This document shows, piece after piece, positions 1 through 64,000 of a stretch of 64,000 bases of DNA. The DNA lies in contig JAFZWI010000002.1 of the NCBI GenBank assembly GCA_017617355.1, positions 19,640 to 83,639 on the forward strand, written 5' to 3'. The notes under the pieces are model-generated. The model was not told the DNA's origin, ran no database searches, and was given only the letters and a program-made list of their open reading frames with translations. The position numbers and the translations under genes were made by a program. The DNA comes from Salinivirgaceae bacterium. GTDB taxonomy: Bacteria; Bacteroidota; Bacteroidia; Bacteroidales; SZUA-534. How positions within the stretch are numbered: the stretch's first letter is position 1; each line of letters opens with the position of its first letter.

Positions 1-122
1 GTCAGTTTTTCGGCCTGGCGCACAATGGCACCCACCTGACGGATTGACGCGGTTTTTATGTCGTTGATTTCCAAATCTTTCATTATCCCGTCGATAACCG
101 ACGGCTCGATTACTGTCTTCAT
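1..122 (-). CDS. partial CDS (about 40 N-terminal codons; gene continues left of the window), function not assignable
   Basis: ATG at 122..120 on the minus strand, open to the window edge (MKTVIEPSVIDGIMKDLEINDIKTASIRQVGAIVRQAEKL...). It lies directly downstream of purA on the same strand. Confidence 0.35.
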   Translation of the reverse strand, partial: MKTVIEPSVIDGIMKDLEINDIKTASIRQVGAIVRQAEKL

Positions 123-209
123 TTTATTTAGTTATTGGGTATTGGGTGTTAGGTGTTGGTAGAGACGTGCCGTGCGCGTCTCTACAGAACCTTTCACCTT
201 ACACATTAC

Positions 210-1472
210 TTACCTTTCAATCGTCGCCGTGCGGTCGGGACCGACAGAAACGATTTTTACAGGCACACCTGTCTCATTTTCAATGAATTTGATATAGTCG
301 GCAAACTCGCGCGGGAACTGGCTCTCGCTGGTGATTTTGGTCAAATCGGACTTCCAACCTTTGAACTCTTTGTAAACGGGCTCAATCTTCACGCTGTCGA
401 TATCGAACGGAAAATCGGTAGTCGTCTGACCATCAATCTTATAGGCGGTGCAGATTTTGATTGTGTCGAAATCGTCGAGCACGTCGCTCTTCATCATAAT
501 CAACTGCGTAACGCCGTTAATCATAATGCTGTAGCGAAGCGCAACAAGGTCGAGCCAACCGCAGCGGCGTTTGCGGCCCGTGACGGCGCCGTACTCGTGG
601 CCGAGTTGGCAGATTGTTTCGCCCACATTATCAAACAGTTCGGTCGGAAACGGACCTGCGCCAACACGTGTGCAGTATGCTTTGAAAATGCCATAGACGT
701 TGCCAATCTTGTTAGGGCCAATACCCAAACCTGTGCAAGCGCCCGCACATATTGTGTTTGAAGAAGTTACGAACGGATACGAGCCGAAATCGATATCGAG
801 CATTGTGCCCTGCGCGCCTTCGGCTAAAACCGATTTGCCGTCGGCAAGTAGTTTATTTACAACGTGTTCGCTATCCACAAAGGTGAATTTCTTCAGATAC
901 TCGATTCCCGCAAACCAATCGGCCTCGAGCGACTTCAAATCGTACTCGAAATTGAGCGATTTGAGAATCTGTTCGTGACGGGCTACTGCGGCAGCGTATT
1001 TCTCTTTGAAATTCAGCAAAATATCGCCCACGCGCACGCCATTGCGACTCACTTTGTCGGTGTAGGTTGGGCCGATTCCCTTGCCTGTGGTGCCCACTTT
1101 GTTCTTGCCTTTGGCGGCCTCGTAGGCGGCGTCGAGCAAGCGGTGGGTTGGCAGTATCAAGTGCGCCTTTTTCGATATGTAAAGGCGTTTGGTAAGGTCG
1201 TGTCCCGACTGTGCAAGTGCCTCGGCTTCAGCCTTGAACAACGCAGGGTCGAGCACCACGCCGTTGCCAATGATATTCACTTTGTCGCCCTGGAAAATTC
1301 CCGACGGAATCGACCTCAAAACATATTTTTCGCCGTTAAATTCAAGGGTGTGCCCCGCGTTCGGGCCGCCTTGAAAACGAGTTACCACGTCATATTTCGG
1401 GGTGAGCACGTCAACAACCTTGCCTTTACCCTCGTCGCCCCATTGCAATCCTAACAATACGTCAACTTTCAT
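210..1472 (-). CDS. purA: adenylosuccinate synthetase
   Basis: ORF 210..1493 carries QWGDEGKGK (P-loop), GGPNAGHT, TTGKGIGPTY and GAVTGRKRRCGW, which are PurA hallmarks along the whole length. The probable start is MKVDVLL at 1472. Confidence 0.95.
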   Translation of the reverse strand: MKVDVLLGLQWGDEGKGKVVDVLTPKYDVVTRFQGGPNAGHTLEFNGEKYVLRSIPSGIFQGDKVNIIGNGVVLDPALFKAEAEALAQSGHDLTKRLYISKKAHLILPTHRLLDAAYEAAKGKNKVGTTGKGIGPTYTDKVSRNGVRVGDILLNFKEKYAAAVARHEQILKSLNFEYDLKSLEADWFAGIEYLKKFTFVDSEHVVNKLLADGKSVLAEGAQGTMLDIDFGSYPFVTSSNTICAGACTGLGIGPNKIGNVYGIFKAYCTRVGAGPFPTELFDNVGETICQLGHEYGAVTGRKRRCGWLDLVALRYSIMINGVTQLIMMKSDVLDDFDTIKICTAYKIDGQTTTDFPFDIDSVKIEPVYKEFKGWKSDLTKITSESQFPREFADYIKFIENETGVPVKIVSVGPDRTATIER

Positions 1473-1601
1473 CTGTCTGTAATTTTGCGGCATTCACTGC
1501 CGATTTTTCTAATAAATTGTTATTAAACACTTTGCGGTTTTTAGGCCGCAAAAAAAGCGTTCGAAGGTAATAAAAAAGTTGATTGGTTGAGACTGTTTTG
1601 G

Positions 1602-2438
1602 CTATCTCTTTCGCAAAACGGCCATCGCCGCGTAGTGCCGCACCGTGAAACTGTCGGGGGCGATACGGTTGAGCAAGGCGCGATGCTCGGTGTCCCACTG
1701 CGCAAGCTCGTCGAGGCCAAGCGACGCCCCCACTCCACGGCAGGCTCGCATCCGTCCGTGCCACGATTCACGCGTGAACGGTACATCAAGCTCATACTCC
1801 TCGTGATGCTCAAGCTCGAAGAATTTGTAGGCCACATCGGGAATGGCAATCGGGTGCATTGTCTCGCGCGCCCCCGACCACTGCGGACTGTACTTCAACA
1901 CAAGCTCCTCGCTGGCGCCGGCTATCGGGTCGGCAAAAGGCAACCACGCCATATAAAGTATCAGTAAGCGATCATTATCTTTCAGCAATTCAGCCAAATG
2001 CGGCACTACTCGCTCGTGGTCGAAATACCAGAAACACTGGCAAGCGGTTATCACATCGAAACTTGCTAGCGGAAATTCGATTTGCTCCGCTGAAACTGCC
2101 TGAAAATCAATATTCATACCACTATCAGCGGCCATCCGACGAGCCTCGGCAATTTGCTCGGGCGAGATGTCGGTACCTGTCCACTCCGCCCCAAAATGGT
2201 ACATATTCCGCGGCAAAACGCCTGTGCCTGTACCCAAATCGAGAACCCGTTGCCCGGCCACGCAAAGCCCGCGGTCGGCAATCTTTTGGTAGAAGATGTC
2301 GGGATAAATATCGCGGAAACGGGCGTACTCCTTCGAGGTCCTCCCCCAGTCGAAAGCCCGGCCTGCGTCGATACGGTTGTCGGTAATCTGCATAATGTCA
2401 GCTAATTGTTGCGCAAAGATATGGTTATATTCGGTCAA
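1602..2438 (-). CDS. class I SAM-dependent methyltransferase
   Basis: 278-aa ORF with motif I VLDLGTGTGV and the downstream acidic/aromatic pattern of Methyltransf_11/25-type enzymes. The start codon (TTG at 2438) is uncertain. Confidence 0.8.
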   Translation of the reverse strand: MTEYNHIFAQQLADIMQITDNRIDAGRAFDWGRTSKEYARFRDIYPDIFYQKIADRGLCVAGQRVLDLGTGTGVLPRNMYHFGAEWTGTDISPEQIAEARRMAADSGMNIDFQAVSAEQIEFPLASFDVITACQCFWYFDHERVVPHLAELLKDNDRLLILYMAWLPFADPIAGASEELVLKYSPQWSGARETMHPIAIPDVAYKFFELEHHEEYELDVPFTRESWHGRMRACRGVGASLGLDELAQWDTEHRALLNRIAPDSFTVRHYAAMAVLRKR

Positions 2439-2535
2439 TCGGCAGAGATTTTATTTGCCGAAAAAATTTTTCGTTTTGTGTTTGCGAAAGTCAATATTGG
2501 TTGTACCTTTGCACCGCTTTTTCAGGAAAGCTCTT

Positions 2536-2608
2536 GAATCAGTAGCTCAGTAGGTAGAGCACATCCCTTTTAAGGATGGGGTCCTGGGTTCGAACCCCAG
2601 CTGGTTCA
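2536..2608 (+). tRNA. tRNA-Lys: tRNA-Lys (anticodon UUU)
   Basis: Hand-folded 73-nt cloverleaf. Acceptor GAATCAG/CTGGTTC (one G-U pair); D arm GCTC-AGTAGGTA-GAGC; anticodon stem CATCC/GGATG with loop CTTTTAA. Variable loop GGGTC; T arm CTGGG-TTCGAAC-CCCAG; discriminator A; no encoded CCA. Confidence 0.9.
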
Positions 2609-2642
2609 CTTTTTTTGTGTCCATACTTTTCCATACAATTTT

Positions 2643-2993
2643 GTAGCGCGCTAAAAATCAACAATTTGCATTGTAGCAAAAAAAGTTCGTAACCCAATGG
2701 GGGCAGGGTTCGCCATCCCGCCAAATGTTGCATAATTCCACAAAATTCCACTATTTTTGCTACTAAAATGTTAAACTTAATAATTGAAAAACAACTATTT
2801 ACAAAATTTATATGGATAACACATTAAATATCAGCATTTTATTTTTTGCTACCGTGCATAATGTTATAAATCAACGAATTAGATTAGCGCCATTTTTTGC
2901 TACAACCCAAAAATCGGCTTTTTACACTTTTGTAGCAGCTTAAAACGCTGAAAAACAGCATTTTGACACTTTTAGGGTGCGTAGCAAAAAAAA
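2643..2993. promoter_or_regulatory. array of putative arm-type recombinase binding sites (TTTTTGCTAC / GTAGCAAAAA)
   Basis: TTTTTGCTAC at 2754, 2844 and 2894. The inverted form GTAGCAAAAA is at 2673 and 2981, and partial GTAGC at 2643 and 2932. All lie in the A/T-rich gap between the tRNA and int. Confidence 0.5.
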
Positions 2994-3040
2994 CAAAGCT
3001 AAATAGTTATAAAACAATATTTTAATCAAAAATCAACATT

Positions 3041-4267
3041 ATGGGCAGACCGAGAATAAACAAAGATGAGAAGGTCGCGCAAAAGGCGCGTTTTGATTTC
3101 ATTCACTCGCGGCGCGGCGATGACAAGCTGGAGCTGCTAATCAATTTCGGCTATTCGACGCGCCGGTATGTGGCGACCAAAATAGAGATTCCCAAGTCGG
3201 CGTGGAACGCCGAAGAACAGTCGGTGGTTAAACAATACCCGAACAGCGACAAGATTAACCTCTATCTGCTGCAACTCAAAAGCAGATACGAGGCCGTGGA
3301 GCTTGACTGTATGACAAGGGGTATTCCCTTCAACCCCGAAGCGCTCAATATGGGGCTGAAAATCGGGAGCGCCGGCGTTGTGGCGTACTGCCGCGAGAAA
3401 ATCGACATCGACGTAAAGCGAGAGCTTTACGCGCCGGGGACGGTAAAGCACTACACGACATTCTGCAACGTGCTGGAGCGATTTGAAAAGCAGATGGGCG
3501 AGCTGCTGACTTTCGACATTCTCAACAAGGATATGCTGATTCAGCTTGACATATTCTACAAGAGCATATACACCAGCTTTGAAACGGTGCGCAAGCAGTT
3601 TACATATCTGCACAAGTTTTGCAAAACGGCCAAAGAGGACGGGCTTTTGACGCACGACCCTTTCGCCGGATTCAAGATTGAAAGAGGCCGCGAAACAAAG
3701 CAGACAATGCGCGACGCGCTGAAAGCCGACGAACTGCGGCGGCTGGAGCAGATAGCCGCCGACGGCTGGCTCGACGATAACACACAGCTTGTTTTAGACC
3801 GCTTCCTGCTGTCGTGCTACACCGGCTTGCGCATATCGGACAACGCCGACTTGCGGCGTACCGACATCACCTACGACGAGGACGGACATCTTGTAATCGA
3901 CCGTATCACGCTGAAAAACAAGATTAGGGTATTGCTGCCGCTGCACTACCTTTTCGACGGCAAGGGCGAGGCCATTGTCAACAAGTATATGGAGCGATAC
4001 AAGCTGAACCAGTACGTGTTTCCGCAGCTGTCCGACCAAAAGACGAACTCAAAGCTGAAGCTGATTGCGGCGGCGGCGCAGATTCGCAACTTGGGGCTGT
4101 CGTTTCACATCGCGCGGCACACTTGCGCAACAATGCTGGCTGAAAAGACCGGCAACCCATATACCATTATGCAGCTGCTCGGTCATTCCGACATCAAAAT
4201 ATCAATGACCTATATACATAACAGCTACGCGACGGTGGTAAACAGCCTCGCCGGTGTCAAGTGGTAG
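3041..4267 (+). CDS. int: tyrosine site-specific recombinase (phage integrase)
   Basis: 408 aa. The C-terminal catalytic pattern is LRISD..., HIARHTCAT (HxxR) and LLGHSDIKISMTYIH (H...Y). The N-terminal SAM-like/arm-binding region is typical of Bacteroidota integrases. Confidence 0.92.
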   Translation: MGRPRINKDEKVAQKARFDFIHSRRGDDKLELLINFGYSTRRYVATKIEIPKSAWNAEEQSVVKQYPNSDKINLYLLQLKSRYEAVELDCMTRGIPFNPEALNMGLKIGSAGVVAYCREKIDIDVKRELYAPGTVKHYTTFCNVLERFEKQMGELLTFDILNKDMLIQLDIFYKSIYTSFETVRKQFTYLHKFCKTAKEDGLLTHDPFAGFKIERGRETKQTMRDALKADELRRLEQIAADGWLDDNTQLVLDRFLLSCYTGLRISDNADLRRTDITYDEDGHLVIDRITLKNKIRVLLPLHYLFDGKGEAIVNKYMERYKLNQYVFPQLSDQKTNSKLKLIAAAAQIRNLGLSFHIARHTCATMLAEKTGNPYTIMQLLGHSDIKISMTYIHNSYATVVNSLAGVKW

Positions 4268-4276
4268 TTGCCAATC

Positions 4277-4310
4277 CTTGCTAATTCTTACCAAATTAGC
4301 AAGAATTTGG
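4277..4310 (+). terminator. hairpin directly after int (possible terminator)
   Basis: 10-bp perfect stem CTTGCTAATT (4277..4286) / AATTAGCAAG (4294..4303) with a 7-nt loop. The following T tract is weak (AATTTGG). Confidence 0.35.
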
Positions 4311-4390
4311 GAATCAACAGTTGGAACACTTGTTTTGGCAATCGCTTGATTATGTTTTTTCATTAGTTATCCATTGGGACAAACTCCTTT

Positions 4391-4432
4391 CTAAAAAAGG
4401 CCGGCGAAGCACAGTAACCGGCCTTTGTTGTT
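4391..4432. terminator. bidirectional intrinsic terminator between int and the end of the minus-strand late operon
   Basis: GC stem GGCCGG (4399..4404) / CCGGCC (4418..4423). It is flanked by AAAAAA on the plus strand (a T-run for the minus strand) and by TTTGTTGTTT. Confidence 0.55.
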
Positions 4433-4500
4433 TATAAACAAGCAAGCCGCACCATTCCGGCGCGGCCTGCAACACACAAAACAATTATGAAGAAAATCAT

Positions 4501-4770
4501 CTAATCAAACACAAAGTCCTCGGTGGGCTTGTAATCAAGTTCTTCGTGGCCGTTCCACGCTTGGTTGTACGCACGGCTTCCGTTTGCCGTGAAAATTGTT
4601 TGCAGACCGTCGGTTGTCTCAATCTTCTTGATAAGCCACTTTTTGTCGCCGTAGCCCTTGCAGTCGGGCGTGCAGTAGCCGACATACATTAGATTGTCGT
4701 TCTTTGTCTCAACAACTTGCGGGCTTCTGCCCTCGTCGCTGATTGCTAAAATGAATGGTAATGCGTTCAT
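4501..4770 (-). CDS. small conserved protein, paralogue of 13703..14080 (function unknown; fibre-associated?)
   Basis: 89 aa. Roughly 45% identity by eye to the N-terminal 90 aa of the 125-aa ORF at 13703..14080 (SPxVVET...YVGxCxPxCKGYGxKxWLIK...ANGSxAYNQAW). It is the last gene of the late arm. Confidence 0.75.
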   Translation of the reverse strand: MNALPFILAISDEGRSPQVVETKNDNLMYVGYCTPDCKGYGDKKWLIKKIETTDGLQTIFTANGSRAYNQAWNGHEELDYKPTEDFVFD

Positions 4771-4782
4771 AGTTATTTGATT

Positions 4783-5607
4783 TTAAAGGTTTTGATTTTT
4801 GTAAAACTCTTGTATATACGCCTCTTTTTCGGGAGTGCGCTCGTTAATCATAAAGTAATAGTCTATTTTATTTGCAAAGCCATACGACGGACACACGCGC
4901 TCACATTTGTATTTTAGAAACTCTGCCAGCGTCTTGGTCATATAGTGCGCGATGTAATTGCGGTAGCCGTCAAGAACGGCTTGCGGCTCAAGCAGGCGCA
5001 GCGCGTCGTAGCTTCGGCAGCAAAAATCGCTGTCAATCATAGTTGGTATGATATAAGCCGTAACGTCGTGCAGTTTTTCTTGAAAAGAGTGCGGAGTTAC
5101 GGCTCGCGCCTCACAGCTGCAACGCATTGTCGTTTTGTATAGCTGGCTTAACCATAAGTTGTTTTTAATAACGTGCAGGCGCTCGTACACCGGCACCGAT
5201 TCGTCGCCGACAATAATCTCATCGTCGCCAAACAGCCGCCAGTTCAGTATGACAAAATTTATCCAGCTCGGTACGGGCTGCAAAAACGTTTTTATGTTGC
5301 CCGATTCAAGATGGACAAACTCGTCAACATCGATAAACGAACACCAGTCCGTTTCGCCGGCGTGTCGCAACAACCAATCATCATATACTTGAACATTTGG
5401 AATAGCCGGAAACTCGCGTCCGCGCCAATCTTCTATCACAACGCTATCGCGCAGTTGCGGATTTATGGCCTCGGCAAGCAAGGGGTAGTCGGCATCGTTA
5501 TTATCGTAAATGTATATGCGGTCGTAGCCTATTCCCAAGTGGTAGGCTATCCAGTCGTTAATGTATGCGTTTTCGCGCTTCGCCAATGTGCAAATAGATA
5601 CTATCAT
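4783..5607 (-). CDS. GT-A fold glycosyltransferase (GT92/GT2-like)
   Basis: 274 aa. The N-terminus VSICTLAKRENAYINDWIAYHLGIGYDRIYIYDNN and the DxD-type motif FIDVDEF fit the DUF23/Glyco_transf_92-like pattern. The region looks more AT-rich than the neighbouring fibre genes. Confidence 0.65.
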   Translation of the reverse strand: MIVSICTLAKRENAYINDWIAYHLGIGYDRIYIYDNNDADYPLLAEAINPQLRDSVVIEDWRGREFPAIPNVQVYDDWLLRHAGETDWCSFIDVDEFVHLESGNIKTFLQPVPSWINFVILNWRLFGDDEIIVGDESVPVYERLHVIKNNLWLSQLYKTTMRCSCEARAVTPHSFQEKLHDVTAYIIPTMIDSDFCCRSYDALRLLEPQAVLDGYRNYIAHYMTKTLAEFLKYKCERVCPSYGFANKIDYYFMINERTPEKEAYIQEFYKNQNL

Positions 5608-5620
5608 AACTATATTAATT

Positions 5621-6034
5621 TTAATGTCCAGTTATCCCGCCGTCAAATTGCCCCGAATCATAAGGCTCCATACTACCGTCGGCATTTTCTCTATATTCCC
5701 AAGTTGCAAGATGATAGCCAGTACCACCGCTACCCCCTCCGTGGCCGGTATCAACGTTTGGTGTCATATCCAAATTATTTGTCGGGTCGCTATGATTGGT
5801 GTCGCCGGAAAAATTTGTGTTGCTGTTTTTTAAGGCAAAATCGCAAACTGCGACTACTCTTGTTGCAGTGTAGGTAAAGCCACTTGTAATATTTAGCTTC
5901 AAATTGTGAGATAACAGCCACGCAGTAGTACAATCCCCCTTTGTTATGGCCTTATACATTTTGTCGCCGCCAACGGGGGTTGCGCCGTGTTGCACCAGCT
6001 CATATACCGATGATGATAATTTATTTCCAGCCAT
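5621..6034 (-). CDS. hypothetical protein downstream of the fibre genes
   Basis: 137-aa ORF tightly packed in the operon. Gly-rich stretch GHGGGSGGTG; no recognisable domain. Confidence 0.6.
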   Translation of the reverse strand: MAGNKLSSSVYELVQHGATPVGGDKMYKAITKGDCTTAWLLSHNLKLNITSGFTYTATRVVAVCDFALKNSNTNFSGDTNHSDPTNNLDMTPNVDTGHGGGSGGTGYHLATWEYRENADGSMEPYDSGQFDGGITGH

Positions 6035-6046
6035 ATTATCACGCCT

Positions 6047-7777
6047 TTAAAGTCCTACGACTTGCTTTAATCTCTCAATTTCACGTTGTTGGGTTGCGAC
6101 AATTTCGCGTAATTGCTCTATACACGAAAGCGCCACGATTGACAATTTTGAATAGTCAACACTTTTATATCCGTTCTCGTCCTCGCTGACGATTTCGGGC
6201 AGCACCTTTTCCACGGCCTGCGCCGACGTGCCGATGTTGGTTCGTCCGTCGCCGTCGTTTTTATATTCAAAACGTTTAAGCGGAATATCGGCCAGCCGGT
6301 CGAGGCCGAATACAAAATCGCTCAAATATTTTTTCAGCCTATCGTCCGATGATTGGTAAAGCCCGACGGCGGTAATGTTCGATGTGCTTTCAAGTGTGCC
6401 GGTTCTAACCCTGCCGTTCAAAATTGCGGCGTAGCCAGTCGGAACATCAATTTGAAGGCCAACGTTGTCATCGCCGCCCGATATTGAAATCGTGAGGCCG
6501 CGCAATTTTGATTTGTATGTGGTTGTCGCGTCAGTACCGCCGTGCGTGTTTCCCAGCTTTATTTCCGCGCCGGTCATTTCTACGGCTGTTGAAGCACCGT
6601 CGGTTTTGCCGTTAATCGTAAGCGGAGCTTTTTTAATGTTGCCGATGTATTTCCAAGTGCTTGATGTGCCGGATACACTGGTGCAAACAAATACCTTGCC
6701 GCTGCTGACATTGTGGTACATATCGCCGGCTGACGGATTGTAATCATAACGGCTGTTGGTTGTATTTACAACGCTTGATGTTGCTGTTGCGCCAACTGTG
6801 TTTGACGTTGTGGCTACGTCCGTGCCAAAGAACCAACGCCCTGCGGAAGCGTCAGCGCCATTTGTGCCGTTTGTGCCATTCGTTCCGTTTGTGCCGTTAG
6901 AGCCAGTCGCGCCGGTGTCGCCTTTAGCTCCCTTGATGTTGCCGATGTAGCCCCAAGTGTTAGCCGCGCTTGCTTTATAAACATTCCAGCTGCTTGTGTT
7001 CAAATAAAAGTCGCCGGCCTTTGAGTTGGTAACGCTGGCCGAAATGCCCGATGTGTTCGTGCCGGTTACGGTCGCGCCGCTAAACCACGTAGCGCCATTT
7101 GTGCCGTTTGTGCCATTCGTTCCGTTTGTGCCGTTAGAGCCAGTCGCGCCAGTGTCGCCTTTAGCTCCCTTGATGTTGCCGATGTAGCCCCAAGTGTTAG
7201 CCGCACTTGCTTTATAAACATTCCAGCTGCTTGTGTTTAAATAAAAGTCGCCGGCTTTTGAGTTGGCAACGCTTACGGTTTGCGACCCCGACGTGTGTGT
7301 TACGGCTGTGCCGCCAAACCACGTAGCGCCGTCAGTGCCGTTTGTGCCGTTAGAGCCAGTTGCGCCGGTATCACCCTTGTCACCTTTCGCACCTTTTAGG
7401 TTATGGAAGGTGAGGACGGTTTTTGGCGCTCCAGTCTGCGAATCGACTGTATTTTCGGGAGTTACCGACGGCGTTCCAACTTGGTCTATATCTTGACTTG
7501 TGCCAATTTCAATCTGCTGAATGGCTGTTTCGCCATCGCTTACCGCCCAGCTCGCAACGCCAGTGTTGCTGATAGCTGTGCATTTATACATTTTACCATC
7601 GGACTGACAATAAACGCGGCTTCCAACAACTATAATACCGTCATTGTCGCCATACGCACACGGCAAGGCGTTTCTTGCGTTTGTGTCCGCAACCACGCAA
7701 TAGCCGCCCTTAATGTTATCCGCGTCAATCAAATGTTTGCTTGCCAGCGACGAGCCTAATTGAAATCCTACATTCAT
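6047..7777 (-). CDS. tail fibre/spike protein with collagen-like repeats and a C-terminal Peptidase_S74 intramolecular chaperone domain
   Basis: 576 aa. G-X-Y runs (GAKGDTGATGSNGTNGTNGTNGTNG) occur three times inside 79-aa tandem units. The C-terminus SSDDRLKKYLSDF...IGTSAQAVEKVLPEIV...YSKLSIVALSCIEQL matches the SDxRxK autoproteolytic chaperone of endosialidase/L-shaped fibre type. Confidence 0.85.
   Translation of the reverse strand: MNVGFQLGSSLASKHLIDADNIKGGYCVVADTNARNALPCAYGDNDGIIVVGSRVYCQSDGKMYKCTAISNTGVASWAVSDGETAIQQIEIGTSQDIDQVGTPSVTPENTVDSQTGAPKTVLTFHNLKGAKGDKGDTGATGSNGTNGTDGATWFGGTAVTHTSGSQTVSVANSKAGDFYLNTSSWNVYKASAANTWGYIGNIKGAKGDTGATGSNGTNGTNGTNGTNGATWFSGATVTGTNTSGISASVTNSKAGDFYLNTSSWNVYKASAANTWGYIGNIKGAKGDTGATGSNGTNGTNGTNGTNGADASAGRWFFGTDVATTSNTVGATATSSVVNTTNSRYDYNPSAGDMYHNVSSGKVFVCTSVSGTSSTWKYIGNIKKAPLTINGKTDGASTAVEMTGAEIKLGNTHGGTDATTTYKSKLRGLTISISGGDDNVGLQIDVPTGYAAILNGRVRTGTLESTSNITAVGLYQSSDDRLKKYLSDFVFGLDRLADIPLKRFEYKNDGDGRTNIGTSAQAVEKVLPEIVSEDENGYKSVDYSKLSIVALSCIEQLREIVATQQREIERLKQVVGL
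6855..7400. repeat. in-frame tandem repeat, 237-bp period (2 full copies + 1 partial)
   Basis: GCGCCATTTGTGCC... at 6855 recurs at 7092 with near identity over about 180 bp, and a diverged third copy lies at about 7326..7400. It encodes the collagen-like + SKAGDFYLNTSSWNVYKASAANTWGYIGNIK unit. Confidence 0.9.
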
Positions 7778-7789
7778 AACTACTTGTAT

Positions 7790-8884
7790 TTATGCGATTT
7801 TATAATTCTTTATTTCTGCCGTACCTTGTTTGTCCGACATAAGGCAATAGTATGTTGCAACCAGCCCGTTAAGCATTGTGAATTGCACGGTTGTTTTGGT
7901 TGTTCGGGTAATATTCACCCATTGCCCAACGAAAAACTCTTGAATGTTTGCTTTACTGCTGTCAGTGGTTAGGAAGAAAATATAATCATTAACATTGTTG
8001 CTAATTGTAACGCCGTCATTTTCGTTGATTGTTTTTTCTTTGGTCATTGACGCATCGTATTGTGTCGGCGCAGAATTAGATGATTGTGCGCCGCAATAAA
8101 TGTACTTTTTATTAACCACAATAGCCGACGATTGACTTGTGTCGGAAACGGTGTAGTTGGCTTTTGTGGCCTTTACCTTGTATGCACCAGCCGATTGGTT
8201 GTCGCTTACGGTTATCGTCTTTGAGTTTTCGGTTAATTCAGTCCAGTTTGTGCCGCCGTCAACGCTATATTCGGTTATCGCGTCATTTGTGGCCGACTTA
8301 CTAATGATTACGGTGGCCGTGGCCGCGTATTGGTCGCTATTATCTACCGAAAGAGCCGGCTGCGCCACTTTTGGGGTTATGACAATAGTGTATGGCTGTG
8401 TGGCCTCGTCGCTTGAAACGCCGTTCTTTATGGCTTTCACCTTTACATATTTTGTCAGCGCGGAGTTGTCAGCGTCGGTGCTAAAACCGCTGGCTATTGA
8501 AAATTTGCCGTTTGATATTTGTGTGTATTCCACGTTAGCAAGCGCCGCAGCGGTGTCGGCAATCTTGTAGTAGGCGGTTGCACCCGAATCAATGCCCGAT
8601 ACCTCAATTACCGCGCTGCCAGTAACAACGCTTTTTGCTAATTGTGCAGCGGCTATCGTCGGGGTGTTCGGCTTCGTAAGTTTTGTAAGCGCCGCAAAGT
8701 AGCGGTCGTTGCCAGCCGATACAACCAACTGTTTGTTGTCGATGTCGATTGTGTAGGTGTCGGCTGGCTCGATGTTGCCGTTGCTTCCGATTTTAAGAAT
8801 CTTGCCCGGCTCGGCGTTAGCCACTGTTGCGTTCAGCAGCTTGTTGCCATTCAAGTTTATGTCGGTTTTAAAGTCCATATTCAA
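7790..8884 (-). CDS. fibre/receptor-binding-type protein with two Ig-like (chitobiase C-terminal-like) modules
   Basis: 364 aa. The N-terminus MNMDFKTDINLNGNKLLNATVA is fibre-like. Two modules have the pattern ...YYKIAD...VKVKAIKNGVSSD and ...EYSVDGGTNW...YKVKATKANYTVSD. Confidence 0.6.
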   Translation of the reverse strand: MNMDFKTDINLNGNKLLNATVANAEPGKILKIGSNGNIEPADTYTIDIDNKQLVVSAGNDRYFAALTKLTKPNTPTIAAAQLAKSVVTGSAVIEVSGIDSGATAYYKIADTAAALANVEYTQISNGKFSIASGFSTDADNSALTKYVKVKAIKNGVSSDEATQPYTIVITPKVAQPALSVDNSDQYAATATVIISKSATNDAITEYSVDGGTNWTELTENSKTITVSDNQSAGAYKVKATKANYTVSDTSQSSAIVVNKKYIYCGAQSSNSAPTQYDASMTKEKTINENDGVTISNNVNDYIFFLTTDSSKANIQEFFVGQWVNITRTTKTTVQFTMLNGLVATYYCLMSDKQGTAEIKNYKIA

Positions 8885-8889
8885 ATGAT

Positions 8890-11800
8890 TTAAGGTTCAT
8901 CAAAAGGTTCGTCCATTGGCTCGTCCCACGGCTCTTCCCACGGGTCGGGTTCGTCGGGGTTAGGCAGGTCGGGGTCTTCCCAAGTCGGTTCAGTCCAATC
9001 GGGGTTAGGCTCGCCGCAGCGTGAGCAGAATTGTCCATCGCCCCAATCGTGGCCGTAAGCCGCGCACTCATCAAAGTCGGGATTAGGCTCACCACAACGA
9101 CGGCAAAATTCAGTTGTGCTATCCCAATCGTGGCCGTAAGCCGCGCACTCATCAAAGTCGGGATTAGGCTCACCACAACGACGGCAAAATTCAGTTGTGC
9201 TATCCCAATCGTGGCCGTAATCTTCGCACTCGTTATAGCCGGGGTCGCTCGCTCCACAGCTTGTGCATACTCCGTGTTCAAAGCTGTGCGCGTGTTCGTG
9301 GAATATTTGTTCATATTGCGCTGTAAACTCCACATTATTGGCCGGCATTGTGCTTGGAATAGCTGGCGACCAGCCAGTGAAGCGCCATTCAGTATAACCT
9401 TCGGGCGTTGATTCGTCGCCGTCGAAAATATCGTTGAGAGTTGGCGGCGTAATTGCCTCGCCTACGGCTATTTCAATTTCTTCGGGGTCAGCCGGTTCGC
9501 CCGACGAACCGAGATAGTTGAATGTCGCGGTGTAAACTTGTCGCTGTTCTTCGACGGCCACTATTGCCGCACCCATAATACTGATTGTCAGTGGATTTTC
9601 GGGCGTTACAACATTGTTGCCGTTCCAGCTTACGGTTATTTCGCCGTTATTATTCGCGATATTCATACCAACAGCCGCGCCGTTCAAATAACAAACCACA
9701 ATCGGAGCTGTGCCGCACTTATGCGTAGCAGCGGCAATAGTTACGGAGTTACCCGAAAGATAGTTTTTGCAAACGTAGATGTAATGGCCGATGTTGGCGA
9801 GCTTTGTTTTTTCCTCGTTAGTATAGTCGTTTGTTGATAGCCCTTTATTGTCAACTTTGTCAACCTTGTTGCCGATTGCCGTATTCATTGCAGCCGCGCT
9901 ATCCGCGTGTTCAGTTATCCAGTCGGCAATTTCTCTCAGTGTATCAAGGGAAGCCGGAGCGTTTGCCACCACCTCTGCAATAGCGTCGGAAACTGTCTTT
10001 TTTATTGAACCAGCCGAGCCGTCAGTTTTATTTAACAATTCAATAGCGGCTTCGTTAGCGTCGATTTTGCCTTTGTATGTGCTGACATATTCGTCAATAG
10101 CCTCTTTTCGGGTATTTGTAAGGTTGTTGTCGGTGTGAACATACTTATTATCCGATACGAGATTTTGGTCGTTGATAAGCTGGCTGGCGCGGTTAATCAC
10201 AAAGTCAATGTCAGCGCCAGTAAAAGTGCCATCGCCAAGATTCTCAAAGAATGTGCCGCTGACGGCCTCGTACAAGCCAACAACACCGTCGCTCAAACGT
10301 TGTGCAGGAGCAAAGTGCGCTTGTAGTGTTGTGCCGTCATACACTTTGAACGAATAGAGCCTAACCGAAGCAAATTGAGCCACACCGCCGTCGTTGTTGC
10401 TAGCGAATAAAACCAATGTGTTTAGCGTTTCAAAATCGCCAGTATCGGGCATTTCGGCGGTTGTGCCGTCGGTATAGGTAAATATGCGGTTTTGATATTT
10501 CAACACCAATCGTTTGTTAGCTACAAGTTTCGGGTCTATTGCGGTTTTGTTTGTGTTTACTGCAAATTCGCCGCCGGGCTTTGTCGCATATATAGAGATA
10601 GAAAATCTTGCGGCTGCGGAGTTTTTACCACCAGCATTTAAAATGACTGGCTGGCCGTTTGCGGTTTTAGGCGCGTGAGGTGTGCTAAAGTCTATTTCAA
10701 AACCGGTGTTTTGGTTAGGTTTTATGTTGGTGTCAATATACTGGCTATAATCCTTATTGCTTTCAATGTAGGCAAGTTGTTTATAGCCGTTCATTGCTAC
10801 GGGCTTCACCTTTTGCGCATAAAACGCATCATTTTCAAACGCGCTAACTTTCGTCGGCGTGTCGGTTAAATCGTTGTAGCTGCCCGAATTGGCTATCGGG
10901 TTAAGTTTCTTAACTTTGTTAAAGTCCTCATTATTCAAAAGATTGCCGTTTTGGTAGCCGTTGAGCCATTGCCACGCCGAGCCGTTCCATTGAATAAGCG
11001 AACCGGCAGGGTAGATAACTTGCTTGTCAACAAGGCAATCAAGCGACGCTTTAATGCGTCCGTGCGCGTCGAGCAAGGGATTGCGGTTGGGCGAGCCAAG
11101 AATGAACGTATCGACCCACACGTCCGAATGTAAATCTTCAAGCGTATAGCCGTTCCACCCCTTTGCTGTATTTAGTGCTTTTTCTTCATCAAGATAAATA
11201 TTCATTTGTTCCTCGCCGGCAATCGAAAATTGCGACGGAGCAATGCGGAATCGCTTGATAGACGGCTTATATTGAACGTTACCGCTGGCGAAAATCACAT
11301 ATTTATCCTCACCAACCTTAAAAGCGCCCAAATCGTCGGCTTGCGCGTCCCTTACAAAACGAACTGACGATGAGAGAAAAGCCCACCAATCGTCGTGAAA
11401 ATTAACCGAATTAAAATAAACGGTAGCTCCGTTACGGTTTATCTCGGCGTTTCTATAATGATTGTCAACAAATAACAGCCGCCAAACCAGCCGGTAAAAA
11501 TTAGAATATGTATCATCGTCCGTTTCCTCCGTGCCGCGTGGGTTAATATCCATAAACGCATACGCGGTATAAGGCTGCAAAGCAAATGTCGGAGCGCCGC
11601 CTACTTGGTTGTCGTTGTTTGTTCTAACGACCCTATAAGTCGGGCACCACGGCAAAAATATTGCGCCGTTCTGCTCCATAATAGCCCACTCTGCTTCGGT
11701 AAATGTTACAAGGTCGTAATATTCAGCCGACGGCGTAAAAAGTCTATCCGGGTCGGTATCGCTGTATTTCAGCCCCTCTGCGCTCCAGTCCCAGCCGTCC

Positions 11801-12258
11801 GGCAATAACAAAAGGCCACAAACGTTGCCAATCATTGCAAGGCTGTGCAATGTGGCTGCATTTGGTCGTGTGTTGCCCAAATAGTTTCCCTCGGCAAATG
11901 TCAACAGCCGCCAGCCGTCGGGGTTAAAAGCCTTATCTTCGTACTCGCGCACGGTGGCTGTTGTGGCCTCGCGTATGCGGTAAGTATCGCCTTTTTTGGG
12001 GTTAGCTGGCAGTTGCGCAAGTGATTGGATTGTTTCCGCAATTTTGCTTATGCCGCCAGCAAACATTTCATTTATAGTGTGTTGGTCGTATTGCCCTATG
12101 CCGCCCAATTTCTCGGCCAGCTCGGTGCCTTGTTGGGCAATATCCCAAATATTATCGCAATACGCAATCGGGTAATTAGCAGGGTTGCCACTTTCAAATG
12201 TCAAGCCCATACTACTGATTGGACTTTTTGCGGTCGTTGGTTTCTTTGCTTGTGCCAT
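8890..12258 (-). CDS. large tail fibre protein (1122 aa) with a Cys/His-rich repeat tip
   Basis: Contains the phage fibre motif APASLDTLREIADWITEH...GLSTNDYTNEEKTKL and a jelly-roll-like stretch (YIESNKDYSQYIDTNI...VRLYSFKVYDG). It also has a Listeria-Bacteroides-repeat-like segment (EGYTEWRFTGWSP). Four C..YGHDW..FC..CGEPNP units and an acidic Pro/Trp tail close the protein. Confidence 0.8.
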   Translation of the reverse strand: MAQAKKPTTAKSPISSMGLTFESGNPANYPIAYCDNIWDIAQQGTELAEKLGGIGQYDQHTINEMFAGGISKIAETIQSLAQLPANPKKGDTYRIREATTATVREYEDKAFNPDGWRLLTFAEGNYLGNTRPNAATLHSLAMIGNVCGLLLLPDGWDWSAEGLKYSDTDPDRLFTPSAEYYDLVTFTEAEWAIMEQNGAIFLPWCPTYRVVRTNNDNQVGGAPTFALQPYTAYAFMDINPRGTEETDDDTYSNFYRLVWRLLFVDNHYRNAEINRNGATVYFNSVNFHDDWWAFLSSSVRFVRDAQADDLGAFKVGEDKYVIFASGNVQYKPSIKRFRIAPSQFSIAGEEQMNIYLDEEKALNTAKGWNGYTLEDLHSDVWVDTFILGSPNRNPLLDAHGRIKASLDCLVDKQVIYPAGSLIQWNGSAWQWLNGYQNGNLLNNEDFNKVKKLNPIANSGSYNDLTDTPTKVSAFENDAFYAQKVKPVAMNGYKQLAYIESNKDYSQYIDTNIKPNQNTGFEIDFSTPHAPKTANGQPVILNAGGKNSAAARFSISIYATKPGGEFAVNTNKTAIDPKLVANKRLVLKYQNRIFTYTDGTTAEMPDTGDFETLNTLVLFASNNDGGVAQFASVRLYSFKVYDGTTLQAHFAPAQRLSDGVVGLYEAVSGTFFENLGDGTFTGADIDFVINRASQLINDQNLVSDNKYVHTDNNLTNTRKEAIDEYVSTYKGKIDANEAAIELLNKTDGSAGSIKKTVSDAIAEVVANAPASLDTLREIADWITEHADSAAAMNTAIGNKVDKVDNKGLSTNDYTNEEKTKLANIGHYIYVCKNYLSGNSVTIAAATHKCGTAPIVVCYLNGAAVGMNIANNNGEITVSWNGNNVVTPENPLTISIMGAAIVAVEEQRQVYTATFNYLGSSGEPADPEEIEIAVGEAITPPTLNDIFDGDESTPEGYTEWRFTGWSPAIPSTMPANNVEFTAQYEQIFHEHAHSFEHGVCTSCGASDPGYNECEDYGHDWDSTTEFCRRCGEPNPDFDECAAYGHDWDSTTEFCRRCGEPNPDFDECAAYGHDWGDGQFCSRCGEPNPDWTEPTWEDPDLPNPDEPDPWEEPWDEPMDEPFDEP
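9051..9240. repeat. perfect 81-bp tandem repeat (2 identical copies + flanking diverged copies)
   Basis: The unit CCCAATCGTGGCCGTAAGCCGCGCACTCATCAAAGTCGGGATTAGGCTCACCACAACGACGGCAAAATTCAGTTGTGCTAT starts at 9051 and again at 9132, with a third partial copy at 9213. It encodes DFDECAAYGHDWDSTTEFCRRCGEPNP. Confidence 0.95.
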
Positions 12259-12269
12259 ATCGTTTTATT

Positions 12270-13688
12270 TTAAGAAAGTGGAATACTTACTTGGAATTTG
12301 GGCGACGCGCCAGCGGCAAAATCGCCAGTTGTGAAATATAGATTGTAGCCCGTCAGCGTGATACCGATATTCGACGGCGATACAAATGATTGTGAGCCAA
12401 TCTTCGGGTCGATTACTGGGTTGTCCGATTGTTTTACGCTGACCGAAGCGCTCCTTGAAAGCACAAATAAATGAGCTGGCGCTCCAGTGTTATTATTGAC
12501 TGTAATCTCGCCGTTAGGATTGGCCGTAAGGCGCGTAAGTTTATCGTTGTCCCATAATATACTATCAATATTTTTCGCACTCGCCCAGCCGTAGTAAGCG
12601 GTATATTTCTTTGTTATCGTTCTCTTTGCACTCGATTTTGTGCATTTAATGCCGATATATTTTCCGCTGGTTGGTGTGTAGTCAATGCTTTCTGCCTCTA
12701 TTGCGCCACTTGAAGCGGTTAGCGATTTGGTATATACACCAATAGAGGGATTCGTCCAGCCGTTCCCCACAAGGTTAGCGTGATTATCAGGCTGCACTTT
12801 TGTATCGTCGAATTTTACCGTAAGCGTAACGGACAACGTTTTGTTCTCGGCTTGGTCTGCCCAAAAACTTACATTATCATTTGGCGATGTCGATATAGTG
12901 AGCTTGGTTAATGCTTCCTCGCTCAATTCTGCCCTCATTTTATCTTGAACCCAAACAATTTCGGGGCTTTCGTGGCTTATGTCGCCAATATCGCCCTTGT
13001 CGCCCTTGTCGCCCTTGTCGCCCTTGTCGCCCTTGTCGCCCTTTGCACCGAAGCCGCCAGTCGCGCCTTTCTCGCCTCTTGGAAGAACAAAATCGAGCGT
13101 TATATACACATCGCCATTCGGTTGTGTGGTGGTAGTGGCGGTTACGCTGGGAGTTGTACCAGCGGCGGCGGCGCTAATTGTGCCGACTTGAAAGATTGGC
13201 GTTTTACCCGATTCGCCCTTGATAACCGAAGCGTCGGCAAGGTTGCAGAACCAAGCGAAACCGTCGAGGCTCTTGCCGCTGGCCGTGCGGTTGCGGTCGC
13301 GAAGATAGACATCGGCGGTTGGCGGCGTGGTGGTTGTGTCAACCACTGCGACCATTTTGCCGTCGGCCACATCGTTGGCGTGTTGCTGCATTTCGGCGAT
13401 TGTGCCATATACGTTAGAAATAGCAAAGCCCTCGCCACTTGCGCCGTCGCGACCGTTGCGCAGGTCGAATGTTGTTTGAGTGCCGTCGGTAAGAAGCAGG
13501 GTTACACGAATTTTAGCTCCGTCCTCAATGAGTTCGTGGCTCACCGAGCGAACACCAACGCCTTTTTCGCCTCTCAACAGCGACGAATCGAACAACCGTT
13601 CCTTTCCGGCAGAGGTTATGCCTAAAAGCCTCGCGCCCTCAATCAGCGATTGTGCCGCTTGTATTTGGTTTAATACTACTTTATCCAT
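12270..13688 (-). CDS. collagen-like fibre protein
   Basis: 472 aa with GEKGATGGFGAKGDKGDKGDKGDKGDKGDIGD in the middle and a beta-rich C-terminal half. It lies first in the distal fibre cluster. Confidence 0.75.
   Translation of the reverse strand: MDKVVLNQIQAAQSLIEGARLLGITSAGKERLFDSSLLRGEKGVGVRSVSHELIEDGAKIRVTLLLTDGTQTTFDLRNGRDGASGEGFAISNVYGTIAEMQQHANDVADGKMVAVVDTTTTPPTADVYLRDRNRTASGKSLDGFAWFCNLADASVIKGESGKTPIFQVGTISAAAAGTTPSVTATTTTQPNGDVYITLDFVLPRGEKGATGGFGAKGDKGDKGDKGDKGDKGDIGDISHESPEIVWVQDKMRAELSEEALTKLTISTSPNDNVSFWADQAENKTLSVTLTVKFDDTKVQPDNHANLVGNGWTNPSIGVYTKSLTASSGAIEAESIDYTPTSGKYIGIKCTKSSAKRTITKKYTAYYGWASAKNIDSILWDNDKLTRLTANPNGEITVNNNTGAPAHLFVLSRSASVSVKQSDNPVIDPKIGSQSFVSPSNIGITLTGYNLYFTTGDFAAGASPKFQVSIPLS
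12991..13042. repeat. 9-bp microsatellite (TCGCCCTTG)x5 encoding (GDK)n
   Basis: ATCGCCCTTGTCGCCCTTGTCGCCCTTGTCGCCCTTGTCGCCCTTGTCGCCCTTTGC read directly, in frame within 12270..13688. Confidence 0.9.
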
Positions 13689-13702
13689 ATCCGTATATCT
13701 TT

Positions 13703-14080
13703 TTATATCACTACAATAAACTTATTGTCGCTGGTCATAATGTAAGCGCCGTCGGCGGTCATAAGTGCGCCAGCCGGAGCTTCGTCGTTGCCGTCGGCAG
13801 GACGCAAATTGAAATCAAAGTCGGGCGCGATGGTGTATTTGAGTTGCTTTCGCTCACTCCACGCTTGATTATATGCCGTCGAGCCGTTGGCAAACAAAAT
13901 CTGCTGCAAGCCGGTTTCGGGGTCGGTGGTGATGAGCTTGATAAGCCACTGTTTTTGTCCGTAGCCCTTGCAAGTCGGCAGGCAGTCGCCTACATACACG
14001 TTGCCGCCAGCCTCGGTTTCTACCACTTTGGGGCTGCGGCTATTGCGAATGTGCTGGTATATGTAGGGATTGATTAGCAT
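13703..14080 (-). CDS. small conserved protein, paralogue of 4501..4770, with a C-terminal extension
   Basis: 125 aa sharing SPKVVETE...YVGDCLPTCKGYGQKQWLIK...FANGSTAYNQAWS with the 89-aa ORF. It sits immediately upstream of the collagen-like fibre gene. Confidence 0.75.
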   Translation of the reverse strand: MLINPYIYQHIRNSRSPKVVETEAGGNVYVGDCLPTCKGYGQKQWLIKLITTDPETGLQQILFANGSTAYNQAWSERKQLKYTIAPDFDFNLRPADGNDEAPAGALMTADGAYIMTSDNKFIVVI

Positions 14081-14083
14081 AGG

Positions 14084-14650
14084 TCAGTCGATTATATCTA
14101 TTTCGCTAACGCCCACTATTTTAGCGTTAGGGTTGGCGTTACGCACGGCTAACTGGCCGGTGTAACGTTTGAATGTGAAAAACAAAAATTTGCGTTTGCG
14201 CTGATAACGCACAATCGTTAGGCTATCGCGTGTTTCGATGTTTACCGCATTGCCCAGCATTTGAAAATCTATCCACTCGTCGTGATATTCGTATTTCTCA
14301 ACTGGCTCGTTTGTTGCCGAATCGGTTATTATAATCGTATCAACCAAAAATTTATATTCGGTTTTTTGCTCAATCTTCTGCACCGATTGCAGATGTTTGA
14401 GCTTTACGCCAAGCGATTTTACCTCGTCGGCCAACTGGCTATTGTCGGCTTTCAACTCGCTGATTGTAACCGACTGGCGTTTGGTACGTGCAGCCAGCAC
14501 GCTGTCGGCGGTCATATAATACTCAATATCGCCTTTCAACGCGCTGATGTTTCCGCGCAGACGGTCGCTCTCACCGCACTGGTGAAAATTAAACAACACG
14601 CTGATTATTAGCGCAAAAAATGATAATATGGTTAGATAGATTCGTGTCAT
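14084..14650 (-). CDS. N-terminally anchored membrane protein (lysis/spanin-like candidate)
   Basis: I place the start at MTRIYLTILSFFALIISVLF (ATG 14650..14648), which gives an ATGA overlap with the stop of the upstream gene. One TM segment, then a coiled-coil-like segment and a beta-rich C-terminus. Confidence 0.65.
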   Translation of the reverse strand: MTRIYLTILSFFALIISVLFNFHQCGESDRLRGNISALKGDIEYYMTADSVLAARTKRQSVTISELKADNSQLADEVKSLGVKLKHLQSVQKIEQKTEYKFLVDTIIITDSATNEPVEKYEYHDEWIDFQMLGNAVNIETRDSLTIVRYQRKRKFLFFTFKRYTGQLAVRNANPNAKIVGVSEIDIID

Positions 14651-15009
14651 ATTTTGAAAGTTCTTATTAAATTCAAACTTTTGGCTTTTGCCTTTAATTC
14701 CTTGTCCTTCCACGCATATACACCTATGTAGCTGTTCCTTAATTTTTCTTCATCGCTGGGAATATGAACAACGGAAAGCGCATTGGATATGATTTGGTAT
14801 TTGCCATTTTCGGTTTCTGCGTTACGGAATTGTTCCACTATGTCGGGTACTTTTGCTCCGCTGCTTAACGTAATAGACGCAACAACTGCGGCTTCCGATT
14901 CAATCTGCGCCTTTTCCACTTTCTTTCGTTTGTAGATTCGATAACCTACGAAGCCAGCTACGCCCAGCCCTAACACTGAAAGTCCGATTATTAGTCCTTT
15001 GCTTTCCAT
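14647..15009 (-). CDS. small N-terminally anchored membrane protein
   Basis: Start taken at MESKGLIIGLSVLGLGVAGFVGYRIY, because the longer ORF start at 15066 abuts the terminator hairpin. One TM segment. Confidence 0.6.
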   Translation of the reverse strand: MESKGLIIGLSVLGLGVAGFVGYRIYKRKKVEKAQIESEAAVVASITLSSGAKVPDIVEQFRNAETENGKYQIISNALSVVHIPSDEEKLRNSYIGVYAWKDKELKAKAKSLNLIRTFKI

Positions 15010-15067
15010 AACACTATATTTTTCTCTTTCGTTCTCAATCTTTAGTCTTTGACAAGGGCTATGCACA

Positions 15068-15108
15068 ATAAAAAACCGGCAAAGTCCGTGGTTTTGGATT
15101 TTGCCGGT
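15068..15108 (-). terminator. intrinsic terminator after the GNAT module
   Basis: On the minus strand, ACCGGCAAA (15108..15100) pairs with TTTGCCGGT (15083..15075) and is followed by TTTTTTATT. Confidence 0.65.
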
Positions 15109-15133
15109 TTATGGTTGGTTATGTCGAATCGTG

Positions 15134-15655
15134 CTATTTGCTCAATTCGGGGATAATTTTGTGTAGGTCGTAATACATTGGAATAGTATCATTATCTTCA
15201 CTGTTGTCGATATTTTGAAAATCGAACCCCATTTTTGCGTAAAATTTCACTGCGCCCTTGTAAGCGTCAACGGTTATAAACCTTGCCGTTATCAAGTTGT
15301 CGCCAAACGCCAAAGTGCTTTTTATTGTGTCGATAATCTTGCTGCCTATGTGTAAAAGCCGATAATCGTCGCCAATGGCAAACCGCCCGATTTTTACCGC
15401 AGGATAGGTTTTGTAACGCTTTCCGCTTGGTAAATCAACATCTATGTCCTCGATAGGCACTGAATCACACGACAAGGCAAAATATCCGACAAAATTGCCG
15501 TCGGCAAAAATTAAATATGTGGTGGCAATGAGGTGTTTTTGGTGCTTTTTGGCGCGGTTGCGCAAAAACTCTCTCAACTCCTTGTCCGAAATAACGAGGC
15601 TTTTCAAGAAAGACGGCAAGTGGGTGTCGTTCAGTTTTTCAATGGTTATTTCCAT
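15134..15655 (-). CDS. GNAT-family acetyltransferase, TacT/AtaT/KacT-like toxin candidate
   Basis: 173 aa with YPAVKIGRFAIGDDYRLLHIGSKII...ARFITVDAYKGAVKFYAKMGFDF...DTIPMYYDL. This is the pattern of TA-type GNAT toxins. It is a paralogue of 63319..63894. Confidence 0.7.
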   Translation of the reverse strand: MEITIEKLNDTHLPSFLKSLVISDKELREFLRNRAKKHQKHLIATTYLIFADGNFVGYFALSCDSVPIEDIDVDLPSGKRYKTYPAVKIGRFAIGDDYRLLHIGSKIIDTIKSTLAFGDNLITARFITVDAYKGAVKFYAKMGFDFQNIDNSEDNDTIPMYYDLHKIIPELSK

Positions 15656-15801
15656 ATTACCGACTTGGCCGTTTCTTTGATTTGCTTAATGCGTTGCGCC
15701 GATTCGCGCTTAACATTCTCAATTTTCCGCATAAAAACCTTTGCGCTTTCGCCCGTAATGGGTTGCGTTGGTGTAATATCGGTTCTACAATAAGCTGCCA
15801 T
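15646..15801 (-). CDS. small ORF (51 aa) overlapping the GNAT start; antitoxin candidate
   Basis: Not in the ORF track because it is under 60 aa. Hand-translated: MAAYCRTDITPTQPITGESAKVFMRKIENVKRESAQRIKQIKETAKSVIWK. Its stop overlaps the GNAT ATG by 10 nt. It shares TP-x-I-[ST]-G-x-[SD]-A-x-x-F with the small ORF at 63151. Confidence 0.55.
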   Translation of the reverse strand: MAAYCRTDITPTQPITGESAKVFMRKIENVKRESAQRIKQIKETAKSVIWK

Positions 15802-15834
15802 ATCAGTACGTTTTAAAAACGCACAAATATAACA

Positions 15835-15842
15835 CTAAAACC
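15835..15842 (-). promoter_or_regulatory. Bacteroidota -7 promoter box (TAnnTTTG) for the small-ORF/GNAT module
   Basis: Minus-strand TATATTTG lies about 33 nt upstream of the ATG at 15801. Confidence 0.4.
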
Positions 15843-15895
15843 AGCAAAAATCCAAAATGTCAAAGAACGTTTATAATTATTTGTTGGTGAGAGTT

Positions 15896-16489
15896 TTACT
15901 CAACTCCCCATTCTTGCAGTTTGTTGTTAAACCATTTTAAGTTGCTGCCGCTTAATTCGGCACGAATCCAATCCGTCAGCGACATTTTTCTGCCATCAGC
16001 GTTCAGCTTGCCGTTTTTATAGCCCTTTGCACCAAATCTTGCATAAACGAGGTTGTAGTCCTCTTTTGTTTTCAGCTTGTCGATTTCTCGATGGATAGTT
16101 TCTTCGTCAGTTCCCCACTTATTCATTGCCCCTAACAACGCACCCGCCGTTGTCGCAGCTACGCTGTCGGTAATGGTAAGGTTGGCACGATTAATGCTCT
16201 TTTCCACTTCACGCACTGCATCATCGTATTCGCTGTTTTGTTTTGATTCCTTAATTTTGTTCCAAACCTTGCGGCCAATGAGGAAGCACAAACCGCCAGC
16301 AGCTGCGCCAACGGCTATTTTGACAGCTGTCTTGTTGGTCGATACCACCGATTTAACGGCTTCGCCAGCGTCGCCTAAACCTTTTTTGCGACGCGCAAGA
16401 CCACAACCTAATGCCCTTTTAGCGGTTTTCTTCGCTTTCTTTGCGGCTCTCGCCTTGCGACAAGCCGCGTTTTGTTTCGTTGTTCCCAT
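15896..16489 (-). CDS. membrane-anchored protein with a single annexin-like repeat
   Basis: 197 aa: basic N-terminus, TM segment AVKIAVGAAAGGLCFLIG, then ALLGAMNKWGTDEETIHREIDKLKTKEDYNLVYARFG...SLTDWIRAELSGSNL. That stretch resembles the annexin repeat consensus (aM.g.GTDE.tli.il..r......i...Y....g..L...i..E.SG). Confidence 0.45.
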   Translation of the reverse strand: MGTTKQNAACRKARAAKKAKKTAKRALGCGLARRKKGLGDAGEAVKSVVSTNKTAVKIAVGAAAGGLCFLIGRKVWNKIKESKQNSEYDDAVREVEKSINRANLTITDSVAATTAGALLGAMNKWGTDEETIHREIDKLKTKEDYNLVYARFGAKGYKNGKLNADGRKMSLTDWIRAELSGSNLKWFNNKLQEWGVE

Positions 16490-16510
16490 AGTTGTATGAA
16501 TTTTAATTGT

Positions 16511-16756
16511 TTACGCTTTCATTTTGCCGCGCCGTTTGCCAACGAGAAAACCAAACAAAAACAGCCCGACGCAACCTGCCACCCGAAGAACCTTGTTCAT
16601 ATTGTCGCCCTCGTTCAAATAGGCCAGTGCGCGGTTAGCCGCGTCTGCGCCTTTCTGCGCAACCTTTCCGGCTGCGGCTTTGGCTTGTGCTTTAAGCTCG
16701 TTTTTCTGCGCGGCGGTTATCTCGCCCAGCTGTTTTTGTTTGTTTTTCTTTGCCAT
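16511..16756 (-). CDS. small protein with a C-terminal TM segment (holin-like candidate)
   Basis: MAKKNKQKQLGEITAAQKNELKAQAKAAAG...VLRVAGCVGLFLFGFLVGKRRGKMKA. ATG at 16756. Confidence 0.6.
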   Translation of the reverse strand: MAKKNKQKQLGEITAAQKNELKAQAKAAAGKVAQKGADAANRALAYLNEGDNMNKVLRVAGCVGLFLFGFLVGKRRGKMKA

Positions 16757-16758
16757 AA

Positions 16759-16935
16759 TCAAATGAATTTGAGCGCGGTTTTTACTAATTGCGGCTTTTG
16801 CGCGGCGGCGTTCAACAAACGTATCGCGTCATCAGCCGGTACTTTGTTAAGCATACGCTCTAATGCGCTTTCCAATTCAAGGTTGGCTTTATCGCCAGCC
16901 AGTGTCTGCTCGGTAACTTTTACTTTGTAGCTCAT
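16759..16935 (-). CDS. small ORF (58 aa), hypothetical
   Basis: Not in the track. Hand-translated: MSYKVKVTEQTLAGDKANLELESALERMLNKVPADDAIRLLNAAAQKPQLVKTALKFI. It fills the gap between two operon genes. Confidence 0.45.
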   Translation of the reverse strand: MSYKVKVTEQTLAGDKANLELESALERMLNKVPADDAIRLLNAAAQKPQLVKTALKFI

Positions 16936-16967
16936 AACTGTTTTGTGTTTAAAGGTTTGTAAATAAA

Positions 16968-17327
16968 TTATTTATTAGTCGCATTACCTTTCGGTTTGCG
17001 CGACATTTCTCGCTTTTGAAGCTCCATAATAAGCTGTTTGTTCTGCTTGGTTAACAATTCAAGTTTTTGTGTTGTCAACTCTAATTGCTTAACCAGCGCG
17101 GCGTTTTCGCTTTGCAGTTTAAGAATCTGCACGTTGTTATCGTTGACGGTTCGGTACATTTCAGCTAACCGAAGCAACATTTCGTCGTTAACCTTGCGCA
17201 ATTCTTCCACCGCGTCATTGCGGCGCTTGTCGGCCTCATACCTTTCGTTGCGACGCTGGCGGCTGTGGTTTGTCAGCCAGTCGAAGATTAGGCCGATGAT
17301 GTTTAATATTTTTGTTAAAAGGTTCAT
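16968..17327 (-). CDS. coiled-coil protein with a hydrophobic N-terminus
   Basis: Start taken at MNLLTKILNIIGLIFDWL (17327), immediately after the stop of the 992-aa gene. The rest is a long heptad-like helix. Confidence 0.6.
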   Translation of the reverse strand: MNLLTKILNIIGLIFDWLTNHSRQRRNERYEADKRRNDAVEELRKVNDEMLLRLAEMYRTVNDNNVQILKLQSENAALVKQLELTTQKLELLTKQNKQLIMELQKREMSRKPKGNATNK

Positions 17328-17329
17328 AA

Positions 17330-20308
17330 TTATTGAATTATATCGGTTACTTCTCCTCTTCCGTTTATGACTTGATAGGTTATTACCTTGCTCCAATAGT
17401 GAGCATTATGCACGCTGAATTCAAATCCGACCGAAGAAATGTTAATTATTGAGTTTGCATTGCCGGTGTATGTATCGGCTGTATAAAGCCGTATATAATC
17501 AGGCCAATATTCTCTCGATTCTATATTGTGGTATGTTATTATCAATGTATCTCCATCTTCAACTTGAATGCCGTTATCAATAAGAATTTCAGCTGCAAAT
17601 ACATTCCCGGAAATGTTTAAGCGATACGTATTACCTTGAGGTATTTCCGCAACTGGCTCTTGATTAGCTAATGCGTTAGTAATAGCTGCCGAAACATATT
17701 GTTGCACAAAGTCGGCAACCGCTTTTGGCGTAACTGCAATACCAAATTCGGTGTTAACGTTGCCACGGATTTGGTCGGTGAGAATTACGTGTCCGAGAGT
17801 TCCGTCGGTAGCTCTTACTGCCGCGTGTGTGCCATCAGCTTTTAAACAATAGCCCTTTGCTTGAGTTATCTTTTCTTCCAATGCGATGTCGGCAGCTGAA
17901 CGTTTATTTGCCTCTACTTCGTCGGCGGCTTTGCGAGCCGATATTTCGGCCATAAGCCGCCCAGCAACCGTAATCATTTCAAACATTTCGGCAAATGAGG
18001 CAGGATAATTGTATAGACTGCGGTAGATAACTGAAGCACGACGGATAAACGAGCCTTGAGAAATGCGACCAATCGGTTCATCTTTCGCAACATCTATAAA
18101 ATTTATTTTTTCAAAATACTCGACCATATCTAATGCCGTACTGTTGTCGGCAATGCGATAAATAAAATCATTGAGTTTTACAACGTTTAGCGCGTCGAAT
18201 ATGGAGTTTGCTCCAAAATTCTCTGCGACGTTAAGTTGCACAGCATTGGTTGTAAGCCACTCGGTTAGCCGGTCGGGAGTTAAATTCTTACGGATTGTAC
18301 CTTCGTAGTAAGATTCCGTATAGTAAAAATTCCACACACTCCTTAACTCGTCATATATCTTAATTCGTCGATAATAACTATATTCGAAATGAGGGTCATA
18401 GATTGGAGTTTCAATGGAAGTAATATTTGTCGGGTCTAAATTCTTGCCCAGCACATCGTAAACCGTTACATCAGCGGTGATTTGATAATAATTACCAAGC
18501 CATTCAACAATTTCGCCGGCGGCGTAGTTATAATGGCTACCAAATTCAAACGGCGCGACTTTTTGCAATAGAGCAGGCAGGTCAACAGCCAATTTGCAGC
18601 GGTAAAGATTATCGTCATTGACAATACATTCCCCAACGGCATACGACTTTTCAATGTCCGCACTATCGCCGGATTCTTCAAAGTTGGCTTCAAATATGTC
18701 GGGGTCGGCGTAATCGTCAATACAGCGGTATAAATTGCCTTGTCGTGTTACAAGGTCGCCAATGGTGTATGTTGCCGTCGGGTCAAACTCTGCCGCAAGT
18801 GTGGTAATGTTTGATTTAGTGGATACGGCTTTCGGTGTAGCGGCAACGTGGCTGTCTGCGCCAAGTTCGGGCTGATAGTCCGAATCCGACAACATTACGT
18901 GCGCCGATACAGCGCCAGTGGCTTCGTCTGCGGCGTGGCTGTCGATGTTGGTTTGCAACGTAGTGTCGGCGGTCTCCCTTGCCTCGGCTTCGCTGTCGAT
19001 GTTGGTTTGCAACGTAGTGTCGGCGGTCTCCCTTGCCTCGGCTTCGCTGTCGATGTTGGTTTGCAACGTAGTGTCGGCGGTTTCTCGCGCGTAGGCTTCG
19101 TCAGCCAGCGCGCCGGAAAGTGCCTTGTTCAACTCCGCAACGGCTTTCGGAGTTGCGGCTGTGCGTTTGTCAATATCACTATTATCGTCAGCGTAGCTGT
19201 CGGATAGACGGACAAAACCATACCTTTCGGCGTTGGCGGCTAATGAAACAATCTCAACCATTCGGCTGTGGCCGTTGTTTATCAGCCTTAAATAATATGG
19301 CTGTTCAACAACATTTGAGGTAGCTTCCAGTAAGTCGTATTCATACCCCTTGCTATCGCGCACAAAACGAGTTCCTCGTGGCAAGTCGCGGTGCATAAAA
19401 AGCCATTTTTCGGCAAAATCATCGCCAACAGCCACATTGAATTTTATGCCAGTTTCGACGGTATTGCCAGCTTCTCGTTCAACTCTGCTGAAATCCATAA
19501 TGCGCTTAACGCTACAAGGGTGCAGTTGCAACTCCCATTCAGTGTTTTCGTCGGTTTGACCAGTTATTGAATAGACATTCACTTTGCCGTCGGAATATTC
19601 GGTTAATGTGCGGCGATAATTGCCATTACCCATCAAAACAACCTCAAGACCAAAAGCTCCGCTGTTGTCGGGGTAAGCTCCGTGGTAGAAGCCGCTTTGG
19701 GTTAGAGCTTTCATTTTGTTTTTCAGTGCGAGTTTTTTATCGCTGACGCTGGAATTTTGCTCGTTCTCTTCGGCTGTTAAAGTCAATTCTTCAGGGTAGA
19801 AGAATCCACTCTCAACATTCTGCGTTCCGTCAAAAGCGTGGCCTTGTATTAGTTTTGTTTCTTTCAAACGGTCGGCCTCGACAGACGATTCAACCTGCAC
19901 TGCCTGGATAGCATATTTTTTCCACTTGGTGCGCTTCGGAACAATAGGATTTCCGTCGTTGTCGAAATTCGGGTTAGGGTCGGGGTGTTCGCTGTCGGGA
20001 ATGTTCTCGTATGGATTTTCAAGGCGGTCTTTTTGCGGATAAATCAAACCGTTGGATTCTGCTTCGTCGTAAACGTAGAAAGCACGTTCCTTTCTAACCC
20101 AAACAAACATACCGTCATAGGCTACATTGCTGCGTTCTTCGGTTATATCATCGCCACTTATAATAAAAAGGTCGCTTTCCTTGTTAACCACAAGGCGCAC
20201 GTCAATAGGAGCGCGTAACGCCGTTAAATAAAGCGCACCAAAGCCAACCGTAGGCTGGTCTTTAAAAATGGATTTATCTTTCGATGTTTTTTCTACTGTC
20301 TCTGCCAT
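17330..20308 (-). CDS. large fibre protein (992 aa)
   Basis: Three copies of the fibre motif x-L-[ST]-D...[AV]-[AV]-TPKAV (FVRLSDSY...TAATPKAVAEL; HVMLSDSD...VAATPKAVSTK; HVILTDQI...IAVTPKAVADF). There are also three 18-aa tandem repeats, ARETADTTLQTNIDSEAE. Confidence 0.75.
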   Translation of the reverse strand: MAETVEKTSKDKSIFKDQPTVGFGALYLTALRAPIDVRLVVNKESDLFIISGDDITEERSNVAYDGMFVWVRKERAFYVYDEAESNGLIYPQKDRLENPYENIPDSEHPDPNPNFDNDGNPIVPKRTKWKKYAIQAVQVESSVEADRLKETKLIQGHAFDGTQNVESGFFYPEELTLTAEENEQNSSVSDKKLALKNKMKALTQSGFYHGAYPDNSGAFGLEVVLMGNGNYRRTLTEYSDGKVNVYSITGQTDENTEWELQLHPCSVKRIMDFSRVEREAGNTVETGIKFNVAVGDDFAEKWLFMHRDLPRGTRFVRDSKGYEYDLLEATSNVVEQPYYLRLINNGHSRMVEIVSLAANAERYGFVRLSDSYADDNSDIDKRTAATPKAVAELNKALSGALADEAYARETADTTLQTNIDSEAEARETADTTLQTNIDSEAEARETADTTLQTNIDSHAADEATGAVSAHVMLSDSDYQPELGADSHVAATPKAVSTKSNITTLAAEFDPTATYTIGDLVTRQGNLYRCIDDYADPDIFEANFEESGDSADIEKSYAVGECIVNDDNLYRCKLAVDLPALLQKVAPFEFGSHYNYAAGEIVEWLGNYYQITADVTVYDVLGKNLDPTNITSIETPIYDPHFEYSYYRRIKIYDELRSVWNFYYTESYYEGTIRKNLTPDRLTEWLTTNAVQLNVAENFGANSIFDALNVVKLNDFIYRIADNSTALDMVEYFEKINFIDVAKDEPIGRISQGSFIRRASVIYRSLYNYPASFAEMFEMITVAGRLMAEISARKAADEVEANKRSAADIALEEKITQAKGYCLKADGTHAAVRATDGTLGHVILTDQIRGNVNTEFGIAVTPKAVADFVQQYVSAAITNALANQEPVAEIPQGNTYRLNISGNVFAAEILIDNGIQVEDGDTLIITYHNIESREYWPDYIRLYTADTYTGNANSIINISSVGFEFSVHNAHYWSKVITYQVINGRGEVTDIIQ
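18938..19090. repeat. 54-bp in-frame tandem repeat x3
   Basis: GCTGTCGATGTTGGTTTGCAACGTAGTGTCGGCGGTCTCCCTTGCCTCGGCTTC is repeated at 18938 and 18992, with a diverged copy at 19046. Confidence 0.9.
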
Positions 20309-20316
20309 AATTGTAA

Positions 20317-21468
20317 TTATTTGAAGTGCGCCGAAAATGCTTGCCAGCCCGGATTATACCCACTATTAGGAAAGTATAAGTGCCAGCGTGTCAATTCGGA
20401 ATCGGTTATCGGCTCGGACGAATCGTCCAAATAAATACTTATGCTTATTTGTCTCGATATAACTGAAACCGCCTTGCCTAAATCAAAATCTTGTAAATGG
20501 TCGAATGTTTCAACCCACTCATTACCAACTTTTTTTTCTTTTGAAATAATGCACAGCGTTTGACCGGCTGCGGAAAAATTTACGCCCCCCGGATTGTTGG
20601 AGGTTTTTTCAAATAAACCTAAACCAGTCAACGTGTACGAAGCGGTTGCGTCGAAGATTGTTTTTGAATAAAAATCGCTACCATCGGGCATACGCTTGAT
20701 AGACAATTTTTTATTGACGGTATCATACTTTAACGCTATTTTAGTTTTAGACGCTTCAGTATTAAGGCCAGCATAATCGGCTATAATAGCCAGCTTCGGG
20801 AAATAAAAACGTGCCGCCACCGCCACTGAAGCAGTTTCAAGTTTCGTCGGCTCACCCTTGTCCGCGTCGGCGGTATCTTCCGTAATGGTGCAAGTCCAAG
20901 TGTTGTTAGCTTGCACGGCGCGCTGCGGCATTGTTATTGTTAGGGTTGTAACAATTAAATCGCCATCAGCGCCAAATAAGCTGTCAACGGACAAGGCTGT
21001 GTTTCCACTTTTGAAAGAAATATCGCTCAATACGCGATGTCCGTCGCCAGTGGTATCGTCATTGTAACTTTTTGACGCAGCCTCAATGGATAGCGTTTCT
21101 ATTGTATTATTGTCAGCGTCTTTACGGACAATAACTATTTTTTTTATCGGGTACGATTTCTTTGTTATGGTGAACGCAGGGGTGCAATTAGTGTTAACAT
21201 TGACAAACTGGTCGAAACCGCCAGTTGCTTTCAATTCCGCACGTTTCTTTTTAAGAAGAATTTTTTTTAGAATTTCCTTAACGGTCATTGCATTGCCCTC
21301 TGCGCCAAAATCATACGATTGGCCGGAAATGGTAAAACCACCGTGGCTTTCAAACATTTCGCCATCGTTAATCGTCGATTCCAAATCGGCGAGTTCGGCA
21401 AAACGCTCCTCGGACATTCCTACAATATCGAGTTTGCCAGTAAACGGATTGAATTTCATTCCAGCCAT
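20317..21468 (-). CDS. virion protein, fibre/spike-associated candidate
   Basis: 383 aa. The N-terminus MAGMKFNPFTGKLDIVG resembles fibre anchor N-termini and the remainder is beta-rich. Confidence 0.5.
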   Translation of the reverse strand: MAGMKFNPFTGKLDIVGMSEERFAELADLESTINDGEMFESHGGFTISGQSYDFGAEGNAMTVKEILKKILLKKKRAELKATGGFDQFVNVNTNCTPAFTITKKSYPIKKIVIVRKDADNNTIETLSIEAASKSYNDDTTGDGHRVLSDISFKSGNTALSVDSLFGADGDLIVTTLTITMPQRAVQANNTWTCTITEDTADADKGEPTKLETASVAVAARFYFPKLAIIADYAGLNTEASKTKIALKYDTVNKKLSIKRMPDGSDFYSKTIFDATASYTLTGLGLFEKTSNNPGGVNFSAAGQTLCIISKEKKVGNEWVETFDHLQDFDLGKAVSVISRQISISIYLDDSSEPITDSELTRWHLYFPNSGYNPGWQAFSAHFK

Positions 21469-21484
21469 AGTGTCAACAGTTTAA

Positions 21485-22591
21485 TTATTGTTCATCATCG
21501 GACGGCTCTGCCGGTGCGGTTTTGCCGCCGCCTTTAGCCATAGTCAGCACAATGCCGATTGTCTCTTTGTTTGCGTTGAATACGCGCATAAGCTGCCAAA
21601 AATCGTCAAACTCGCTATCGCTCAATGTTTTTAAGAAATCGCGAATCATCTTGTATTGGTCGGCGCGTGGGTCGTTGCTGTCCTCGTCGTTGTCGGCCTC
21701 AATAGGCAGCGTTTGGCTATCGTCAGGTTGTGAGAGTGCGCCTTTCAACGCCTCGCCGTCAATGCCGAACAAACCGCCAATGCCAGCGGCGTGGCGCATA
21801 GCAAAGCCCTCAATGCCCTTTGTCAATATGGCCGTTAGGCTTGTGCCGAACAAACTGGCTTCGGGGTGCAGCTTGCGTGTTTCCTCGCGGCTGCCCTCAA
21901 GCTCATATTCCAAATCTTCAATGCGCTCGTTGGCTTTCTCAATGCGCTTCTCATACTTTTCTATTTCAGCCTTTAGCTGGTCGCGTTCCTGCGTTCTCAC
22001 AGCAAGGTCGGCGGTGAGCTGGGCTATCTTCTCGTTCTTTTTCTCATCATCGTGGCGTTTTTCGTTAAGTCCGTCGCGAATGGTCAATATTTGATTCAAG
22101 CCGCCAGTGCCATCGTCAGTTCCAGCCAAACCGCCGAAGCCCATAAGTGTAAGCACGTTGGTTACTTGCTTAAACGCCTCAAACTGTGCGTTGGGCATTT
22201 GCGGCTGCGGTTGCGCGGTTGCCGGTTGTTCCTGCTGGTGTTGTTCTTCGCGGCGGCTTACTGGGTGGTTCTCATACGGTTCTTTAAGACATATTTCCTC
22301 ATCAAGTTTAACTTCATCGTTGCCGCGCCCTACCACTTTTACGTGAATATTGGCCGTTGTCGAATCTTTTGTTAGAGACAAAAGGTCGTTTTTGAATTTC
22401 TCGGTCAATTTGGCTCTTTCTTCGGGGCGGTCTTTATAGTTGTTGTAATGCTCCGAAAAACGTTGTAACTCCTTGTTAAAGCTGGTGTCAACAGCCCAAA
22501 TTGTGTAGCCGAACACCTTACCTTTAAGGCCATCGACAAAGTTTATGCACTTGTCGATTTTTGCGTTAATGTCTGCTAATGATTGTGCCAT
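21485..22591 (-). CDS. coiled-coil, acidic protein (scaffold-like candidate)
   Basis: 368 aa with a Q/P-rich linker, the long coiled coil KIAQLTADLAVRTQERDQLKAEIEKYEKRIEKANERIEDLEYELE and an acidic C-terminus. Confidence 0.45.
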   Translation of the reverse strand: MAQSLADINAKIDKCINFVDGLKGKVFGYTIWAVDTSFNKELQRFSEHYNNYKDRPEERAKLTEKFKNDLLSLTKDSTTANIHVKVVGRGNDEVKLDEEICLKEPYENHPVSRREEQHQQEQPATAQPQPQMPNAQFEAFKQVTNVLTLMGFGGLAGTDDGTGGLNQILTIRDGLNEKRHDDEKKNEKIAQLTADLAVRTQERDQLKAEIEKYEKRIEKANERIEDLEYELEGSREETRKLHPEASLFGTSLTAILTKGIEGFAMRHAAGIGGLFGIDGEALKGALSQPDDSQTLPIEADNDEDSNDPRADQYKMIRDFLKTLSDSEFDDFWQLMRVFNANKETIGIVLTMAKGGGKTAPAEPSDDEQ

Positions 22592-22616
22592 AATTGTTTG
22601 TTTTGTGTTGTTGTGC

Positions 22617-23045
22617 TTATTTCTTTCTTCGGTTCAGCACAATAGGCTCATCATCATCTTCAAGCCTAATGGGTTTAACCGGCGTAATCTTTATAAATTC
22701 GAGAACGTATCTCGGACAAGGTTCTTCGCGCTTCCAACCGTCAAGGCCGCAAGTCTTGATGGTGATGTTGCGCCGAAATAACTTGTTGATTCCGTTGCCC
22801 ATTGCCGCAATAGTGCGTTGGGTGGCTTCCAAGCAGGCGTTGGGCGATATTAGTTGCACTTTGGTAGCGTCGTCCACAATGTCGATGTCCGACGGACGAA
22901 TACCGCAAAGCACATAGCTGTCGTTGCCGCAAGTGATGTTTGTCAGTGTGTCGCTGACGAATATCTCTACTGGCGTTAGAACGGTGTCGTAGCCGTTGCG
23001 CTGAAACCTCTCTTGTTCCATCTTAATTATTTGTGCGTCAGTCAT
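22617..23045 (-). CDS. hypothetical virion-module protein
   Basis: 142-aa ORF; its start overlaps the upstream gene by 8 nt. Confidence 0.6.
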   Translation of the reverse strand: MTDAQIIKMEQERFQRNGYDTVLTPVEIFVSDTLTNITCGNDSYVLCGIRPSDIDIVDDATKVQLISPNACLEATQRTIAAMGNGINKLFRRNITIKTCGLDGWKREEPCPRYVLEFIKITPVKPIRLEDDDEPIVLNRRKK

Positions 23046-23715
23046 AATTCAAGTAGATTTTAGCGGTGTAATTGTTCGATGGTTTAATAGCGTCGGGGGT
23101 CTCACTGTCGTAATCCTCGTAGTATGATTCGCGGATAACATCGCCAAGCAATCCCCATTCGGCGGCGGTGAGGAACGGACTTAACTGCTGTTCTTCAATA
23201 ATAATTCGCAAGAAAGAGCCGCCCTGCACTTTTTCGGGCTTCGGCAGTGTGATTGTGTTTGGCACAATTCCCTGCTTGTTAAGGTGCTGGCTGACGCAAA
23301 GCGGAGTGCTGTCGGCAATAATCTGCGTGTTGTTAAGACTCAAACTGACAACGCCTATCTGCGACGATATGGGCTGTTTTTCAAGTTTGTCGTTTACTTT
23401 CGGCTCATCGAAAACGGCCATTACAAGACTACCCTCGGCCTCATACGCGGCGCGTTCTTCCTCGGTCGGGTTGACGGCTTGAAAAATCGAGTTGTCAATC
23501 CGCTTGTAGATATAGACGGTCTGCCTTGTCATTTCACCACTATCATTGACATAGCGGTTTGAGTAGCAGCGTTTGAGCCGCGTGTTAGTGCCTAACACTG
23601 CGTTGGTCAAAATACCGTTGATACGGCGTATTTTCGACGGCAATAGCAGTTCAAGGCTGTGGACGCTGCCCCATACCCCCCGATTCGGCACATCTATTTG
23701 AGCTACGTACAACAT
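23038..23715 (-). CDS. hypothetical virion-module protein
   Basis: 225-aa beta-rich ORF, tightly packed in the operon. Confidence 0.6.
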   Translation of the reverse strand: MLYVAQIDVPNRGVWGSVHSLELLLPSKIRRINGILTNAVLGTNTRLKRCYSNRYVNDSGEMTRQTVYIYKRIDNSIFQAVNPTEEERAAYEAEGSLVMAVFDEPKVNDKLEKQPISSQIGVVSLSLNNTQIIADSTPLCVSQHLNKQGIVPNTITLPKPEKVQGGSFLRIIIEEQQLSPFLTAAEWGLLGDVIRESYYEDYDSETPDAIKPSNNYTAKIYLNYD

Positions 23716-23718
23716 TGC

Positions 23719-24087
23719 TTATTCGCTTTCGTTTTCCAAAATGAAATAGAAATTGAACTTTACATCTTTCTCCGAAGAATTGTAAAGCACCAGCTCGGCG
23801 TTTGAGCTTCGTGCCGGTATCTTGTCGGCTTTGAAATCGTAAATGCAGTCCTTTCGTGCGCAGTTGCCGTTGTAGCTAATCAGTACAGCGTCAGTACCGC
23901 TGGGCAGAACCTCTTTTTGCGATATTCGGCACGACAAATTCAAGCCCGATATATCGTCGGATAAATTGTGAGGAACAATCATCACGCCCGTAACGTGTTC
24001 GTAGTCGGCTAACATCTGCTCGCGGAGCGTTTTGTTACCGTGGGCGGCAACGGTTATATCCTCAATTATTTGAAATGTCTTTTTCAT
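23719..24087 (-). CDS. hypothetical small beta-rich virion-module protein
   Basis: 122-aa ORF with 1-3 nt gaps to both neighbours. Confidence 0.6.
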   Translation of the reverse strand: MKKTFQIIEDITVAAHGNKTLREQMLADYEHVTGVMIVPHNLSDDISGLNLSCRISQKEVLPSGTDAVLISYNGNCARKDCIYDFKADKIPARSSNAELVLYNSSEKDVKFNFYFILENESE

Positions 24088-24088
24088 T

Positions 24089-25192
24089 TTATGCTAATTT
24101 TTTGTAAATGAAAATCATAGCCAGCTTCCAGTTGGCAATGCTGACACCGTTGCCAGCTTTCAGCAAGTCCACGTTGCCGCATATTTCAAATGTGGCCTTT
24201 ATGTTCTTGATTGTCTTTTGCTGAAATTCATAAACAGCGTCGGCGTAGGGTATTCGGTTGGTAATCGACACAATGCCTAAATCGAAGCCTTTTGGCAGCT
24301 CTTGATTGTCGCCGGTTTCCATAAGTGCGGCAAGATTGATGTCGCAAATCTGCATAGGCTCAATTTCGCCTCTTGTTTTAGCCCCCTCGGTCAAGATTGG
24401 CGATGTGTAGTTGAAAACCACCATCTTTTCGGGTTCGTGGTCGAGGTTGATATTCTGCTCTTTTTCCAACACGTTGGTATTGAAAGTTATCGCGGCGTTG
24501 TTCAGCACTTTTTTTGTGAGTGCCAAAAGCAGATTCTCTCTTGTTTCATCGGCGGTGTTGCCCCAATCGGCGAATGTCGGAGCTTCAATATCAGCAATAC
24601 CGAGGCTGACAGCCTCTTGCTTTGTAAGGCTAACCGTAACACCATTGAGCCGTCCGTTTTCGTATGTTGCACCCTCAAACAAGGTTGCAACCGGCGCGTC
24701 GGACGCAAGATTAAAATCGGCCAGCTTTTCGCGAATTTCAGCATATTGGCTTGCGATAATATCCAATATGCGTTCCGTCATTTCCTCGGTTGTCGGGGTT
24801 GATTTGAGCGTAAACTCCTTAAACTCCACAAAATCGAAGCCGCCCGATTCGTCAACCGATTCGTCGCTGCAAACAAACACAATGTTGTACTCATTGTTGA
24901 CAGTGCCGCTGATTTTAATCTCACTGTTGTCAACGTTTAGATTCACCTCAAGCGCGCACTTTTGCCAATCGAACCTGCCAGCGCCGTAGGGCGTGGTGGT
25001 GCAAAACGGACAAATGGGCAGCTCTTGTGCTATCTGCTTGCCGTCTATTGCGATTGAAACGGTGTCCAGTTTGCCGCCGTAGTGAAAAATCTTGTCGTTC
25101 TTGTTTTCAAAAAACAAATAGCGGATAGACCTTACATTGTGCGGTGTAACGGTTATCACCTCGTCAGCCGATGATGGAATTGCGTAAAACAT
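24089..25192 (-). CDS. hypothetical virion-module protein (structural candidate)
   Basis: 367-aa ORF, beta-rich at both ends with a helical middle. No motif recognised. Confidence 0.6.
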   Translation of the reverse strand: MFYAIPSSADEVITVTPHNVRSIRYLFFENKNDKIFHYGGKLDTVSIAIDGKQIAQELPICPFCTTTPYGAGRFDWQKCALEVNLNVDNSEIKISGTVNNEYNIVFVCSDESVDESGGFDFVEFKEFTLKSTPTTEEMTERILDIIASQYAEIREKLADFNLASDAPVATLFEGATYENGRLNGVTVSLTKQEAVSLGIADIEAPTFADWGNTADETRENLLLALTKKVLNNAAITFNTNVLEKEQNINLDHEPEKMVVFNYTSPILTEGAKTRGEIEPMQICDINLAALMETGDNQELPKGFDLGIVSITNRIPYADAVYEFQQKTIKNIKATFEICGNVDLLKAGNGVSIANWKLAMIFIYKKLA

Positions 25193-25252
25193 TTTGTTCG
25201 CTTATTTTTTGCTAATTCTTCTCTAATCTTCAAAATCAATTTTTTAAAAGAG

Positions 25253-25291
25253 ACCCAAACCGCAACCACAATATCGGATTGCGGTTCGGGT
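25253..25291 (-). terminator. strong hairpin after the 196-aa gene (terminator/attenuator)
   Basis: 13-bp stem with one G-U pair: ACCCGAACCGCAA (25291..25279) pairs with TTGCGGTTTGGGT (25265..25253). On the minus strand it is followed by CTCTTTTAAAAAATT. Confidence 0.55.
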
Positions 25292-25323
25292 ATCTCGGTA
25301 GGTTTGGTTAGGTTCGCCCTCGC

Positions 25324-25914
25324 TTATGCGCGATGAGTTTTCACACCGTGCAGCACCAACTTAATCATAGTATGGTCGGGGCAAGCGGTCGGAGTGTAAA
25401 TCTTCGCGTCGATATTTGTCAGCGGCACAAGCATTTTTGGGCATTCGAGCTGCCAATCGCCTGCCAGTTTGCCGTTTCCGGCTGGCTGACGGAACACCTC
25501 GTTTGAAACACGCGGAATCAAAACAGTGGCGTTTGATTTGAGCTCAAACTCACCATTGGCAATCAGGTTGGTGATTTGACCGTATGCGGCTGCTTTGAGA
25601 GCGTCATCATCGTGGGCTGTGCCTACGGCGCTCAACAGTTGAATGTGAGTTACCAGCATATAGGTATTGGCCTCAAGCTGGCGTTTGCTGATGTTGGTCA
25701 AGCCAACCTCTTCTGCGTCGCCCGATTTAAACAAGTCAACGGTCGATTCTGCACCCATTGCGCGGGTTACGTAGAGAGCGTAGTCAACGCTCTGCATTTG
25801 TCCTTGCAGCACGGCGTTAGCCACTGTTGCGTTAATCGAGGAAAGACGAGCCTCAAACTCGGCTTTTGCGGTAGCCATTTTTGAACCTACAAAAGCGTTC
25901 TTTGTAATTTCCAT
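25324..25914 (-). CDS. abundant-structural-protein candidate (196 aa)
   Basis: The ORF has its own upstream gap and a downstream hairpin, an arrangement typical of highly expressed major virion proteins. No motif recognised. Confidence 0.45.
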   Translation of the reverse strand: MEITKNAFVGSKMATAKAEFEARLSSINATVANAVLQGQMQSVDYALYVTRAMGAESTVDLFKSGDAEEVGLTNISKRQLEANTYMLVTHIQLLSAVGTAHDDDALKAAAYGQITNLIANGEFELKSNATVLIPRVSNEVFRQPAGNGKLAGDWQLECPKMLVPLTNIDAKIYTPTACPDHTMIKLVLHGVKTHRA

Positions 25915-25969
25915 AATCTAAATTTTTTAAGGTTTTTGAAAAATTGTTTTAGTTTGTTATCGGTGTTGA

Positions 25970-26524
25970 TTACAACAATACTTGCTGTGCAACGGCTGGC
26001 TCACCGGCCATAAAGCCGAGGTCGCCCATCTCGCCCATATTACCCTCGCTGGGTACTGGCTGCGACGCAAAGTCATTCACGTAATCGTTCTCACTTGGCA
26101 GGGCTTGATACTCAACATCGCCCACACCGGGGAGTGATGGTGCGTCGATTCCCGAAATAGGAACGGCCGTATCATCATCGTCCCCGCCGCCGTTAAGTGT
26201 TGACAAGTCTTTTTTGAAAGCCGACTGTACGAGGCTTACACAACCACTGGCCATAACACCGAGAGCAGCGTCTTTAGCCTTTTGGTTCTTCACTACGAGT
26301 GTTGTACCAACACCCACACCGGCAACGACTGCCGGAACAACCCATTTCGACACTTTCGGCGAAAGACCCAGCAGGTCTTCTTCCTCGCCCGATGTGCCAA
26401 CGGTCTTTTTCGACACAAAGTTGTTAATCAGCTTACCGCAGATGCAACCAAGTGCCACGAAACCAGCGCGTACCAAACTGTTGACCGCGATAGTTTTCTT
26501 CTCTTCAAAAGTTTTCTTTGACAT
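25970..26524 (-). CDS. multi-pass membrane protein
   Basis: 184 aa with about three hydrophobic segments (AGFVALGCICGKLI, VVPAVVAGVGVGTTLVV, ALGVMASGCVSLV) and an acidic Gly-rich C-terminus. Confidence 0.6.
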   Translation of the reverse strand: MSKKTFEEKKTIAVNSLVRAGFVALGCICGKLINNFVSKKTVGTSGEEEDLLGLSPKVSKWVVPAVVAGVGVGTTLVVKNQKAKDAALGVMASGCVSLVQSAFKKDLSTLNGGGDDDDTAVPISGIDAPSLPGVGDVEYQALPSENDYVNDFASQPVPSEGNMGEMGDLGFMAGEPAVAQQVLL

Positions 26525-26544
26525 TTTGGTTTGTTTTTAAGTTA

Positions 26545-27873
26545 TTAAAACAGTTCAATTTTCTTGACGGCTGATTTCCTGCGTTTTTTGCGTCCAACAC
26601 CGCTCAACTTTCCAGCAGCCGCGTCAGCAGCCGGTTTCCTTTTGAACAGTTTGTAGCCAACCACGCCAAGAACAACAGCGCCAAGACCTATTCCGCCCCA
26701 AAGCAGAAATTTTTTCTTTTTGTCGCCGGTTTCAGTTGTAACTGCTGGCGACGTAGCGTTTGCGTCCATAGTAGATTGATTTTGAATATTTAAATTTGAA
26801 TTAGCTTGCGTTTGTTGTGAGGCGGCAGGCTGTGATGTTGTGTTATTGACAGCGGCCTTTACCTCGTTTACCGCGTCGGCGGTCTCGGTAACGGTTCTTG
26901 CGCCACCAATCACCTTTTTAGCAATATCTTTTGCCTTGCTGGCTATATTTTTCAGCAAACCGTTCAGTGTCTCCTCATCGTCCAAGCCATCAATGCCGTC
27001 GAAGCCGTTAATGCCTTGCAGAGTAATGCGGAAACCATTGTCGGTGCGCTGAATGTTGATAACCTTGTTAGCTTCATAAACACCTTTCGATGTTACCTTA
27101 ATAGGGTTGCCGGCAGCGCCTTTTGTTGCGGCGGCGTTTTTGGCGGCTTTTAGGATAGCGCTTTTCAGCTTGCCATACAAACCGTCCATTACCTCCGGCT
27201 CATCAATTCCGTCGAAGCCATCAAAGCCGTCAGTACCCTCAAGGGTGATTGACAAACCTTTCGGTGTGCGCTCAACACTCACAATCTTATTAGCCTCATA
27301 GACTTTTGCGGCCTCGGCTTTTGTGAGTTTTTTTGTCGGCTCAACCTTTGCAACCTTAACAGCCGATTTTGCTTTGTCAGCGATTGCTTTTGGATAGCCA
27401 GTCATTTTAAGCTCTTGTGGTTTTGCTTGAACCACAGCTTTAGGCGTGGTTGAAATCTTTGCGACTTTTTGGGCAGCGTTAACAGCGTCTTTCACAGCAG
27501 CGGCTGATTGCGGTGCGGCAACCACTTCTTTGACTGGCGACACTATCGACTTGACTACTACGGTCTTTGCCGGTGCAGCCTTTTTGGTGCTGGTCTTTTT
27601 GCCGGTTACTTTCTTTACGGCTTTAGCCACGGCTTTTGCGGCTTTCACTTTTTTGCCGTCCAAGCCCTCAATGCCGTCAAGAGCCTGCACAAACTTGCCG
27701 TTGATAAAGCCCTCGTCGCCCTCGTAGTTCACGGCGTACCAGCCGTTATCATACGATTGGAGTTCCAATTCCGTGTTCGGCTCAAACACACCAATCATTT
27801 CGCCGTCCTTGCTGGGGAGCTTGCGAAAGGGTGCGCCTTGACCTGCTTCCGTTATGACAATTCCTTTTCCCAT
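26545..27873 (-). CDS. SH3b-domain protein with a K/A-rich linker, a duplicated beta/G-x-D-G module and a C-terminal TM anchor
   Basis: 442 aa. The N-terminus is SH3-like (FRKLPSKDGEMIGVFEPNTELELQSYDNGWYAVNYEGDEGFINGKFV). The internal repeat VYEANK..I.R...G..ITL.G..GFDGIDG occurs twice, and the TM segment is LLWGGIGLGAVVLGVVGYKLF. Confidence 0.65.
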   Translation of the reverse strand: MGKGIVITEAGQGAPFRKLPSKDGEMIGVFEPNTELELQSYDNGWYAVNYEGDEGFINGKFVQALDGIEGLDGKKVKAAKAVAKAVKKVTGKKTSTKKAAPAKTVVVKSIVSPVKEVVAAPQSAAAVKDAVNAAQKVAKISTTPKAVVQAKPQELKMTGYPKAIADKAKSAVKVAKVEPTKKLTKAEAAKVYEANKIVSVERTPKGLSITLEGTDGFDGFDGIDEPEVMDGLYGKLKSAILKAAKNAAATKGAAGNPIKVTSKGVYEANKVINIQRTDNGFRITLQGINGFDGIDGLDDEETLNGLLKNIASKAKDIAKKVIGGARTVTETADAVNEVKAAVNNTTSQPAASQQTQANSNLNIQNQSTMDANATSPAVTTETGDKKKKFLLWGGIGLGAVVLGVVGYKLFKRKPAADAAAGKLSGVGRKKRRKSAVKKIELF

Positions 27874-27876
27874 TTT

Positions 27877-30800
27877 CTAAATGTTTTGATTGTTACTTTG
27901 ATTATTGTTTCTGCTTCTAAAAACAAAGGCTAACAGCCCCAAACCTACCACGGTGGCTCCGCCTATTATGAATGTCTTTTTACTTATGCCGCCTTGCTGC
28001 GATTTCTGCTGCTGCTTTGGTTTGGCGGTCTGCATTTGCGTTTGTTCGCTCGGCGACAAATTCTGCTGTCCGTTGTTGATTATCGGACGCGAATCAATGT
28101 AATCTTGCTGTGGTTGTTGTTGCGGCTGTGCTTGCTCCGTTTGTTGCGGCTGCTGACTGTCGCCGCTGGAAACCGCTTCTTTTAGGTCGTTGTATGTGTT
28201 TACCGCGTCCGCAATATCTTTTGCCGCACTTGTAACATTTTTGAAAAAACCGCCAATGTTGGCACATATTGTGAATATTGAGCCGGACGCTGCGGTTGTC
28301 GCGGCGGCGGCGGTTGCGACCTCTCCTAACCCTTGTATCGAATCATATCCGTTATCGCACAGTCCCGATACAACCGCTACCGGCTGGCCGTCGGGAATGA
28401 ATATTTCGGCAAGCGACGAGATTTTTACATAACCGCTGTTTTTGCCGTCGGTGGTGCTGGCAGCAATCCAAGTGCCGTCGGTGGCGTTCTTGTTGTCAAT
28501 ATCAACATACAGCGCAGTACCTTTCGGGAGTTCCGCAACCTTGTTGGATTGGTCGCTGCCCCCCTCATACATTGTGGTAGCCTCTTTTGTCGTGCGTTGG
28601 TTAGACTCGGTTATTTCAAGCTCTTCTTTGTATTCAGCGCCTTTTTCAGCCGAAGCCTCATCGCTGGCAACAATACCCTTTGCCTCTAATTCGGCCTTAT
28701 CTTCGGCTATATCAGCGTTTAGTTCTTCTATAATCTCATCGTCGGCGTTAATATCCTTACAAAGAGCCTCTATTTCCCCTTTTGATGTGGGATTGTCAGT
28801 TCCCTTCCATTTTTTTGACGCTCCTTTTTTCAGCGCGGCCAATAGCTTTTCCTCTTTACCGAGAAATATTTTGCAGAACATATTGCGTATGAAATCATAC
28901 GATTTTTTCTGCGCCTCATATTCTTCGGGTGTTATACCGTATTGACTGATAGCTTCTTCTTCGGTCATTGAGCCTAAATAGCTGCGACTGGCCATACGGA
29001 ACATATTTAGCCTAAAGGCGATGAGTAAACCGCCCTTGATTAACAGTGTCAGTGGGTTATAAGCCCACACCGCTGTTAATACTTTTTTTGTTAATTTAAG
29101 AGCAACTTTGGTTACTTTCTTTGTCAGCTTCCAAGCAGTAACCGTCGGTTTAACAACGGTTTCTTTAATAATCGTTTTTGCCGGTTCGTAAACCGCGTTT
29201 TTTGCCAAGTCCTTTGTTTCCTTTACGACGGTTTTAATCGGCTCGGAAACCGTGTTCTTATAAGCGTCCGACATTACTTGTGTCGTTGTTTTAACAACGG
29301 ATTTTGTCGGTTCAACGATTGTTTTCTTTACCGTGTCTTTAACTGCGGTTGCGGTAGTCTTTGCAATCTCTTTTGTCGGCTCGACAATCGTATTCTTCAC
29401 CGTATCTTTTACGGCTGTCGCGGTGGTCTTTGCAATTTCTTTTGTCGGTGCGACAATGGTTTTTTGTACGGTATCCTTTACAGCCGTCGCGGTAGTCTTT
29501 GCAATTTCTTTTGTCGGCTCGACAACGGTTTTTTTGACCGCTTCCTTTGTAACGTTTACAGTAGTCTTAATTGGTTGCGTAACCGCCGACTTTGCTTGCG
29601 AAACGGCCTTCTGCAATGATTCTTTTGCGGCCGCTTTATTGCCCGCAGCGACCTGCACACCAGCCTTAACAACATTCGCGGCGGCTTTAGTGGCGTTAAC
29701 GGTGCTTTGTACCGCTGCCTTACCAGTGCTAACGGCGGCTTTTATGCCAGTTTGTGCGGCGTTGGCCGTTGTTTTAGCTACCGTTTTGGCGGCGCTGGCC
29801 GTTGTTTTGGCGGCAATTTTAGCCGCGTCTGCCGTTGTTTTGGCTACTGTTTTGGCGGCGCTGGCCGTTGTGTTTGCGGCTATCTTTGCGGCATTAGTTG
29901 TGGTTTTTGCGACATTTTTTGCTGCCGACGCGGTTGCTTGTGCGCCGGACTTAACCATATTAGCCGTTGTTTTTGCAGCGGTTTTTGTAACGTTTGCCGT
30001 TGTTTTAGCTACTTGTTTTGTCGCGTTCGCTGTTGATTCCGCAACATTTTTAACCGACGAAGCAACGTTGGTTGCCGCTTTGGTTGTTGCTTTGGCGACG
30101 GCTTTAGTGGCTTTTTTAATTGCATTCTTTAATTTTCCGTTGAGTTCTCCCAAGCCATCGAATCCATTGAGTGTCTCGTATTTAGAGACTAAAGCGTTCA
30201 TTGCCGCGTCGTTACCGATAACTGGTATAAGCTGTGCAATCATTTGACGCACGGCGTTAGCCTCGGCCTCGGTGTCGTAGAATGCCAGCGGTTGAGCTGC
30301 TATTGCTCCACTCAATCGGGCAAAATAGCGGCGGCAGTTGTCAATGTTGTCCTGCACTGTCAACCCCTCATCAGCATTGTAGGCAAAATCAACGCCATAC
30401 ATCAAGAATTGTAAATCGTCATCAATTCCCGAAAGGCCGTTAAGTCCTTGCAGTGAGGCGATTGAGATTGTTACAATCGGTACGCGGATAGTCTTGGTGC
30501 GGACATATCCGTTTTTAATCTTCGTTTGGCGAAGATTCTTGGTTGTCGGTTTGCGATTTGCGCCTACATTCTGCCTAATTGTGGCTTTCAGCTTGCGAGT
30601 GAATGTATTGTCGTTCACCAAATCAGCGTCTTTAGAAGCTACATTGGCGAATGTTGTTGTCTTTTTCAGTCGGTTGAAAAGACCGCGCTTGTTGGGCAGG
30701 GTCTCAACAGCCCCATTCTTCAAAACGCGCTGTGTATCGGGGTCGTAGTTTTCGCCCGGCTCAAGAAAATGAGCGTCGCTCTCGTCGTTGGCGAGGCGAA

Positions 30801-31257
30801 TCTTACCCTCGTCGATAAGGCGGCTTTCCTCTCGCGCCATATTGTCGATAGCCTGCTCTCGGTTTGCGCTATCCCAATTGTCGATAACGTAGCCGAGCAT
30901 ATCGCTTAATTGCTGTGGGTTTTGGTAAACGGCAACCGCTTGCGGTGCTGCGTCAACCACTTGCTTTGTGCGCAAGAGGTGGTTGTATATCATTTCGGAA
31001 TCCTCAATCGAGCCGTTGCCTTGATAACCAACGAAATCCAGTCCTTTGGTAAGATAGCCGATATTGCGCACCGTCTTATTGTCGAGGCCGCGAGTGTAAT
31101 ACTGCACGGCAGCTTGACGGCGGCGTATTTTATCGGGCGTTTCCATTGTCCATTTTTGGAAACGGCGACTGCGCGTTTTGCCAGCCATATTGAGCTGCTG
31201 GTTGTAAGCGTTTTCGGCTGGCGCGCCATTCAAAAATTGTATAGGTATTCCGTTCAT
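27877..31257 (-). CDS. giant low-complexity membrane-associated virion protein (tape-measure-like or ejection-protein candidate)
   Basis: Start taken at MNGIPIQFLNG (31257), 4 nt after the upstream stop; 1126 aa. It has A/K/T-rich tandem repeats, an internal hydrophobic segment (NPLTLLIKGGLLIAFRLNMF) and a C-terminal SH3b-like domain. A Q-rich tract and the terminal TM segment FIIGGATVVGLGLLAFVF close the protein. Confidence 0.55.
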   Translation of the reverse strand: MNGIPIQFLNGAPAENAYNQQLNMAGKTRSRRFQKWTMETPDKIRRRQAAVQYYTRGLDNKTVRNIGYLTKGLDFVGYQGNGSIEDSEMIYNHLLRTKQVVDAAPQAVAVYQNPQQLSDMLGYVIDNWDSANREQAIDNMAREESRLIDEGKIRLANDESDAHFLEPGENYDPDTQRVLKNGAVETLPNKRGLFNRLKKTTTFANVASKDADLVNDNTFTRKLKATIRQNVGANRKPTTKNLRQTKIKNGYVRTKTIRVPIVTISIASLQGLNGLSGIDDDLQFLMYGVDFAYNADEGLTVQDNIDNCRRYFARLSGAIAAQPLAFYDTEAEANAVRQMIAQLIPVIGNDAAMNALVSKYETLNGFDGLGELNGKLKNAIKKATKAVAKATTKAATNVASSVKNVAESTANATKQVAKTTANVTKTAAKTTANMVKSGAQATASAAKNVAKTTTNAAKIAANTTASAAKTVAKTTADAAKIAAKTTASAAKTVAKTTANAAQTGIKAAVSTGKAAVQSTVNATKAAANVVKAGVQVAAGNKAAAKESLQKAVSQAKSAVTQPIKTTVNVTKEAVKKTVVEPTKEIAKTTATAVKDTVQKTIVAPTKEIAKTTATAVKDTVKNTIVEPTKEIAKTTATAVKDTVKKTIVEPTKSVVKTTTQVMSDAYKNTVSEPIKTVVKETKDLAKNAVYEPAKTIIKETVVKPTVTAWKLTKKVTKVALKLTKKVLTAVWAYNPLTLLIKGGLLIAFRLNMFRMASRSYLGSMTEEEAISQYGITPEEYEAQKKSYDFIRNMFCKIFLGKEEKLLAALKKGASKKWKGTDNPTSKGEIEALCKDINADDEIIEELNADIAEDKAELEAKGIVASDEASAEKGAEYKEELEITESNQRTTKEATTMYEGGSDQSNKVAELPKGTALYVDIDNKNATDGTWIAASTTDGKNSGYVKISSLAEIFIPDGQPVAVVSGLCDNGYDSIQGLGEVATAAAATTAASGSIFTICANIGGFFKNVTSAAKDIADAVNTYNDLKEAVSSGDSQQPQQTEQAQPQQQPQQDYIDSRPIINNGQQNLSPSEQTQMQTAKPKQQQKSQQGGISKKTFIIGGATVVGLGLLAFVFRSRNNNQSNNQNI
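29290..30130. repeat. in-frame tandem repeats (69-bp x3 and about 66-bp units) encoding A/K/T-rich helices
   Basis: 69-bp units start at 29342, 29411 and 29480 (EPTKEIAKTTATAVKDTVxKTIV). Units of about 66 bp lie around 29766..29900 (AKTVAKTTADAAKIAAKTTASA). Confidence 0.85.
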
Positions 31258-31261
31258 AATA

Positions 31262-32293
31262 CTATCCTTCAAAAGTTCTTGTTGGTTTCTTCTCGGCAAA
31301 GCACTGGTCGAGTACGGGGTCAACGGTGTAATAGCCGTTCTCATACGGCACAATCACGTAAACGTGCTGCCAGCCGCGCTGATAGGCGGCTACGCGGAAT
31401 TTGTATTTAATGCCAAGATTTTCCAGTATCGAGCCGATTAGCGTTGCAAAACAGTCGCAATCGCCCTTTTGGTCATACAATGCGCGAAGCGGACGGCGCA
31501 CTTGTTCTACCATTGGATTGTCTTTCACGTACTGAACGTGTGTATAGACAAAATCAAAGATGTTTTGCAGAGTTTCTTTCAGCGTCGGGCGTTTGAGCCA
31601 TTGAGCCAGTTTTGCGGTGTCCGATTTGTATTTCACGGCCACTTTGCGCATAAGAGCCACGGTGTCGTGTTCGTCGCCGTTTTCAAATAAAATAGGGTCG
31701 GTTTGCTCCAGTGCCTCACGCGGTGGAATGTAAGCTGCATAATCGCTTATAGGCCGAATGTTGCGGACGGTCGAAGCCGTCAGCCCCAAACCGTTCACTC
31801 CCATAAGGCTTAAATTGTAGCTTTGTGTTTGGTTAAGCGGTTGGGCAAACTGCAAGCGGTAGTTGTCAACGCCTATTGTGGCTTTGACTTGCAGGTATTT
31901 AACCAGCTCATCATAGTTGCCTTTTGTAATCCAGTCGGTGATGTTCTGCCCGACAACAGCAACCAATCGGGGAAATGGCACGGCGCATACCATAGATATA
32001 ACGCCGTTTTTGCCCATCTTCCGACTAACACTATTATAAACCACACTTGAGAGGTCGTAGCCGTTGTAGGTAAGCCCTACGCCATCAATCGAAACGTTTG
32101 ATTCTTTAAGCTGATTGATAGTAAACGACAAAGGAATATTGAGCGCGGAATTGCTGAACGACAGCGCGTTATTTATTTGTGCGCGTGCGGAAAAGTTCTC
32201 GCCAGTTGACTTCAAAAGCCCTTTCTTGGTGAGAACTTTGTAAATGCCGAATCCAACGGCAATCGCAATCAATATTTTTGTCCCTTTATTCAT
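31262..32293 (-). CDS. membrane-anchored transglutaminase-like (papain-fold) protein, first gene of the late arm
   Basis: 343 aa with the N-terminal TM segment ILIAIAVGFGIYKVL. The C-terminus GDCDCFATLIGSILENLGIKYKFRVAAYQRGWQHVYVIV...YYTVDP fits the Cys-His-Asp transglutaminase-core pattern. Confidence 0.6.
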   Translation of the reverse strand: MNKGTKILIAIAVGFGIYKVLTKKGLLKSTGENFSARAQINNALSFSNSALNIPLSFTINQLKESNVSIDGVGLTYNGYDLSSVVYNSVSRKMGKNGVISMVCAVPFPRLVAVVGQNITDWITKGNYDELVKYLQVKATIGVDNYRLQFAQPLNQTQSYNLSLMGVNGLGLTASTVRNIRPISDYAAYIPPREALEQTDPILFENGDEHDTVALMRKVAVKYKSDTAKLAQWLKRPTLKETLQNIFDFVYTHVQYVKDNPMVEQVRRPLRALYDQKGDCDCFATLIGSILENLGIKYKFRVAAYQRGWQHVYVIVPYENGYYTVDPVLDQCFAEKKPTRTFEG

Positions 32294-32300
32294 ATCGTTT

Positions 32301-32372
32301 CAAAAAAGGTGGGGGAGTGTTTGAGACCAATTTATAGTGCCGCGTCCGGCGAAAGCTGTGGTAACTCCCCAC
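32301..32372 (-). terminator. hairpin + U-tract in the leader of the late operon (possible regulated terminator)
   Basis: On the minus strand, GTGGGGAGT (32372..32364) pairs with ACTCCCCCAC (32318..32309). CTTTTTTG follows, ending 8 nt before the ATG at 32293. The loop is long (about 45 nt), so confidence is low. Confidence 0.35.
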
Positions 32373-32697
32373 TTAAAACCTTGTGAAACAAATTTATGGT
32401 AGCAGAGAGTGGTTAAAAATTCCACGGAATCCAAAAGGGTGGTTTGAGGCGGTTTTTGTTTGATTGTGTCCGATTATGTCCGTTTAAGGCTGATTGTATG
32501 GAAATCAGCAAAACAAAAGCGATAGTTTTGGTGGTTTTCGCCGAGAGAACAATTCCATAAAATAACAAGGTGGCGACGAATTTTTACAAGGCGGCTACAG
32601 TGGCTGGCAATTTTCAAATCATAAAAGCCGCTTGAAAGCAAAGCCCGGAGTACAAAAAACCGAACTACAACAAACTACAACAACTTACCGTTTCCAT

Positions 32698-32810
32698 CGG
32701 AAAAGTTTTGAAACGGTGTCGGGTTGGGGTCGGAAAAGTTTTGGAACGGTGTCGGGTTGGAAACGGAAAAGTTTTGGGAAAGTTTTGGAAAAGTTTTGGA
32801 AAAGTTTTGG
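32698..32810. repeat. iteron cluster, six copies of GGAAAAGTTTTG (two embedded in a 33-bp direct repeat)
   Basis: Copies at 32699, 32732, 32765, 32777 (one base short), 32788 and 32799. The 33-bp unit CGGAAAAGTTTTGRAACGGTGTCGGGTTGG occurs twice. The cluster lies in the divergent intergenic region. Confidence 0.9.
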
Positions 32811-32910
32811 GTTTCCATAATCAAACTGGCAACTTTTCGGTTTATCGCGGCCTGAAATTGCGGTTTCCGCACTTGAGAGATTGTATTTGCCGACAATGAC
32901 ATTTTTTTTC

Positions 32911-32918
32911 TACCTTTG
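32911..32918 (+). promoter_or_regulatory. Bacteroidota -7 promoter box for the MazF-like module
   Basis: TACCTTTG matches TAnnTTTG, 31 nt upstream of the ATG at 32949. Confidence 0.4.
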
Positions 32919-32948
32919 CATACACAAACACAATAAAACACAAACACT

Positions 32949-33230
32949 ATGGCACAGTACACATTGCAACTCGACCGCCGCACATTGTTCGGTAAAAATA
33001 TGTTCAATTTCCTTGCCGGAATGAATTGCATTGACGCAGACGCGCCAAATGTTGCTGTTGTCGATGAACGCACCGCCGAGGGAAAACGAATTTTTAAAAT
33101 TTTAAATGCTTCGGGGGCTATTAAAAAGGCTGAAATTACCACCACCGATGTAACAAGAGCCGATATTGAAAAGATTAGAGAACTATCACACCGACGGTTG
33201 GCAGAAAAACTTGAATTATATGACCTATAA
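32949..33230 (+). CDS. antitoxin candidate for the MazF-like toxin (no recognised fold)
   Basis: 93-aa ORF whose 3' end overlaps the toxin start by 11 nt. Confidence 0.55.
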   Translation: MAQYTLQLDRRTLFGKNMFNFLAGMNCIDADAPNVAVVDERTAEGKRIFKILNASGAIKKAEITTTDVTRADIEKIRELSHRRLAEKLELYDL

Positions 33231-33561
33231 TCAGCGCGATATTGTTTGGTTGAACTTTCAGTTTAACGATGGCCAGTTTAAGCCGCATTTGGCTATTATT
33301 GTTTCCGATAACTCCCTTCACGAAACAACTGGCGATTACTATATTGTGCTTATATCATCGAAACAAATATATCCCGAAAACACAATCGAAATAACCGATG
33401 ATATGGTTAGCGGCTGGTCTTTCGACAAAAAGAGCTATGTTATCTGCCATATTATTGAAAGCGATTTGAGCCGCGATTTTCAACGCAAAGTTGGTATTGT
33501 GAAAAAAGAGTATTTCAATCTGATTTTAGATAAAATCCTGCGTGTTATTTTTAACCGATAA
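33220..33561 (+). CDS. PemK/MazF-family toxin-like protein
   Basis: Start at MTYNQRDIVWLNFQFNDGQFKPHLAIIVSDN...YYIVLISSK...KKSYVICHII, matching the MazF pattern (GDIv.v.F....g.E..k.RPalvvS ... v.piTs ... S.v....i.ti). AT-rich. Confidence 0.7.
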   Translation: MTYNQRDIVWLNFQFNDGQFKPHLAIIVSDNSLHETTGDYYIVLISSKQIYPENTIEITDDMVSGWSFDKKSYVICHIIESDLSRDFQRKVGIVKKEYFNLILDKILRVIFNR

Positions 33562-33649
33562 CAATTCAAGATTCTTCAGTACGCCAATCTTTATCTGCAA
33601 TAACACTTTTGCCTTGTTACGCGCTCTATTTCTTTTTTGCTAAAATTGC

Positions 33650-34321
33650 TCATTTTGATTTTTCGTTACTATCTTCTTGGGGATAATCATCTTTTCCGAG
33701 AATCATTGCATCTGCGAGCGCAAATATAAAATCTCGGCTTTCGTTCTTGCCTTTTGAGAATGCTGTAAGTCTTTCTAACACTTGCTTTTTGTTTCCAAAA
33801 GTAGGAACTAACTCGTTTATGATTTTATTTAATTGGTATCCTCCTTCTTTTATAATCAAGCTAACCTCAAATCGCATATACTTTACATTATCACTGCTAT
33901 TGAGTTTTATATCTATCATATCGTCATTGGTTTTGCTGACTTTCCCTTCTAACACGCTTATTCTGCTTTCCAACTCCTTTTTATGTTCATCTGCTTTTCT
34001 TTCAATATCTTTTACTTGCGCGTAATTACTTACCACCACAAATGTTGCCAGTATTCCTACAAACGTTAAGACAACATTTTCGTTTTTAATAACGCAACTT
34101 GAAATATGACAACAAATAGATACGCCTAATAAAACAATTATAAGTGTGGTAATGATTATCCATAAAAACCAATATTTATGCGACCGTTCCTTGTTGTTTT
34201 CGATTTTTGATTGTCGTTTTTCCAATTTACGTTGAATTGTTAATGTAGAGGCCACACCCAATATCACACCTGCGGCAAAAATAACCACAGCTAATACCAC
34301 AGTTTGCAAACAACAACACAT
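33650..34321 (-). CDS. 3-TM membrane protein co-transcribed with the repressor (superinfection-exclusion/abortive-infection candidate)
   Basis: 223 aa with three hydrophobic segments and then a soluble domain of about 120 aa. It starts 4 nt after the repressor stop. The region looks markedly AT-rich. Confidence 0.6.
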   Translation of the reverse strand: MCCCLQTVVLAVVIFAAGVILGVASTLTIQRKLEKRQSKIENNKERSHKYWFLWIIITTLIIVLLGVSICCHISSCVIKNENVVLTFVGILATFVVVSNYAQVKDIERKADEHKKELESRISVLEGKVSKTNDDMIDIKLNSSDNVKYMRFEVSLIIKEGGYQLNKIINELVPTFGNKKQVLERLTAFSKGKNESRDFIFALADAMILGKDDYPQEDSNEKSK

Positions 34322-34325
34322 AATC

Positions 34326-34640
34326 TTATTGTTTCTTTTTTAAGCTGCTTTCCAGCACCTCAATATATTTATTAAGGTTTTGAATTGTCTTATCCTTTTC
34401 AATGCAGTCGGCGCAGACACTTTTTGCCTTTTGGTACACTTCGGGGTATGTTATAATATCTATAACTGGCACTTGCAAAGCCTCTGCTATTTTCTCCAAT
34501 AGTGAAAACCTCATATCACTATCCCGTGTTACGTAGTTGGAATAGGCGGTTTGACCAACCCCCAACCTATCCGCAATAACCGACTGTTTTATGCCTTTGC
34601 TTTTGCGGATTTCCTCAATGTTTCGCTGAATATCAATCAT
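34326..34640 (-). CDS. XRE-family HTH repressor (CI-like)
   Basis: 104 aa. IRKSKGIKQSVIADRLGVGQTAYSNYVT is a classic HTH_3 motif. It is divergent from a Cro-like gene, with inverted repeats between them. Confidence 0.85.
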   Translation of the reverse strand: MIDIQRNIEEIRKSKGIKQSVIADRLGVGQTAYSNYVTRDSDMRFSLLEKIAEALQVPVIDIITYPEVYQKAKSVCADCIEKDKTIQNLNKYIEVLESSLKKKQ

Positions 34641-34671
34641 ATCACAATTTAAATTATTGAAAATAAGAACC

Positions 34672-34736
34672 TTGTGGTAATATCAAAAAAAATACCACAA
34701 TTTTCTTGCACATATCACAAATCAGTGGTATGTTTG
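34672..34736. promoter_or_regulatory. operator/promoter region of the lysis-lysogeny switch
   Basis: Inverted repeat TTGTGGTA (34672..34679) / TACCACAA (34693..34700), a third half-site GTGGTA at 34725, and the -7 box TATGTTTG at 34729..34736. Confidence 0.55.
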
Positions 34737-34758
34737 CCTCGTCTTAAACATTAAGAAT

Positions 34759-34938
34759 ATGGAAACAACGAGAATCAATCCAGTACAGCCGAAGCGCGGA
34801 ACGCTGCAACGAATGGCAAAGGCGTTTTGCCGCTCAACGGCCTCAATCAGCCAGCATTTAAGCGGCATAACAAATAACGATTTGAGCCAGCGGATTCGCA
34901 AAATGGCATTGGAGCTGGGTGGACGAGAAACAAAGTAA
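34759..34938 (+). CDS. Cro-like small HTH protein
   Basis: Not in the track (59 aa). Hand-translated: METTRINPVQPKRGTLQRMAKAFCRSTASISQHLSGITNNDLSQRIRKMALELGGRETK, which includes an HTH pattern. Confidence 0.6.
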   Translation: METTRINPVQPKRGTLQRMAKAFCRSTASISQHLSGITNNDLSQRIRKMALELGGRETK

Positions 34939-34961
34939 CACACTATTTAAACTATACAACT

Positions 34962-35090
34962 ATGGACGCAATCACATTAACATTCGTAGGCACTTGGACG
35001 GCAATATTCGCCGGTTGTGCGCTGGTGGCATACTGTTGCCAGCAACTTGAAAACTACATTAAAAAATGTATAACCAAACACGATGAGTAA
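34962..35090 (+). CDS. small (42 aa) hydrophobic ORF
   Basis: Hand-translated: MDAITLTFVGTWTAIFAGCALVAYCCQQLENYIKKCITKHDE. It is preceded by the conserved ACAACTATG start context. Confidence 0.4.
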   Translation: MDAITLTFVGTWTAIFAGCALVAYCCQQLENYIKKCITKHDE

Positions 35091-35094
35091 ATCT

Positions 35095-35206
35095 AAAGTG
35101 GCGCGGCTTCTTTTGTCAGTTAAAACGTTAATTGCGAATTGCTTTCTCGTTTTAAAAAGTTAATTAAAAATCATATTTCAAACCTTCACACGCCGCGCCA
35201 CTTTTT
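35095..35206 (+). promoter_or_regulatory. nested inverted repeat (structured RNA / terminator-like element) before the early operon
   Basis: Perfect 13-bp outer stem AAAGTGGCGCGGC (35095..35107) / GCCGCGCCACTTT (35192..35204), then TT. The inner stem is TTAAAACG (35120..35127) / CGTTTTAA (35148..35155). Confidence 0.5.
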
Positions 35207-35220
35207 AATCGCTTACAGCT

Positions 35221-35457
35221 ATGATTAAAGCTTACCAAACACACGCAATTTTTCCAACACGCGAACCCGACGCGATATTCGTTGGCGCGGCTATGGGTAA
35301 CTCATCAAAGAATGAAATCGGCTGCGGCGGTTTAATACTCGACAAGGCTACCTATCAATCTTTAAGGGAAAAGCTGGATAGTGCGTTTAACGCCTATATG
35401 GACGCTTTAGACCAAATTCTAAAAACACATAACACAACCACAAAAGAATCAATTTAA
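35221..35457 (+). CDS. hypothetical early protein
   Basis: 78-aa ORF, first in the plus-strand early array. Confidence 0.55.
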   Translation: MIKAYQTHAIFPTREPDAIFVGAAMGNSSKNEIGCGGLILDKATYQSLREKLDSAFNAYMDALDQILKTHNTTTKESI

Positions 35458-35469
35458 AACATTACAACT

Positions 35470-35916
35470 ATGGAAAGCGCAAAAGAATTACAAGACAAAA
35501 TTATGCAACTGATTGACGCAGGACAGCGGTTGCGCAAAGTTGTTGCGAACAATGACAAATATGTTTACAAGGCTTTCGGTCAGCTTCAAGGCAAGTGTTT
35601 TGTTTGCAAAACACACGGAGATATAATTGTGGCAAAAGTCTTAAAAATACACACCAATCACACATTTACCGGCTCGGAGGTTATTATCGGAATAGATGAA
35701 TCCGATAACGAAATGCCTTTTTTGCGCCTTTGGTACAATACACGCAACTACTTACACCCAAGCGATATTAAGGCACTGACTGTAATCAGTGAAGATGATT
35801 TTACGCGCGTTTATACCGCTGCGGCGAGGCTGCAAGACGATTTTACAAAACAAATGGACGAACTAAAGGCTATTGTCGGTTGTGTTACTGGCGAGATTAA
35901 CCCCGATAAAAAATAA
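35470..35916 (+). CDS. hypothetical early protein
   Basis: 148-aa ORF with the ACAACTATG start context. Confidence 0.6.
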   Translation: MESAKELQDKIMQLIDAGQRLRKVVANNDKYVYKAFGQLQGKCFVCKTHGDIIVAKVLKIHTNHTFTGSEVIIGIDESDNEMPFLRLWYNTRNYLHPSDIKALTVISEDDFTRVYTAAARLQDDFTKQMDELKAIVGCVTGEINPDKK

Positions 35917-35921
35917 AAACT

Positions 35922-36110
35922 ATGGCACAAATAATAGTAGTCAGCGACGCGCAAAAGGAAATACTGGAAAAGGTATGTACCGCGCTATTGAATGAGCCTA
36001 TGCAGCAAGGGGAACGCAAGGTTATCAATTTTGATATGCGCCCCTACACTATTTCTCAATTAAGGGGACTTGTAAAGCAAGTGTTTAACTCAATGGATAT
36101 ACCACGATGA
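35922..36110 (+). CDS. hypothetical early protein
   Basis: 62-aa ORF with the AAAACTATG start context. Its stop overlaps the next start. Confidence 0.5.
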   Translation: MAQIIVVSDAQKEILEKVCTALLNEPMQQGERKVINFDMRPYTISQLRGLVKQVFNSMDIPR

Positions 36111-36391
36111 AAGATTTAACAAACGCGCCAAGTATCAACCAAGAGGCAACACCGGCGGTAGCTGTCGAGGCGTACCACTGGTATATGTACCACGAATGGA
36201 CGTTGCACGAATGTCGCTACCTATTCGGACGCGACGCTGAACACCTTTTCGCGCTCTACGAAAAATATGTTGAACAAAGCCGCACAACACAATGGGGCGC
36301 GGACGATTTATTCTTCACTATCCTCAAAGACGATGAAAAGGATTGTCTTGTGAAGCAGGCTATCACTTGCTGGCTGCAACGGAAAAAGTAA
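36107..36391 (+). CDS. hypothetical early protein
   Basis: 94-aa ORF with an ATGA overlap to the upstream gene. Confidence 0.55.
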   Translation: MKDLTNAPSINQEATPAVAVEAYHWYMYHEWTLHECRYLFGRDAEHLFALYEKYVEQSRTTQWGADDLFFTILKDDEKDCLVKQAITCWLQRKK

Positions 36392-36410
36392 CGTTTTAAC
36401 ATTTGAAGGT

Positions 36411-36788
36411 ATGCGAAACAACATAACATTCAACGATGTGCCGTCGGTTTTGGGCGAAATGCAGACCGAAATGAGAGATTTGAAATATCTTATGAAACAA
36501 GTATTGCAGAATCAAGAAAACGGGCGCACGTTCAACGACGATACGCTTGTTTTCGGAATCTTTCGTCGCAAGGAGCTTATTAGAATGAACGACAAACGGC
36601 TCTACTCCGAACCAACATCACCTTTTAAAAACTACAAGCAGGTTTTCAACGCAAAGGAGCGCGGCTGTCCGTTTACTCGCCCGGCTGGTATGCGGAGCTG
36701 GTTTATTAAGGCAACCGACCTTGAAAAGTGGTTTTCGGAATGGGGCAAAACCGAAATCCCGAAAGAACCAATAAACATAAATCTATGA
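36411..36788 (+). CDS. hypothetical protein, paralogue of the next gene (possible DNA-binding/excisionase-like)
   Basis: 125 aa. LVFGIF...DKRLYSE...FKNYKQVFNAKERGCPFTRPAGMRSWFIKATDLEKW aligns with LILGVF...DPRLLTE...FKNHRAVLTAAHNKSYGFFRANGVRCLMIMPEDLERAL. Confidence 0.55.
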   Translation: MRNNITFNDVPSVLGEMQTEMRDLKYLMKQVLQNQENGRTFNDDTLVFGIFRRKELIRMNDKRLYSEPTSPFKNYKQVFNAKERGCPFTRPAGMRSWFIKATDLEKWFSEWGKTEIPKEPININL

Positions 36789-37042
36789 ATACCGAAACAA
36801 CAACCAATAGCGAACTGATTTTGGGCGTTTTCACGCCTAACAGTCCTATCCTATCAACTGACCCTCGGTTGCTGACCGAAAACGGCGGCTGGTTTAAGAA
36901 TCATCGTGCAGTGCTTACCGCCGCGCATAATAAGAGTTACGGCTTTTTTCGCGCCAATGGAGTGCGCTGCTTGATGATTATGCCCGAAGATTTGGAAAGG
37001 GCGCTGGTAGGCAATAAAGCAAAGTTTGAACCTTTAAGATAA
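36785..37042 (+). CDS. hypothetical protein, paralogue of 36411..36788
   Basis: Start at MNTETTTN (ATGA overlap with the upstream stop); 85 aa. Confidence 0.55.
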   Translation: MNTETTTNSELILGVFTPNSPILSTDPRLLTENGGWFKNHRAVLTAAHNKSYGFFRANGVRCLMIMPEDLERALVGNKAKFEPLR

Positions 37043-37049
37043 TTTGATT

Positions 37050-37538
37050 ATGAGAAACAAGATGAACGAATCGGACTGCCTTTGTCCGCGCTGCGGCGAG
37101 AGTTGGCACGGAATGACGCTTTATAGTATCTTCTTTAAAACAAACAAAAAGGCTTACCCAAACAAAACCAACGCTGAAATTAACAAGTTTGTCGAACAAC
37201 AGCTCAAAGAGAACGGTAAGACTGGCCAAGAACACGTTACGGCCTTGATTGGTGTTGGCGGTATATGGTGCTGTCCTAAATGCGGCCTTTCGGTAGCCGA
37301 AAAAGACGTTTTCCGACTGGTTGACAACAAGGAACACCGCGTACTATCATATTGGATTGGGGTGCAGATTAGGCTAAAAGCCTATTTCCGGCTGAAACAC
37401 CACGCAAACGAGTGGTTGGTGCGCCGTTATATGGTGCTGAACCAAAATCCCAACAAACACCTATGCGGCCTGCGCAAATGGGTGCTTTTCTCTTTCATTT
37501 ACTTGTTAGATAAAAATGTACGTACCCCTAAAGCCTAA
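37050..37538 (+). CDS. zinc-ribbon protein
   Basis: CLCPRCGESW ... WCCPKCGLS is a CxxC...CxxC pair. The extent of the C-terminal part is uncertain. Confidence 0.5.
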   Translation: MRNKMNESDCLCPRCGESWHGMTLYSIFFKTNKKAYPNKTNAEINKFVEQQLKENGKTGQEHVTALIGVGGIWCCPKCGLSVAEKDVFRLVDNKEHRVLSYWIGVQIRLKAYFRLKHHANEWLVRRYMVLNQNPNKHLCGLRKWVLFSFIYLLDKNVRTPKA

Positions 37539-37542
37539 CACT

Positions 37543-37761
37543 ATGACAACTGCGGAATATATATCAAAGCCAATGGCTATTTATAAAAATGAGCTTGCAA
37601 GAATGTTGGGCTATTCGCGTTGGCGTAACATACAGCAGATTATATCGCGCCACCCCGAACTGGCTGACAAGCTAAAAGAAAACGACTACAACAAAGTAGC
37701 AAAATTTCTCACACCGGCGCAAGGCTTGATAATCGCCACCTATTTATACACGGCACAATAA
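37543..37761 (+). CDS. small HTH-like protein
   Basis: Start at MTTAEYISK with the AACACTATG context. ELARMLGYSRWRNIQQIISRH is HTH-like. Confidence 0.5.
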   Translation: MTTAEYISKPMAIYKNELARMLGYSRWRNIQQIISRHPELADKLKENDYNKVAKFLTPAQGLIIATYLYTAQ

Positions 37762-37772
37762 ATTCTACCCCT

Positions 37773-38105
37773 ATGTATTTCGACAACTGCACAACGATTG
37801 AAGAATTAAAGAGCGTCCGCAATGAATTGCTGCGTCAGTACCACCCCGACGCAAACGGCAATGTTGACAACGACGAGATACGCGAAATCAATGCCGAGTA
37901 CACGAAGCGAAGCGCTGAATTTGCCCTGCAAGAAGAAGCAGAGCAAAACACCGATGCTGTTGCGATGTTTCTAAAGGGGGCTGTGGTTGCTGGTGTTGAA
38001 GCACTTTACAAAAAACAGCCAAAAGTGGTTAAGACTATCAACGATGTGTTGAGCAAAAGCGTTGGCGAGAATATTGCCGATTTAATCAACAATTTCAAAA
38101 AATAG
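37773..38105 (+). CDS. J-domain protein (DnaJ-like co-chaperone fragment)
   Basis: TIEELKSVRNELLRQYHPDANGN carries the HPD tripeptide in J-domain helix II/III context; 110 aa. Confidence 0.7.
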   Translation: MYFDNCTTIEELKSVRNELLRQYHPDANGNVDNDEIREINAEYTKRSAEFALQEEAEQNTDAVAMFLKGAVVAGVEALYKKQPKVVKTINDVLSKSVGENIADLINNFKK

Positions 38106-38108
38106 ACT

Positions 38109-38255
38109 ATGAAAACAAAACGAATCCATAACCGCCAATGGCTTAAACCGCTTCGCCGGTTGATTAAAATGCAGCTGCTTGCCACAATCATTTTGGGTAT
38201 GCTGACAGTGGCGGCGTGGATAACCTTTTTTCTCTTGGTTTTTAAACACTTTTAA
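38109..38255 (+). CDS. small (48 aa) membrane ORF
   Basis: Hand-translated: MKTKRIHNRQWLKPLRRLIKMQLLATIILGMLTVAAWITFFLLVFKHF. Confidence 0.4.
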   Translation: MKTKRIHNRQWLKPLRRLIKMQLLATIILGMLTVAAWITFFLLVFKHF

Positions 38256-38266
38256 AACATAACACT

Positions 38267-38521
38267 ATGAGAGTTAATAAGCTAACAAAATCACAAAGCG
38301 ACAAAGGCAAAGATGTTCGCGAGTGGCTAATCAAAGGCAAGCCGCTGACACAATTAGAGGCTTCGCAAAAATTCGATGTCCTGCACCTTGCTGGCGTAAT
38401 AAGCAAAATGCGCAAGAAAGGCTACGGCTTCAAAGTAGATAAGGTTGTGAAGCCCGACGGCTACACTTACGCACGTTACCAAGTTATCAGTTTACCAACC
38501 GACAAAACAAACAAGCTATGA
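38267..38521 (+). CDS. winged-helix/HTH_39-like DNA-binding protein (tandem paralogue 1)
   Basis: VREWLIKGKPLTQLEASQKFDVLHLAGVISKMRKKGYGFKV aligns with the next ORF. Confidence 0.55.
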   Translation: MRVNKLTKSQSDKGKDVREWLIKGKPLTQLEASQKFDVLHLAGVISKMRKKGYGFKVDKVVKPDGYTYARYQVISLPTDKTNKL

Positions 38522-38733
38522 GAACAATAGAATCAAAAAGCGCGGCTATCCGCAAGTGGTTAATGAAAGGTTTGCCACTGACGCAAAGGGAATGTACCCG
38601 ACTATTCAAGTTTATGAGGCTGGCTTCTCTTATCCACGATATGAAACGCCACGGCGCAAATATCAAAGTGGATATGGTAAGAGAGCAGTACGGCAGCAGA
38701 CCTTGTGCAAGATATTGGCTGATTACAGCCTAA
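38518..38733 (+). CDS. winged-helix/HTH_39-like DNA-binding protein (tandem paralogue 2)
   Basis: IRKWLMKGLPLTQRECTRLFKFMRLASLIHDMKRHGANIKV; ATGA overlap with paralogue 1. Confidence 0.55.
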   Translation: MRTIESKSAAIRKWLMKGLPLTQRECTRLFKFMRLASLIHDMKRHGANIKVDMVREQYGSRPCARYWLITA

Positions 38734-38753
38734 ACGATTAAAACAAAGATGTT

Positions 38754-39737
38754 ATGACACGCGACAGCTTCATATTCTATGCGAGTTTTTACGAGGGAAT
38801 GAAATACCTCGATGATACTAACTACATTGCATTGAGCAAGGCGGTTATCGAGTACGCTTTATATGGTATCGAGCCTAAATTAAGCGGTATTGCAAGCGGT
38901 TTTTATCAGTTGATTAAGCCACAAATCGACGCAAACAATAAAAAGTACGCAAACGGCCTAAAGGGTGCGGAGTATGGTAAAATGGGGGGCAGACCAAGAA
39001 AGGGAAACCCCGAAAAAACCCCAAGCACGGATTTTGAAAAACCCCAAGAAAACCCCAAAAAAACCCCAAGCACGGATTTTGAAAAACCCCAAGAAAACCC
39101 CAAAGAAACCCCTAACGGTTTTTTAAATATGGATTTTGAAAAACCCCAAGAAAACCCCAAAGAAACCCCTAACGGTTTTTTAAATATGGATTTTGAAAAC
39201 CCCGAAAAAACCCCCAATGAAAATGTAAATGAAAATGTAAATGAAAATGTAAATGAAAATGTAAATGAAAATGTAAATGAAAATGTAAATGAAAATGAAT
39301 TAGAGTGCGAAAAAACAAATTTTGCCGTCGCTGACGCGACTACTACATCGGAAAATGATTTTTTAAAACCTATTGAAAAACCGGCTTCGCCGGAAGAAAA
39401 AGAAAAAGGTTGCGCGGAAAAAGAAAAAAAGCCGACAAAGACCGTTGGGGAGCGTTCAATCGAGTTTTGGGAACAACTGCAAGCCTACAAAGGCAAGTAT
39501 AGCTGCGAAATGCTGCAAGCCTTCTACAACTACTGGAGCGAACACAACGAGGGCGGCAAGAAAATGCGCTGGGAAATGCAGAAAACGTGGAATTTGTCGG
39601 GACGCTTGGCAACGTGGCAAAAAAGAGGCGAGGAATTTGCGGCCAGCCGCCGTCCGGCCTACACACAACCAACAGCGCCGTCGAACATTAACACACCCGA
39701 CTACTATCCGCAACAAGATGATTCCGACCAATTCTAA
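38754..39737 (+). CDS. replication organiser/initiator-like protein with an internal iteron region
   Basis: The N-terminus DSFIFYASFYEGMKYLDDTNYIALSKAVIEYALYG resembles the phage replisome-organiser N-domain. The C-terminus is FWEQLQAYKGKY...YNYWSE...MRWEMQKTWNLSGRLATWQKR. The central third is pure tandem repeat. Confidence 0.6.
   Translation: MTRDSFIFYASFYEGMKYLDDTNYIALSKAVIEYALYGIEPKLSGIASGFYQLIKPQIDANNKKYANGLKGAEYGKMGGRPRKGNPEKTPSTDFEKPQENPKKTPSTDFEKPQENPKETPNGFLNMDFEKPQENPKETPNGFLNMDFENPEKTPNENVNENVNENVNENVNENVNENVNENELECEKTNFAVADATTTSENDFLKPIEKPASPEEKEKGCAEKEKKPTKTVGERSIEFWEQLQAYKGKYSCEMLQAFYNYWSEHNEGGKKMRWEMQKTWNLSGRLATWQKRGEEFAASRRPAYTQPTAPSNINTPDYYPQQDDSDQF
39005..39297. repeat. iteron-like tandem repeats inside the replication gene (candidate ori)
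   Basis: Two units of about 45 bp (AAAACCCCAAGCACGGATTTTGAAAAACCCCAAGAAAACCCCAAA) and two of about 57 bp (...CCCCTAACGGTTTTTTAAATATGGATTTTGAAAAACCCCAAG...). Then (AATGAAAATGTA)x7 at 39215..39297. Confidence 0.9.
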
Positions 39738-39756
39738 CACTAAAAACATAAAGGCT

Positions 39757-40005
39757 ATGACCACACAAAACACACAACTGCAAATTTTCGATACTGACGA
39801 TTTTATCTACGAGCGTATCCGTCAGCAGATGTTGAATAAAACGTGCCGCACCTGCGCACACCGCTACCAAAACCCCGAAACGCTGAAGCGCAGCTATGTA
39901 TGCGACGCTATTGCCAATGGCCGCACCACAACCGGCTGCTTGAAAGTACGCAACGAACAACCGGCTTGTATTCGATACACTGCAAAACAACCTAAAAATC
40001 AATAA
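39757..40005 (+). CDS. small Cys-rich protein (family with 46110 and 46344)
   Basis: 82 aa with NKTCRTCAHRY...VCDAI...GCLKV...PACIRYTAKQPKNQ. It is the 3' part of track ORF 39373..40005. Confidence 0.6.
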   Translation: MTTQNTQLQIFDTDDFIYERIRQQMLNKTCRTCAHRYQNPETLKRSYVCDAIANGRTTTGCLKVRNEQPACIRYTAKQPKNQ

Positions 40006-40008
40006 ACT

Positions 40009-40344
40009 ATGACAGCAGAACAAGTGATAGCGAAAACCGAGCAAGTGATAGTCAAGGTAAAGCAGATTCTTGATTTGGAGAACCTTGCCAGCGTTAATAA
40101 TCGTTACTATGTGGATAGCGACCACACGCAATGTGTATCGAACTACGTGGCCGAAATTTTCCGCAACGCGCTCAAAGCCGAAGCCGACCGGCTGCGTAAG
40201 GAGTTTGCGGACGAAGCCCTCGCCGGAATGAAAGAGCGCCACGCCGATTGCTGCGCCGCTTGCAGCCGTTGGAACATACCCGAATATTGCGCTCATTGCC
40301 GCGCTTGCACCGACAGCGAGCATTGCCTATTTAGCAAAGAATAA
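40009..40344 (+). CDS. hypothetical protein with a Cys-rich C-terminus
   Basis: 111 aa with HADCCAACSRWNIPEYCAHCRACTDSEHC. Confidence 0.55.
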   Translation: MTAEQVIAKTEQVIVKVKQILDLENLASVNNRYYVDSDHTQCVSNYVAEIFRNALKAEADRLRKEFADEALAGMKERHADCCAACSRWNIPEYCAHCRACTDSEHCLFSKE

Positions 40345-40363
40345 ACCTTTAAATCATTGAGAT

Positions 40364-40651
40364 ATGGAAACAAACAAAAACTTTGGAGAGGCTTTAGAAG
40401 CCTTGAAAGCAGGGAAAAGAGTATGCCGTAATGGTTGGAACGGAAAAGGAATGTTCCTTTGGCTAAAGTACCCAACAACCGTCAAATCGGAGTGGTGCAA
40501 AGATATTACGCTGAAGCTCATTGCCGAGGGAAACGGCGGCGAGGTTATGGCGTTGGGAACAATTTGTATGAAAACCGCCGACAATAAAGTGCTGACCGGC
40601 TGGCTGGCCTCACAAACCGATATGTTGTCTAACGACTGGATAATTCTTTGA
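40364..40651 (+). CDS. DUF2829-family protein (Tad2-like anti-Thoeris sponge candidate)
   Basis: NFGEALEALKAGKRVCRNGWNGKGMFLWL matches the DUF2829 N-terminal signature (FgeAl.alk.Gkkv.R.gWngkg); 95 aa. Confidence 0.7.
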   Translation: METNKNFGEALEALKAGKRVCRNGWNGKGMFLWLKYPTTVKSEWCKDITLKLIAEGNGGEVMALGTICMKTADNKVLTGWLASQTDMLSNDWIIL

Positions 40652-40653
40652 TT

Positions 40654-40965
40654 ATGTTCAACCGATTAAGAAACTGGCTAAACAGCCGCAAGAATCAAGG
40701 CAACAATCAATCAGCCGTTGTCCGCACCGACGCGCAAGGCCGCGTTACCGCCGTTAGGATAACTCAAGAGCAAGCTGACGCTATTGAGGCTTTGATGAAC
40801 CCCGACGGAATATATTTCGTGGTTGTGAAAAGCCGAGGCCAAATACTTACGCTGACACACAATATGGACTACCGAACTATTTTGAACGAATTGTACTCAA
40901 TCGCCAGCGAGGACAAGATGTTTAAAGATGAGTTGACCAATATGATAATCGACCTTAACCGATAA
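40654..40965 (+). CDS. hypothetical early protein
   Basis: ATG at 40654 within track ORF 40648..40965. Confidence 0.55.
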   Translation: MFNRLRNWLNSRKNQGNNQSAVVRTDAQGRVTAVRITQEQADAIEALMNPDGIYFVVVKSRGQILTLTHNMDYRTILNELYSIASEDKMFKDELTNMIIDLNR

Positions 40966-40969
40966 CACT

Positions 40970-41440
40970 ATGGACACCAAGCAGAAACACGCTGCCGCAA
41001 TGCGTAAGGCGAGAGCCGCAAAGCTGGCCAAACAAGCCGAGCGAGAGGCTGAAAAAGCACAAAAAAAAGCCTACATCGATAACTTGAAAGCTATTGTTAA
41101 AGCCGAGCGAGAAATCGCCGCCCAAGCCGAGCGAGAAAAGCGTAAGGCCGAGCGCGAAGCTGAAAAAGCCGCCCGTGCGTTAGAGGCCGCAAAGGAAGCA
41201 GCCAAGCGCAACGAGCCGACGCTACTGGAACGCTGGCAACAAGAGTGCGACGCGATTCTTGACGAACTGCAAGGTTGTCCGAAAAATGCCGACAAACTTA
41301 TGCGCCGTTACAGCGAGTTACAATATCGGATTGAAACCGAGCAGAATATGCAGGACAGCCACGCCGCAGTTGAACGCAGCCGAGCCAGCCGCGAGGTGCA
41401 AGTCGTTCACAACCGACCAAGCGGATTGTTAAGTAAATAA
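40970..41440 (+). CDS. K/A/E-rich coiled-coil protein
   Basis: 156 aa with repeated AEREAEKA / AEREKRKAEREAEKAA. Confidence 0.55.
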   Translation: MDTKQKHAAAMRKARAAKLAKQAEREAEKAQKKAYIDNLKAIVKAEREIAAQAEREKRKAEREAEKAARALEAAKEAAKRNEPTLLERWQQECDAILDELQGCPKNADKLMRRYSELQYRIETEQNMQDSHAAVERSRASREVQVVHNRPSGLLSK

Positions 41441-41457
41441 CTAAAACACACAAGATT

Positions 41458-41553
41458 ATGGAAGAAAATTTATTGTTCGTGGTTTCGGTTTTAGCCGTGT
41501 TGTGGGGAATGATTGGAATAGCAATATTAGACATTCTTGATAAAAAAAAATAA
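41458..41553 (+). CDS. small (31 aa) membrane ORF
   Basis: Hand-translated: MEENLLFVVSVLAVLWGMIGIAILDILDKKK. Confidence 0.35.
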   Translation: MEENLLFVVSVLAVLWGMIGIAILDILDKKK

Positions 41554-41585
41554 ATAACACATAACACATTAACACACACTTGACA

Positions 41586-42392
41586 ATGGAAAAGAAAGTT
41601 ATCATTGAACCGACAGCCTTCCAACAAACAGCTGTCAACACCAAGCCTGCCGCAACCAAGCAAAAGGCAGAAACAACATTCAGTATCGGGCAGATTATGG
41701 AGCGCGAACCGTCGGCCACGCGGAACGCACCAGCGCCAGTCAAGGCAAGTATTCGCAGAAAATTACTGGAAATAGGCTACGACGAGCCACACCTTTACGA
41801 CGCACTCTTAATCAAATACCGCAACATTATGGCGGAGCGATGGGGCGACACATTCACCATAAGCGCGAATGTGAGCCGGACAATCAATGTTGTGGCACGT
41901 TGGTTTACCAGCGAAGCGGCTATTAAGCCTAACTTGTATGTTGTCGGCGCAGTTGGCACTGGCAAGACAACACTTGCAAGGGCAATAGCAGGAACAATAG
42001 GCACAATCAGCGCGGCACAGTTGCAAACTCTGCGAATCAGCGGCTCTTACATTGCCGCCACACAGTTGCGCGAATACCACGCTGACGGACGGCTGGACGA
42101 GTTTAAATATCGCGACCTTATGGTGCTTGACGATATGGGCAGCGAGGAAATGGCAATAATCAAGGATTATGGCAACGACATCAACCTATTCGCCGACATC
42201 ATATTCACGCGCTACGACCGAGCCTTGCCCACAATCATAACCAGCAACTTGTCAATGCCCGACCTTGCCGCCCGATACGGCACAACCGAGGCTGGCCGCG
42301 ACCGCCTTGCCGACCGTCTGCGCGAAACGTGCTATCTGCTGGCGATGAATGAGGCTTTCCGCACCGAAAATGCAAAAGTAAAAATAGTATAA
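41586..42392 (+). CDS. DnaC/IstB-like AAA+ helicase loader
   Basis: Walker A VGAVGTGKTTLARAIAG, Walker B LMVLDDMGSE and sensor IITSNLS. Confidence 0.8.
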   Translation: MEKKVIIEPTAFQQTAVNTKPAATKQKAETTFSIGQIMEREPSATRNAPAPVKASIRRKLLEIGYDEPHLYDALLIKYRNIMAERWGDTFTISANVSRTINVVARWFTSEAAIKPNLYVVGAVGTGKTTLARAIAGTIGTISAAQLQTLRISGSYIAATQLREYHADGRLDEFKYRDLMVLDDMGSEEMAIIKDYGNDINLFADIIFTRYDRALPTIITSNLSMPDLAARYGTTEAGRDRLADRLRETCYLLAMNEAFRTENAKVKIV

Positions 42393-42411
42393 CACATTAA
42401 CACATAAGATT

Positions 42412-43053
42412 ATGAACACTATTATTGACACACTGAAATTATTTTCCGACCCCGACGCAATGCGTCCGTTTGAACGGAAGCCGTTTCTCTACAAGATGAA
42501 GAACGGCGCAATGGCCGCTGTCGCCACTGACGGCCACCGGCTCTGCCTATTCAACGCAAATCAAATGTTTGACGCTGAAAAACTTGAAGAAATTAGCGAG
42601 CCGAACATTGAGAATGTTCTTATTACTGGCAATTATGTTACCACGCTTTCGGCTGATAGGCTGCACAAGGCTATTGCACAAGTGCCAATCATAACAACCG
42701 AAAAGTGCTGCGACTGCTACGGCCTCGGCTATGTTGACTATGTTTTTGAGGCGCACGACGGCGAACATTATTGGGAAAAACACGAATGTCCCGTCTGCGG
42801 CGGTTCGGGTTATGTTGGCGTAGAGGACGGCGAGGAAGATTTTGATTACACCTACGGCGTAAGAATCAACGGCGGCATATTTCTACCCAAGCACTTGAAG
42901 CCGGTTGCTGACGCGCTTACGGCAATGCAGATACCCGAATTACTATTCAAACACGACCACCACCGCATACAGCTTGAAAGCGAGCAATTTGTTATGGTTG
43001 TTATGGAAAATATGCTTGAATTCCAATATGGAAAGAGTAAAAAACATTGTTGA
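42412..43053 (+). CDS. protein with a beta-clamp-like N-terminal segment and a DnaJ-type CxxCxGxG zinc finger
   Basis: AAVATDGHRLCLF resembles the DnaN signature ATDGHRL. CCDCYGLGYV and CPVCGGSGYV are two CxxCxGxG units. Confidence 0.45.
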   Translation: MNTIIDTLKLFSDPDAMRPFERKPFLYKMKNGAMAAVATDGHRLCLFNANQMFDAEKLEEISEPNIENVLITGNYVTTLSADRLHKAIAQVPIITTEKCCDCYGLGYVDYVFEAHDGEHYWEKHECPVCGGSGYVGVEDGEEDFDYTYGVRINGGIFLPKHLKPVADALTAMQIPELLFKHDHHRIQLESEQFVMVVMENMLEFQYGKSKKHC

Positions 43054-43103
43054 TACCGCTGATGAGATTGCCGACGAATACAAACACTATAAAAATTGAC
43101 ACT

Positions 43104-43691
43104 ATGAAACGATTGATTACACCGAAAGAGCGCCGGTCATACGACGAGGTGCTGGAGTTCGTCCAAGCGTTTGTTGACTACTACTACGACGATGAGCCGG
43201 TTGAACCCACCGAAGAAACCGACGCGCACCGGCTGGCAAGGTTTTTACCCGACTTAAAAGGGTTGTTTGAGAAAATGCAGAAGCGGCTGAATCTGGTGAT
43301 TTTCGAAGAACGCGAAAAGGCATTAGCCGAGGGCTGCCAGTTGAGCCAAACCGAATTGAAGGACAAAATCTTTATGGCGGCTAAAGAAGCGCGAGAATCA
43401 GTCAACCCCAACTACAAGTACGCCGTTGTTGACATCGGTTTAGAAAGAGAGTGCTGGCTTACCGACGATATTGACGCGGCTATGCGTAAGGCTCACACAC
43501 TGGCCATTGTTTATGACGGTTTCTACTACGTGCTTAAAATCTTCAAGGCAAAAGACAACTCCTATCAAACTATGATTGAGGGTTGCTATGAAAGAAACGG
43601 CGGCTATATGGATAGGCACGGCGACAATTATCTGCACTTTGATTTTATAGCCCGAAAACTTGGCGATGAGAACATACACAAAATTCAATAA
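43104..43691 (+). CDS. hypothetical early protein
   Basis: Start at MKRLITPKE with the GACACTATG context. Confidence 0.55.
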   Translation: MKRLITPKERRSYDEVLEFVQAFVDYYYDDEPVEPTEETDAHRLARFLPDLKGLFEKMQKRLNLVIFEEREKALAEGCQLSQTELKDKIFMAAKEARESVNPNYKYAVVDIGLERECWLTDDIDAAMRKAHTLAIVYDGFYYVLKIFKAKDNSYQTMIEGCYERNGGYMDRHGDNYLHFDFIARKLGDENIHKIQ

Positions 43692-43714
43692 CGCATTAAA
43701 ACACAAGACAATTT

Positions 43715-43957
43715 ATGGAAGCGCAAATGTTTTTATTGAAGATAATTGCCCGGCTGGGATTCTTCACAACAGTTTATGAAAGCGGCAAAAAAATGTCAAT
43801 CATATCAAGCGGCAAGTTGTTTGAGCTTGAGTTTGATGAAGATGGGCAATTTGCCGAAGGCCGCATATATGTAGAAAAGCGCGGCAAAGAACATCTTGAT
43901 AGGACTATAACCGACCCTTTTGAAATGGTCGATGAAATCGCTTACAGCAAAAAATAA
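43715..43957 (+). CDS. hypothetical early protein
   Basis: 80-aa ORF in the array. Confidence 0.5.
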   Translation: MEAQMFLLKIIARLGFFTTVYESGKKMSIISSGKLFELEFDEDGQFAEGRIYVEKRGKEHLDRTITDPFEMVDEIAYSKK

Positions 43958-43962
43958 AAGCT

Positions 43963-44166
43963 ATGGACACACAACAATTTATCAGTAAAGTATGCGCTAT
44001 GCGGAAATACCAAAAGGAGTTTTTCAAAACGCACGACGCAACGGCGCTTCGCCAGTCGAAAGCGCTGGAAAAAGAGGTTGACGATATGATTGCCCAAAAC
44101 GCGGCCACCCTGCGCCAGCAGCCACGCCAGCCCAAACAACAATCGCTTTTTCATTGGGAATGTTAA
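43963..44166 (+). CDS. hypothetical early protein
   Basis: 67-aa ORF with the AAAGCTATG context. Confidence 0.5.
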   Translation: MDTQQFISKVCAMRKYQKEFFKTHDATALRQSKALEKEVDDMIAQNAATLRQQPRQPKQQSLFHWEC

Positions 44167-44178
44167 AATCACAAGGTT

Positions 44179-44583
44179 ATGAAATGTAAAAAGACACACC
44201 AACAATGCCCGTATGCGCTGCCTATTTGTGCGCAAGACGGCTGGCGATTCATTGGCTGCACCTTTCCACCATACAAAGGCAAGCCCGTTGACGAGATTGG
44301 CGAATGTCCGAAGCTGCTGGAGCAGAAGATGAGCAACACGGATATTGACAAGTATATGGCCGATTTATACCATTTGGCGCGAAACGGCAAAGATATAAGC
44401 AAGTCTTTGAGCGATTTGTTCTGCCGCGCCATAAAAGCCAGCAGAGTAAATCTTGCCGACGGAACACACAAAATAAGCATTGAGCTGTCGGGTACGATAA
44501 GCATTGAAATTACCGCCAAAGACGAGGACATTGACGTTAAGATAACTGACGATACAACTCAATTCAAAATTTTAAACCACTAA
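44179..44583 (+). CDS. hypothetical protein with a Cys-rich N-terminus
   Basis: 134 aa with MKCKKTHQQCPYALPICAQDGWRFIGC...ECPKL. Confidence 0.55.
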   Translation: MKCKKTHQQCPYALPICAQDGWRFIGCTFPPYKGKPVDEIGECPKLLEQKMSNTDIDKYMADLYHLARNGKDISKSLSDLFCRAIKASRVNLADGTHKISIELSGTISIEITAKDEDIDVKITDDTTQFKILNH

Positions 44584-44596
44584 AATACAAAGAATT

Positions 44597-44986
44597 ATGA
44601 AAACAAAAGATTTAATGATTGGTAATTATGTAACCGACCAAAAAGGCAAGCCGGTAAGGGTTGCCAGCATAAACAGCAAAGGAATAACCTACGGAAACGG
44701 CAATATGATGCACTTTCTTTCCGACAAGGAAATGGGCGAATTGCCGTTGACAACCACAATCGTAGAGAAGAACGGCGACATTTTCCTGCGCTCGGACAAT
44801 GGCTCTTATGTGATTGACGGCGTGGCCGATTTGAGGCTGCAAATAAGCGGCCAAATGTGGCATATTGGCTTGATAACCTTTGAAAGCGGAACACAACACT
44901 TTCTGCCGTTTTACAGCTTTACATCAGTCCACCAGTTGCAGAACGCGCTGGGGCTGTTGAACATCGACAAAGAAATTGAATTATAA
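44597..44986 (+). CDS. hypothetical early protein
   Basis: 129-aa ORF. Confidence 0.55.
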   Translation: MKTKDLMIGNYVTDQKGKPVRVASINSKGITYGNGNMMHFLSDKEMGELPLTTTIVEKNGDIFLRSDNGSYVIDGVADLRLQISGQMWHIGLITFESGTQHFLPFYSFTSVHQLQNALGLLNIDKEIEL

Positions 44987-45005
44987 ATACTTAACACACA
45001 AAACA

Positions 45006-45527
45006 ATGATTGATAAATTACGCAAAATCAAAGAATTGGCCGAGCGCGGAGTAGGCGGCGAAGCCGAAGCCGCAAAACGGATATTAGCCTCACTGCAAAG
45101 CAAGTATAGCATATCGGACGAAGAACTGACCGGCAAGGAGCTGCCCGACATATTCTTTTTTGCCGCTGGCGATTACGGACAGCTGTTTGTGCAGATTGCT
45201 TTATCAGTGTGCACCGCACCGATTTACAATGTTTCAAAAATGCCGAAGAGAGAAAAAAAACTTAGAGGCTGCGAAAACGCGAATGTGGCGGTTAAATGTC
45301 TGCCGTCGGAGTTTAAGCTGATTAAGGCAATGTTTGAGGTGTATTCGGACGAATACCGCAAGCAATTCGCGAATTGGGAATATGCATTTTACAGCGTCAA
45401 CGGGTTGTTGGTGAAAGCCGCCGAGGGTAAAAAATCGAAAGACAGCGACCTATTGAACGCCGAGCAAATCGCCAAATTTGAGTATGGAATCAACAAAACG
45501 AACTTTCACAAAATGCTTCAAGAATGA
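45006..45527 (+). CDS. DUF2786-like protein
   Basis: MIDKLRKIKELAERGVGGEAEAAKRILASLQSKYSISDEEL resembles the DUF2786 N-terminal helix pair. Confidence 0.45.
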   Translation: MIDKLRKIKELAERGVGGEAEAAKRILASLQSKYSISDEELTGKELPDIFFFAAGDYGQLFVQIALSVCTAPIYNVSKMPKREKKLRGCENANVAVKCLPSEFKLIKAMFEVYSDEYRKQFANWEYAFYSVNGLLVKAAEGKKSKDSDLLNAEQIAKFEYGINKTNFHKMLQE

Positions 45528-46102
45528 AAAAGATAATGTTCAATGACCGCTACGGCCTAACTGAAGCTGTGCTGCAAGGCCGCAAGACAATGACGCGGCG
45601 AGTAATAGACGGCGCGAAGTTGCACTGGTTGCAAATGCAGTATGGAAACAATACGTTAGACTGGCTTCGGCACGTACCATACATACCGAATACAAACGTT
45701 GCTGTTGCACAGTCGTACAAGACCATATACTGTTTTGAGCCGTACCAAAGGTTGACCGAAGAATATAGTCAGTGGTTTCTTCGGCAAAAAGGGCTTACCG
45801 GCTCAAAAGGCTGGAAAAACAAAATGTTTGTCAAGGCCGAATTTATGCCGCACCAAATTCGCATAACCGACGCGAGAGTAGAACGCTTGCAGGATATTAG
45901 CGACGAAGATTGTATGAATGAAGGAATAGAAGAACATTTGAAGGGCGTGCAGTACGGCTACCCTGCGGTTGTATGGTGCGGACAATTTCCCTTTTCAACA
46001 CCAAAAGCCGCCTACGCCGCCCTTATCGACAAGATAAGCGGCAAAGGCACTTGGGAGCGCAACGATTATGTTTGGGTGTATGATTTTGAACTGATTAAAT
46101 GA
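45524..46102 (+). CDS. ASCH/PUA-like domain protein
   Basis: MFNDRYGLTEAVLQGRKTMTRRVI fits the pattern (l...ai..G.KT.TRR) common in phage ASCH-type proteins. Confidence 0.4.
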   Translation: MKKIMFNDRYGLTEAVLQGRKTMTRRVIDGAKLHWLQMQYGNNTLDWLRHVPYIPNTNVAVAQSYKTIYCFEPYQRLTEEYSQWFLRQKGLTGSKGWKNKMFVKAEFMPHQIRITDARVERLQDISDEDCMNEGIEEHLKGVQYGYPAVVWCGQFPFSTPKAAYAALIDKISGKGTWERNDYVWVYDFELIK

Positions 46103-46109
46103 TTGAGTT

Positions 46110-46340
46110 ATGATAAATTTCTTTGGCGGCTATCCGCTTTTTATACCCTCTCCGCGCTACACGCCTAAACCAGACTTTCATCGGGCATCGCGCGAGCCGG
46201 TATTATGGAAGCGCAAAACGTGTAAAACGTGCGAGTGTTTATATCATAATCACTGTCCGCATTGCAAAGATGTGTTTGGCCTCTACATAATCAAGCCCAA
46301 ACACGCTGCTTGCAGATATTATCAACCTAAAAACAAATAA
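46110..46340 (+). CDS. small Cys-rich protein (paralogue family)
   Basis: REPVLWKRKTCKTCECLYHNHCPHCKD...AACRYYQPKNK. Confidence 0.6.
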   Translation: MINFFGGYPLFIPSPRYTPKPDFHRASREPVLWKRKTCKTCECLYHNHCPHCKDVFGLYIIKPKHAACRYYQPKNK

Positions 46341-46343
46341 GTT

Positions 46344-46577
46344 ATGAGTATGAAAGATTTTTTAGGCACAATAGCCTCGTCGCTTTTCGGGTCAGCGGTC
46401 AACCGCGAACCAGTGCTTTATGGCGTACCACCGCGCCGTCCAGTCGAACCGCAGCCGGTATGGACGCGCAAAAAGTGTAAGAGCTGCCGATTGTTCGGGG
46501 AATTTTGCAGCGAATCCAACCCTCAAGCAGCCGCTTGCTGTGAGTATAAGTCCAAAAACAAGTCTAAAAACAAGTAA
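46344..46577 (+). CDS. small Cys-rich protein (paralogue family)
   Basis: REPVLYG...WTRKKCKSCRLFGEFC...AAACCEYKSKNKSKNK. Confidence 0.6.
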   Translation: MSMKDFLGTIASSLFGSAVNREPVLYGVPPRRPVEPQPVWTRKKCKSCRLFGEFCSESNPQAAACCEYKSKNKSKNK

Positions 46578-46580
46578 GTT

Positions 46581-46919
46581 ATGCAAACTATTGAACAAGC
46601 GGCGCAACAATACGCCGACAACATTTGTAAATATGATTCAAGCAACATTTTCAGCAAGTATGCCCGAAATGAGTGCTACACTGCTTTTTTGGCCGGTGCG
46701 GAATGGCAATCGCGGCAAGCACAGCCGAAAAAGCAGGACGAGCGAAAGACAATCAAGTTTTCCGTAAACTGCAAAGTGTATAGTTATGGTATGGGCTGTT
46801 ATCGCGAACAAGTTTTGATCAGCTTTAGCGAAGAACCAACAATCGAAGAAATTGTTGCAGAATCGGAACGAAAATTGGAACACCGTAATTCCGCGATAGA
46901 ATCAATCACAAGAATCTAA
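46581..46919 (+). CDS. hypothetical protein (F-x-x-G-A-E-W family)
   Basis: IEQAAQQYADN...YTAFLAGAEWQSRQ. Related N-terminal patterns occur in 47306, 47572 and 47831. Confidence 0.55.
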   Translation: MQTIEQAAQQYADNICKYDSSNIFSKYARNECYTAFLAGAEWQSRQAQPKKQDERKTIKFSVNCKVYSYGMGCYREQVLISFSEEPTIEEIVAESERKLEHRNSAIESITRI

Positions 46920-46932
46920 CCCCGAATCAGTT

Positions 46933-47199
46933 ATGGGAAAGACAAGTTATATACGAGGAATGGCCGAAGTGGTTTTCGGCGGCTCAATACGAATTAGCGG
47001 CGCGACAATGAACGGTAGGCAGGTGCTATGCTTTACCGAGATGGAGCAACAACTGGAGTGTGGGACGGAAATACCGCAAGCCGAATTTGATAAACCACCG
47101 CGTCCGCAAGTTGTGTTGGCGTTTGACAGCATCAAGTCAGTCAACGTACTACGTACCGCGCTGGATATGGTAGAAGAACATTTGAACCACAAGAGCTGA
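46933..47199 (+). CDS. hypothetical early protein
   Basis: 88-aa ORF. Confidence 0.5.
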   Translation: MGKTSYIRGMAEVVFGGSIRISGATMNGRQVLCFTEMEQQLECGTEIPQAEFDKPPRPQVVLAFDSIKSVNVLRTALDMVEEHLNHKS

Positions 47200-47202
47200 A
47201 TT

Positions 47203-47301
47203 ATGGATATTATCTATGTTATTCTTGCGGCAAAAATCATCATCGCGCTTATCGCTATGTGTTTCATACACTTGATAAATAACAAAGAACAAAAGGAGTA
47301 A
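47203..47301 (+). CDS. small (32 aa) membrane ORF
   Basis: Hand-translated: MDIIYVILAAKIIIALIAMCFIHLINNKEQKE. Confidence 0.35.
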   Translation: MDIIYVILAAKIIIALIAMCFIHLINNKEQKE

Positions 47302-47305
47302 GACT

Positions 47306-47560
47306 ATGACACTACAACAAAAAGCAGAGGCAGAAGCAAGAAAATACCACAAGGAAAAATACAACTGTGATGGTGTTTGCCCCGACTTTATAAAAGGAAC
47401 GGAATGGGCAAAAGAACAATACGAAAAGAAATTCGACGAGGCCATAAAATTGGCGCACGAAGCCCTAAAGGGGACAAACGGCAACCATCACACAACCGAT
47501 TGTCTAAACGGCAACGATTGGGCTGAAAAAATATTTGATTTTTTTTATCACGAATTTTAA
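47306..47560 (+). CDS. hypothetical early protein
   Basis: 84 aa with DFIKGTEWAKEQ. Confidence 0.5.
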   Translation: MTLQQKAEAEARKYHKEKYNCDGVCPDFIKGTEWAKEQYEKKFDEAIKLAHEALKGTNGNHHTTDCLNGNDWAEKIFDFFYHEF

Positions 47561-47571
47561 TGCAAGGAGTT

Positions 47572-47850
47572 ATGGAAACAAAAATATCAAACGAAGAAAA
47601 AGCAAGGGAAATAATGATTGAAACAGAGTGTTCCGACTATATGTGTGCATCTGCAATGACTGAATGTGCATTAAAAGCAATGCAATGGAAAGACGAGCAA
47701 TCGGCGATAAAACAAGACACCGCAATAGCGTGTATTTTTTCATTTTTCAAATTGCAGGGTAATACTGATGAGCAGATAAACAACTTTATTGCGGCAATAG
47801 AAACACAAATCGAAAAAAATATGGAGAAATATGAAAACACAAACAAATGA
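47572..47850 (+). CDS. hypothetical early protein
   Basis: Start at METKISNEEKA, with ECALKAMQWKDEQ. Confidence 0.5.
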   Translation: METKISNEEKAREIMIETECSDYMCASAMTECALKAMQWKDEQSAIKQDTAIACIFSFFKLQGNTDEQINNFIAAIETQIEKNMEKYENTNK

Positions 47851-48061
47851 GCAGGAAGCAAAAAACATTGCGTCAATACTTTCGATTGATATAGAAACAC
47901 TACACGAAAAAAGTTGCTATCTCGGTGCAAGAGAAATGGGAAAACGGAAAAACAAACAGTTTGTGCAATTTCTTAACAAGCTGAAATTGCAAAGCACCAT
48001 ATACCGCGTTTTTGAATTGATTGAGAGCAAAATAAACGAATTGAGCAATGAAGAAGATTAA
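47831..48061 (+). CDS. hypothetical early protein
   Basis: 76-aa ORF overlapping the upstream gene by 20 nt. Confidence 0.45.
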   Translation: MKTQTNEQEAKNIASILSIDIETLHEKSCYLGAREMGKRKNKQFVQFLNKLKLQSTIYRVFELIESKINELSNEED

Positions 48062-48404
48062 ACTACCGCGTAGGCTGAAAAAAGGCAGATACCGAATTGC
48101 CAACTGGCAGAAGCCCACAAAAGCGCAACTGCGATTGAGGAACGACAATTCAAAAGCGAACAAGACGCTCCGTTGGCTGAAAATGGAGTATTTGAGCAAG
48201 AGTTGTAACGAATCGCCATACCGGGTGTATGAATCGCTTGGCGGCTGTGTAACGCTTGAAGATTTGGCCGGCTGGGAAGAAATGAACGCGCTTCTGCCGC
48301 TGGAACGCCGCCGCTGGAAGATTATTGAGGGATATACTGCCGCGCTGTTTAACGGCCACACTGTCGAGGAATTGCCCGGAGTTATCGGCGCTTATGATAT
48401 GTGA
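48048..48404 (+). CDS. hypothetical basic protein
   Basis: 118-aa ORF with the basic N-terminus KKIKLPRRLKKGRYR. Confidence 0.5.
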   Translation: MKKIKLPRRLKKGRYRIANWQKPTKAQLRLRNDNSKANKTLRWLKMEYLSKSCNESPYRVYESLGGCVTLEDLAGWEEMNALLPLERRRWKIIEGYTAALFNGHTVEELPGVIGAYDM

Positions 48405-48440
48405 TTTTTTGATATATTTGCGGAGAAATATTAAACGTGT

Positions 48441-48773
48441 ATGGGGAATATTGCTTTGTTGATTTTGGGCTATCTAATTGCCACATTACCCGAAGATATA
48501 AGGGATAATCGGCTACACGTTCATATTTATCGAATAACCAAACGAAGCAAAAAGGGCAAAGGCGATTGTGTCTGCAAAATTTGGATAGAGAAAAACGGAG
48601 AGAAGGATTTTGAAGTGGCTTATAATAGAGGAATCAAAAGCCAAGATTTGAATGAGATAATATTGTTTTTAGATAGAAATTACCAAACAGTGAAAAATGA
48701 GATTAAAAAATCATTGTCGGGTCAAAAAACAACTTTAATACAAGACGAATTATGTGTAAAAATCCGAAAGTAA
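48441..48773 (+). CDS. DUF4160-like protein
   Basis: 110 aa with RLHVHIY...KIWIEKNGE, paired with a DUF2442-like ORF. AT-rich. Confidence 0.5.
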   Translation: MGNIALLILGYLIATLPEDIRDNRLHVHIYRITKRSKKGKGDCVCKIWIEKNGEKDFEVAYNRGIKSQDLNEIILFLDRNYQTVKNEIKKSLSGQKTTLIQDELCVKIRK

Positions 48774-48988
48774 AAGCAGCGATTGATAAAATTGCATTTG
48801 AGAAAAGAGGCTATATGTCAATTTATCTTGAAGATGGACGCTATCTTGCTGTGCCAATTAAAAACTACCCCGATTTGAAAGAGATACCATATCGGCTGCG
48901 TGATAATTGGACTATTCTTGACGGGCAATACTTTACATTTTTAGGGCAATCCCAAATATTTAGCATAACAGAATTTTTAAACGCATAA
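48752..48988 (+). CDS. DUF2442-like protein
   Basis: 78 aa with MSIYLEDGRYLAVPIKNYPDLKEIPYRLRDNWTILDGQY, matching the DUF2442 pattern (l.v.l.DGr...vpl..yP.L......r..w.i.g.G). Confidence 0.5.
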   Translation: MCKNPKVKAAIDKIAFEKRGYMSIYLEDGRYLAVPIKNYPDLKEIPYRLRDNWTILDGQYFTFLGQSQIFSITEFLNA

Positions 48989-49116
48989 TCCCGAAAAGGC
49001 ACTTTAATTTAGGACAGAGCCGCCGTTAGGCCACGCGCCCAAGCCCGACGGCAAGCCGCAAGGCAAGGCAGACGGCGCACTTGATTATGCTGGTGTGTTC
49101 AGCCGTCCAGCAATAA

Positions 49117-49150
49117 CCGTCCGAAACGAACACGCAGGACGGTTTTTTTT
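49117..49150 (+). terminator. intrinsic terminator closing the early array
   Basis: Stem CCGTCC (49117..49122) / GGACGG (49137..49142), followed by TTTTTTTT. Confidence 0.7.
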
Positions 49151-49178
49151 ATTTTGTAGTGAACGTTCACTACAAAAT
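49151..49178. promoter_or_regulatory. perfect 28-bp palindrome (operator-like)
   Basis: ATTTTGTAGTGAAC|GTTCACTACAAAAT read directly. It abuts the terminator T-run. Confidence 0.6.
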
Positions 49179-49213
49179 CGCATATAAACGCAACTACCTA
49201 ATAATCAGCCAGT

Positions 49214-49266
49214 CCCCAAAATTCCCCAAATTTTCCCAAACCGTACCCCAAAATTCCCCAATTTGT
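49214..49266. repeat. CCCCAAAATT-type direct repeats upstream of the 49.5-kb operon
   Basis: CCCCAAAATTCCCCAAATTTTCCCAAA, then CCCCAAAATTCCCCAATTTG. GTAACGGTTAC and two copies of GGTTACA follow. Confidence 0.8.
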
Positions 49267-49503
49267 AACGGTTACAGCACTGGTTACACGCACGATTTTT
49301 TTATTCCAGTTTGTATCATTCCAAAAAACATTTACATTGTAACCGCGTAATGTTCTGAAAATCAGTTGTTTGTTGTTGTAATTTGTTGCGGTTTCCCGTA
49401 CTTTGTTGCGGTTTGTTGTAGCATAAAACACCACCGCCAATTTTCAGTTTTTACGCCCAGCGCGGCAAAATCCGCGTTTTGGAACGGATTTAAATGTTTT
49501 TTG

Positions 49504-51303
49504 ATGATGGAAAACGGACAATTAGGCGGCAACTACGATACTTTTTTCGACGAGAAAGACCCTCAATGGAATTTGACCGCCGATGATATAAAACTTATCG
49601 ACGCGCTGCAACAACAATACAATGAGGCTATCCCCAACAACGATTCGCAACGCAACCGCCGCAACGCGCAGTTAGCCTATTTCTATGTCAAATTTTTGAA
49701 TGGCCAGCCCGACGCGGTAACAAAAGCGTTTTTTTCAAGTATTCGCCGCCACGCCGGAAATGGGGAAAAGATAAAAATGTATATCGTTCCCGAATACGCG
49801 ACTTACGACCGCATTGCAGAGTATTTATATCACAACCCGATAACCAAGAACATTGTCCGCAAATATGTACCCGATTTAAAAGGGTTGCCATCGTCAATCA
49901 AAGCAATGTTTAAATTTTTGATTGAGCTGTATAAGCAGCGCAAAACCGCCGCAGCCGACCCAACCCAGCCAGCCGAAGCCGCCCCCGAAAAAACGACCCT
50001 CGATTTTGCGAAGCATTTGGCCAAGCTCTACGCCGACGGCCAAAAGCTCGATTTTGTGAAAGCAAAATCAATCAGCAAACAAGGCGGCTACAATTTCACC
50101 GACAACGACCTTATGCAAGCCTGCGAGTTGGGCGTGGTGCTGGCGGCGCGTTCCATTGCGCAAGACGGCGACGGCAGAATACAAGACCGTTTCCCCCGAC
50201 TTGTTGACCTTTACGCCCGACAAACAAGGATAACAACGAAAGACCAAATCGGCGAATCGTTGCAGCAATACTCAACACCCTGCCCGATAGCCTATTTGCT
50301 TGATATGTGGGTGCGCCAAACAATGATTGGCCAAACACGGCATTTCTACGAACCAACCGCCGGAAATGGTTTGCTCACAATCGGACTGCCACTCGACGCG
50401 ACCGAGGTTAACGAAATCGACCCACCGCGTTATAAGAACCTTTTGCAGCAGGGCTTTTGCCGAGTAACCAACTACGACGCGGCTGCTGGCAAGATAACCA
50501 CCGCCGACCCGAAGAATTGCCCGATTAGCGGCGTGGTTATGAATCCACCGTTTGCACCGCTTGAAAACCGCAAAGACTGGCTTGTGCGTAAAGGCGAGAT
50601 TGACGGACGCGGCGAATTGTCGTATGAGATAACACGCCTCGACCACAAGATAGCTATCCTCGCGCTTGAAACAATGGTAGCCAAAGGCCGTGCGGCAATC
50701 ATTGTTGGCGGCAAAATGGCCGCGAAATACGCCGAGTATAAAGATGTGTATTGGAAAAACGGCTCGATTTTCGGCGCGTGGCGCACGTTCATCAGCTATC
50801 TGCACCGCCAGTACAACATTGTCGATGTAATCTACATTAACGGCGACCTTTACGCTAAACAAGGCACAACATTCCCGATTGTGGTAATCTTGATTGACGG
50901 ACGCACCCGATGGAACAGTGAGCTTACCCACCAGTGGCACAAATACGATGCGGCAAAGGACGCGCAAATCAGCACTTTCAACGAGTTCTACTTGCGTATG
51001 CTCCAGCACCTTGAAATGGGCGAACCGAAAACCGACCCCGACCGAGAGAAACGGCTGGCAGAGGCAAAGAAAAAAGCCAGTTGGCTTCTGCACTATGTAA
51101 GTTTCAATATGCCGTGCAGATACGACAAGGGCGACAAGTTTTTGTTCAAATCGCCAGCCGTGCCAAAGGGCGAAGTGCTTGAGGTTGAATTTGGTTGGCA
51201 CGGCGAATCGGGCAATGGCGCTATTGTTTACCACTGCAAGACGAAAAAAGGCACATCAACCGCCTCGGAAGAAACATTGGACGCTTGCGAGAAATTGAAT
51301 TGA
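49504..51303 (+). CDS. N6-adenine DNA methyltransferase module with an N-terminal unknown domain and a C-terminal small beta domain
   Basis: The motif order QQYSTP (X), FYEPTAGNG (I), VVMNPPFAP (IV) is gamma-class. First ATG at 49504 (the track ORF starts at a non-ATG codon at 49366). The C-terminus carries REKRLAEAKKKASWLLHY plus an SH3-like tail. Confidence 0.8.
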   Translation: MMENGQLGGNYDTFFDEKDPQWNLTADDIKLIDALQQQYNEAIPNNDSQRNRRNAQLAYFYVKFLNGQPDAVTKAFFSSIRRHAGNGEKIKMYIVPEYATYDRIAEYLYHNPITKNIVRKYVPDLKGLPSSIKAMFKFLIELYKQRKTAAADPTQPAEAAPEKTTLDFAKHLAKLYADGQKLDFVKAKSISKQGGYNFTDNDLMQACELGVVLAARSIAQDGDGRIQDRFPRLVDLYARQTRITTKDQIGESLQQYSTPCPIAYLLDMWVRQTMIGQTRHFYEPTAGNGLLTIGLPLDATEVNEIDPPRYKNLLQQGFCRVTNYDAAAGKITTADPKNCPISGVVMNPPFAPLENRKDWLVRKGEIDGRGELSYEITRLDHKIAILALETMVAKGRAAIIVGGKMAAKYAEYKDVYWKNGSIFGAWRTFISYLHRQYNIVDVIYINGDLYAKQGTTFPIVVILIDGRTRWNSELTHQWHKYDAAKDAQISTFNEFYLRMLQHLEMGEPKTDPDREKRLAEAKKKASWLLHYVSFNMPCRYDKGDKFLFKSPAVPKGEVLEVEFGWHGESGNGAIVYHCKTKKGTSTASEETLDACEKLN

Positions 51304-51325
51304 CAACAATCTAAAAATCAACAAT

Positions 51326-53554
51326 ATGGACTTATTTGAAGAAAACAACAACGATTTAGGAGCTATCATCAACTACTCCAGCTATTTCAAAGAGAAAAAG
51401 CCGTGCTTTTCGTTTGAGAGCAACTACGACAACAAGCACATCAACAACCTTGCGCCCGACAGCAACATTCCCGACAGCTTGATTGAAACAATCAACAAGG
51501 GCATTACGTTGGAGCAACTGAACGAGGTTAGCCACTTGCCGGTGTGCCACTACAAAACGCAGATAACTATCCACGGCATTTGCCCCACGCTGAAATCAAA
51601 CAAGGTTTACGGATATTCGGCGCTGGTTATCAACAACAACAAATCGCTTGGTGTGCGCTGGTTGGCCATCGACCGCAAAAAGAAAAACCGCATTGCCGAT
51701 TACGTTGGCGAATACGGCTGGCGAACATTTGAGGATTCGCAGGTCTATTGCTATTCCAAAGAATTTGAATATGACAAAGACGAGAAACAAGAGGTTTACA
51801 ACAAGTTGGTTAACAAACTGAATAAGATAGACCGTTCACTGTTCTACGGCTACATTGATATTTTGGACTACGACTATTCGCGTAGCAGCTGGGTAATATC
51901 CAACTCAAAAAGCAACTTTGAGGTGGTTATTTATCTGCAAGGCATTTACGAGCAAAACATACAAGCGTTTTTGGAAAGCGTTTGCGACGATAGCTGGGCA
52001 AACATCGAGGCCAAATACGAAGAATTTAAGCAGCGTATGGAGCAACGCCGCGCCGAAGCCGAACAAGAGAAAAAGGAGCGCGAGAAACGCCGCCAAGAGG
52101 CCGACGCTGCCTACAAACAATGGTGCGCCGACAATCCGTTCCCCGAAAAGTTTGTGAAAATGGACTTTAGCGAGTTGCAGGCTGGCGATATTATCGGCTA
52201 CTACCGACAAATGTCCGAGGGTGGCATTAAAATCTACCTTGAACTGTTTTTGAACTGGAAACGGCTTTGCTACCGCAGCTACAATTACGAAAAAGGCGAA
52301 TACACAATCAAAAGCGGCCACGTTCTTGAACGCAAAGATTTGCCCGAAGAATTTTGGGTATGGCGGCGCGAAGCCGCAACGCCGTCGGCAACCGCCACAG
52401 CTTCGGCGCGGCCATCACACGGCGACGCTGTTGAGATTGTGGACTACGGCGACAACGAGGTGGCCGTTTTGGGCTACACCAAGCACAAATATTTGGAGTT
52501 GAAGAATTTGGGCGGTGGCCGCTGGAACAAATACATTAGAATCGACGGACGGCCAATGGCGCAGGGTTGGTGCTTTCCGCGCCACAAACGCGCCGAGCTT
52601 GAAAAAATGTTCGGCATTGAGGCCAACAGCCAACCGGCAGAGCCGCAACCGGCCAAAGAAGAACCGCAGCCCCAACCGGCAACCGATGAGCCGAAATTCA
52701 AAAACGGCGAGCGTGTTTGGTATTATGGCGACGGCGCAGACGGCAGGGCAAACGGCTGGCAAGTATCAATTCTTTTCTACCGTAACGGCAAGTATATGGT
52801 GCATTGGGAATCGCTACGCGGCGGCAAAGCACAATTCTACGCCGATGAGAGCGAATTGAGCCGAGAGCCGCGCAACCAAGACGAACCCGACCGCACAAAC
52901 CGCCTTAAAGCCGCAAAAGCAAAAGCACACGAACTCTATTTGTATGCCCAACACAACATTCCTGCGCCGAAAGAATCGGGCATTGACGGATTGGACGATG
53001 ATTTAATAGAAATGAAAAAGCGCGTTGCCAACTGGCTTTCCGAGGAAACTCTATCGCAAGCGAGAGGAAAATCGAAAGACGAAATATACAAGATATTCGA
53101 CAACACCCCACTACCAATAGCATACATACCCAAACGGTTTGCGGACTTGATTGACAGCGAATTAACCGACTTGTATGTTTATTCGGGAAAGGCTTATTTT
53201 GTTGACCACGCCGTAAACCATCACGGTAACATTTCCTCGGATAAATATTTATTGATTCAAGACATACTAAACGAACCCGATGAGATAAGGAAAACCCTTA
53301 TTGATGGCCGGGATTCATACGTGTTTACCAAAAGATTTACACGATACAATGCTGTTGTAATCACTATTGAGGTTACTGAAAACGGCAAGATGATATTACA
53401 TAAATCATTCTTTGACCAAAAGAAAAGGCCGTATGCGAATAAAGGCATACGGCTTTATAGCTTACCGTCGGGGGGCGGCGACCTTCCACACCTACAAGGG
53501 TGTTCCCCCATCATTCGTGCCAAAAGCACACGGCAGCAGCCTTCCTGCTCTTGA
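51326..53554 (+). CDS. multidomain protein; the C-terminal domain resembles phage PBECR/RelE-barnase-type nucleases
   Basis: 742 aa. The parts in order are an AT-rich N-domain, a charged coiled coil, a small domain (AVEIVDYGDNEVAVLGYTKHKYLELKNLGGGRWN...GWCF), an SH3-like module and the helix motif RLKAAKAKAHELYLYAQH. The C-terminus is YFVDHAVNHHGN...ILNEPDEI...YNAVVITIEV...MILHKSFF. Confidence 0.55.
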   Translation: MDLFEENNNDLGAIINYSSYFKEKKPCFSFESNYDNKHINNLAPDSNIPDSLIETINKGITLEQLNEVSHLPVCHYKTQITIHGICPTLKSNKVYGYSALVINNNKSLGVRWLAIDRKKKNRIADYVGEYGWRTFEDSQVYCYSKEFEYDKDEKQEVYNKLVNKLNKIDRSLFYGYIDILDYDYSRSSWVISNSKSNFEVVIYLQGIYEQNIQAFLESVCDDSWANIEAKYEEFKQRMEQRRAEAEQEKKEREKRRQEADAAYKQWCADNPFPEKFVKMDFSELQAGDIIGYYRQMSEGGIKIYLELFLNWKRLCYRSYNYEKGEYTIKSGHVLERKDLPEEFWVWRREAATPSATATASARPSHGDAVEIVDYGDNEVAVLGYTKHKYLELKNLGGGRWNKYIRIDGRPMAQGWCFPRHKRAELEKMFGIEANSQPAEPQPAKEEPQPQPATDEPKFKNGERVWYYGDGADGRANGWQVSILFYRNGKYMVHWESLRGGKAQFYADESELSREPRNQDEPDRTNRLKAAKAKAHELYLYAQHNIPAPKESGIDGLDDDLIEMKKRVANWLSEETLSQARGKSKDEIYKIFDNTPLPIAYIPKRFADLIDSELTDLYVYSGKAYFVDHAVNHHGNISSDKYLLIQDILNEPDEIRKTLIDGRDSYVFTKRFTRYNAVVITIEVTENGKMILHKSFFDQKKRPYANKGIRLYSLPSGGGDLPHLQGCSPIIRAKSTRQQPSCS

Positions 53555-53610
53555 CGGCATTGCAAACATAGCAAATAATTCAATATGAAATCATTAAATA
53601 TCAATAAAAA

Positions 53611-56600
53611 ATGAAACTAATTGAAATTCAAGAACAATTCTTTAGGTTGAAAAACCGCAACGGCGTGTTTTTCTGCACCGAGGCCGAAACCGACGCTTGC
53701 CTAAACGTTAAGGCGGTTCACTACATTCAAGCCGACAGCAAAATGCGCTTGCCGCAAGACTGGCAAAACGCACGGACAATGACCCTGCGCGGCGACGATT
53801 TGCAAAACATTGTGCCGATGGGCGGCGGTTTGGGTATGGCCTACCAGCCAGCCTCAAAAATCCGCAAACTCGACACACAAACGCCCGACAGTATGGGCAA
53901 CGACATTCACAGCGCCCTTGCCAAGCTGACAAAGGCCGTGGGCGGCGATGTTACCGATTTTGTTTGTGAGCGTCTGCAATGGAGCAGAGAGGAAATTGAG
54001 GAACGATTGTTTGCCGAGCAAGTTGACGCGGTGGCGCTCATCATCTACAACTTTGAGGCGCGAGGCCAAGCTATGATTGTCGGCGACCAAACCGGCATTG
54101 GCAAAGGCCGTGTTGCTTCCAGCATTATACGCTACGCCATTGTTCACAACCTTATTCCAGTCTATTGCACCGAGAACGCCGGACTTTTCAGCGACAACTA
54201 CCGCGACTTGTGCGATATTGGCTGCGCCGACCTAAACCCGTTCATCATCAACAGCAGCACAAGCGGAACAACCAACGCCTGCATAACCACATTGGACGAA
54301 AACGATGAAAACGTTGTTGTTCACCGGCCAATCACTAACAAAAAGGCTAAAGAGGCTATTTTTAGGTCGGGCAAACTGCCAGCCGGTTACGACTACGTGC
54401 TGACAACCTACTCCCAGCTCAAAAACGCCTACAAAAAGACCAAAGACGGCACGGAAGAAGGCAGCGACATCAGCAAATACTACTTTTTGCTCGACCTTGC
54501 GCCTAACGCCGTGTTCATTTTCGACGAGAGCCACAATATTAGCGGCTCGAAAGCTGTGTCGGAAGAATGGTGGAATCCCGACGCGCCTATGACGATGGGC
54601 GGCTCAAACCAGTTCTATTGCTTCAATGAGCTTTGCAAAAAATCGAAATACGCCGTGTTCCTTTCGGCCACATTCGCCAAACGCCCCGAAAACCTTGTGG
54701 TTTACGCCGGACGCACTTGTATTATCGAGGCCGGACTGAAAGATGTAGAGCTGATTCAAGCCATTAGCGACGGCGGCGAGGCTTTGCAGGAAATCATATC
54801 AAGCGATATTGTTGGCGAGGGGCAGATGATTCGCCGCGAGAGTATCTACAAGAATATCAAGGTCAACTACATATATCTTGACAAAACCGGCGAAAAAGAG
54901 TTCGGCACACCCGACTTGGAAAAGCAGCACCGCAGTATGAGCGACTACGTTACCGACATTATCAACGAGATTAACAAGTTTGAGCAAGACTATGTGCAGC
55001 CGATTATCGACAATATGAACAGTAACGATTGGGGCGACCGCACAAGAAAAACCAGCGAAAAAACCGGCGCAAAACACACGCCGTTGTTCTCAAAGCTGTT
55101 TAACATTGTCAACCAGTTGCTTTTCTCAATCAAGGCCGAGGCGGTTGCCGACCACGCCATACGCCGTTTGAACGAGGGCAAAAAGGTTGTTATCGGCCTT
55201 TCATCGACAATGGAAGCGTTTGTAAAAACGCTGCTTGACGAGGACGATGATGATGATAAGGACGGACTGAAAGGATTGTTGGGCATTGACTACGAAAAAG
55301 GCGAGATTTCGTGCGATTTCGCGCTTGTTTTGGATAAGGCGCTCGACAACACACTGAAATACACCACCGACGGCGAGGGCGGCTACCACGTTAAAGACGC
55401 TATTGATGTCAGCGAATTGTCGCCCGACGGCCAAGATGAGTATTTGCGGCTGAAAAACCGCATTGCCGCCGCTTCGTCGGGCATTAGCATTTCGCCCATT
55501 GATATAATCGTGCAGAAGATTGAGGCCGCTGTCAACCCCGAAACCGGCGAACACTGGCGCGTTACCGAGGTAACTGGCCGCAAGCACTATATCCGCTTTA
55601 CTAACAAACAAGGCACACGCGGCGTTATTGAGCCGCGCAAGAAACTGACGCGCAACATTGCTTTCTCTCAATTCCAAAACAATCAAAGCGATGTGCTGAT
55701 TATCAACGCCAGCGGCGCAACCGGCGCGTCGGCTCACGCCACCACCAAAAACACCAATTTGAGGCCGGAGCAAGTGAAACCGCGAGTGATGATTATTGCA
55801 CAAACCGAACTTGATGTGAACAAAGAGGTGCAGAAGCGAGGCCGCATTAACCGCACCGGCCAAATCAAGACTTTGCCGCCGTCGTATGACTACCTTATTT
55901 CGGCAATTCCGGCAGAGAAGCGACTGATGATGATGTTGCAGAAGAAACTCAAATCGCTGGACGCTAACTCCACCTCAAACCAAAAACAATCGACCACGGT
56001 TATTGATGTGCCGGACTTTTTCAACAAATACGGCAACCGTATCGCTTACGACTATTTGATTGAAAACCCCTTAATCAACGCCAAACTGAACGACGCGGCT
56101 AAAGCGCCGGAAAAGGAAGATGGCAAGGCTGATGTTCCGGGCGATTTTCTAAAGAAAGTGTCGGGCTACGTGCCGTTGCTCACCTGCGAGGAACAAGAGG
56201 ACTTTTACAACACCATTCTCGACAACTACTTGAAATACATTGACAACCTAAAGAAAAAAGGCGAATACGACTTGGAAGTGGAAGCAATGGACTTGGACGC
56301 GGAGCTGATTGGTGAGCTGAAGCCGCTTGTTGGCGCTTCGGCTGGCGAGAGCAAATTCGCCGACGCTGCCTATCAAGGCACTTACCGCTGCAAGGTTCTG
56401 CGTAAGCCCTACTCACAAGGCGAGGTTACAGCAATGTTGCGAAACTACTGCGGCAACTCCGACGGCAAGACAATAGCCAAAACGCTGGCCGACGATTTCC
56501 GCAAATACTACACCGATGAGCTTGAAGCCGACCGACTGGCAATGAAAGAGGCCGGACTGAAAGCCATTGAGGACGCACGTAAATCGATAGCCAAAAAAGG

Positions 56601-57717
56601 CGGCAGCGAAGCTGACAAAAACGAGGCCGAGGCTCTTGTAAAGGAAAACTACCGCCAAATGTGGGCTGACGCAGAGGCCAAAATCGAGCGAAAGCGAAGC
56701 AAGGCGCGGTTTATTGAGTTCTTCTATGCAGGACGCGCTTGCATTGTCGATGGCGACACCAACACAAGGGCGATTTGTTTGGGTGCGGAGATTGGCAACA
56801 AGGCCAAAAACAAATACGCTCCATCAAATATTTCAATATCGTTTGCCGTGGCAAGCAGCGTTAAATCGCTGGAGTACAACATTGCCGACAAAGACACACG
56901 CGAGCTGGAAGCCATTATGGGCTTGTCGGCTGGCATTAGCGGCGGCTACTACGACACCACCGACTACGGCCAAAAGTATCTTGAAAACTGGCCGCAATAC
57001 TGCAAAGAGGCAACCAGCGACACCGAGCTTCGGGTAATCATTGTGGGCAACATTCTGCGCGGCTACAAGAGCGCACCCGAACACTCAAAACTCATTTCGT
57101 TCACCACTCACGACGGCAACGTGCTGAAAGGTCTGCTTGTGCCGAAACAAGCCTTTGACGACGATAAAGGCAACAGCACAACAACCAAGCTGCTTATGAC
57201 AAAATACTCCGTGCTGAAATTCAAACCGGTTATGGAGCGAATGTTCGGCAATTACGGTGAGAAGCAAACAGTCAACCTCACACGCGGTATGAAGCTGGAT
57301 ATTGAGGGCGGCTCATTCACTCTGCGCTGTACGGTGCAAGCCACATTCAAAAAGCTGGAAAAACTGCAAGACTGGCTCGACATCAGCCCCGACGGACGCG
57401 GTTTTGTTTCAAAGAGCGACAACTGGCAAATCCGTTTCTACGACCGCGACCGATTCGACGCTGTTTGTGAATTGCTTGAAAAATACCAATTCCAAGTTGA
57501 ATTGCAGCCTATTGAGGCCGAGCGCTATTTCGGAAAGCAGACGCACACGCTCAAACAAGGCAACTGGAAACCGCTGAAAACCGACCCAGCCAACATTCCG
57601 GCCACCGGCGAGAACGGCAGCGCCCAATACAACAACGGCAAACGGACATTGCAGCTTGCCAAAGCAAAGGAAAAGGCGCGACAACTGTTGAAATACGCAC
57701 AGCGATACACACGATAA
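53611..57717 (+). CDS. strawberry-notch-type SF2 helicase (DarB helicase-like)
   Basis: 1368 aa with GDQTGIGKGR (motif I, Sno-type), IFDESHNISG (DExH), INASGATGASAHA and RGRINRTGQ (motif VI). The C-terminus ends with KRTLQLAKAKEKARQLLKYAQRY. Confidence 0.8.
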   Translation: MKLIEIQEQFFRLKNRNGVFFCTEAETDACLNVKAVHYIQADSKMRLPQDWQNARTMTLRGDDLQNIVPMGGGLGMAYQPASKIRKLDTQTPDSMGNDIHSALAKLTKAVGGDVTDFVCERLQWSREEIEERLFAEQVDAVALIIYNFEARGQAMIVGDQTGIGKGRVASSIIRYAIVHNLIPVYCTENAGLFSDNYRDLCDIGCADLNPFIINSSTSGTTNACITTLDENDENVVVHRPITNKKAKEAIFRSGKLPAGYDYVLTTYSQLKNAYKKTKDGTEEGSDISKYYFLLDLAPNAVFIFDESHNISGSKAVSEEWWNPDAPMTMGGSNQFYCFNELCKKSKYAVFLSATFAKRPENLVVYAGRTCIIEAGLKDVELIQAISDGGEALQEIISSDIVGEGQMIRRESIYKNIKVNYIYLDKTGEKEFGTPDLEKQHRSMSDYVTDIINEINKFEQDYVQPIIDNMNSNDWGDRTRKTSEKTGAKHTPLFSKLFNIVNQLLFSIKAEAVADHAIRRLNEGKKVVIGLSSTMEAFVKTLLDEDDDDDKDGLKGLLGIDYEKGEISCDFALVLDKALDNTLKYTTDGEGGYHVKDAIDVSELSPDGQDEYLRLKNRIAAASSGISISPIDIIVQKIEAAVNPETGEHWRVTEVTGRKHYIRFTNKQGTRGVIEPRKKLTRNIAFSQFQNNQSDVLIINASGATGASAHATTKNTNLRPEQVKPRVMIIAQTELDVNKEVQKRGRINRTGQIKTLPPSYDYLISAIPAEKRLMMMLQKKLKSLDANSTSNQKQSTTVIDVPDFFNKYGNRIAYDYLIENPLINAKLNDAAKAPEKEDGKADVPGDFLKKVSGYVPLLTCEEQEDFYNTILDNYLKYIDNLKKKGEYDLEVEAMDLDAELIGELKPLVGASAGESKFADAAYQGTYRCKVLRKPYSQGEVTAMLRNYCGNSDGKTIAKTLADDFRKYYTDELEADRLAMKEAGLKAIEDARKSIAKKGGSEADKNEAEALVKENYRQMWADAEAKIERKRSKARFIEFFYAGRACIVDGDTNTRAICLGAEIGNKAKNKYAPSNISISFAVASSVKSLEYNIADKDTRELEAIMGLSAGISGGYYDTTDYGQKYLENWPQYCKEATSDTELRVIIVGNILRGYKSAPEHSKLISFTTHDGNVLKGLLVPKQAFDDDKGNSTTTKLLMTKYSVLKFKPVMERMFGNYGEKQTVNLTRGMKLDIEGGSFTLRCTVQATFKKLEKLQDWLDISPDGRGFVSKSDNWQIRFYDRDRFDAVCELLEKYQFQVELQPIEAERYFGKQTHTLKQGNWKPLKTDPANIPATGENGSAQYNNGKRTLQLAKAKEKARQLLKYAQRYTR

Positions 57718-57739
57718 TCGAACCTAAATACTTAATACA

Positions 57740-59602
57740 ATGATTACAAAACAAAATCTAAAAAGCGAATTTGAAAACTACAAACAGTTTTTAAAGAACG
57801 ATGAAATGCGCCAAAAGGTGCAGGAAGCTATCGAGATAAGCGAGTTCTACGGCGAGGACACCGACATAACACGCGCCGTTGACGCTATTTGCGAAATGGT
57901 GAACCGCTTTATCGACAAGGCCGACAAGTTTAAGCCCACAACGGCGAAAACACCGGCTGCAAAAAAGACCGAAAAGCGCAAGACGCTGGCCGACTATAAG
58001 TTTGCAAACAAATTTATGTGCGAGAGGCAGAAGCCGGTTGTGCGCGAGGGCTGGAGCGAATTGGAAAGCACCATTGCGCGGCTCGACAAGCAGCTGGCCG
58101 AAATGCCGAAGCTCTACAAACAAGAAAAGTTGGGCAAAAAGGCTATTGTGTACGCTCACTATTTCTTTGGCTCGACCGACATTTTTGTTACCGAGGCCGA
58201 CGATGAGCTGATGTTCGGTTACACAATTTTGAACGGCGACTGTCAAAGCAGCGAGTACGGCAACCAGTCGATTGAGGAAATAACCAACAGCAAGTATTGT
58301 GAGCTTGATTTCTATTGGGATAACAAGACACTGGAGCAAGCCCTATACGACTGCCACCCCGACTATTTCCCCGAACCTAAAACCGATGAACCGACCGAAA
58401 CCGACGAGGCCAAAGCGCGGCGCATACGTATTGCCGAGGCCGAGGCCGAAGCCGCCCTTGCCCTGCTGGAGCTTGTCAACCTTTCGGGCGTTGATGTGGC
58501 CGAAAGACCGCGAACAACCGACCTATTCGGCAATGAGCTGGAGCGCGACCGCTGGCAGAAACGCTGGGACGCACGGCGCAAAAAATACATTTACACCGAC
58601 AACGACGGCGAAGAATGGTACAAGAACGAGCGCGGCCACTATTGCCTGCTTAATGGCAACGATAGCGAGGATATACGCGACCACGCCGTAAACATTTTGC
58701 GCAACGAATTTCCGCAAGCGAAATACCGCGACGAGATTGAAGAATTTGTCGAAACAAGAGATGAGGACGAATTAAATGAGGACGATATAATTGACGATTT
58801 TATCGGCTGGCTTGGCGACGATATTGTTTATTTCCTTTGGGATAGATTTCCCGACTATCAAGACGAAGCCGACGAGTTCATTAACTCCGGCCATTGGGAC
58901 GATAACGTGAGCCGTTACGAAAACTTAAAAGCCTTTAAAAAGTGGCTCGATGACGAAATAGGCGAAACCGTAGGACACGGAAAGTTGTTTGATATTGAGG
59001 AACTGACCGACACCACTGGCCGCGTTACCCCTCTTTATAATATCGACAATAAAAATGATTATTTCAACCGCGAGGACTTGTCGTTTGTTATGAGGGAGCT
59101 GGGAGATTATCTGCCCAAACACAGCAAACACCTTGAGCGCGTTTGGATAGACGAAAACGACACCTACCGATTTGAGTTTGGCGAGGGTGCTTATACGGAA
59201 AACGCACCTGCCGACAAAAAGTGGTATATAAACGCCTTTAGAGCTATACAAGAGCGATTCCCAAGCGTATCGGACAGCTTTATTGAGGAATTTGTAGCCG
59301 ACGGCTGGGATAACACCGCCGAACTCTACGACAATTTGAAAGCCTTTAAAGAGTGGCTTGATGATAAAACCGGCAACACCGACGGCGGCGAGCTGTTTGA
59401 AGTTGGCTGGGAAGATTACGGCGCACAAGAGCGTGGCGTGTTAAGGCCGCTTTACACTATTAACGACCAATGGGGTGAGGACTACTCATTTGCAGAGCAA
59501 TGGCTGCGCGACACACTGGCCGTTGACAACCTTGCAATCGACCGTATGTGGATAAATGAAACCGACGGAACTTACGGATTCTTAACAAAATATGCGAAAT
59601 AA
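57740..59602 (+). CDS. DUF2958-like N-domain protein with a triplicated acidic module
   Basis: AIVYAHYFFGSTDIFVTEADDELMFGYTILNG...EYGNQSIEEI is DUF2958-like. It also has the linker RIRIAEAEAEAALALLEL and three copies of FP...EF[VI]...W[DG]...Y[ED]NLKAFK.WLDD. Confidence 0.6.
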   Translation: MITKQNLKSEFENYKQFLKNDEMRQKVQEAIEISEFYGEDTDITRAVDAICEMVNRFIDKADKFKPTTAKTPAAKKTEKRKTLADYKFANKFMCERQKPVVREGWSELESTIARLDKQLAEMPKLYKQEKLGKKAIVYAHYFFGSTDIFVTEADDELMFGYTILNGDCQSSEYGNQSIEEITNSKYCELDFYWDNKTLEQALYDCHPDYFPEPKTDEPTETDEAKARRIRIAEAEAEAALALLELVNLSGVDVAERPRTTDLFGNELERDRWQKRWDARRKKYIYTDNDGEEWYKNERGHYCLLNGNDSEDIRDHAVNILRNEFPQAKYRDEIEEFVETRDEDELNEDDIIDDFIGWLGDDIVYFLWDRFPDYQDEADEFINSGHWDDNVSRYENLKAFKKWLDDEIGETVGHGKLFDIEELTDTTGRVTPLYNIDNKNDYFNREDLSFVMRELGDYLPKHSKHLERVWIDENDTYRFEFGEGAYTENAPADKKWYINAFRAIQERFPSVSDSFIEEFVADGWDNTAELYDNLKAFKEWLDDKTGNTDGGELFEVGWEDYGAQERGVLRPLYTINDQWGEDYSFAEQWLRDTLAVDNLAIDRMWINETDGTYGFLTKYAK

Positions 59603-59633
59603 CTTATTTACAAACCTTTAAATTAAATTTAAA

Positions 59634-60725
59634 ATGAAACTACAAGGAAAAACATTGGCAGAGGACATCAAGAAAGTGCAACTGCCAGCCGAACTGCAAA
59701 ACTTTTACAACGACCACATTGCAAAGAATGTGGACTTGTACGGCGAAGCGCCGACCGTTACCAAACTGATTGACGCTTGGCTTGAAAAGGCCAACGCCTA
59801 TCTTGAAGCAAACGCCCCGAAAGCCGAGCCGAAGAAAGAAGAACCAAAGGCCGAGCCAAAAAAGGACACCGAACACGTAAAGGTGGTAGCTCCCAAAAAG
59901 CCGCAACCAAAGGCCGAGCCTAAAAAAGAAGAGCCGAAAGCAGAGCCAAAGGCAGAGCCGAAAGCAGAGCCTAAAAAGGCCGGAAAAAAATCGGGTAAGA
60001 AAGTGCCTGCCGCTTTATTCAAGACCGGCGCGTGGGTGATTGACAACAACAGCGAAAAGGCTGGCGTTATCAGCGAGAAACTGCGCTACGACGATGAGCG
60101 CGGCTGCTGGCTCTATCATATCGAATATGTCGGCTCAAAGGAGCAATCGCTTGTAGCCGAGTGCGACCTTGCACGAACACGCGCACCGCGCACCGTAGCC
60201 ACCACTGGCGAACTTGTGCCGGAGCTGTCGGCTGAAATCAAGATTATCAAGCGTTACATCGCATTGGACGGCAAAAAGTTGAGCAAGTTGGGCAACGAGC
60301 CGCGCCTTGCGCTTGCAGCCTTGCAGAAGATGATTATCAACAAGCAGATTCGCAAGACCAGCAAGTATGCCAAGTATATCAACGATATGCAGGACAGCCT
60401 CATTAAGCTTGTCAACAGCCGTGCAAAGGACGCTGAAATAACAATCAACCACATCGACGAACTCCGCAAGATTGTCGCCAAGCAGAACATCAGCGAAATC
60501 TCAAACATATCGCGAGCTTTCGTCGCCCTTATCGGCAAAGACAACAAGCAGAAAGAGGCCAAATCGCTCTACGAAAAGTTGTTAAAGTACAATTTCAAAG
60601 GCGACGATTCAGCCGAGGCCGCAACGATGAAAAAGGCGCTGAAAGCCTACATCGACGGCGAGAACGAAACCGTTTACGCCACAGCGCGTGAGCTGCAAGG
60701 TATTTTCGGCCTTGCCGGTATTTAG
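59634..60725 (+). CDS. K/E/P-rich protein with an SH3-like module
   Basis: 363 aa with PKAEPKKEEPKAEPKK repeats. FKTGAWVIDNNSEKAGVISEKLRYDDERGCWLYHIEYVG; the C-terminus is ARELQGIFGLAGI. Confidence 0.6.
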   Translation: MKLQGKTLAEDIKKVQLPAELQNFYNDHIAKNVDLYGEAPTVTKLIDAWLEKANAYLEANAPKAEPKKEEPKAEPKKDTEHVKVVAPKKPQPKAEPKKEEPKAEPKAEPKAEPKKAGKKSGKKVPAALFKTGAWVIDNNSEKAGVISEKLRYDDERGCWLYHIEYVGSKEQSLVAECDLARTRAPRTVATTGELVPELSAEIKIIKRYIALDGKKLSKLGNEPRLALAALQKMIINKQIRKTSKYAKYINDMQDSLIKLVNSRAKDAEITINHIDELRKIVAKQNISEISNISRAFVALIGKDNKQKEAKSLYEKLLKYNFKGDDSAEAATMKKALKAYIDGENETVYATARELQGIFGLAGI

Positions 60726-60781
60726 TTAATAACCGAGTGCAGGGGGCGTTTCGGCGCTCTCTGCATTTTTTAAAACAACGA

Positions 60782-62173
60782 ATGATGAACAACAAACAAA
60801 CGGCCTTGTTTGGCATTGACGACCGTCCGCAACCGAAATACAAGGTCGGGCAAATGGTTCGCGTATCGTCGTGGGGGCAATACGATTTTGCTTACATAAA
60901 GTCGGTTAAATGGTGGAATTTGTTTGATACCTACAAATACGAACTGACAGCCTTTCACGGCGGCGATTACCACGAAAAGAAAGAATACGACATTAGGCCA
61001 ATTGGTAGTTTTGATTTGAAATACGATGAAGAAAAGGCATATACAATCAACCCGCCCGAATGTGAGGTGGGCGACAAAATTTTCGCAAAGAAAGTTAATC
61101 GGACATACACGGTAAGAGACATTAACCTTTATGGCGTTGACCACAAATACAAGTACAACAAACGCGGACTACGTGTTGTGTCAAAATCAACAGCGTCCTA
61201 CATATACCGTTTGGAAGAAACTGATTCGCCGGTATGGAGTGGTGAATTTAAAGTGCTTCCCAAAGAATCTCCCGACAGCGACAAATCCAAACGCATACGC
61301 ATTGCCGAGGCCGAAGCAGAGGCCGCGCTTGCGCTGCTGGAGTTAGTGAAGATTGGTAATGAGCCGAAGCGCGGTGATGTTTACACGCTGCCCAAAAAGT
61401 TTGAAAAACCCGACGCTTGGTTAAGCGCAAGCGACAAGGATAGATACGATTTTTATTCAGTCGCCGATGTTGTCAGCAACGGCAATATCATTGTTATTGA
61501 TGAGCAAACATATAAAAGCGAATGGTATTCTGCTGACGAATTTAAACGCGCTGGCTTCAAATTTCACCACCACCAACCCGATTACGGAAAGGTTGGCGGC
61601 ATAAGCGGAATCGAAAGAAAAAATGTCGAAATTCACCGCCGGAGCAAACACGGACAAATGGGCGAGATTGACAACTTTGAAGAACGGCACGCGCTGTATC
61701 TTAAACTGCTGAACGACAGCAACTATTATGATGTGATGTTCAAACCCGAAAACGGCGGTTTGAAAGCTGTGCATTATGGGCATAACTTTGACAAAGAAAA
61801 AGGTCATTACGAAAAAGAAGTGATGAGATATGCTTATCAAAATGGTTATTGCGTCATATTAGAAAATGAGCAAGGAAAAAATATCGGCGAGAACTACACG
61901 GAAGGGCTTTGGAATGAAGATGTATTTGAGTTAGCTACTTGCGAAAACGCAAATAGTAACAACAATAACATTGTCAATGGTCTAAAGCATTGCGCGTCAA
62001 AAGACGATACAAAAACAGCAATTTTATATTTCTATAAAGGCGTTTTTATCGAAGCCGATGTTGATAGAGCAATAAGGCGTTATAATGGGCTAAAAAACAC
62101 GCTAACCTATTATAAGGCGTTTACTGCCATTTATATAGTTGATAAGTGGGGTAATATTTATAAGATGAGATAA
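60782..62173 (+). CDS. two SH3-like modules + AEAEA linker + AT-rich C-terminal domain of unknown function (effector candidate)
   Basis: Start at MMNNKQTALFG. It has YKVGQMVRVSSWGQYDFAYIKSV and CEVGDKIFAKKVNRTYTVRDI, then RIRIAEAEAEAALALLEL. The C-terminal region of about 270 aa has no recognised motif. Confidence 0.6.
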   Translation: MMNNKQTALFGIDDRPQPKYKVGQMVRVSSWGQYDFAYIKSVKWWNLFDTYKYELTAFHGGDYHEKKEYDIRPIGSFDLKYDEEKAYTINPPECEVGDKIFAKKVNRTYTVRDINLYGVDHKYKYNKRGLRVVSKSTASYIYRLEETDSPVWSGEFKVLPKESPDSDKSKRIRIAEAEAEAALALLELVKIGNEPKRGDVYTLPKKFEKPDAWLSASDKDRYDFYSVADVVSNGNIIVIDEQTYKSEWYSADEFKRAGFKFHHHQPDYGKVGGISGIERKNVEIHRRSKHGQMGEIDNFEERHALYLKLLNDSNYYDVMFKPENGGLKAVHYGHNFDKEKGHYEKEVMRYAYQNGYCVILENEQGKNIGENYTEGLWNEDVFELATCENANSNNNNIVNGLKHCASKDDTKTAILYFYKGVFIEADVDRAIRRYNGLKNTLTYYKAFTAIYIVDKWGNIYKMR

Positions 62174-62225
62174 AAAAAGGTATGGGAGGCTCCACCGAAA
62201 GTGGTACACCCCCCACAACGCAAAT

Positions 62226-63095
62226 ATGAAAATAATATTTGAAACCGCAAAACAAAATCGGAAAAAAATGATACTCGACAAATTCAACCCCAAATTCAAC
62301 CCGACACCGGCGCAGAAACGCGCATATCGGGCGGAAATGAACAAATACATTCGCACCGCGCACCCAATTCAGCCAATCAACGGCTTGGACGGTTTTGAGC
62401 CGCGCCACAACGAGCCAGCCGAGCCGCAGCCAGTCAAGCGCAAGTTGCAGAAAAGCGACCAAATGAATAGTATGGACTTTATGCAGGAAAAGTTTGAAAT
62501 CATACCGCTTACTGGCCGGTGGAAGAAGCTAATCGGCTATCCTCAATCGGACAGCAAGATTATGTTTTATGGCAAGCCCGGAAACGGGAAAAGCACGCTG
62601 GCGCTCCAGTTTGCCGGTTACACCTCGCGGACGCTGGGCAGCAAAACGCTCTACGTTACCAGTGAGGAACCGTTCTCGTACACGTTGCAAGAGAAATTAA
62701 AGAGGCTGGGCGTAGCTAACCCTAATTTGACAATTACCGGCGAATTTCCTGCCGATGTCAGCAAATACAAGTATATCTTCATTGATTCGGTTAATAATTG
62801 CGGAATGAAACCCGAAGATGTAAGGAATTTGCCGCCCGACCATTTTTACGTGTATGTTTTTCAAACCACCAAAAGCGGTGCGTTCCGTGGCTCACAAGAG
62901 TATTTGCACGATGTTGACGCGGAAATAAAAGTCGAGGCAATGAGAGCCGTGGCTGGCAAGAATCGTTTTGGCGGCTACGAGGAAATTGAGGTGTTGCCGC
63001 AGCGCAACGAGCCGTCAGCCGCGAAGCCGAAGCCAAAATCGAAACGCGCCAAAGGCCGCGAACTACTGGCGCAGACGCTGGCAGGGTTGAAATAA
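62226..63095 (+). CDS. RecA/KaiC-superfamily ATPase
   Basis: Walker A YGKPGNGKSTLALQFAG and Walker B-like YIFIDSVN. The N-terminal extension is basic and contains PINGLDGFEP. Confidence 0.65.
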   Translation: MKIIFETAKQNRKKMILDKFNPKFNPTPAQKRAYRAEMNKYIRTAHPIQPINGLDGFEPRHNEPAEPQPVKRKLQKSDQMNSMDFMQEKFEIIPLTGRWKKLIGYPQSDSKIMFYGKPGNGKSTLALQFAGYTSRTLGSKTLYVTSEEPFSYTLQEKLKRLGVANPNLTITGEFPADVSKYKYIFIDSVNNCGMKPEDVRNLPPDHFYVYVFQTTKSGAFRGSQEYLHDVDAEIKVEAMRAVAGKNRFGGYEEIEVLPQRNEPSAAKPKPKSKRAKGRELLAQTLAGLK

Positions 63096-63150
63096 GAAGC
63101 GGCAATTAAATTTTTATTACCTTTGCCGCTGAATTTTAAAACACTACACT

Positions 63151-63315
63151 ATGATAACCGCAGATTTTTTTAGCGACACGCCTGCAATATCGGGCAAGGA
63201 CGCAGAAAGGTTTTTAAAGGCAATGGAAGCCCCCAAGCCGCTACCGAAAGAGCAACTGGCGGAAATGCGTCGTGCGTACCAAAATTTTTTATCGAGAAGA
63301 GTTGTAAAAAAGTGA
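63151..63315 (+). CDS. small ORF (54 aa), antitoxin candidate for the second GNAT
   Basis: Not in the track. Hand-translated: MITADFFSDTPAISGKDAERFLKAMEAPKPLPKEQLAEMRRAYQNFLSRRVVKK. It ends 3 nt before the GNAT ATG and resembles the small ORF at 15646..15801. Confidence 0.55.
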   Translation: MITADFFSDTPAISGKDAERFLKAMEAPKPLPKEQLAEMRRAYQNFLSRRVVKK

Positions 63316-63318
63316 TTT

Positions 63319-63894
63319 ATGGTAGGGTCTATTGACGATTTCGATTGGCGTTGGGATATTTTGAATGAGAATATTTCAGTTGATGATTTTGTGTGTGAAA
63401 AACACCACGAATTTGAAGATTTCCTCAAAAATGCGGCTCTACTATACCAAGAAGAACGATTGGCTATTACGTATGTGATTCTTGTTGGCAACAAACTGAT
63501 AGCGTACTACTCGCTTGCAACCGACAAGGTTGTGATGAATGACAGCGATAAAAATCTTTGGAAGCGGCTATCGAAGAAAATACCTTTTGACAAAAGGCGC
63601 AGAGGGTACCCTGCATTAAAGCTATGCCAATTAGCGGTTGATGATAATTATGCACATAATGGTTTTGGAAAGCAAATAATAACACAAGTTATGCTTTCCG
63701 CTTCGGACTTTAAAGTAGGTTGTCGATTTATAACTGTTGACGCATTACCCGAAGCCGAAGATTTTTATAAGAAAATGGGCTTTACGCGGCTATCCGGCAC
63801 ACCTAATCCGAAAAACGACACTATCCCAATGTATTTTGATTTGGGCAGAATTGAGGCGCAGCCCGAAAACCAAAACGAGGAAACCAATCAATGA
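63319..63894 (+). CDS. GNAT-family acetyltransferase, TacT/AtaT-like toxin candidate (paralogue of 15134..15655)
   Basis: 191 aa with YPALKLCQLAVDDNYAHNGFGKQII...CRFITVDALPEAEDFYKKMGFTRL...DTIPMYFDL. Confidence 0.7.
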   Translation: MVGSIDDFDWRWDILNENISVDDFVCEKHHEFEDFLKNAALLYQEERLAITYVILVGNKLIAYYSLATDKVVMNDSDKNLWKRLSKKIPFDKRRRGYPALKLCQLAVDDNYAHNGFGKQIITQVMLSASDFKVGCRFITVDALPEAEDFYKKMGFTRLSGTPNPKNDTIPMYFDLGRIEAQPENQNEETNQ

Positions 63895-64000
63895 TTTCCT
63901 CACTTTGTTTACTTTCTCTTTCGGTTATTCTTTCGTTTCTTCCTGCGTTTGTCGGCTGCTTTGCTTTTGGCGTTTGCCCGACCACCAAACATTTTGCCGA

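Follow-up and report, generated by a model that had tools for sequence, protein, structure and literature searches.

The window, a 64,000-nucleotide stretch of DNA from a Salinivirgaceae (Bacteroidales) gut bacterium, carries host genes up to a tRNA-Lys, an adjoining tyrosine integrase, and phage-type content that reaches the window end and runs on into the remaining 7.8 kb of the contig (Table 1). The attL core (CCCAGCTGGTTCAC) is the 14-nt 3' end of the tRNA gene, 2596-2609. An exact repeat of this core, attR, stands at window-equivalent positions 70849-70862 (L009 6849-6862), 6.85 kb past the window end; both cores are intact. In the congener G003 the tRNA-Lys is uninterrupted and leads directly into a terminator and DUF3109 5' sequence, which here stand after the attR repeat; G003 thus retains the empty site. 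The exact tRNA-end repeat and this empty site therefore delimit a complete integrated element, 68.3 kb long and reaching from window 2596 to window-equivalent 70862, a discrete insertion in the 3' end of tRNA-Lys. It is bounded on both sides and densely coding, and the same prophage was found on an independent 185-kb scaffold. The earlier note had read a prophage of at least 61 kb at this tRNA, with an integrase and with host genes to its left. ARAGORN and the Pfam integrase domains bear out the placement, the size holds as a lower bound, and the second copy of the tRNA 3' end that it proposed to look for is the 14-nt repeat.

The element has a prophage-type frame: an integrase gene next to a tRNA, a candidate Cro/CI-type repressor, early and late arms that diverge, genes for replication and a signal-anchored endolysin. 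The late arm spans about 30 kb (4.5-34.9 kb), rather than the 28 kb estimated earlier. Between 20317 and 32293 it holds 11 minus-strand ORFs of at least 120 aa; the earlier note had the strand right, but counted about 14. Its description of the late proteins as membrane-anchored, low-complexity, coiled-coil or small beta-rich was confirmed by sequence and TM scan. The late block starts, in order, with transglutaminase-fold, giant TM, SH3b-TM, 2-TM, 196-aa, 367-aa, 122-aa, 225-aa and 142-aa proteins, and membrane anchors are found in four virion-module proteins (TM scan).

Table 1. Features of the integrated element, in window coordinates
Feature	Position	Strand	Basis
tRNA-Lys(UUU)	2536..2609	+	ARAGORN
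Tyrosine integrase, 408 aa, Bacteroidota type	3041-4267	+	Pfam Phage_integrase 3e-18, Phage_int_SAM_5, Arm-DNA-bind_5
Family-2 glycosyltransferase, 274 aa, last late-arm gene	4783..5607	-	Pfam Glyco_tranf_2_4 6.6e-15
Four fibre/spike genes	6047..13688	-	Pfam Collagen, Peptidase_S74; PHROGs tail-fibre families
Small accessory genes: 125-aa paralogue of 4501-4770, DUF6549 TM protein, TM proteins, GNAT	13703..17396	-	Pfam DUF6549, TM scan; kept in relatives
Two fibre-like genes, 992 aa and 383 aa	17330..21468	-	Pfam, sequence
368-aa coiled-coil protein	21485..22591	-	Coiled-coil Pfam matches; conserved in 9-13 relatives
142-aa and 225-aa beta-rich core virion-module proteins	22617..23715	-	Kept in 15/18 related loci
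122-aa single jelly-roll protein (predicted), candidate penton (vertex)	23719..24087	-	AF2, Foldseek
367-aa predicted double jelly-roll (DJR) major capsid protein (MCP)	24089..25192	-	AF2, Foldseek
196-aa core protein directly upstream of the predicted MCP	25324..25914	-	17 homologues
184-aa protein, two TM segments	25970..26524	-	TM scan
442-aa protein: SH3b, Lys/Ala-rich region, C-terminal TM anchor	26545..27873	-	Pfam SH3_3, TM scan
Giant repeat-rich protein, 1126-1158 aa, C-terminal TM anchor	27877..31353	-	Sequence, TM scan
343-aa membrane-anchored transglutaminase-fold protein, first late-arm gene	31262..32293	-	Pfam Transglut_core
Cro/CI-type HTH repressor candidate, divergent control region	34326..34640	-	Pfam HTH_3 9e-11
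Early arm, small ORFs	35221..48988	+	Pfam
DUF6291 replication-organiser-like protein, early arm	38754-39737	+	Pfam
DnaC/IstB-like loader, early arm	41580-42392	+	Pfam
Split polyvalent (DarB-like) module	49366..62173	+	Pfam, PHROGs, sequences
289-aa RadA/KaiC-like P-loop ATPase	62226..63095	+	Pfam KaiC, AAA_24, AAA_25
GNAT acetyltransferase, 191 aa	63319..63894	+	Pfam, PHROGs

The hallmark genes of tailed phages were sought by hmmscan against Pfam-A and/or PHROGs, with all ORFs of at least 200 aa and a selection of smaller ones as input (many short early-arm ORFs were left out). Among the ORFs scanned there was no family match to terminase, portal or HK97 capsid, and none to tail tube, sheath or tape-measure proteins. 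Searching the whole MAG in six frames with Terminase_6N returned nothing above the cut-off. A large terminase needs a Walker A motif to work; this motif is absent from all unassigned ORFs of at least 300 aa in the element. When every stop-to-stop frame of at least 50 aa was scanned for Walker A, only the DnaC-like and the RadA-like ATPase gave a convincing P-loop; these two and the helicase are the element's only P-loop proteins. No FtsK-HerA/A32-type packaging ATPase is present in the element. The view that the late arm holds no recognisable terminase, portal or HK97-type capsid gene is thus upheld, and standard TerL, portal and MCP genes turned up neither among the ORFs nor just outside the window. 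The suggestion that head and packaging genes might be found beyond the right edge of the window is refuted by the 6.85 kb up to attR, which hold no terminase, portal or capsid protein. Inspection beyond 64000 found a basic 113-aa protein, membrane proteins (one with four TM segments), two cargo-like proteins of 730 and 780 aa with the helix motif of the DarB-like cargo module, and a signal-anchored M15 peptidase (endolysin).

AlphaFold models of the 367-aa and 122-aa ORFs, searched with Foldseek, instead revealed a predicted DJR capsid fold and a predicted single jelly-roll. The 367-aa model (AF2, 22 sequences; pLDDT 84.3, pTM 0.79) comprises two eight-stranded sandwiches. Against the PDB it matches Singapore grouper iridovirus (SGIV) MCP, PBCV-1 Vp54, STIV, FLiP, PM2 P2 and phiCjT23 at probabilities of 0.95-0.99 (0.95-0.97 for STIV, FLiP, PM2 and phiCjT23), with modest TM-scores to DJR capsid proteins of 0.31-0.44. 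Matches in BFVD include a tectivirus GC1 protein, a Megaviridae MCP (0.99), a medusavirus MCP and, at low probability, some tail proteins. In the PDB search the three lowest E-values belong to non-capsid double-sandwich proteins, at low or moderate probability (0.23-0.72). Most non-capsid matches there are of low probability; reelin (0.72), HDT4 chains (0.85) and glycosidases of the cellular DJR-like kind (0.75-0.85) are the exceptions. Both barrels are kept throughout the family (81 representatives, 230-830 aa), whose length variation is confined to the insertion between them, as in capsid towers; here this insertion is roughly 110 aa. The protein has no sequence similarity to the MCPs of the prokaryotic DJR viruses compared below. 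Its fold is predicted with high confidence to be a double jelly-roll, for which DJR MCPs are the best structural matches of homology grade. The 122-aa protein, conserved in 15 loci, is a single jelly-roll according to its eight-stranded AF2 model (pLDDT 88.8). It matches generic jelly-rolls, among them SPV1 capsid chain 6oj0_Z (probability 0.98), and its fold is closer to these (furin P domain, GOLD) than to known pentons.

The surrounding late genes encode further candidate virion components. The Cys-His-Asp triad of the 343-aa protein (C279/H310/D325) is invariant in 17/17 family members. The giant protein, whose probable true start is the ATG at 31257, is represented in 16 loci by homologues of 445-1151 aa and is a candidate membrane-associated tape-measure or delivery protein. 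The 196-aa protein is highly conserved (mean column identity 52% across 17 homologues), has no PDB or Pfam match, and is a candidate second or minor capsid protein; the 368-aa coiled-coil protein is a candidate scaffold or cement. No family match was found for the 142-aa and 225-aa proteins. Downstream lie fibre-like proteins of 992 aa (Phage_fiber_2 and CBM_5_12 in Pfam) and 383 aa (FNPFTGKLD at its N-terminus), and four fibre/spike proteins of 576 aa (collagen and S74 chaperone), 364 aa, 1122 aa and 472 aa (collagen-like).

Seven core module genes recur, with order kept, in 15-18 loci, which come from Bacteroidales MAGs of animal guts (sheep, horse, reindeer, yak and human); the order is identical in L011, L030 and L031. 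Four relatives have collinear late strings of 22-25 kb. Core-gene identity ranges from 24 to 87%, all module frames are open and under evident constraint, and the gene set recurs in several Bacteroidales families. Phage fibre genes and a DarB-like module accompany it in all relatives, one of which is classed by IMG/VR as a provirus.

The DarB-like module encodes, in order, proteins of 645, 742, 1368, 620, 363 and 478 aa. The 742-aa protein ends in a PBECR3 nuclease-like domain (Pfam), the 1368-aa protein is a Strawberry-notch-type helicase, the 645-aa protein has no methyltransferase family match, and several share the amphipathic helix motif ETDEAKARRIRIAEAEAEAALALLELV. SNF2/Strawberry-notch helicases, PBECR nuclease-like and methyltransferase-like proteins are of the kind packed in virions and injected against host restriction. 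Such proteins, phage P1 DarB among them, are reportedly the "polyvalent proteins" that Iyer et al. (2017) described for phages and conjugative elements. Unlike DarB, the module here is split into ORFs sharing one helix motif and, unlike in P1, would belong to a virus without a tailed-phage head. In relatives it forms the tail of the late operon, and the adjacent RadA/KaiC-like ATPase is fused to a module protein. This ATPase occurs in 7/7 genomes carrying the predicted MCP and has no counterpart in one related 57.9-kb IMG/VR provirus; its family is also found in early regions of tailed Bacteroides phages, e.g. Hankyphage. We regard it as a candidate packaging motor.

Two proteins link the element to the tail-less, membrane-containing Salisaeta phage SSIP-1. 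The 343-aa protein matches gp34 (phmmer 9e-12, family profile 4e-17) and the 289-aa ATPase matches gp40 (tblastn 2e-5, phmmer 2.4e-7), each pair sharing the same Pfam families; both SSIP-1 proteins are marked structural in the GenBank record, and gp40, itself part of the virion, is a predicted packaging ATPase (PMC4124505). The 184-aa family profile weakly matches structural gp44 (E 0.0045). The element and SSIP-1 each have an integrase, an endolysin and a methyltransferase-type polyvalent protein, which is putative in the element. In each, the gene of a small TM protein directly precedes the small beta-rich genes of the capsid set, predicted as such in the element, and SSIP-1 and the putative virus are both large among membrane-containing phages. 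The major capsid proteins of SSIP-1, however, are reported to be two, each with a single barrel (PMC6356626, PMC4958249). The element has one predicted fused DJR, and its 196/367/122/225/142-aa set has no sequence or profile similarity to gp45-gp48. The element is also about 55% larger, splits over several genes the polyvalent protein that SSIP-1 packs as one giant methyltransferase (the virion component gp43), and carries many collagen/S74 fibres. The SSIP-1 host is a halophile; that of the element is an anaerobic gut bacterium.

The absence of tailed-phage head and packaging genes, together with the predicted DJR capsid and membrane proteins, makes a tail-less, membrane-containing virus most likely. 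We assign a probability of roughly 0.75 to the reading that the element is a temperate and tail-less icosahedral dsDNA virus, probably with an internal membrane, from a lineage that has not been described. The earlier note's second suggestion, a very divergent virion module such as a membrane-containing particle with fibres, gains support from the predicted DJR protein, the conserved module and the two SSIP-1 matches.

An unlikely alternative is a particle-less integrative element, such as a surface-fibre, adhesion or defence island, with a cellular-type carbohydrate-active or carbohydrate-binding DJR protein and with membrane proteins that are envelope components. Cellular DJR proteins exist (PMC8812541). 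The glycosidase matches, the glycosyltransferase, CBM_5_12 and SH3b domains, and the missing canonical packaging ATPase would fit; against this, capsid DJR matches rank above enzyme matches in Foldseek, the SSIP-1 homologues are virion proteins, and the module sits in a prophage-type frame and is accompanied by phage fibre and DarB-like genes in all relatives, one of them an IMG/VR provirus. Less probable again is a defective or helper-dependent tail-less virus (a cryptic prophage or satellite) that has lost, or never possessed, a packaging motor of its own. It would explain the lack of an FtsK-HerA ATPase and a sole candidate ATPase that is tied to the polyvalent module and missing from one relative, but sits poorly with intact att cores, open and constrained module frames, an invariant transglutaminase triad, and a core gene set kept in order at 24-87% identity in several Bacteroidales families. 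Least probable is a tailed phage (Caudoviricetes) with terminase, portal and HK97 genes too diverged for profiles to recognise and a DJR protein of baseplate, decoration or receptor-binding function: six fibre-like genes with collagen, S74 and Phage_fiber_2 domains and PHROGs tail-fibre matches (collagen/S74 fibres are typical of tailed phages and count against a tail-less virus), the ATPase family shared with tailed Bacteroides phages and the low-probability BFVD tail matches point that way, but the element is bounded and densely coding, its large unassigned ORFs lack Walker A, tape-measure, tube, sheath and portal matches are absent from the Pfam and PHROGs results, the 367-aa protein has its homology-grade structural matches among capsid DJR proteins, and two proteins have homologues in the virion of a tail-less virus.

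For the tail-less virus, a life cycle can be proposed. Prophage silence would depend on the candidate HTH_3 repressor encoded in the divergent region. Pseudo-hexameric capsomers, each a trimer of the 367-aa protein, would enclose a membrane vesicle that derives from the host and bears the TM proteins, with pentons built from the 122-aa jelly-roll or another of the small beta proteins, and a special vertex may be where the gp40-like ATPase pumps the genome through. The methyltransferase/helicase proteins of the split DarB-like module would be packed in the particle and delivered with the DNA, as for SSIP-1 gp43. The six fibre-like proteins (collagen, S74 chaperone, CBM) may serve as receptor-binding spikes on the vertices, the Cys-His-Asp enzyme and SH3b proteins would open the cell wall at entry, and the signal-anchored M15 peptidase and multi-TM proteins of the right end would bring about lysis.

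The prokaryotic DJR viruses compared, Tectiviridae (PRD1, Bam35, GC1), Corticoviridae (PM2), Autolykiviridae, Turriviridae (STIV) and Finnlakeviridae (FLiP, phiCjT23), share with the element the predicted MCP fold, a small jelly-roll gene adjoining the MCP gene and membrane proteins in the same operon, and many PM2-group proviruses share its temperate lifestyle with an integrase. They typically encode an FtsK-HerA packaging ATPase, which the element lacks, and their MCPs have no sequence similarity to its predicted MCP, which carries the insertion of roughly 110 aa between the barrels. Their genomes span 7-18 kb (Yutin et al. 2018, PMC5894146); at 68 kb, the element would be about four times larger than the bacterial DJR viruses.

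The source MAG comprises 157 contigs, and the window (C156:19640-83639) contains a single tRNA, which ARAGORN identifies as tRNA-Lys(UUU). The next gene encodes a tyrosine integrase with Bacteroidota-type arm-binding and SAM-like domains. The contig extends 7.8 kb past the window end, and within this extension the 14-nt 3' end of the tRNA-Lys gene is repeated exactly, with a signal-anchored M15 peptidase gene directly inside the repeat and a DUF3109 host gene directly outside it. In the congener G003, an intact tRNA-Lys is followed directly by a hairpin-plus-T-run and DUF3109 5' sequence, matching the sequence 3' of the right-hand repeat in the source genome. A search from the DUF3109 side found no tRNA within 5 kb upstream of that gene in four congeners; the empty site was located by searching from the tRNA side instead. 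The repeat and the empty-site comparison together define an insertion of 68.3 kb with a single integrase and no more than two copies of the 14-nt core. An independent 185-kb scaffold carries the same prophage in the same surroundings. These data confirm the earlier note's proposal of a prophage at tRNA-Lys with an adjacent integrase, and extend its size from the minimum of 61 kb given there to the full 68.3 kb. Among related loci, an attR search detected no repeat of at least 14 nt of the tRNA-Ser or tRNA-Pro region within 60 kb.

The DUF3109 locus has further features of its own. In G003 (G003:C5:228000-237600) a short copy of the DUF3109 5' end comes after the tRNA-Lys terminator, and an 8.6-kb stretch with ORFs of 783 and 1834 aa separates it from the full DUF3109 gene; the same site thus appears to be a hot spot, taken by another insertion in this genome. 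The source MAG carries a second DUF3109 paralogue with 76% identity on another contig (G000:C54:10988-11557). The named proteins in the DUF3109 cluster assign the host to Salinivirgaceae.

Nearly all genes between 4.5 and 34.9 kb lie on the minus strand, and the rest of the window, from 35.2 kb on, is coded on the plus strand. The late arm described in the earlier note stands, with its length amended from 28 to about 30 kb and its minus-strand ORFs between 20.3 and 32.3 kb from about 14 to 11. Every ORF of at least 200 aa, and a selection of smaller ones that omits many short early-arm ORFs, was scanned against Pfam-A and/or PHROGs. Among these ORFs there was no family match to a terminase, a portal, an HK97-type capsid protein or a prohead protease, nor to a tail tube, sheath or baseplate protein, fibre-type domains being the only tail-related matches; a 368-aa coiled-coil protein gave weak tape-measure matches (E 0.007-0.009). 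Nothing in the whole MAG scored above cut-off for Terminase_6N. A Walker A scan ([AG]xxxxGK[ST]) of all stop-to-stop frames of at least 50 aa in the element returned four matches, two of which are convincing P-loops, in a DnaC/IstB-like loader and a 289-aa ATPase. The gene families that define Caudoviricetes (large terminase, portal and HK97-fold major capsid protein (MCP), tail tube, sheath, tape measure and baseplate) were accordingly not recovered by these scans, as the earlier reading by eye had reported for terminase, portal and capsid. That reading had also suggested that head and packaging genes might lie to the right of the window. The contig, read to its end, rejects this. Between the window end and attR lie 6.85 kb without a head gene: the products are a protein of 161 aa and four transmembrane (TM) segments, a basic one of 113 aa, two of 730 and 780 aa that lack portal and terminase features, and the M15 peptidase.

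The candidate capsid gene instead lies within the late arm. The 367-aa protein has no match in Pfam, PHROGs, PDB sequences or the phage collection; tblastn against 50,697 phage records and a single-sequence scan of IMG/VR were likewise empty, and profiles of its family and of the neighbouring 196-aa family retrieved nothing meaningful from PDB sequences. A set of 5.8 billion proteins yielded 21 homologues, and the AlphaFold2 model built from that alignment (pLDDT 84.3, pTM 0.79) comprises an eight- to nine-stranded sandwich (residues 1-130), a helical and hairpin insertion of approximately 110 residues, and a second sandwich (residues 245-365). Foldseek matches this model at probabilities of 0.95-0.99 to the double jelly-roll (DJR) MCPs of Singapore grouper iridovirus, PBCV-1, STIV, FLiP, PM2 and phiCjT23 in the PDB, with vaccinia D13 and the mavirus MCP placed lower. 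In BFVD the model matches a tectivirus GC1 protein and MCPs of Megaviridae, a chlorovirus and a medusavirus. TM-scores against six or more DJR MCP families are modest (0.31-0.44), values to be expected of a common fold that carries a large insertion and retains no similarity in sequence. By E-value the top three matches are non-capsid double-sandwich proteins, at probabilities of 0.23-0.72 and TM-scores of 0.11-0.16, and cellular DJR-like glycosidases appear at 0.75-0.85. We regard the 367-aa protein as a predicted DJR MCP. An exhaustive profile search places it in a family (P0030-P0105) of 81 cluster representatives (clusters at 50% identity) of 230-830 aa, and this spread of lengths falls almost wholly within the insertion between the jelly-rolls; short members match as two stretches, corresponding to two barrels with no insertion. 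The towers of DJR capsids vary likewise, by insertion between barrels that are themselves kept. The two barrels share no residual sequence similarity by hhalign, such that an internal duplication is undetectable. In some relatives (L049, L051, L053, L055, L057-L059) tblastn matches the first barrel only.

Directly downstream, the 122-aa protein is modeled as a single eight-stranded jelly-roll (pLDDT 88.8). Structurally it resembles jelly-rolls of a generic kind (furin P domain, GOLD domain), the viral matches being the SPV1 capsid chain 6oj0_Z (probability 0.98) and IBDV VP2; its size and position would suit a penton, but the fold match is not specific to one. A TM scan identified four membrane-anchored proteins upstream of the capsid genes, which are listed with the other features in the table. 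The listed TTG start of the giant repeat-rich gene overlaps the upstream gene by 92 nt; an ATG at 31257 (residue 33), 5 nt past the transglutaminase-fold gene stop, gives 1126 aa and is the more likely start. Two paralogous small proteins share the pattern SPxVVET...YVG.C.P.CKGYG.K.WLIK and are kept in eight related loci, always right after fibre genes; a role in assembling or attaching the fibres is possible.

Features of the prophage and its flanks, in window numbering (positions beyond 64000 are window equivalents)
Feature	Position	Strand	Description
Prophage	2596-70862		
tRNA-Lys(UUU)	2536-2609		
Tyrosine integrase	3041-4267		
Small paralogue, 89 aa	4501-4770		
Small paralogue, 125 aa	13703-14080		
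Coiled-coil protein and six fibre-like proteins			Downstream of capsid genes; collagen, S74 chaperone, Phage_fiber_2, CBM_5_12
122-aa protein	23719-24087		Candidate penton
367-aa protein	24089-25192	-	Predicted DJR MCP
196-aa protein	25324-25914		
2-TM protein			Upstream of capsid genes
SH3b protein			C-terminal anchor; upstream of capsid genes
Giant protein, 1126-1158 aa	27877-31353		Repeat-rich, membrane-anchored; upstream of capsid genes
Transglutaminase-fold protein	31262-32293	-	Membrane-anchored; invariant Cys-His-Asp triad
DnaC/IstB-like loader	41580-42392		P-loop
DarB-like (polyvalent) module	49366-62173	+	
Stretch with helix-motif occurrences (620-aa and 478-aa proteins)	51041-61347	+	Within polyvalent module
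363-aa protein	59634-60725		
478-aa protein	60737-62173		
289-aa ATPase	62226-63095		P-loop
730-aa and 780-aa proteins with helix motif	65194-69725 (L009, the contig continuation, 1194-5725)	Opposite to module	Far right end
Second 14-nt copy of tRNA-Lys 3' end	70849-70862 (L009 6849-6862)		Right-hand repeat

The predicted DJR and single jelly-roll proteins sit within a conserved module rich in membrane proteins. The order transglutaminase-fold/giant/(SH3b)/(2-TM)/196/367/122/225/142 is kept in metagenomic contigs and in 15 GTDB genomes, all of them MAGs of Bacteroidales (Salinivirgaceae, Marinilabiliaceae, Paludibacteraceae and unclassified) from sheep, horse, reindeer, yak and human gut. Four relatives were read over 60 kb, and in them the late genes all point one way along 22-25 kb: the transglutaminase-fold gene comes first, the capsid block and variable fibres follow, and a methyltransferase, a helicase and an ATPase close the series, the ATPase being joined in one protein to a homologue of the 363-aa protein of the element. 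The lineage is rare: a sample of 400 further genomes from the order yielded no copy of the MCP, and its profile recovered one related provirus from IMG/VR.

[quoted passage not shown] All-against-all phmmer found exactly two proteins common to SSIP-1 and the element, gp34 and gp40, both marked as structural proteins in the SSIP-1 GenBank record. The transglutaminase-fold protein matches gp34 at 9e-12 by phmmer and 4e-17 with the family profile, both proteins also matching Transglut_core. The 289-aa ATPase matches gp40, the predicted packaging ATPase of SSIP-1 (PMC4124505), at 2e-5 by tblastn across the whole phage collection and 2.4e-7 by phmmer, and the two share the same Pfam families. The element has gp34-type and gp40-type proteins, and no sequence match to the capsid proteins gp45/gp46; comparison of the capsid-module proteins with gp44-gp48, gp1 and gp41 by hmmsearch, hhalign and BLASTP gave nothing except for gp44, which the 2-TM family matched marginally (E 0.0045). 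SSIP-1 also packs gp43, a 2319-aa polyvalent protein with ParB_N and methyltransferase domains, in parallel to the split DarB-like module of the element.

The ATPase itself is atypical. Its PDB and Pfam matches are to RadA, KaiC and AAA_24/25, with no FtsK_SpoIIIE-type match, which rules it out as an FtsK-HerA-type enzyme; it is the sole small ATPase, and no packaging ATPase of the A32/P9 type was found. By tblastn against all phage records its family extends to tailed Bacteroides phages as well as to gp40. The related IMG/VR provirus (G424, 57.9 kb) has no such ATPase, which weakens its candidacy as a universal core gene; at 55323-56989 this provirus encodes a 363-like protein and then, in the place of the ATPase, a zincin-like HExxH (HETQH) protein, another swap within the polyvalent module. 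In seven related genomes (L060-L066) the ATPase makes up the C-terminal half of a longer protein (450-510 aa), or in one of them a separate adjacent gene, and the N-terminal half of the fusion is homologous to the separate 363-aa protein of the element, where the 478-aa gene separates the 363-aa and ATPase genes (59634-63095). The amphipathic helix motif ETDEAKARRIRIAEAEAEAALALLELV occurs in two proteins of the polyvalent module (620 and 478 aa) and again in the 730-aa and 780-aa proteins, and may act as a common address by which cargo proteins are loaded into the particle.

The discrete tRNA insertion, the absent tailed-phage core, the predicted double and single jelly-roll proteins and the two SSIP-1 virion homologues together suggest that the element is a temperate, tail-less, icosahedral virus with, probably, an internal membrane; we put this at a probability of about 0.75. 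The earlier idea of a very divergent virion module, for instance membrane-containing and decorated with fibres, gains substance from the predicted DJR fold, the conserved module and the two SSIP-1 virion homologues. In such a particle the jelly-roll proteins would serve as capsomer and penton, fibres would occupy the vertices, the gp40-like ATPase would package the genome, polyvalent proteins would be co-packaged, and the Cys-His-Asp enzyme with its SH3b partners would open the cell wall. Packaging is the weakest of these steps, because the ATPase is not of the FtsK-HerA type, has family members in tailed phages and is missing from G424. An island that is not viral and carries a DJR protein of cellular type is unlikely, since it is hard to reconcile with the prophage setting and with the homology to SSIP-1 virion proteins. 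That the same tail-less virus is present in a defective or helper-dependent form is slightly less likely. A hyper-divergent tailed phage is the least probable, since the fully bounded element offers no P-loop candidate for a terminase.

Prokaryotic DJR virus genomes span 7-18 kb (Yutin et al. 2018, PMC5894146), and in full-text literature searches no account of large DJR proviruses from Bacteroidales came up. The architecture of the tail-less membrane-containing virus proposed here is known; what sets it apart is a new capsid sequence family, an unusual genome size, a non-canonical ATPase and a heavy load of fibres and cargo. Taken jointly, and at somewhat less than even odds, these features would mark out an undescribed family-level tail-less, membrane-containing DJR lineage in gut and rumen Bacteroidales, with by far the largest known genome (68 kb) of a prokaryotic virus of this capsid fold, a RadA/KaiC-like ATPase filling the capsid in place of the FtsK-HerA motor thought typical, collagen-like fibres, and split anti-restriction proteins loaded via one common amphipathic helix; with SSIP-1, it would bridge single- and double-barrel viruses in one gene-content lineage. 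DJR viruses of bacteria escape the annotation pipelines used here almost entirely, and because Pfam-A and PHROGs miss this capsid family, such prophages go uncalled or are mislabelled as tailed. If the reading is true, 81 clusters of capsid proteins unrecognized by both databases would be added, the orphan phage SSIP-1 would gain its first relatives, and there would be a natural case in which to ask whether an ATPase other than FtsK can package DNA into a capsid lined by a membrane. Conservation of a 68-kb lineage in animal-gut Bacteroidales would further indicate that the DJR architecture scales to mid-size bacterial virus genomes, as it does in the giant viruses of eukaryotes.

Follow-up and report, generated by a model that had tools for sequence, protein, structure and literature searches.

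The 1122-amino acid tail-fibre protein encoded by a prophage in the window (i.e., the whole stretch of 64,000 nucleotides that was analysed) ends with four short Cys/His units and an acidic tail, two of the units being the products of a very recent duplication. The interpretation that we favour, with a probability of roughly 0.55, is that this C-terminus represents a recently duplicated, metal-stapled extension cassette of a type shared with the stalks of cell-surface proteins, which probably confers reach or auxiliary adhesion. The elements of the cassette, in the direction of translation, are the following:

9301..9537, (-): InlB-B-repeat-like (beta-grasp, "periscope"-type) domain, residues ~908–986, from phmmer, alignment and Foldseek
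9232..9300, (-): unit 1, residues 987–1009, HEHAHSFEHGVCTSCGASDPGYN, short Cys/His unit of the canonical HxH type, candidate for a His2Cys2 site
9151..9231, (-): unit 2, residues 1010–1036, ECEDYGHDWDSTTEFCRRCGEPNPDFD, candidate Cys3His site
9070..9150, (-): unit 3, residues 1037–1063, recent duplicate of unit 2, within the 98-bp perfect repeat
9042..9220, (-): stretch of perfect DNA periodicity, two 98-bp copies overlapping at an offset of 81 bp (9123–9220 vs. 9042–9139), from a self-match scan
9001..9069, (-): unit 4, residues 1064–1086, ECAAYGHDWGDGQFCSRCGEPNP, diverged variant
8893..9000, (-): acidic Pro/Trp tail, residues 1087–1122, with WEEP-WDEP-MDEP-FDEP at its end, probably extended and linker-like

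The genomic setting is defined by these landmarks:

8890..12258, (-): gene of the mosaic tail-fibre-like protein (P0001), 1122 aa, from the open reading frame listing and translation
7790–8884: gene of a 364-aa protein with a fibre-type N-terminus, starting 5 nt downstream of the 1122-aa fibre gene
3041–4267: prophage integrase, adjoining tRNA-Lys
2536–2609: tRNA-Lys, adjoining the integrase

The protein qualifies as a phage tail fibre on the grounds of both family similarity and location. Indeed, its residues 695–828 match PHROG tail-fibre and tail-protein families (E 1.6e-12 to 5e-5) and its gene lies within a cluster of fibre-like genes of the integrase-carrying prophage, the neighbouring genes displaying collagen, Peptidase_S74 and Phage_fiber_2 signatures. 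The domains of the integrase are of the Bacteroidota type.

The last 136 residues of the fibre consist of the four units and of the 36-aa tail; translation of the open reading frame reproduced exactly the C-terminal sequence quoted in the initial annotation, in which the number of units had also been correctly recognised. The repeat motif can be written as (C/H)-x-H-x-[FYW]-x2-G-x-C-x2-CG-x2-DP-x-[YFW] and each unit contains either three Cys and one His or two Cys and two His, the extra Cys/His preceding the motif His being a His at −2 in unit 1 and a Cys at −5 in units 2–4. A profile built from 289 distinct short units recognises unit 1 with 27.7 bits (E 6e-11, Z=1) and unit 4 with 13.6 bits (E 1.5e-6, Z=1), whereas units 2 and 3 are matched only partially (6.5–6.9 bits, unit 2 having 6.9) because their loops are longer. 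Unit 1 also aligns with the homologues in the three-unit alignment A2, in which the H, G, C, C, D, P and Y of the aligned units are invariant. The tail carries four copies of an (aromatic/Met)-[DE]-E-P motif with a 12-bp period detected by Tandem Repeats Finder, and this exact motif is unique within the host genome; in the cellular homologues L067, L076, L102, L130 and L158 and at the C-terminus of P0015, the last short unit is likewise succeeded by a comparable linker rich in D/E/P.

No model corresponding to this bead-like repeat exists in Pfam or NCBIfam, and the 2025 predictions concerning a single IgA protease (see below) are the sole description of modules that are very common in gut anaerobes. 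A phmmer search against 1.84 billion representative sequences yielded 50 matches (the best at 8.5e-13) and, judged by sequence similarity, the fibre units belong to a widespread family of short Cys/His repeats found mainly in surface proteins of gut Clostridia, where the short units follow or replace longer Cys3His modules. In these cellular homologues the units are located between functional domains (SBP_bac_1, GDPD, PKD, beta-helix) on one side and, on the other, TM or LPxTG-like anchors, SLH domains, dockerins or linkers, so that the module occupies a stalk or linker position and not that of a ligand-binding tip. The module is rare in the order to which the host belongs, being carried by 2 of 201 genomes vs. 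26 of 201 in a Clostridia order, and a genome scan with the repeat segment of a homologue yielded no confirmed match.

The module is also rare on phages. The premise of the initial annotation that Cys/His repeats are not a standard receptor-binding architecture holds, in that no other fibre bearing the module was found among 50,697 phage records, 2.9 M IMG/VR contigs (pattern scans) and 112 partial homologues of the fibre. Megablast of the fibre gene against the same phage records gave no match, while the two weak tblastn matches of the C-terminus are cytoplasmic-type C4 zinc-ribbon repeats of SPFH-like proteins, a different family. In IMG/VR the strict DNA pattern of the unit was matched 0 times, a looser pattern returned one 124-aa head-module protein and one chance match, and scanning with the whole fibre recovered only a common fibre motif corresponding to residues 740–828. 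Likewise, a scan of JGI metagenomes with the C-terminal 223 aa returned nothing, and nothing relevant was found in the literature on zinc ribbons on tail fibres or beside InlB B-repeats.

Several lines of evidence suggest that the units bind metal. Of the tandem short units, 69/69 have an extra Cys/His located 2–6 residues ahead of the motif His, compared with 44/277 (16%) of the non-tandem ones, and its constant presence in tandem argues for four-ligand metal sites; furthermore, among homologues this fourth-ligand position switches between Cys and His while the motif His is invariant. As to the prediction of the C-terminal structure, which the initial annotation had recommended, the AF2 model is confident over the units (pLDDT 89–92, ~90 for unit 1, from an alignment of only 10 rows), and the tail is predicted to be unstructured (pLDDT 66–72, no secondary structure). 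According to DSSP, each 27-aa unit of the model contains short strand pairs and one 5-residue helix; since AF2 models no zinc, the unit model is metal-free. Alignment A3, in which homologues of the B-repeat were combined with those of the beads, was left out of the folding, the beads being misaligned in it. Foldseek comparison of the bead model with PDB and BFVD gave no significant match, the top matches, all non-significant, being zinc fingers or zinc ribbons, and sequence searches of the PDB with the fragment and with profile A2 returned only ribosomal zinc ribbons below threshold.

Thus, of the proposal that the repeats are zinc-ribbon-like, the part concerning a Cys/His arrangement resembling a metal site stands, the ligand columns being conserved across a large family and confidently modelled, but the assignment to the classical zinc ribbons does not. 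The scores for DZR (PF12773, 17.2 bits vs. a cut-off of 27.3) and Zn_Ribbon_1 (PF13240, 13.1 vs. 25) are too low, and each unit has one CxxC. With classical ribbons and knuckles such as those of ribosomal eL37, eL40 and bL32, to which the matches are weak and sub-threshold, the fibre units share a CxxCG knuckle on a beta-hairpin; they differ from them in that classical ribbons have two CxxC knuckles, whereas the predicted ligands here are C/H-H-C-C and the context is extracellular.

The domain preceding the units is modelled with a B-repeat fold. Its phmmer matches are to proteins bearing PF09479/PF18998, and when it is aligned with 21 Flg_new repeats the identity is 29–49% with conservation of the motif columns. 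The AF2 model (pLDDT 76.5) has as its top Foldseek matches the InlB B-repeat structures 9qr4, 7pv9 and 2y5p (prob 1.00, E 1e-3 to 7e-3, TM(target) 0.64–0.69), and this model, which covers residues 900–1010, also matches SHIRT and the CTD1-containing structures 9i4z, 9qdh and 9ekk of the Thomasclavelia ramosa IgA protease (prob 0.99). The domain remains below the Pfam cut-offs (PF18998, 10.1 vs. 23.6 bits; SHIRT, 13.4 vs. 22.4), so that motif columns and predicted fold are what it has in common with the InlB B-repeat/Flg_new_2 families (PF18998, PF09479), of which the fibre would contain a single divergent copy with three insertions.

At the DNA level, Tandem Repeats Finder detected an 81-bp period (2.3 copies, 9042–9231, 97% matches). 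Two full periods are 100% identical in the register beginning at "YGHDW", as claimed previously, but not in the register adopted in the initial annotation, in which units 2 and 3 share 78/81 nt and the three nucleotide differences yield ED vs. AA (ECEDYGH vs. ECAAYGH). The 98-bp perfect match at offset 81 bears out the very recent duplication of these two units. The same junctions, copy number and periodic DNA are found in three other public assemblies (ERZ28653445, ERZ28653804 and ERZ28653966), and this agreement across four assemblies indicates that the repeat region is not an assembly chimera. On the other hand, the suggestion of an ongoing change in copy number found no support, the protein having 1122 aa in all four of these near-identical, near-clonal assemblies, where the assembled copy number is strictly a lower bound as longer arrays may collapse in short-read assemblies. 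By contrast, a length difference of one 237-bp unit was seen among the assemblies in the neighbouring collagen-like fibre. The GC content of the repeat region (54–56%) is not above that of this collagen gene and for this reason cannot be taken to indicate a foreign origin.

The closest described counterparts of the cassette are ZBD1 and ZBD2 (= CTD2 and CTD4) of the T. ramosa IgA protease, termed "metal-associated periscope domains" and predicted to form Zn-linked rods; their sites, likewise predicted, lie at the interfaces between three-stranded antiparallel subdomains of 35–55 aa (PMC12237041; PMC12415215). In both systems, small extracellular modules in tandem carry predicted zinc sites of the His2Cys2 or Cys3His type, apparently without disulfides, in both a linker follows the modules, and the domain order is the same, CTD1 preceding ZBD1 as the B-repeat-fold domain precedes the fibre units. 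The latter, however, are shorter (23–27 aa vs. 35–55 aa), consist of a hairpin and a short helix, form a pure tandem array and have each its own fourth ligand, and the carrier is a Bacteroidales prophage fibre instead of a sortase-anchored Gram-positive enzyme. The long-type modules co-occur with the short unit in 62/175 proteins and score 14–25 bits against the ZBD regions of an IgA-protease homologue (null maximum 10), whereas the short-unit profile scores ≤0 bits on this homologue (genome G262), the three-unit profile A2 is not significant against it, and the fibre units score 1–6 bits with the long-module profile, under the shuffled maximum of 10. As the short-unit profile misses the ZBDs, the link to the only described relatives is based on co-occurrence and pattern.

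A second analogy is offered by the periscope proteins (SHIRT, Rib and G5-E stalk repeats), whose globular repeats are encoded by near-identical tandem DNA; intragenic recombination is proposed to vary their number and hence the reach of the protein (Whelan et al. 2021, PMC8201768). In the fibre, too, tandem DNA repeats of high identity encode globular modules, and the upstream domain resembles SHIRT and the InlB B-repeat; however, the repeats of periscope proteins lie between anchor and adhesive head, whereas those of the fibre are at its free end and in only 2.3 near-identical copies, and the length variation proposed for the former contrasts with the 1122 aa found in all four of the near-clonal assemblies.

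Taken together, these data are consistent with a C-terminus corresponding to a surface-stalk-type cassette of gut bacteria, made of an InlB-B-repeat-fold domain, four beads of 23–27 residues and a D/E/P-rich tail. Each bead would be a short hairpin with a CxxCG knuckle and would most likely chelate a single metal ion, probably Zn2+, the four ligands being both Cys of the knuckle, the motif His and the residue located just upstream of this His; such small and rigid modules would be expected to form a chain that does not require disulfides. The cassette follows the conserved fibre shaft and occupies the C-terminus, usually the distal end of a fibre, and the acidic aromatic tail would be outermost. 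It would most likely act as a stiff extension adding reach, perhaps with auxiliary adhesion, and a very recent one-unit duplication, through slippage or recombination between the 81-bp repeats, has made it one bead longer. A pure stalk role is nevertheless less natural here than in cell-surface proteins because, as a spacer, the cassette projects only the 36-aa tail.

This last circumstance, along with the position of the cassette at the end of the fibre that usually contacts the receptor, speaks for the alternative that a structure on the host surface is directly recognised by units and tail, which would then constitute the true receptor-binding tip of the fibre. A diverged twin prophage points in the same direction: of the 8 SNPs that distinguish it over 22 kb, 5 are located in the 1122-aa fibre gene and 4 of these 5 alter an amino acid, including E994A in unit 1 and F1119V in the tail. 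This alternative is nonetheless rather unlikely in view of the stalk or linker position, next to anchors, of the unit in the cellular homologues, of the several other candidate binding domains in the upstream part of the fibre, of the occurrence of the module in 0/112 fibre homologues and of the presence of at least five further fibre-like proteins in the same prophage.

We regard as less probable still that the cassette was captured recently from a surface-protein gene and is functionally neutral, or that it represents a C-terminal pro-region which is removed from the mature virion or has no relevance in it. The mosaic nature of the fibre, whose full length is common only to near-identical copies while other relatives cover ≤23%, the rarity of the module in the host's order compared with a Clostridia order and the predicted lack of structure of the tail would fit such an origin; against it, the reading frame is intact in 4/4 assemblies, every ligand residue is kept in 4/4 units, the diverged units 1 and 4 included, and the fibre contains neither a Peptidase_S74 nor another known self-cleaving chaperone motif, unlike the neighbouring gene.

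It is also conceivable, albeit with little likelihood, that the beads form a functional tip dependent on metal, and not a passive spacer, which, when Zn-bound, holds out the (W/F/M)-[DE]-E-P tail as a specific peptide for docking or adhesion, directed at a component of the host surface or at the downstream fibre protein. Were this the case, zinc availability in the gut would gate the deployment of the fibre and a Bacteroidales phage would have borrowed a stalk module typical of Clostridia. Metal ions stabilise the distal parts of the T4 fibres, Fe2+ being bound by His in gp37 and Zn2+ being present in gp12, but the ions of the T4 tips lie on the trimer axis and are held by His from three chains, whereas the fibre described here would have Cys/His knuckles in each chain and independent beads.

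Even more doubtful is that the bead stalk displays the tail so that a further virion protein, such as the product of 7790–8884, can dock onto it, giving rise to a branched fibre. Examples of branched fibre or tailspike assemblies exist among other phages, the two genes are tightly adjacent, the N-terminus of the downstream protein is fibre-like and several fibre genes are clustered here; on the other hand, no co-variation or co-occurrence with a partner was found, because the tail motif is unique. Finally, the possibility that the cysteines form disulfide knots instead of metal sites, which the extracellular location of the fibre might suggest, appears highly improbable given the odd number of Cys (three) in units 2–4, the invariant motif His and the replacement of Cys by His at the fourth position among homologues, the anaerobic gut bacteria serving as hosts, and the related IgA protease, which has 24 Cys and was published with no disulfides in either experimental structures or predicted models, its ZBD regions being modelled only (PMC12237041; PMC12415215).

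The fibre provides evidence that stalk cassettes composed of B-repeat, beads and acidic linker are found on cell-surface proteins as well as on a virion fibre, in more than one phylum, and, should the beads matter for adsorption, they would represent a new kind of fibre module for studies on the host range of gut phages. The beads of the fibre represent a minimal self-contained form of the module (23–27 residues), with the requirement for a fourth ligand readable from sequence statistics, and the 136-residue fragment, with its four predicted sites, offers a handy target for the first experimental metal-binding test in the family.

The C-terminal sequence quoted in the initial annotation is the exact end of a 1122-residue ORF, whose gene belongs to a cluster of fibre genes in a prophage that has host genes on its left in the window:

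2536-2609, tRNA-Lys, alongside which the prophage is inserted
3041-4267, tyrosine integrase (domains Arm-DNA-bind_5, Phage_int_SAM_5 and Phage_integrase)
6047-7777, minus strand, neighbouring fibre-like gene with collagen repeats and a Peptidase_S74 chaperone
8890-12258, minus strand, 1122-aa fibre gene (ORF and translation)
12270-13688, collagen-like gene of the same fibre cluster
17330-20308, fibre-like gene of the same cluster, with Phage_fiber_2 and CBM_5_12

The fibre is a mosaic protein: PHROG tail and tail-fibre families match residues 695-828, and full-length coverage is confined to near-identical copies, the remaining homologues sharing ≤23% (n = 112 homologues). Residues 1-81 are 63% identical to a prophage protein of a congeneric genome, which fits a protein that is attached to the virion by its N-terminal part and is variable in its distal parts. 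An N-terminal domain at residues ~115-215 (window 11610-11915) matches no Pfam family; giant proteins of 1354-3099 aa in the host genome and in congeneric genomes contain repeated domains that share 37-47% identity with it (e.g., G000:C12:38158-38448 and G000:C51:20566-20799). Five nucleotides past the fibre stop codon starts a 364-aa gene (7790-8884, minus strand), whose product has a fibre-type N-terminus (LNGNKLLNA) and an Ig-like C-terminal part that recurs fused to the C-terminus of the fibre homologue P0077, an instance of modules being shuffled between fibre genes.

The C-terminal end of the fibre is organized as follows:

residues ~908-986, divergent InlB B-repeat, directly before the four Cys/His units
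9232-9300, minus strand, unit 1, a canonical "HxH" Cys/His unit
9151-9231, minus strand, unit 2, Cys/His unit
9070-9150, minus strand, unit 3, Cys/His unit
9001-9069, minus strand, unit 4, Cys/His unit
8893-9000, minus strand, tail of 36 residues, D/E/P-rich with the motif WEEP-WDEP-MDEP-FDEP, the protein's end

The Pfam score of residues ~908-986 is under the cut-off; their assignment as a divergent InlB B-repeat is supported by an alignment with 21 Flg_new repeats at 29-49% identity, in which the motif columns are preserved, and by an AF2 model whose top Foldseek matches are InlB B-repeats (9qr4, 7pv9 and 2y5p; prob 1.00, TM(target) 0.64-0.69). The same model also matches CTD1-containing structures of the T. 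ramosa IgA protease and a SHIRT domain.

As to the repeat DNA, Tandem Repeats Finder returned an 81-bp period with 2.3 copies (9042-9231) and a direct scan gave a 98-bp self-match without any mismatch at an offset of 81 bp (9123-9220 versus 9042-9139). The two perfect 81-bp copies described initially thus hold in the register starting at YGHDW, in which two full periods are identical, and not in the register then used, which puts 3 mismatches in 81 nt between units 2 and 3 (ED versus AA). The self-match bears out the proposed very recent duplication; of the ongoing copy-number change also proposed, no instance was seen, the fibre having 1122 aa in every prophage copy of four near-clonal short-read assemblies, in which longer arrays may be collapsed. 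The duplication is therefore recent and looks stable in these samples, the assemblies being compatible with heterogeneity or collapsed longer arrays. The further copies were found by integrase look-up: the fibre gene has every nucleotide as in the window in assemblies L193 and L196 and differs by five SNPs in L194 (same record as L009), four of them missense: S726R and K729N, plus E994A (unit 1) and F1119V (tail). Over 22 kb the window and L009 differ at eight positions (5135, 7075, 8904, 9278, 10069, 10072, 10081 and 12527), all within the fibre/glycosyltransferase block and five within the 1122-aa fibre gene; the three lying within 13 bp (10069-10081) suggest a small conversion tract or selection on the fibre gene. 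The collagen-like/S74 fibre (6047-7777, minus strand) has 576 aa in the window versus 497 aa in the otherwise identical prophage of L196 (L196:4609-6102), a difference of exactly one 79-aa (237-bp) unit. L193 and L194 lack it as a single assembled gene, the called piece being a 318-aa C-terminal part only, and the L194/L009 record has an N run there (L009:15110-15209); the length difference is either real or an assembly collapse of the repeat.

The Cys/His feature at the fibre C-terminus is real, and its units are recognizable members of a large family of short repeats for whose homologues neither Pfam nor NCBIfam offers a covering model. The phmmer search, a full scan of 1.84 billion representative proteins, yielded 50 matches (best 8.5e-13), most bearing tandem units of the pattern (C-x3-4 or H-x)-H-x-[FYW]-x2-G-x-C-x2-C-G-x2-D-P-x-[YFW]. 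A profile built from 289 distinct units gives 27.7 bits for unit 1 and 13.6 bits for unit 4; units 2 and 3, with a loop 3 residues over the canonical length, are matched in their knuckle half only. The units themselves have no NCBIfam match and no relative by sequence among solved structures. Their initial description as zinc-ribbon-like is sustained only in part, the units being no classical zinc ribbons: the Pfam zinc-ribbon scores are all sub-threshold, and the top Foldseek matches in PDB and BFVD are all zinc fingers or ribbons, none significant.

Unit-carrying proteins are extracellular, with functional domains on one flank of the units (solute-binding protein, GDPD, PKD, beta-helix, leucine-rich repeats) and membrane or LPxTG-like anchors, SLH domains, dockerins or linkers on the other. 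A degenerate DNA pattern of the canonical unit occurs at at least 120 genome loci, nearly all in gut/rumen Clostridia, the others being in a few Coriobacteriia or Bacilli, one Hallerella and ~4 Bacteroidales-labelled bins. In one Clostridia order 26 of 201 genomes match the three-unit profile A2, and in the order of the host 2 of 201 do, the seed genome being included in each count. A 751-aa surface protein of an uncultured Parabacteroides bin (L067:592-648, minus strand) has a beta-helix region together with long Cys3His modules; its single short unit is terminal, and it also has an (EP)n linker and, at the C-terminus, a beta-rich domain. This protein shows that the cassette is present, though rare, in Bacteroidales-labelled bins.

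Long modules are present in 62 of 175 short-unit proteins. The closest published domains are ZBD1 and ZBD2 (CTD2 and CTD4) of the T. ramosa IgA protease, described in two 2025 papers as AlphaFold-predicted domains without structural homologue, with predicted His2Cys2 or Cys3His sites at subdomain interfaces; SAXS points to an extended rod, and these domains were interpreted as "metal-associated periscope domains" holding the enzyme away from the cell (PMC12237041; PMC12415215). Against the ZBD regions of a homologue of this protease, whose genome belongs to the order reached via locus L113, the long-module profile scores 14-25 bits (shuffled maximum 10) and the short-unit profile gives no match; the fibre units reach only 1-6 bits with the long-module profile, on the CxxCG...GH half. 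The fibre units thus belong to the short-unit family; what ties them to the published domains is architecture and pattern, and sequence homology is not demonstrated by these scores. The architecture is alike in the protease and the fibre, a B-repeat-like domain being followed by Cys/His modules and a linker. In a 1331-aa M64 homologue of the protease (L190; G262:C30:1213000-1219500) the ZBD1 region exceeds that of the published 1234-aa enzyme by ~100 residues because a ~72-aa block (HTHNLTLV...HWHEC) occurs twice, ~102 residues apart, which looks like periscope-style length variation inside a published zinc-module domain.

Metal binding by the units is suggested by their ligand supply, each offering a His, a CxxC and one further Cys or His, which among homologues alternates between Cys at -4/-5 and His at -2. 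This extra residue is present in 69 of 69 short units directly following another short unit and in 44 of 277 with a different predecessor, in most cases a longer Cys3His module that ends with IPALGH, as expected if four ligands are required and the adjoining long module otherwise donates one. Structure prediction (AF2, 10-row alignment) gave confident units (pLDDT 89-92), each with short strand pairs and a 5-residue helix on the "ECxxY" segment (E-C-E/A-D/A-Y), and a tail of pLDDT 66-72 without secondary structure.

In the reading best supported, each unit would chelate one metal ion, probably zinc, to form a small rigid bead, so that four beads after the B-repeat domain would give the fibre a stiff C-terminal extension. 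The C-terminal end of a fibre is generally presumed to be distal; the acidic tail would then lie outermost, and duplication of one 81-bp unit would add one bead. In cellular proteins the cassette keeps a functional domain at a distance from the envelope, and for the fibre reach or auxiliary adhesion is more likely than primary receptor recognition, in which the units and tail, at the presumed distal end, would bind the receptor directly. On less likely readings, the tail might serve to dock the downstream fibre protein, or the cassette could be a neutral captured fragment or a removable pro-region. The unit cysteines might also, with little likelihood, form disulfide knots. The role of the cassette as an extension of the fibre is putative.

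The form is new, consisting of minimal, self-contained tandem units, and so is the carrier, a prophage fibre from a lineage that seldom has the module. The initial view that this is not a standard phage receptor-binding architecture is upheld: none of the 112 fibre homologues has a unit, and 50,697 phage records contain neither a match to the fibre gene DNA nor a true match to the unit protein. The strict unit pattern has no match in 2.9 million IMG/VR contigs; these scans detect canonical spacing only, and absence from phages is therefore not proven. The looser pattern found one protein only, 124 aa long and belonging to another phage's head-gene module (L183:6605-6979, plus strand; identical in L182, L185 and L186, IMG/VR contigs of 50-220 kb), encoded between the portal and head-maturation-protease genes and ending in a single short unit, PVCEHEFVDGVCTKCGTADPDFVPAE, which would mean that the unit is used in a second virion module, that of the head.

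Follow-up and report, generated by a model that had tools for sequence, protein, structure and literature searches.

GNAT/DUF1778 systems are the textbook case of toxin-antitoxin (TA) systems with a tRNA-acetylating toxin, and their antitoxins are usually about 90 amino acids (aa) long. In tripartite systems such as omega-epsilon-zeta, a small antitoxin without a DNA-binding domain only neutralises the toxin, and a separate gene in the operon encodes the regulator. The toxin-antitoxin biology of gut Bacteroidales and their prophages has been little studied. The antitoxin's RHH domain accounts for the regulation of the GNAT/DUF1778 systems, with conditional cooperativity in KacAT (PMC6698736). 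The tail of KacA adds a strand to the sheet of KacT and places an amphipathic helix against the toxin, and thereby blocks both acetyl-CoA binding and dimerisation of KacT (PMC6698736). Bikmetov et al. (2022, NAR, PMC9177977) found that GNATs preceded by short ORFs fall outside the DUF1778-associated 'true TA clade' and considered that such GNATs possibly have other physiological functions. In our search of the literature this passing remark was the sole trace of the partner and GNAT family reported here; the variant has been noted in passing but is uncharacterised. The 'GNAT-XAT' pair on the cfiA element of Bacteroides fragilis (PMC9138018) was considered as a description of the module and rejected, as it consists of a GNAT and a second acetyltransferase.

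The locus lies in a window of 64,000 nucleotides from a Salinivirgaceae bacterium, in a prophage at tRNA-Lys with integrase and tail-fibre genes. On the minus strand, an ORF for a small protein of 51 aa, MAAYCRTDITPTQPITGESAKVFMRKIENVKRESAQRIKQIKETAKSVIWK (15646..15801), a putative RHH-less mini-antitoxin, is followed by the gene of a 173-aa GNAT acetyltransferase, a putative tRNA-acetylating toxin (15134..15655). The pair resembles the GNAT/DUF1778 type II systems (TacAT1-3, AtaRT, AtaRT2, KacAT, ItaRT, GmvAT) in three respects: the GNAT is a homologue that shares their fold and catalytic Tyr, a gene in the antitoxin position lies upstream and abuts or overlaps the GNAT gene, and the partner aligns with the C-terminal toxin-neutralising segment. 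Unlike in those systems, the partner is 51-54 aa long instead of about 90, has no RHH domain for DNA binding and dimerisation and no Pfam DUF1778 match, and the GNAT falls in a separate family with invariant YPAVKIGR and FITVDA motifs. The 'TA-like bicistronic loci' of Bikmetov et al. likewise carry a toxin-related acetyltransferase after a short ORF in which no DNA-binding domain can be predicted. However, that paper describes its short ORFs as divergent and assigns them to no family (PMC9177977), whereas the partners found here make up a single conserved family, are linked to the GNAT in nearly every case and show a remote relationship to the tail of DUF1778 antitoxins.

The end of the 51-aa ORF and the start of the GNAT gene were found to overlap by 10 nt (ATGGAAATAA), as a preliminary description of this DNA had stated. 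That description had also given the pair its own TAnnTTTG box at 15835..15842. A Bacteroidota-type -7 promoter box of this form, TATATTTG, is indeed present, with no other TAnnTTTG on this strand at the module, but it lies 11 nt away from that position, at 15824..15831 (minus strand), 22 nt upstream of the ATG of the 51-aa ORF. The motif is not enriched across the window (47 matches against 60 expected), so that a single occurrence means little. In 52 of 67 distinct homologous modules, however, the 80 nt before the small gene contained TAnnTTTG, usually 19-36 nt away from its ATG, as compared to 5.5% of random 80-nt windows from the same loci. A terminator proposed for 15068..15108 was recovered by RNA folding as an intrinsic-terminator-like hairpin with a U-tract at about 15067..15110 (minus strand), 24 nt past the stop codon of the GNAT gene. 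The hairpin, AAACCGGCAAA...UUUGCCGGUUU followed by UUUAUU, has an energy of -26.6 kcal/mol (z = -5.8), and none of 200 shuffled sequences folded as well. Between the box and the terminator there are two genes only. From its sequence the pair is a compact unit with a promoter-type box and a terminator of its own; its small partner would, like the antitoxin of the omega-epsilon-zeta type, only neutralise the toxin, but the third, regulatory gene of that type is missing between box and terminator.

The module had further been described as AT-rich relative to its neighbours, which was borne out weakly. Its GC content of 0.424 is at the 16th percentile of equal-size windows along the stretch (mean 0.464, sd 0.042), and the neighbouring genes orf120 (0.41) and orf142 (0.42) are equally AT-rich. 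AT-richness was for these reasons rejected as a sign of foreign origin.

Searches with Pfam and NCBIfam gave no match for the 51-aa protein, and in PHROGs it matched phrog_19614 ('unknown function') weakly. Of 95 GNAT homologues, found in 91 loci from genomes and viruses, 92 had a member of a partner family of about 52 aa (MARPIKETPvLtGkDAeRF...) directly upstream and abutting; contig ends account for two of the three unpaired homologues. The distance from the partner stop to the GNAT start was mostly -3 to +13 nt (69 pairs). A partner-family HMM that was built without the 51-aa sequence picked out the 51-aa protein from the 1173 ORFs of the window (E 2.6e-8). Because a conserved family of this kind abuts nearly every GNAT homologue, we count the 51-aa ORF as a real gene, and on the HMM match we assign its predicted product to the partner family as a divergent member. 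The partner is in this respect no orphan oddity. The family comprises 1773 clusters at 90% identity; the best 120 of these are all 50-92 aa long and without a Pfam domain, and, save for two evident misnamings, they are named 'hypothetical protein'. There is no Pfam or NCBIfam model for the family, and none of seven members searched matched PF08681 (DUF1778). Consensus-like members weakly matched phrog_16712 and phrog_13585, both of 'unknown function'. The AF2 model of the 51-aa protein (pLDDT 82) has residues 1-17 extended or unstructured and residues 18-50 in one helix; it contains no beta-strand and no strand-helix-helix, hence no RHH domain. The earlier view of the partner as far shorter than DUF1778 antitoxins and RHH-less is in agreement with these results.

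The 173-aa GNAT carries the motifs YPAVKIGRFAIGDD...ARFITVDAYKGAVKFYAKMGF and exceeded the Pfam thresholds of Acetyltransf_10 and Acetyltransf_1. It belongs to a distinct family with the pattern YPAVKIGR...FITVDA...FY. When the profile of this family was compared with the PDB, every solved GNAT toxin ranked first, at E values of about 1e-15 to 1e-9, and the best generic GNAT followed below all toxins at E 3.5e-6. The toxin chains matched were those of GmvT (9ilr), AtaT (6gts, 6ajn, 6ajm, 6gtq, 6gtp, 7chd), KacT (5zgn, 5xun), AtaT2 (7f37) and the TacT family (6g96, 7f36, 7ak8, 5fvj, 7ak7). Foldseek agreed: the top 37 hits for the AF2 model (pLDDT 83) were all GNAT toxins of the AtaT/KacT/TacT kind, with TM 0.6-0.77. 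By profile and predicted fold, AtaT, KacT, TacT1-3, AtaT2 and GmvT are therefore the closest solved relatives of the family, at a low identity of about 14-24%, and the TacT/AtaT/KacT-type relationship proposed earlier from motifs was confirmed. F138-Y139, in FYAKMGF, is invariant across the family. In the alignment Y139 coincides with the Tyr of FYKSLGF in AtaT and of FYERFGF in GmvT, and would be the retained counterpart of the catalytic Tyr (Y144 in AtaT, Y145 in KacT); the AtaT Y144F and KacT Y145F mutants are the forms crystallised as inactive. The acetyl-CoA motif of the 173-aa protein reads R-L-L-H-I-G, a His taking the place of the usual Gly, and given this replacement its activity may be reduced. 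In PHROGs the protein matched phrog_1758 (E 4e-26). That family, strongly matched by both GNATs of the window, is named 'acetyltransferase', and PHROGs holds no toxin annotation for it.

A second, diverged pair was found in the same prophage at 63151..63894 (plus strand), a paralogous module overlooked in the preliminary description. Here a TACCTTTG box (63118..63125, plus strand) lies 25 nt upstream of a small protein of 54 aa, MITADFFSDTPAISGKDAERFLKAMEAPKPLPKEQLAEMRRAYQNFLSRRVVKK (63151..63315, plus strand), which is followed by a 191-aa GNAT (63319..63894, plus strand; Acetyltransf_10 E 5.7e-10, phrog_1758 E 1.7e-35). The two GNATs share 37% identity (E 1e-29). The 54-aa protein is the closer family match, found by the partner-family HMM at E 2e-13, and by BLASTP it had no similarity to the 51-aa protein.

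We compared the partner family by hhalign with 116 diverse DUF1778 sequences, using 113 representatives clustered at 50% identity. Positions 10-44 of the partner family aligned to AtaR 53-86 with a score of 27.8 (P 2.7e-5, probability 74%) at a sequence identity of about 18-21%. The reversed alignment scored 11.8, and 200 column permutations gave a mean of 10.1 (sd 2.25) and a maximum of 17.7; none of the permutations reached the observed score, which exceeds the permutation maximum by more than 4 sd. The alignment is colinear over 34 positions, running through a strand, a helix, an N-x-(P/k)-P linker and a second helix, and is restricted to the toxin-binding segment of DUF1778, with nothing elsewhere. 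With a shallow DUF1778 alignment (Neff 1.9) the right region was aligned but the match was not significant (P 0.03). A profile search of the PDB with the partner family gave chance-level matches only, such as a SAM lyase at E 0.26, and no DUF1778 chain at E <= 10. Judged by the alignment, the partner matches the C-terminal toxin-neutralising segment (beta-B, alpha-C, PPxP linker, alpha-D) as a remote homologue with no database-level match. C-terminal antitoxin fragments have been crystallised with toxins on their own, namely AtaR 43-88 (6gtq_C) and a C-terminal peptide of the TacA family (7ak9_C).

Because the alignment falls on the C-terminal toxin-binding segment, the partner is probably a DUF1778 antitoxin of which only the neutralising tail is left, and probably not the undescribed antitoxin type that had been suggested earlier. 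We regard it as unlikely that the small protein represents a new type of antitoxin with no relation to DUF1778, its likeness to the tail having arisen by convergence or from the composition of a short amphipathic helix. The missing DUF1778 match in Pfam, NCBIfam and the PDB profile search, the modest hhalign probability and identity, and the non-significant result with the shallow alignment would agree with such an origin. Against it stand the colinear alignment on the toxin-binding segment alone and the distance of its score from all permutations. Moreover, the cognate enzymes are themselves homologous, which makes common descent of the partners the simpler reading.

With moderate confidence we propose that the module is a self-transcribed, toxin-antitoxin-like unit with an RHH-less mini-antitoxin, in which toxicity and neutralisation are predicted from its relatives. 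Transcription would start at the Bacteroidota-type promoter with the -7 box at 15824..15831 and end at the hairpin at about 15067..15110, and translation of the 51-aa protein and the 173-aa GNAT may be coupled through the 10-nt overlap. By analogy with its relatives the GNAT would use acetyl-CoA to acetylate the amino group of aminoacyl-tRNA and so block translation. The small protein would correspond to the beta-B/alpha-C/linker/alpha-D tail of DUF1778 antitoxins and, going by homology, would bind the toxin as that tail does. Lacking an RHH domain, the small protein is not expected to act on its own promoter; it would not repress the operon as TacA, AtaR and KacA do, and expression would therefore be constitutive, with toxin activity presumably depending on how stable the small protein is. 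The two diverged copies that this prophage carries might, more speculatively, serve as insulated pairs for prophage maintenance or phage exclusion.

A wider claim we put forward tentatively, as a possibility that we would not yet call probable. The MARPIKETP... proteins and the YPAVKIGR/FITVDA GNATs may together constitute a large unnamed TA family of Bacteroidota and their phages, with a tail-only antitoxin, no autoregulation by the antitoxin, and several mutually insulated copies per prophage for maintenance or phage exclusion. If this is true, a widespread tail-only antitoxin would show how GNAT toxins are controlled without autoregulation, and the partners would supply naturally occurring, minimal peptide inhibitors of such toxins. 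With a name for the family, abundant 'hypothetical' 52-aa genes of gut Bacteroidales and their prophages would also gain a role. Both units of the present prophage are likely to be expressed during lysogeny, with possible effects on the stability of the prophage or on susceptibility to other phages.

It is also conceivable, but in our view improbable, that the GNAT is an ordinary acetyltransferase with a phage, host or small-molecule substrate, and that the small protein serves this enzyme as regulator, chaperone or substrate; such a pair would have TA ancestry but another function now. Bikmetov et al. raise other functions for GNATs outside the DUF1778 clade (PMC9177977), the partner lacks the autoregulatory domain that type II antitoxins typically have, the 173-aa protein has another residue in place of the first glycine in its acetyl-CoA motif, and public annotation of the GNAT family members reads 'acetyltransferase' only. 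However, the nearest relatives by sequence and fold are all tRNA-acetylating toxins, well apart from generic GNATs, and the catalytic Tyr is invariant. The gene order, near-obligate pairing, tight coupling, multiple copies per genome and prophage location are hallmarks of TA systems, and the partner resembles the very segment with which DUF1778 antitoxins block their toxins; together these points argue for the toxin-antitoxin reading.

Other TA systems that target tRNA or translation act in phage defence. An infecting phage could free the toxin and the infection would abort, which would make anti-phage defence or superinfection exclusion, not prophage maintenance, the main role of the module. 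Prophage-borne, independently transcribed units have the layout expected of a lysogen-expressed gene, and one prophage holds two diverged copies. We nevertheless find it doubtful that defence is the main role, as no PADLOC model was matched (in PADLOC-DB v2 neither the 173-aa GNAT nor the 51-aa protein had a match at E <= 1) and most homologues are on chromosomal contigs. This question concerns the biological role, and a defensive role would be compatible with the mechanism proposed above.

In a scan with one genome per species at least 566 homologues of the GNAT family were found, mostly in Bacteroidota. Several genomes have two copies, among them that of Parabacteroides gordonii. The family is also present in Bacteroides phage BS-TP1 and in Acinetobacter phage B1251, where a 49-aa ORF precedes the GNAT; this B1251 partner strongly matched phrog_35294 (E 7e-37).

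In the prophage the module is flanked by tail-fibre-like genes. With a predicted promoter and terminator of its own inside an essential phage gene block it has the transcription-unit layout of a moron. The preliminary description had called the module inserted, which is at most a presumption, as IMG/VR scans with two flanking proteins found no relatives of the phage and hence none without the module. Among seven other contigs compared, the small ORF was identical and the GNAT gene had two synonymous differences, which is too little variation for dN/dS of the small ORF to be informative. In two variant contigs (L004 and L006) the module was near-unchanged, with two synonymous changes in the two genes and one change between the GNAT stop codon and the hairpin, while the flanks were 80-92% identical and the neighbouring orf120 was absent.

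The window was found to be a prophage integrated at a tRNA-Lys gene on a 185-kb metagenomic scaffold, because host genes, the tRNA-Lys gene (2536..2609) and a tyrosine integrase (3041..4267) follow each other at the left end. Positions 1..2500 are host DNA, with adenylosuccinate synthetase (purA, 210..1493) and a methyltransferase (1602..2438), and the host purA protein clustered at ≥90% identity with MAG proteins labeled Salinivirgaceae (Bacteroidales) by NCBI. Next to the integrase lies a family-2 glycosyltransferase gene (4783..5607, minus strand), possibly a lysogenic-conversion gene.

The module consists of a small ORF of 51 aa (15646..15801, minus strand; ORF list and sequence) and a GNAT ORF of 173 aa (15134..15655, minus strand) with Pfam Acetyltransf_10 and Acetyltransf_1 above the cut-offs. 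As in the preliminary description, the two ORFs share 10 nt (ATGGAAATAA), and the quoted GNAT motifs are present as YPAVKIGRFAIGDD...ARFITVDAYKGAVKFYAKMGF. The surrounding minus-strand genes encode proteins of 472, 576 and 992 aa with tail-fibre matches, so its location in the "late arm" was a fair statement. The 94-nt spacer 5' of the module is AT-rich (GC 0.29). A TAnnTTTG-type box (TATATTTG) was found by motif match at 15824..15831 (minus strand), 22 nt ahead of the small-ORF ATG; the box reported previously thus exists, but its coordinates were 11 nt off. This single box is credible because its placement recurs: of 67 distinct homologous modules, 52 have such a box no further than 80 nt ahead of the small gene, in most cases with 19-36 nt between it and the ATG, compared to only 5.5% of random windows from the same loci. 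The motif was not enriched across the window. The claimed intrinsic terminator was recovered by RNA folding as a hairpin followed by UUUAUU, 24 nt past the GNAT stop (-26.6 kcal/mol, z = -5.8), with none of 200 shuffles reaching its folding energy. Judged by these motifs, the unit, with its own box and terminator among tail-fibre-matching genes, appears moron-like, in agreement with the architecture proposed earlier. The argument that it is AT-rich relative to its neighbours is weak, as the module GC of 0.424 is at the 16th percentile among equal-sized windows and not below that of the neighbouring genes orf120 and orf142.

The 173-aa GNAT is, on its profile and predicted fold, a toxin-like relative of tRNA-acetylating toxins. 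Searched as a single sequence against PDB it gave weak matches (7f37_B, E 0.004; 9ilr_A, E 0.011). Its database homologues are 32-40% identical, with Y-P-A-V-K-I-G and F-I-T-V-D-A...F-Y invariant. When the family profile was compared with all PDB sequences, all solved GNAT toxins, namely GmvT, AtaT, KacT, AtaT2 and TacT1-3, ranked first (E 2e-15 to 2e-9), with the first generic GNAT behind them (E 3.5e-6). The AF2 model (pLDDT 83, pTM 0.79) retrieved only GNAT toxins as the top 37 Foldseek hits (TM 0.6-0.77), ahead of the first ordinary GNAT; both searches agree with the TacT/AtaT/KacT pattern noted before. Y139 of the invariant F-Y pair aligns to the Tyr of AtaT FYKSLGF, the residue mutated in the inactive crystal forms Y144F (AtaT) and Y145F (KacT). 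A point of caution is that in the acetyl-CoA loop of the 173-aa protein (R-L-L-H-I-G) His replaces the first Gly, as in some homologues.

A scan with one genome per species detected at least 566 relatives of the GNAT family, which among the matches listed were mostly from Bacteroidota, with some from Fibrobacterota, Nitrospirota, Verrucomicrobiota and others; IMG/VR contributed 11 more. The same protein of about 52 aa is encoded 5' of these GNATs (consensus MARPIKETPvLtGkDAeRF...M.N.kP.S.EE......YE..KsIATF). Linkage was counted with HMMs of both families in all frames of 91 loci, and the partner lay directly upstream in 92 of 95 GNAT matches, the others being at contig ends (two) or unpaired (one); the distance from partner stop to GNAT start was mostly -3 to +13 nt. 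When the window sequence was left out of the partner HMM, this HMM still picked out the 51-aa ORF among 1173 window ORFs (E 2.6e-8); the protein starts with M-A as the family does. By this sequence evidence the small ORF is a genuine and conserved gene. The family comprises 1773 clusters at 90% identity, and the best 120 of these were 50-92 aa long, had no Pfam domains and were named 'hypothetical protein' except for two evident misnamings. No model for the family was present in Pfam or NCBIfam, and in PHROGs the only matches were weak ones to families of 'unknown function'.

In some genomes one GNAT is preceded by a tandem pair of partner-family genes (L032, 2506..2662; L063, 2522..2678), and locus L024 has an extra partner gene (3777..3927) and, not next to it, an extra GNAT (4952..5465). 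The arrangement also occurs in isolated phages. Acinetobacter phage YMC/09/02/B1251 has a 49-aa ORF (MKAPAMLVTPTFGVDSSQKIL...) followed by a GNAT (L106, 1327..2037). In Bacteroides phage BS-TP1 (L105, 2008..3037) the partner lies within gp121, an over-long 'hypothetical protein' call of 167 aa, upstream of the 'acetyltransferase' gp120 and beside the integrase. In L008 (5075..5150), the locus of the 37%-identical homologue P0002, HTH_17 and ORF6N genes and, on the opposite strand, an apparent tRNA gene lie near the module, which suggests another integrated element.

The solved DUF1778 antitoxins AtaR, KacA and TacA have about 90 residues, which make up an N-terminal RHH domain and a C-terminal tail, and the tail alone is seen bound to toxin in crystal structures (6gtq_C, AtaR 43-88; 7ak9_C, a TacA-family C-terminal peptide). 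By eye, the partner consensus TPvLtGkDAeRF..aM.N.kP.S.. resembles this tail (RVILNEESWTRVMDALSNPPSPG...). With a shallow DUF1778 alignment hhalign already aligned the expected region, without significance (score 14.0, P 0.03, probability 1.6%). With 113 diverse DUF1778 representatives plus AtaR, KacA and TacA, partner positions 10-44 matched AtaR 53-86 (score 27.8, P 2.7e-5, probability 74%), compared to 11.8 for the reversed partner alignment (P 0.088, probability 0.6%) and a mean of 10.1 (sd 2.25, max 17.7) for 200 column permutations. In this register the near-invariant L, D-A, F, M and N of the partner correspond to AtaR L56, S60-W61, V64, L68 and N70. The KacA segment comprises beta-B (52-56), which pairs with a KacT strand, alpha-C (57-70), a PPAP linker and alpha-D (75-86); W61, V64, A67 and I68 pack against KacT, neutralisation requires R77, and both acetyl-CoA binding and dimerisation are blocked by the tail (PMC6698736).

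The preliminary description saw no RHH-like pattern in the partner and considered an undescribed antitoxin type. Overall, its observations are confirmed except for the box coordinates and the AT-richness, and its interpretation is supported in part. The missing RHH pattern agrees with the AF2 prediction for the 51-aa protein (pLDDT 82), in which residues 1-17 are unstructured, 18-50 form one helix and no RHH is present, and with the lack of a Pfam or NCBIfam match. An unrelated new antitoxin type is less probable: the partner does not stand alone but belongs to a large, unnamed family (1773 clusters), and this family aligns to the DUF1778 tail. Most simply, the family would be a DUF1778 antitoxin without the RHH domain. 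Our confidence in reading the partner as a stand-alone homologue of the neutralising tail is moderate, since the homology is remote, with no direct match in the PDB profile search or Pfam. Such a tail-only antitoxin would be little surprise, as it is already known that GNAT toxins bind tails in isolation; an abundant, testable family is hereby defined. For the module itself we infer toxicity, neutralisation, substrate and biological role. Bikmetov et al., 2022 defined a DUF1778-associated 'true TA clade', outside which some related acetyltransferases occupy TA-like bicistronic loci, and speculated on unidentified antitoxins or other functions for these (PMC9177977). Our literature search found no paper characterising the partner/GNAT family; the 'GNAT-XAT' pair of the B. 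fragilis cfiA element was rejected as a description of the module, as its arrangement differs.

A second, paralogous module closes the plus-strand replication block, at the junction with a minus-strand block. A box (TACCTTTG, 63118..63125, plus strand; motif match) lies 25 nt upstream of a 54-aa small protein gene (63151..63315, plus strand; partner HMM E 2e-13), and a 191-aa GNAT gene (63319..63894, plus strand) starts 3 nt after it. The two GNATs are 37% identical and both match phrog_1758; BLASTP detected no similarity between the 51-aa and 54-aa proteins. The 191-aa GNAT has YPALKLCQLAV in place of the family YPAVKIGRLAV. Salmonella carries several TacAT pairs that are not known to cross-react, and the two diverged pairs in the prophage recall these.

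Only three substitutions (two synonymous in the GNAT, one between GNAT stop and hairpin) separate the promoter-to-terminator unit from its counterparts in two variant contigs, L004 and L006, whose flanking genes were 80-92% identical. The downstream neighbour orf120 (14647..15009, minus strand) is absent from both. The spot between the tail genes is variable, and the module fits a cassette in it. IMG/VR scans with the flanking proteins found no relatives of the phage without the module, so insertion is a candidate reading only. L004 and L006 have a DUF6549 gene directly after the module terminator. Gene orf120 was called at 120 aa; a 139-aa ORF with a GTG start reaches 15066.

Two features of the tail-fibre-like genes were also observed. 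In the 472-aa protein (12270..13688, minus strand) there is a collagen-like segment (GDKGDKGDKGDKGDKGDIGD), encoded where the GC reaches up to 0.58. The 992-aa gene has three tandem 54-nt repeats (18931..19100, minus strand) encoding ETADTTLQTNIDSEAEAR; in the variant contig L002 their copy number is apparently different, judging from a break at this point when it is aligned to the window.
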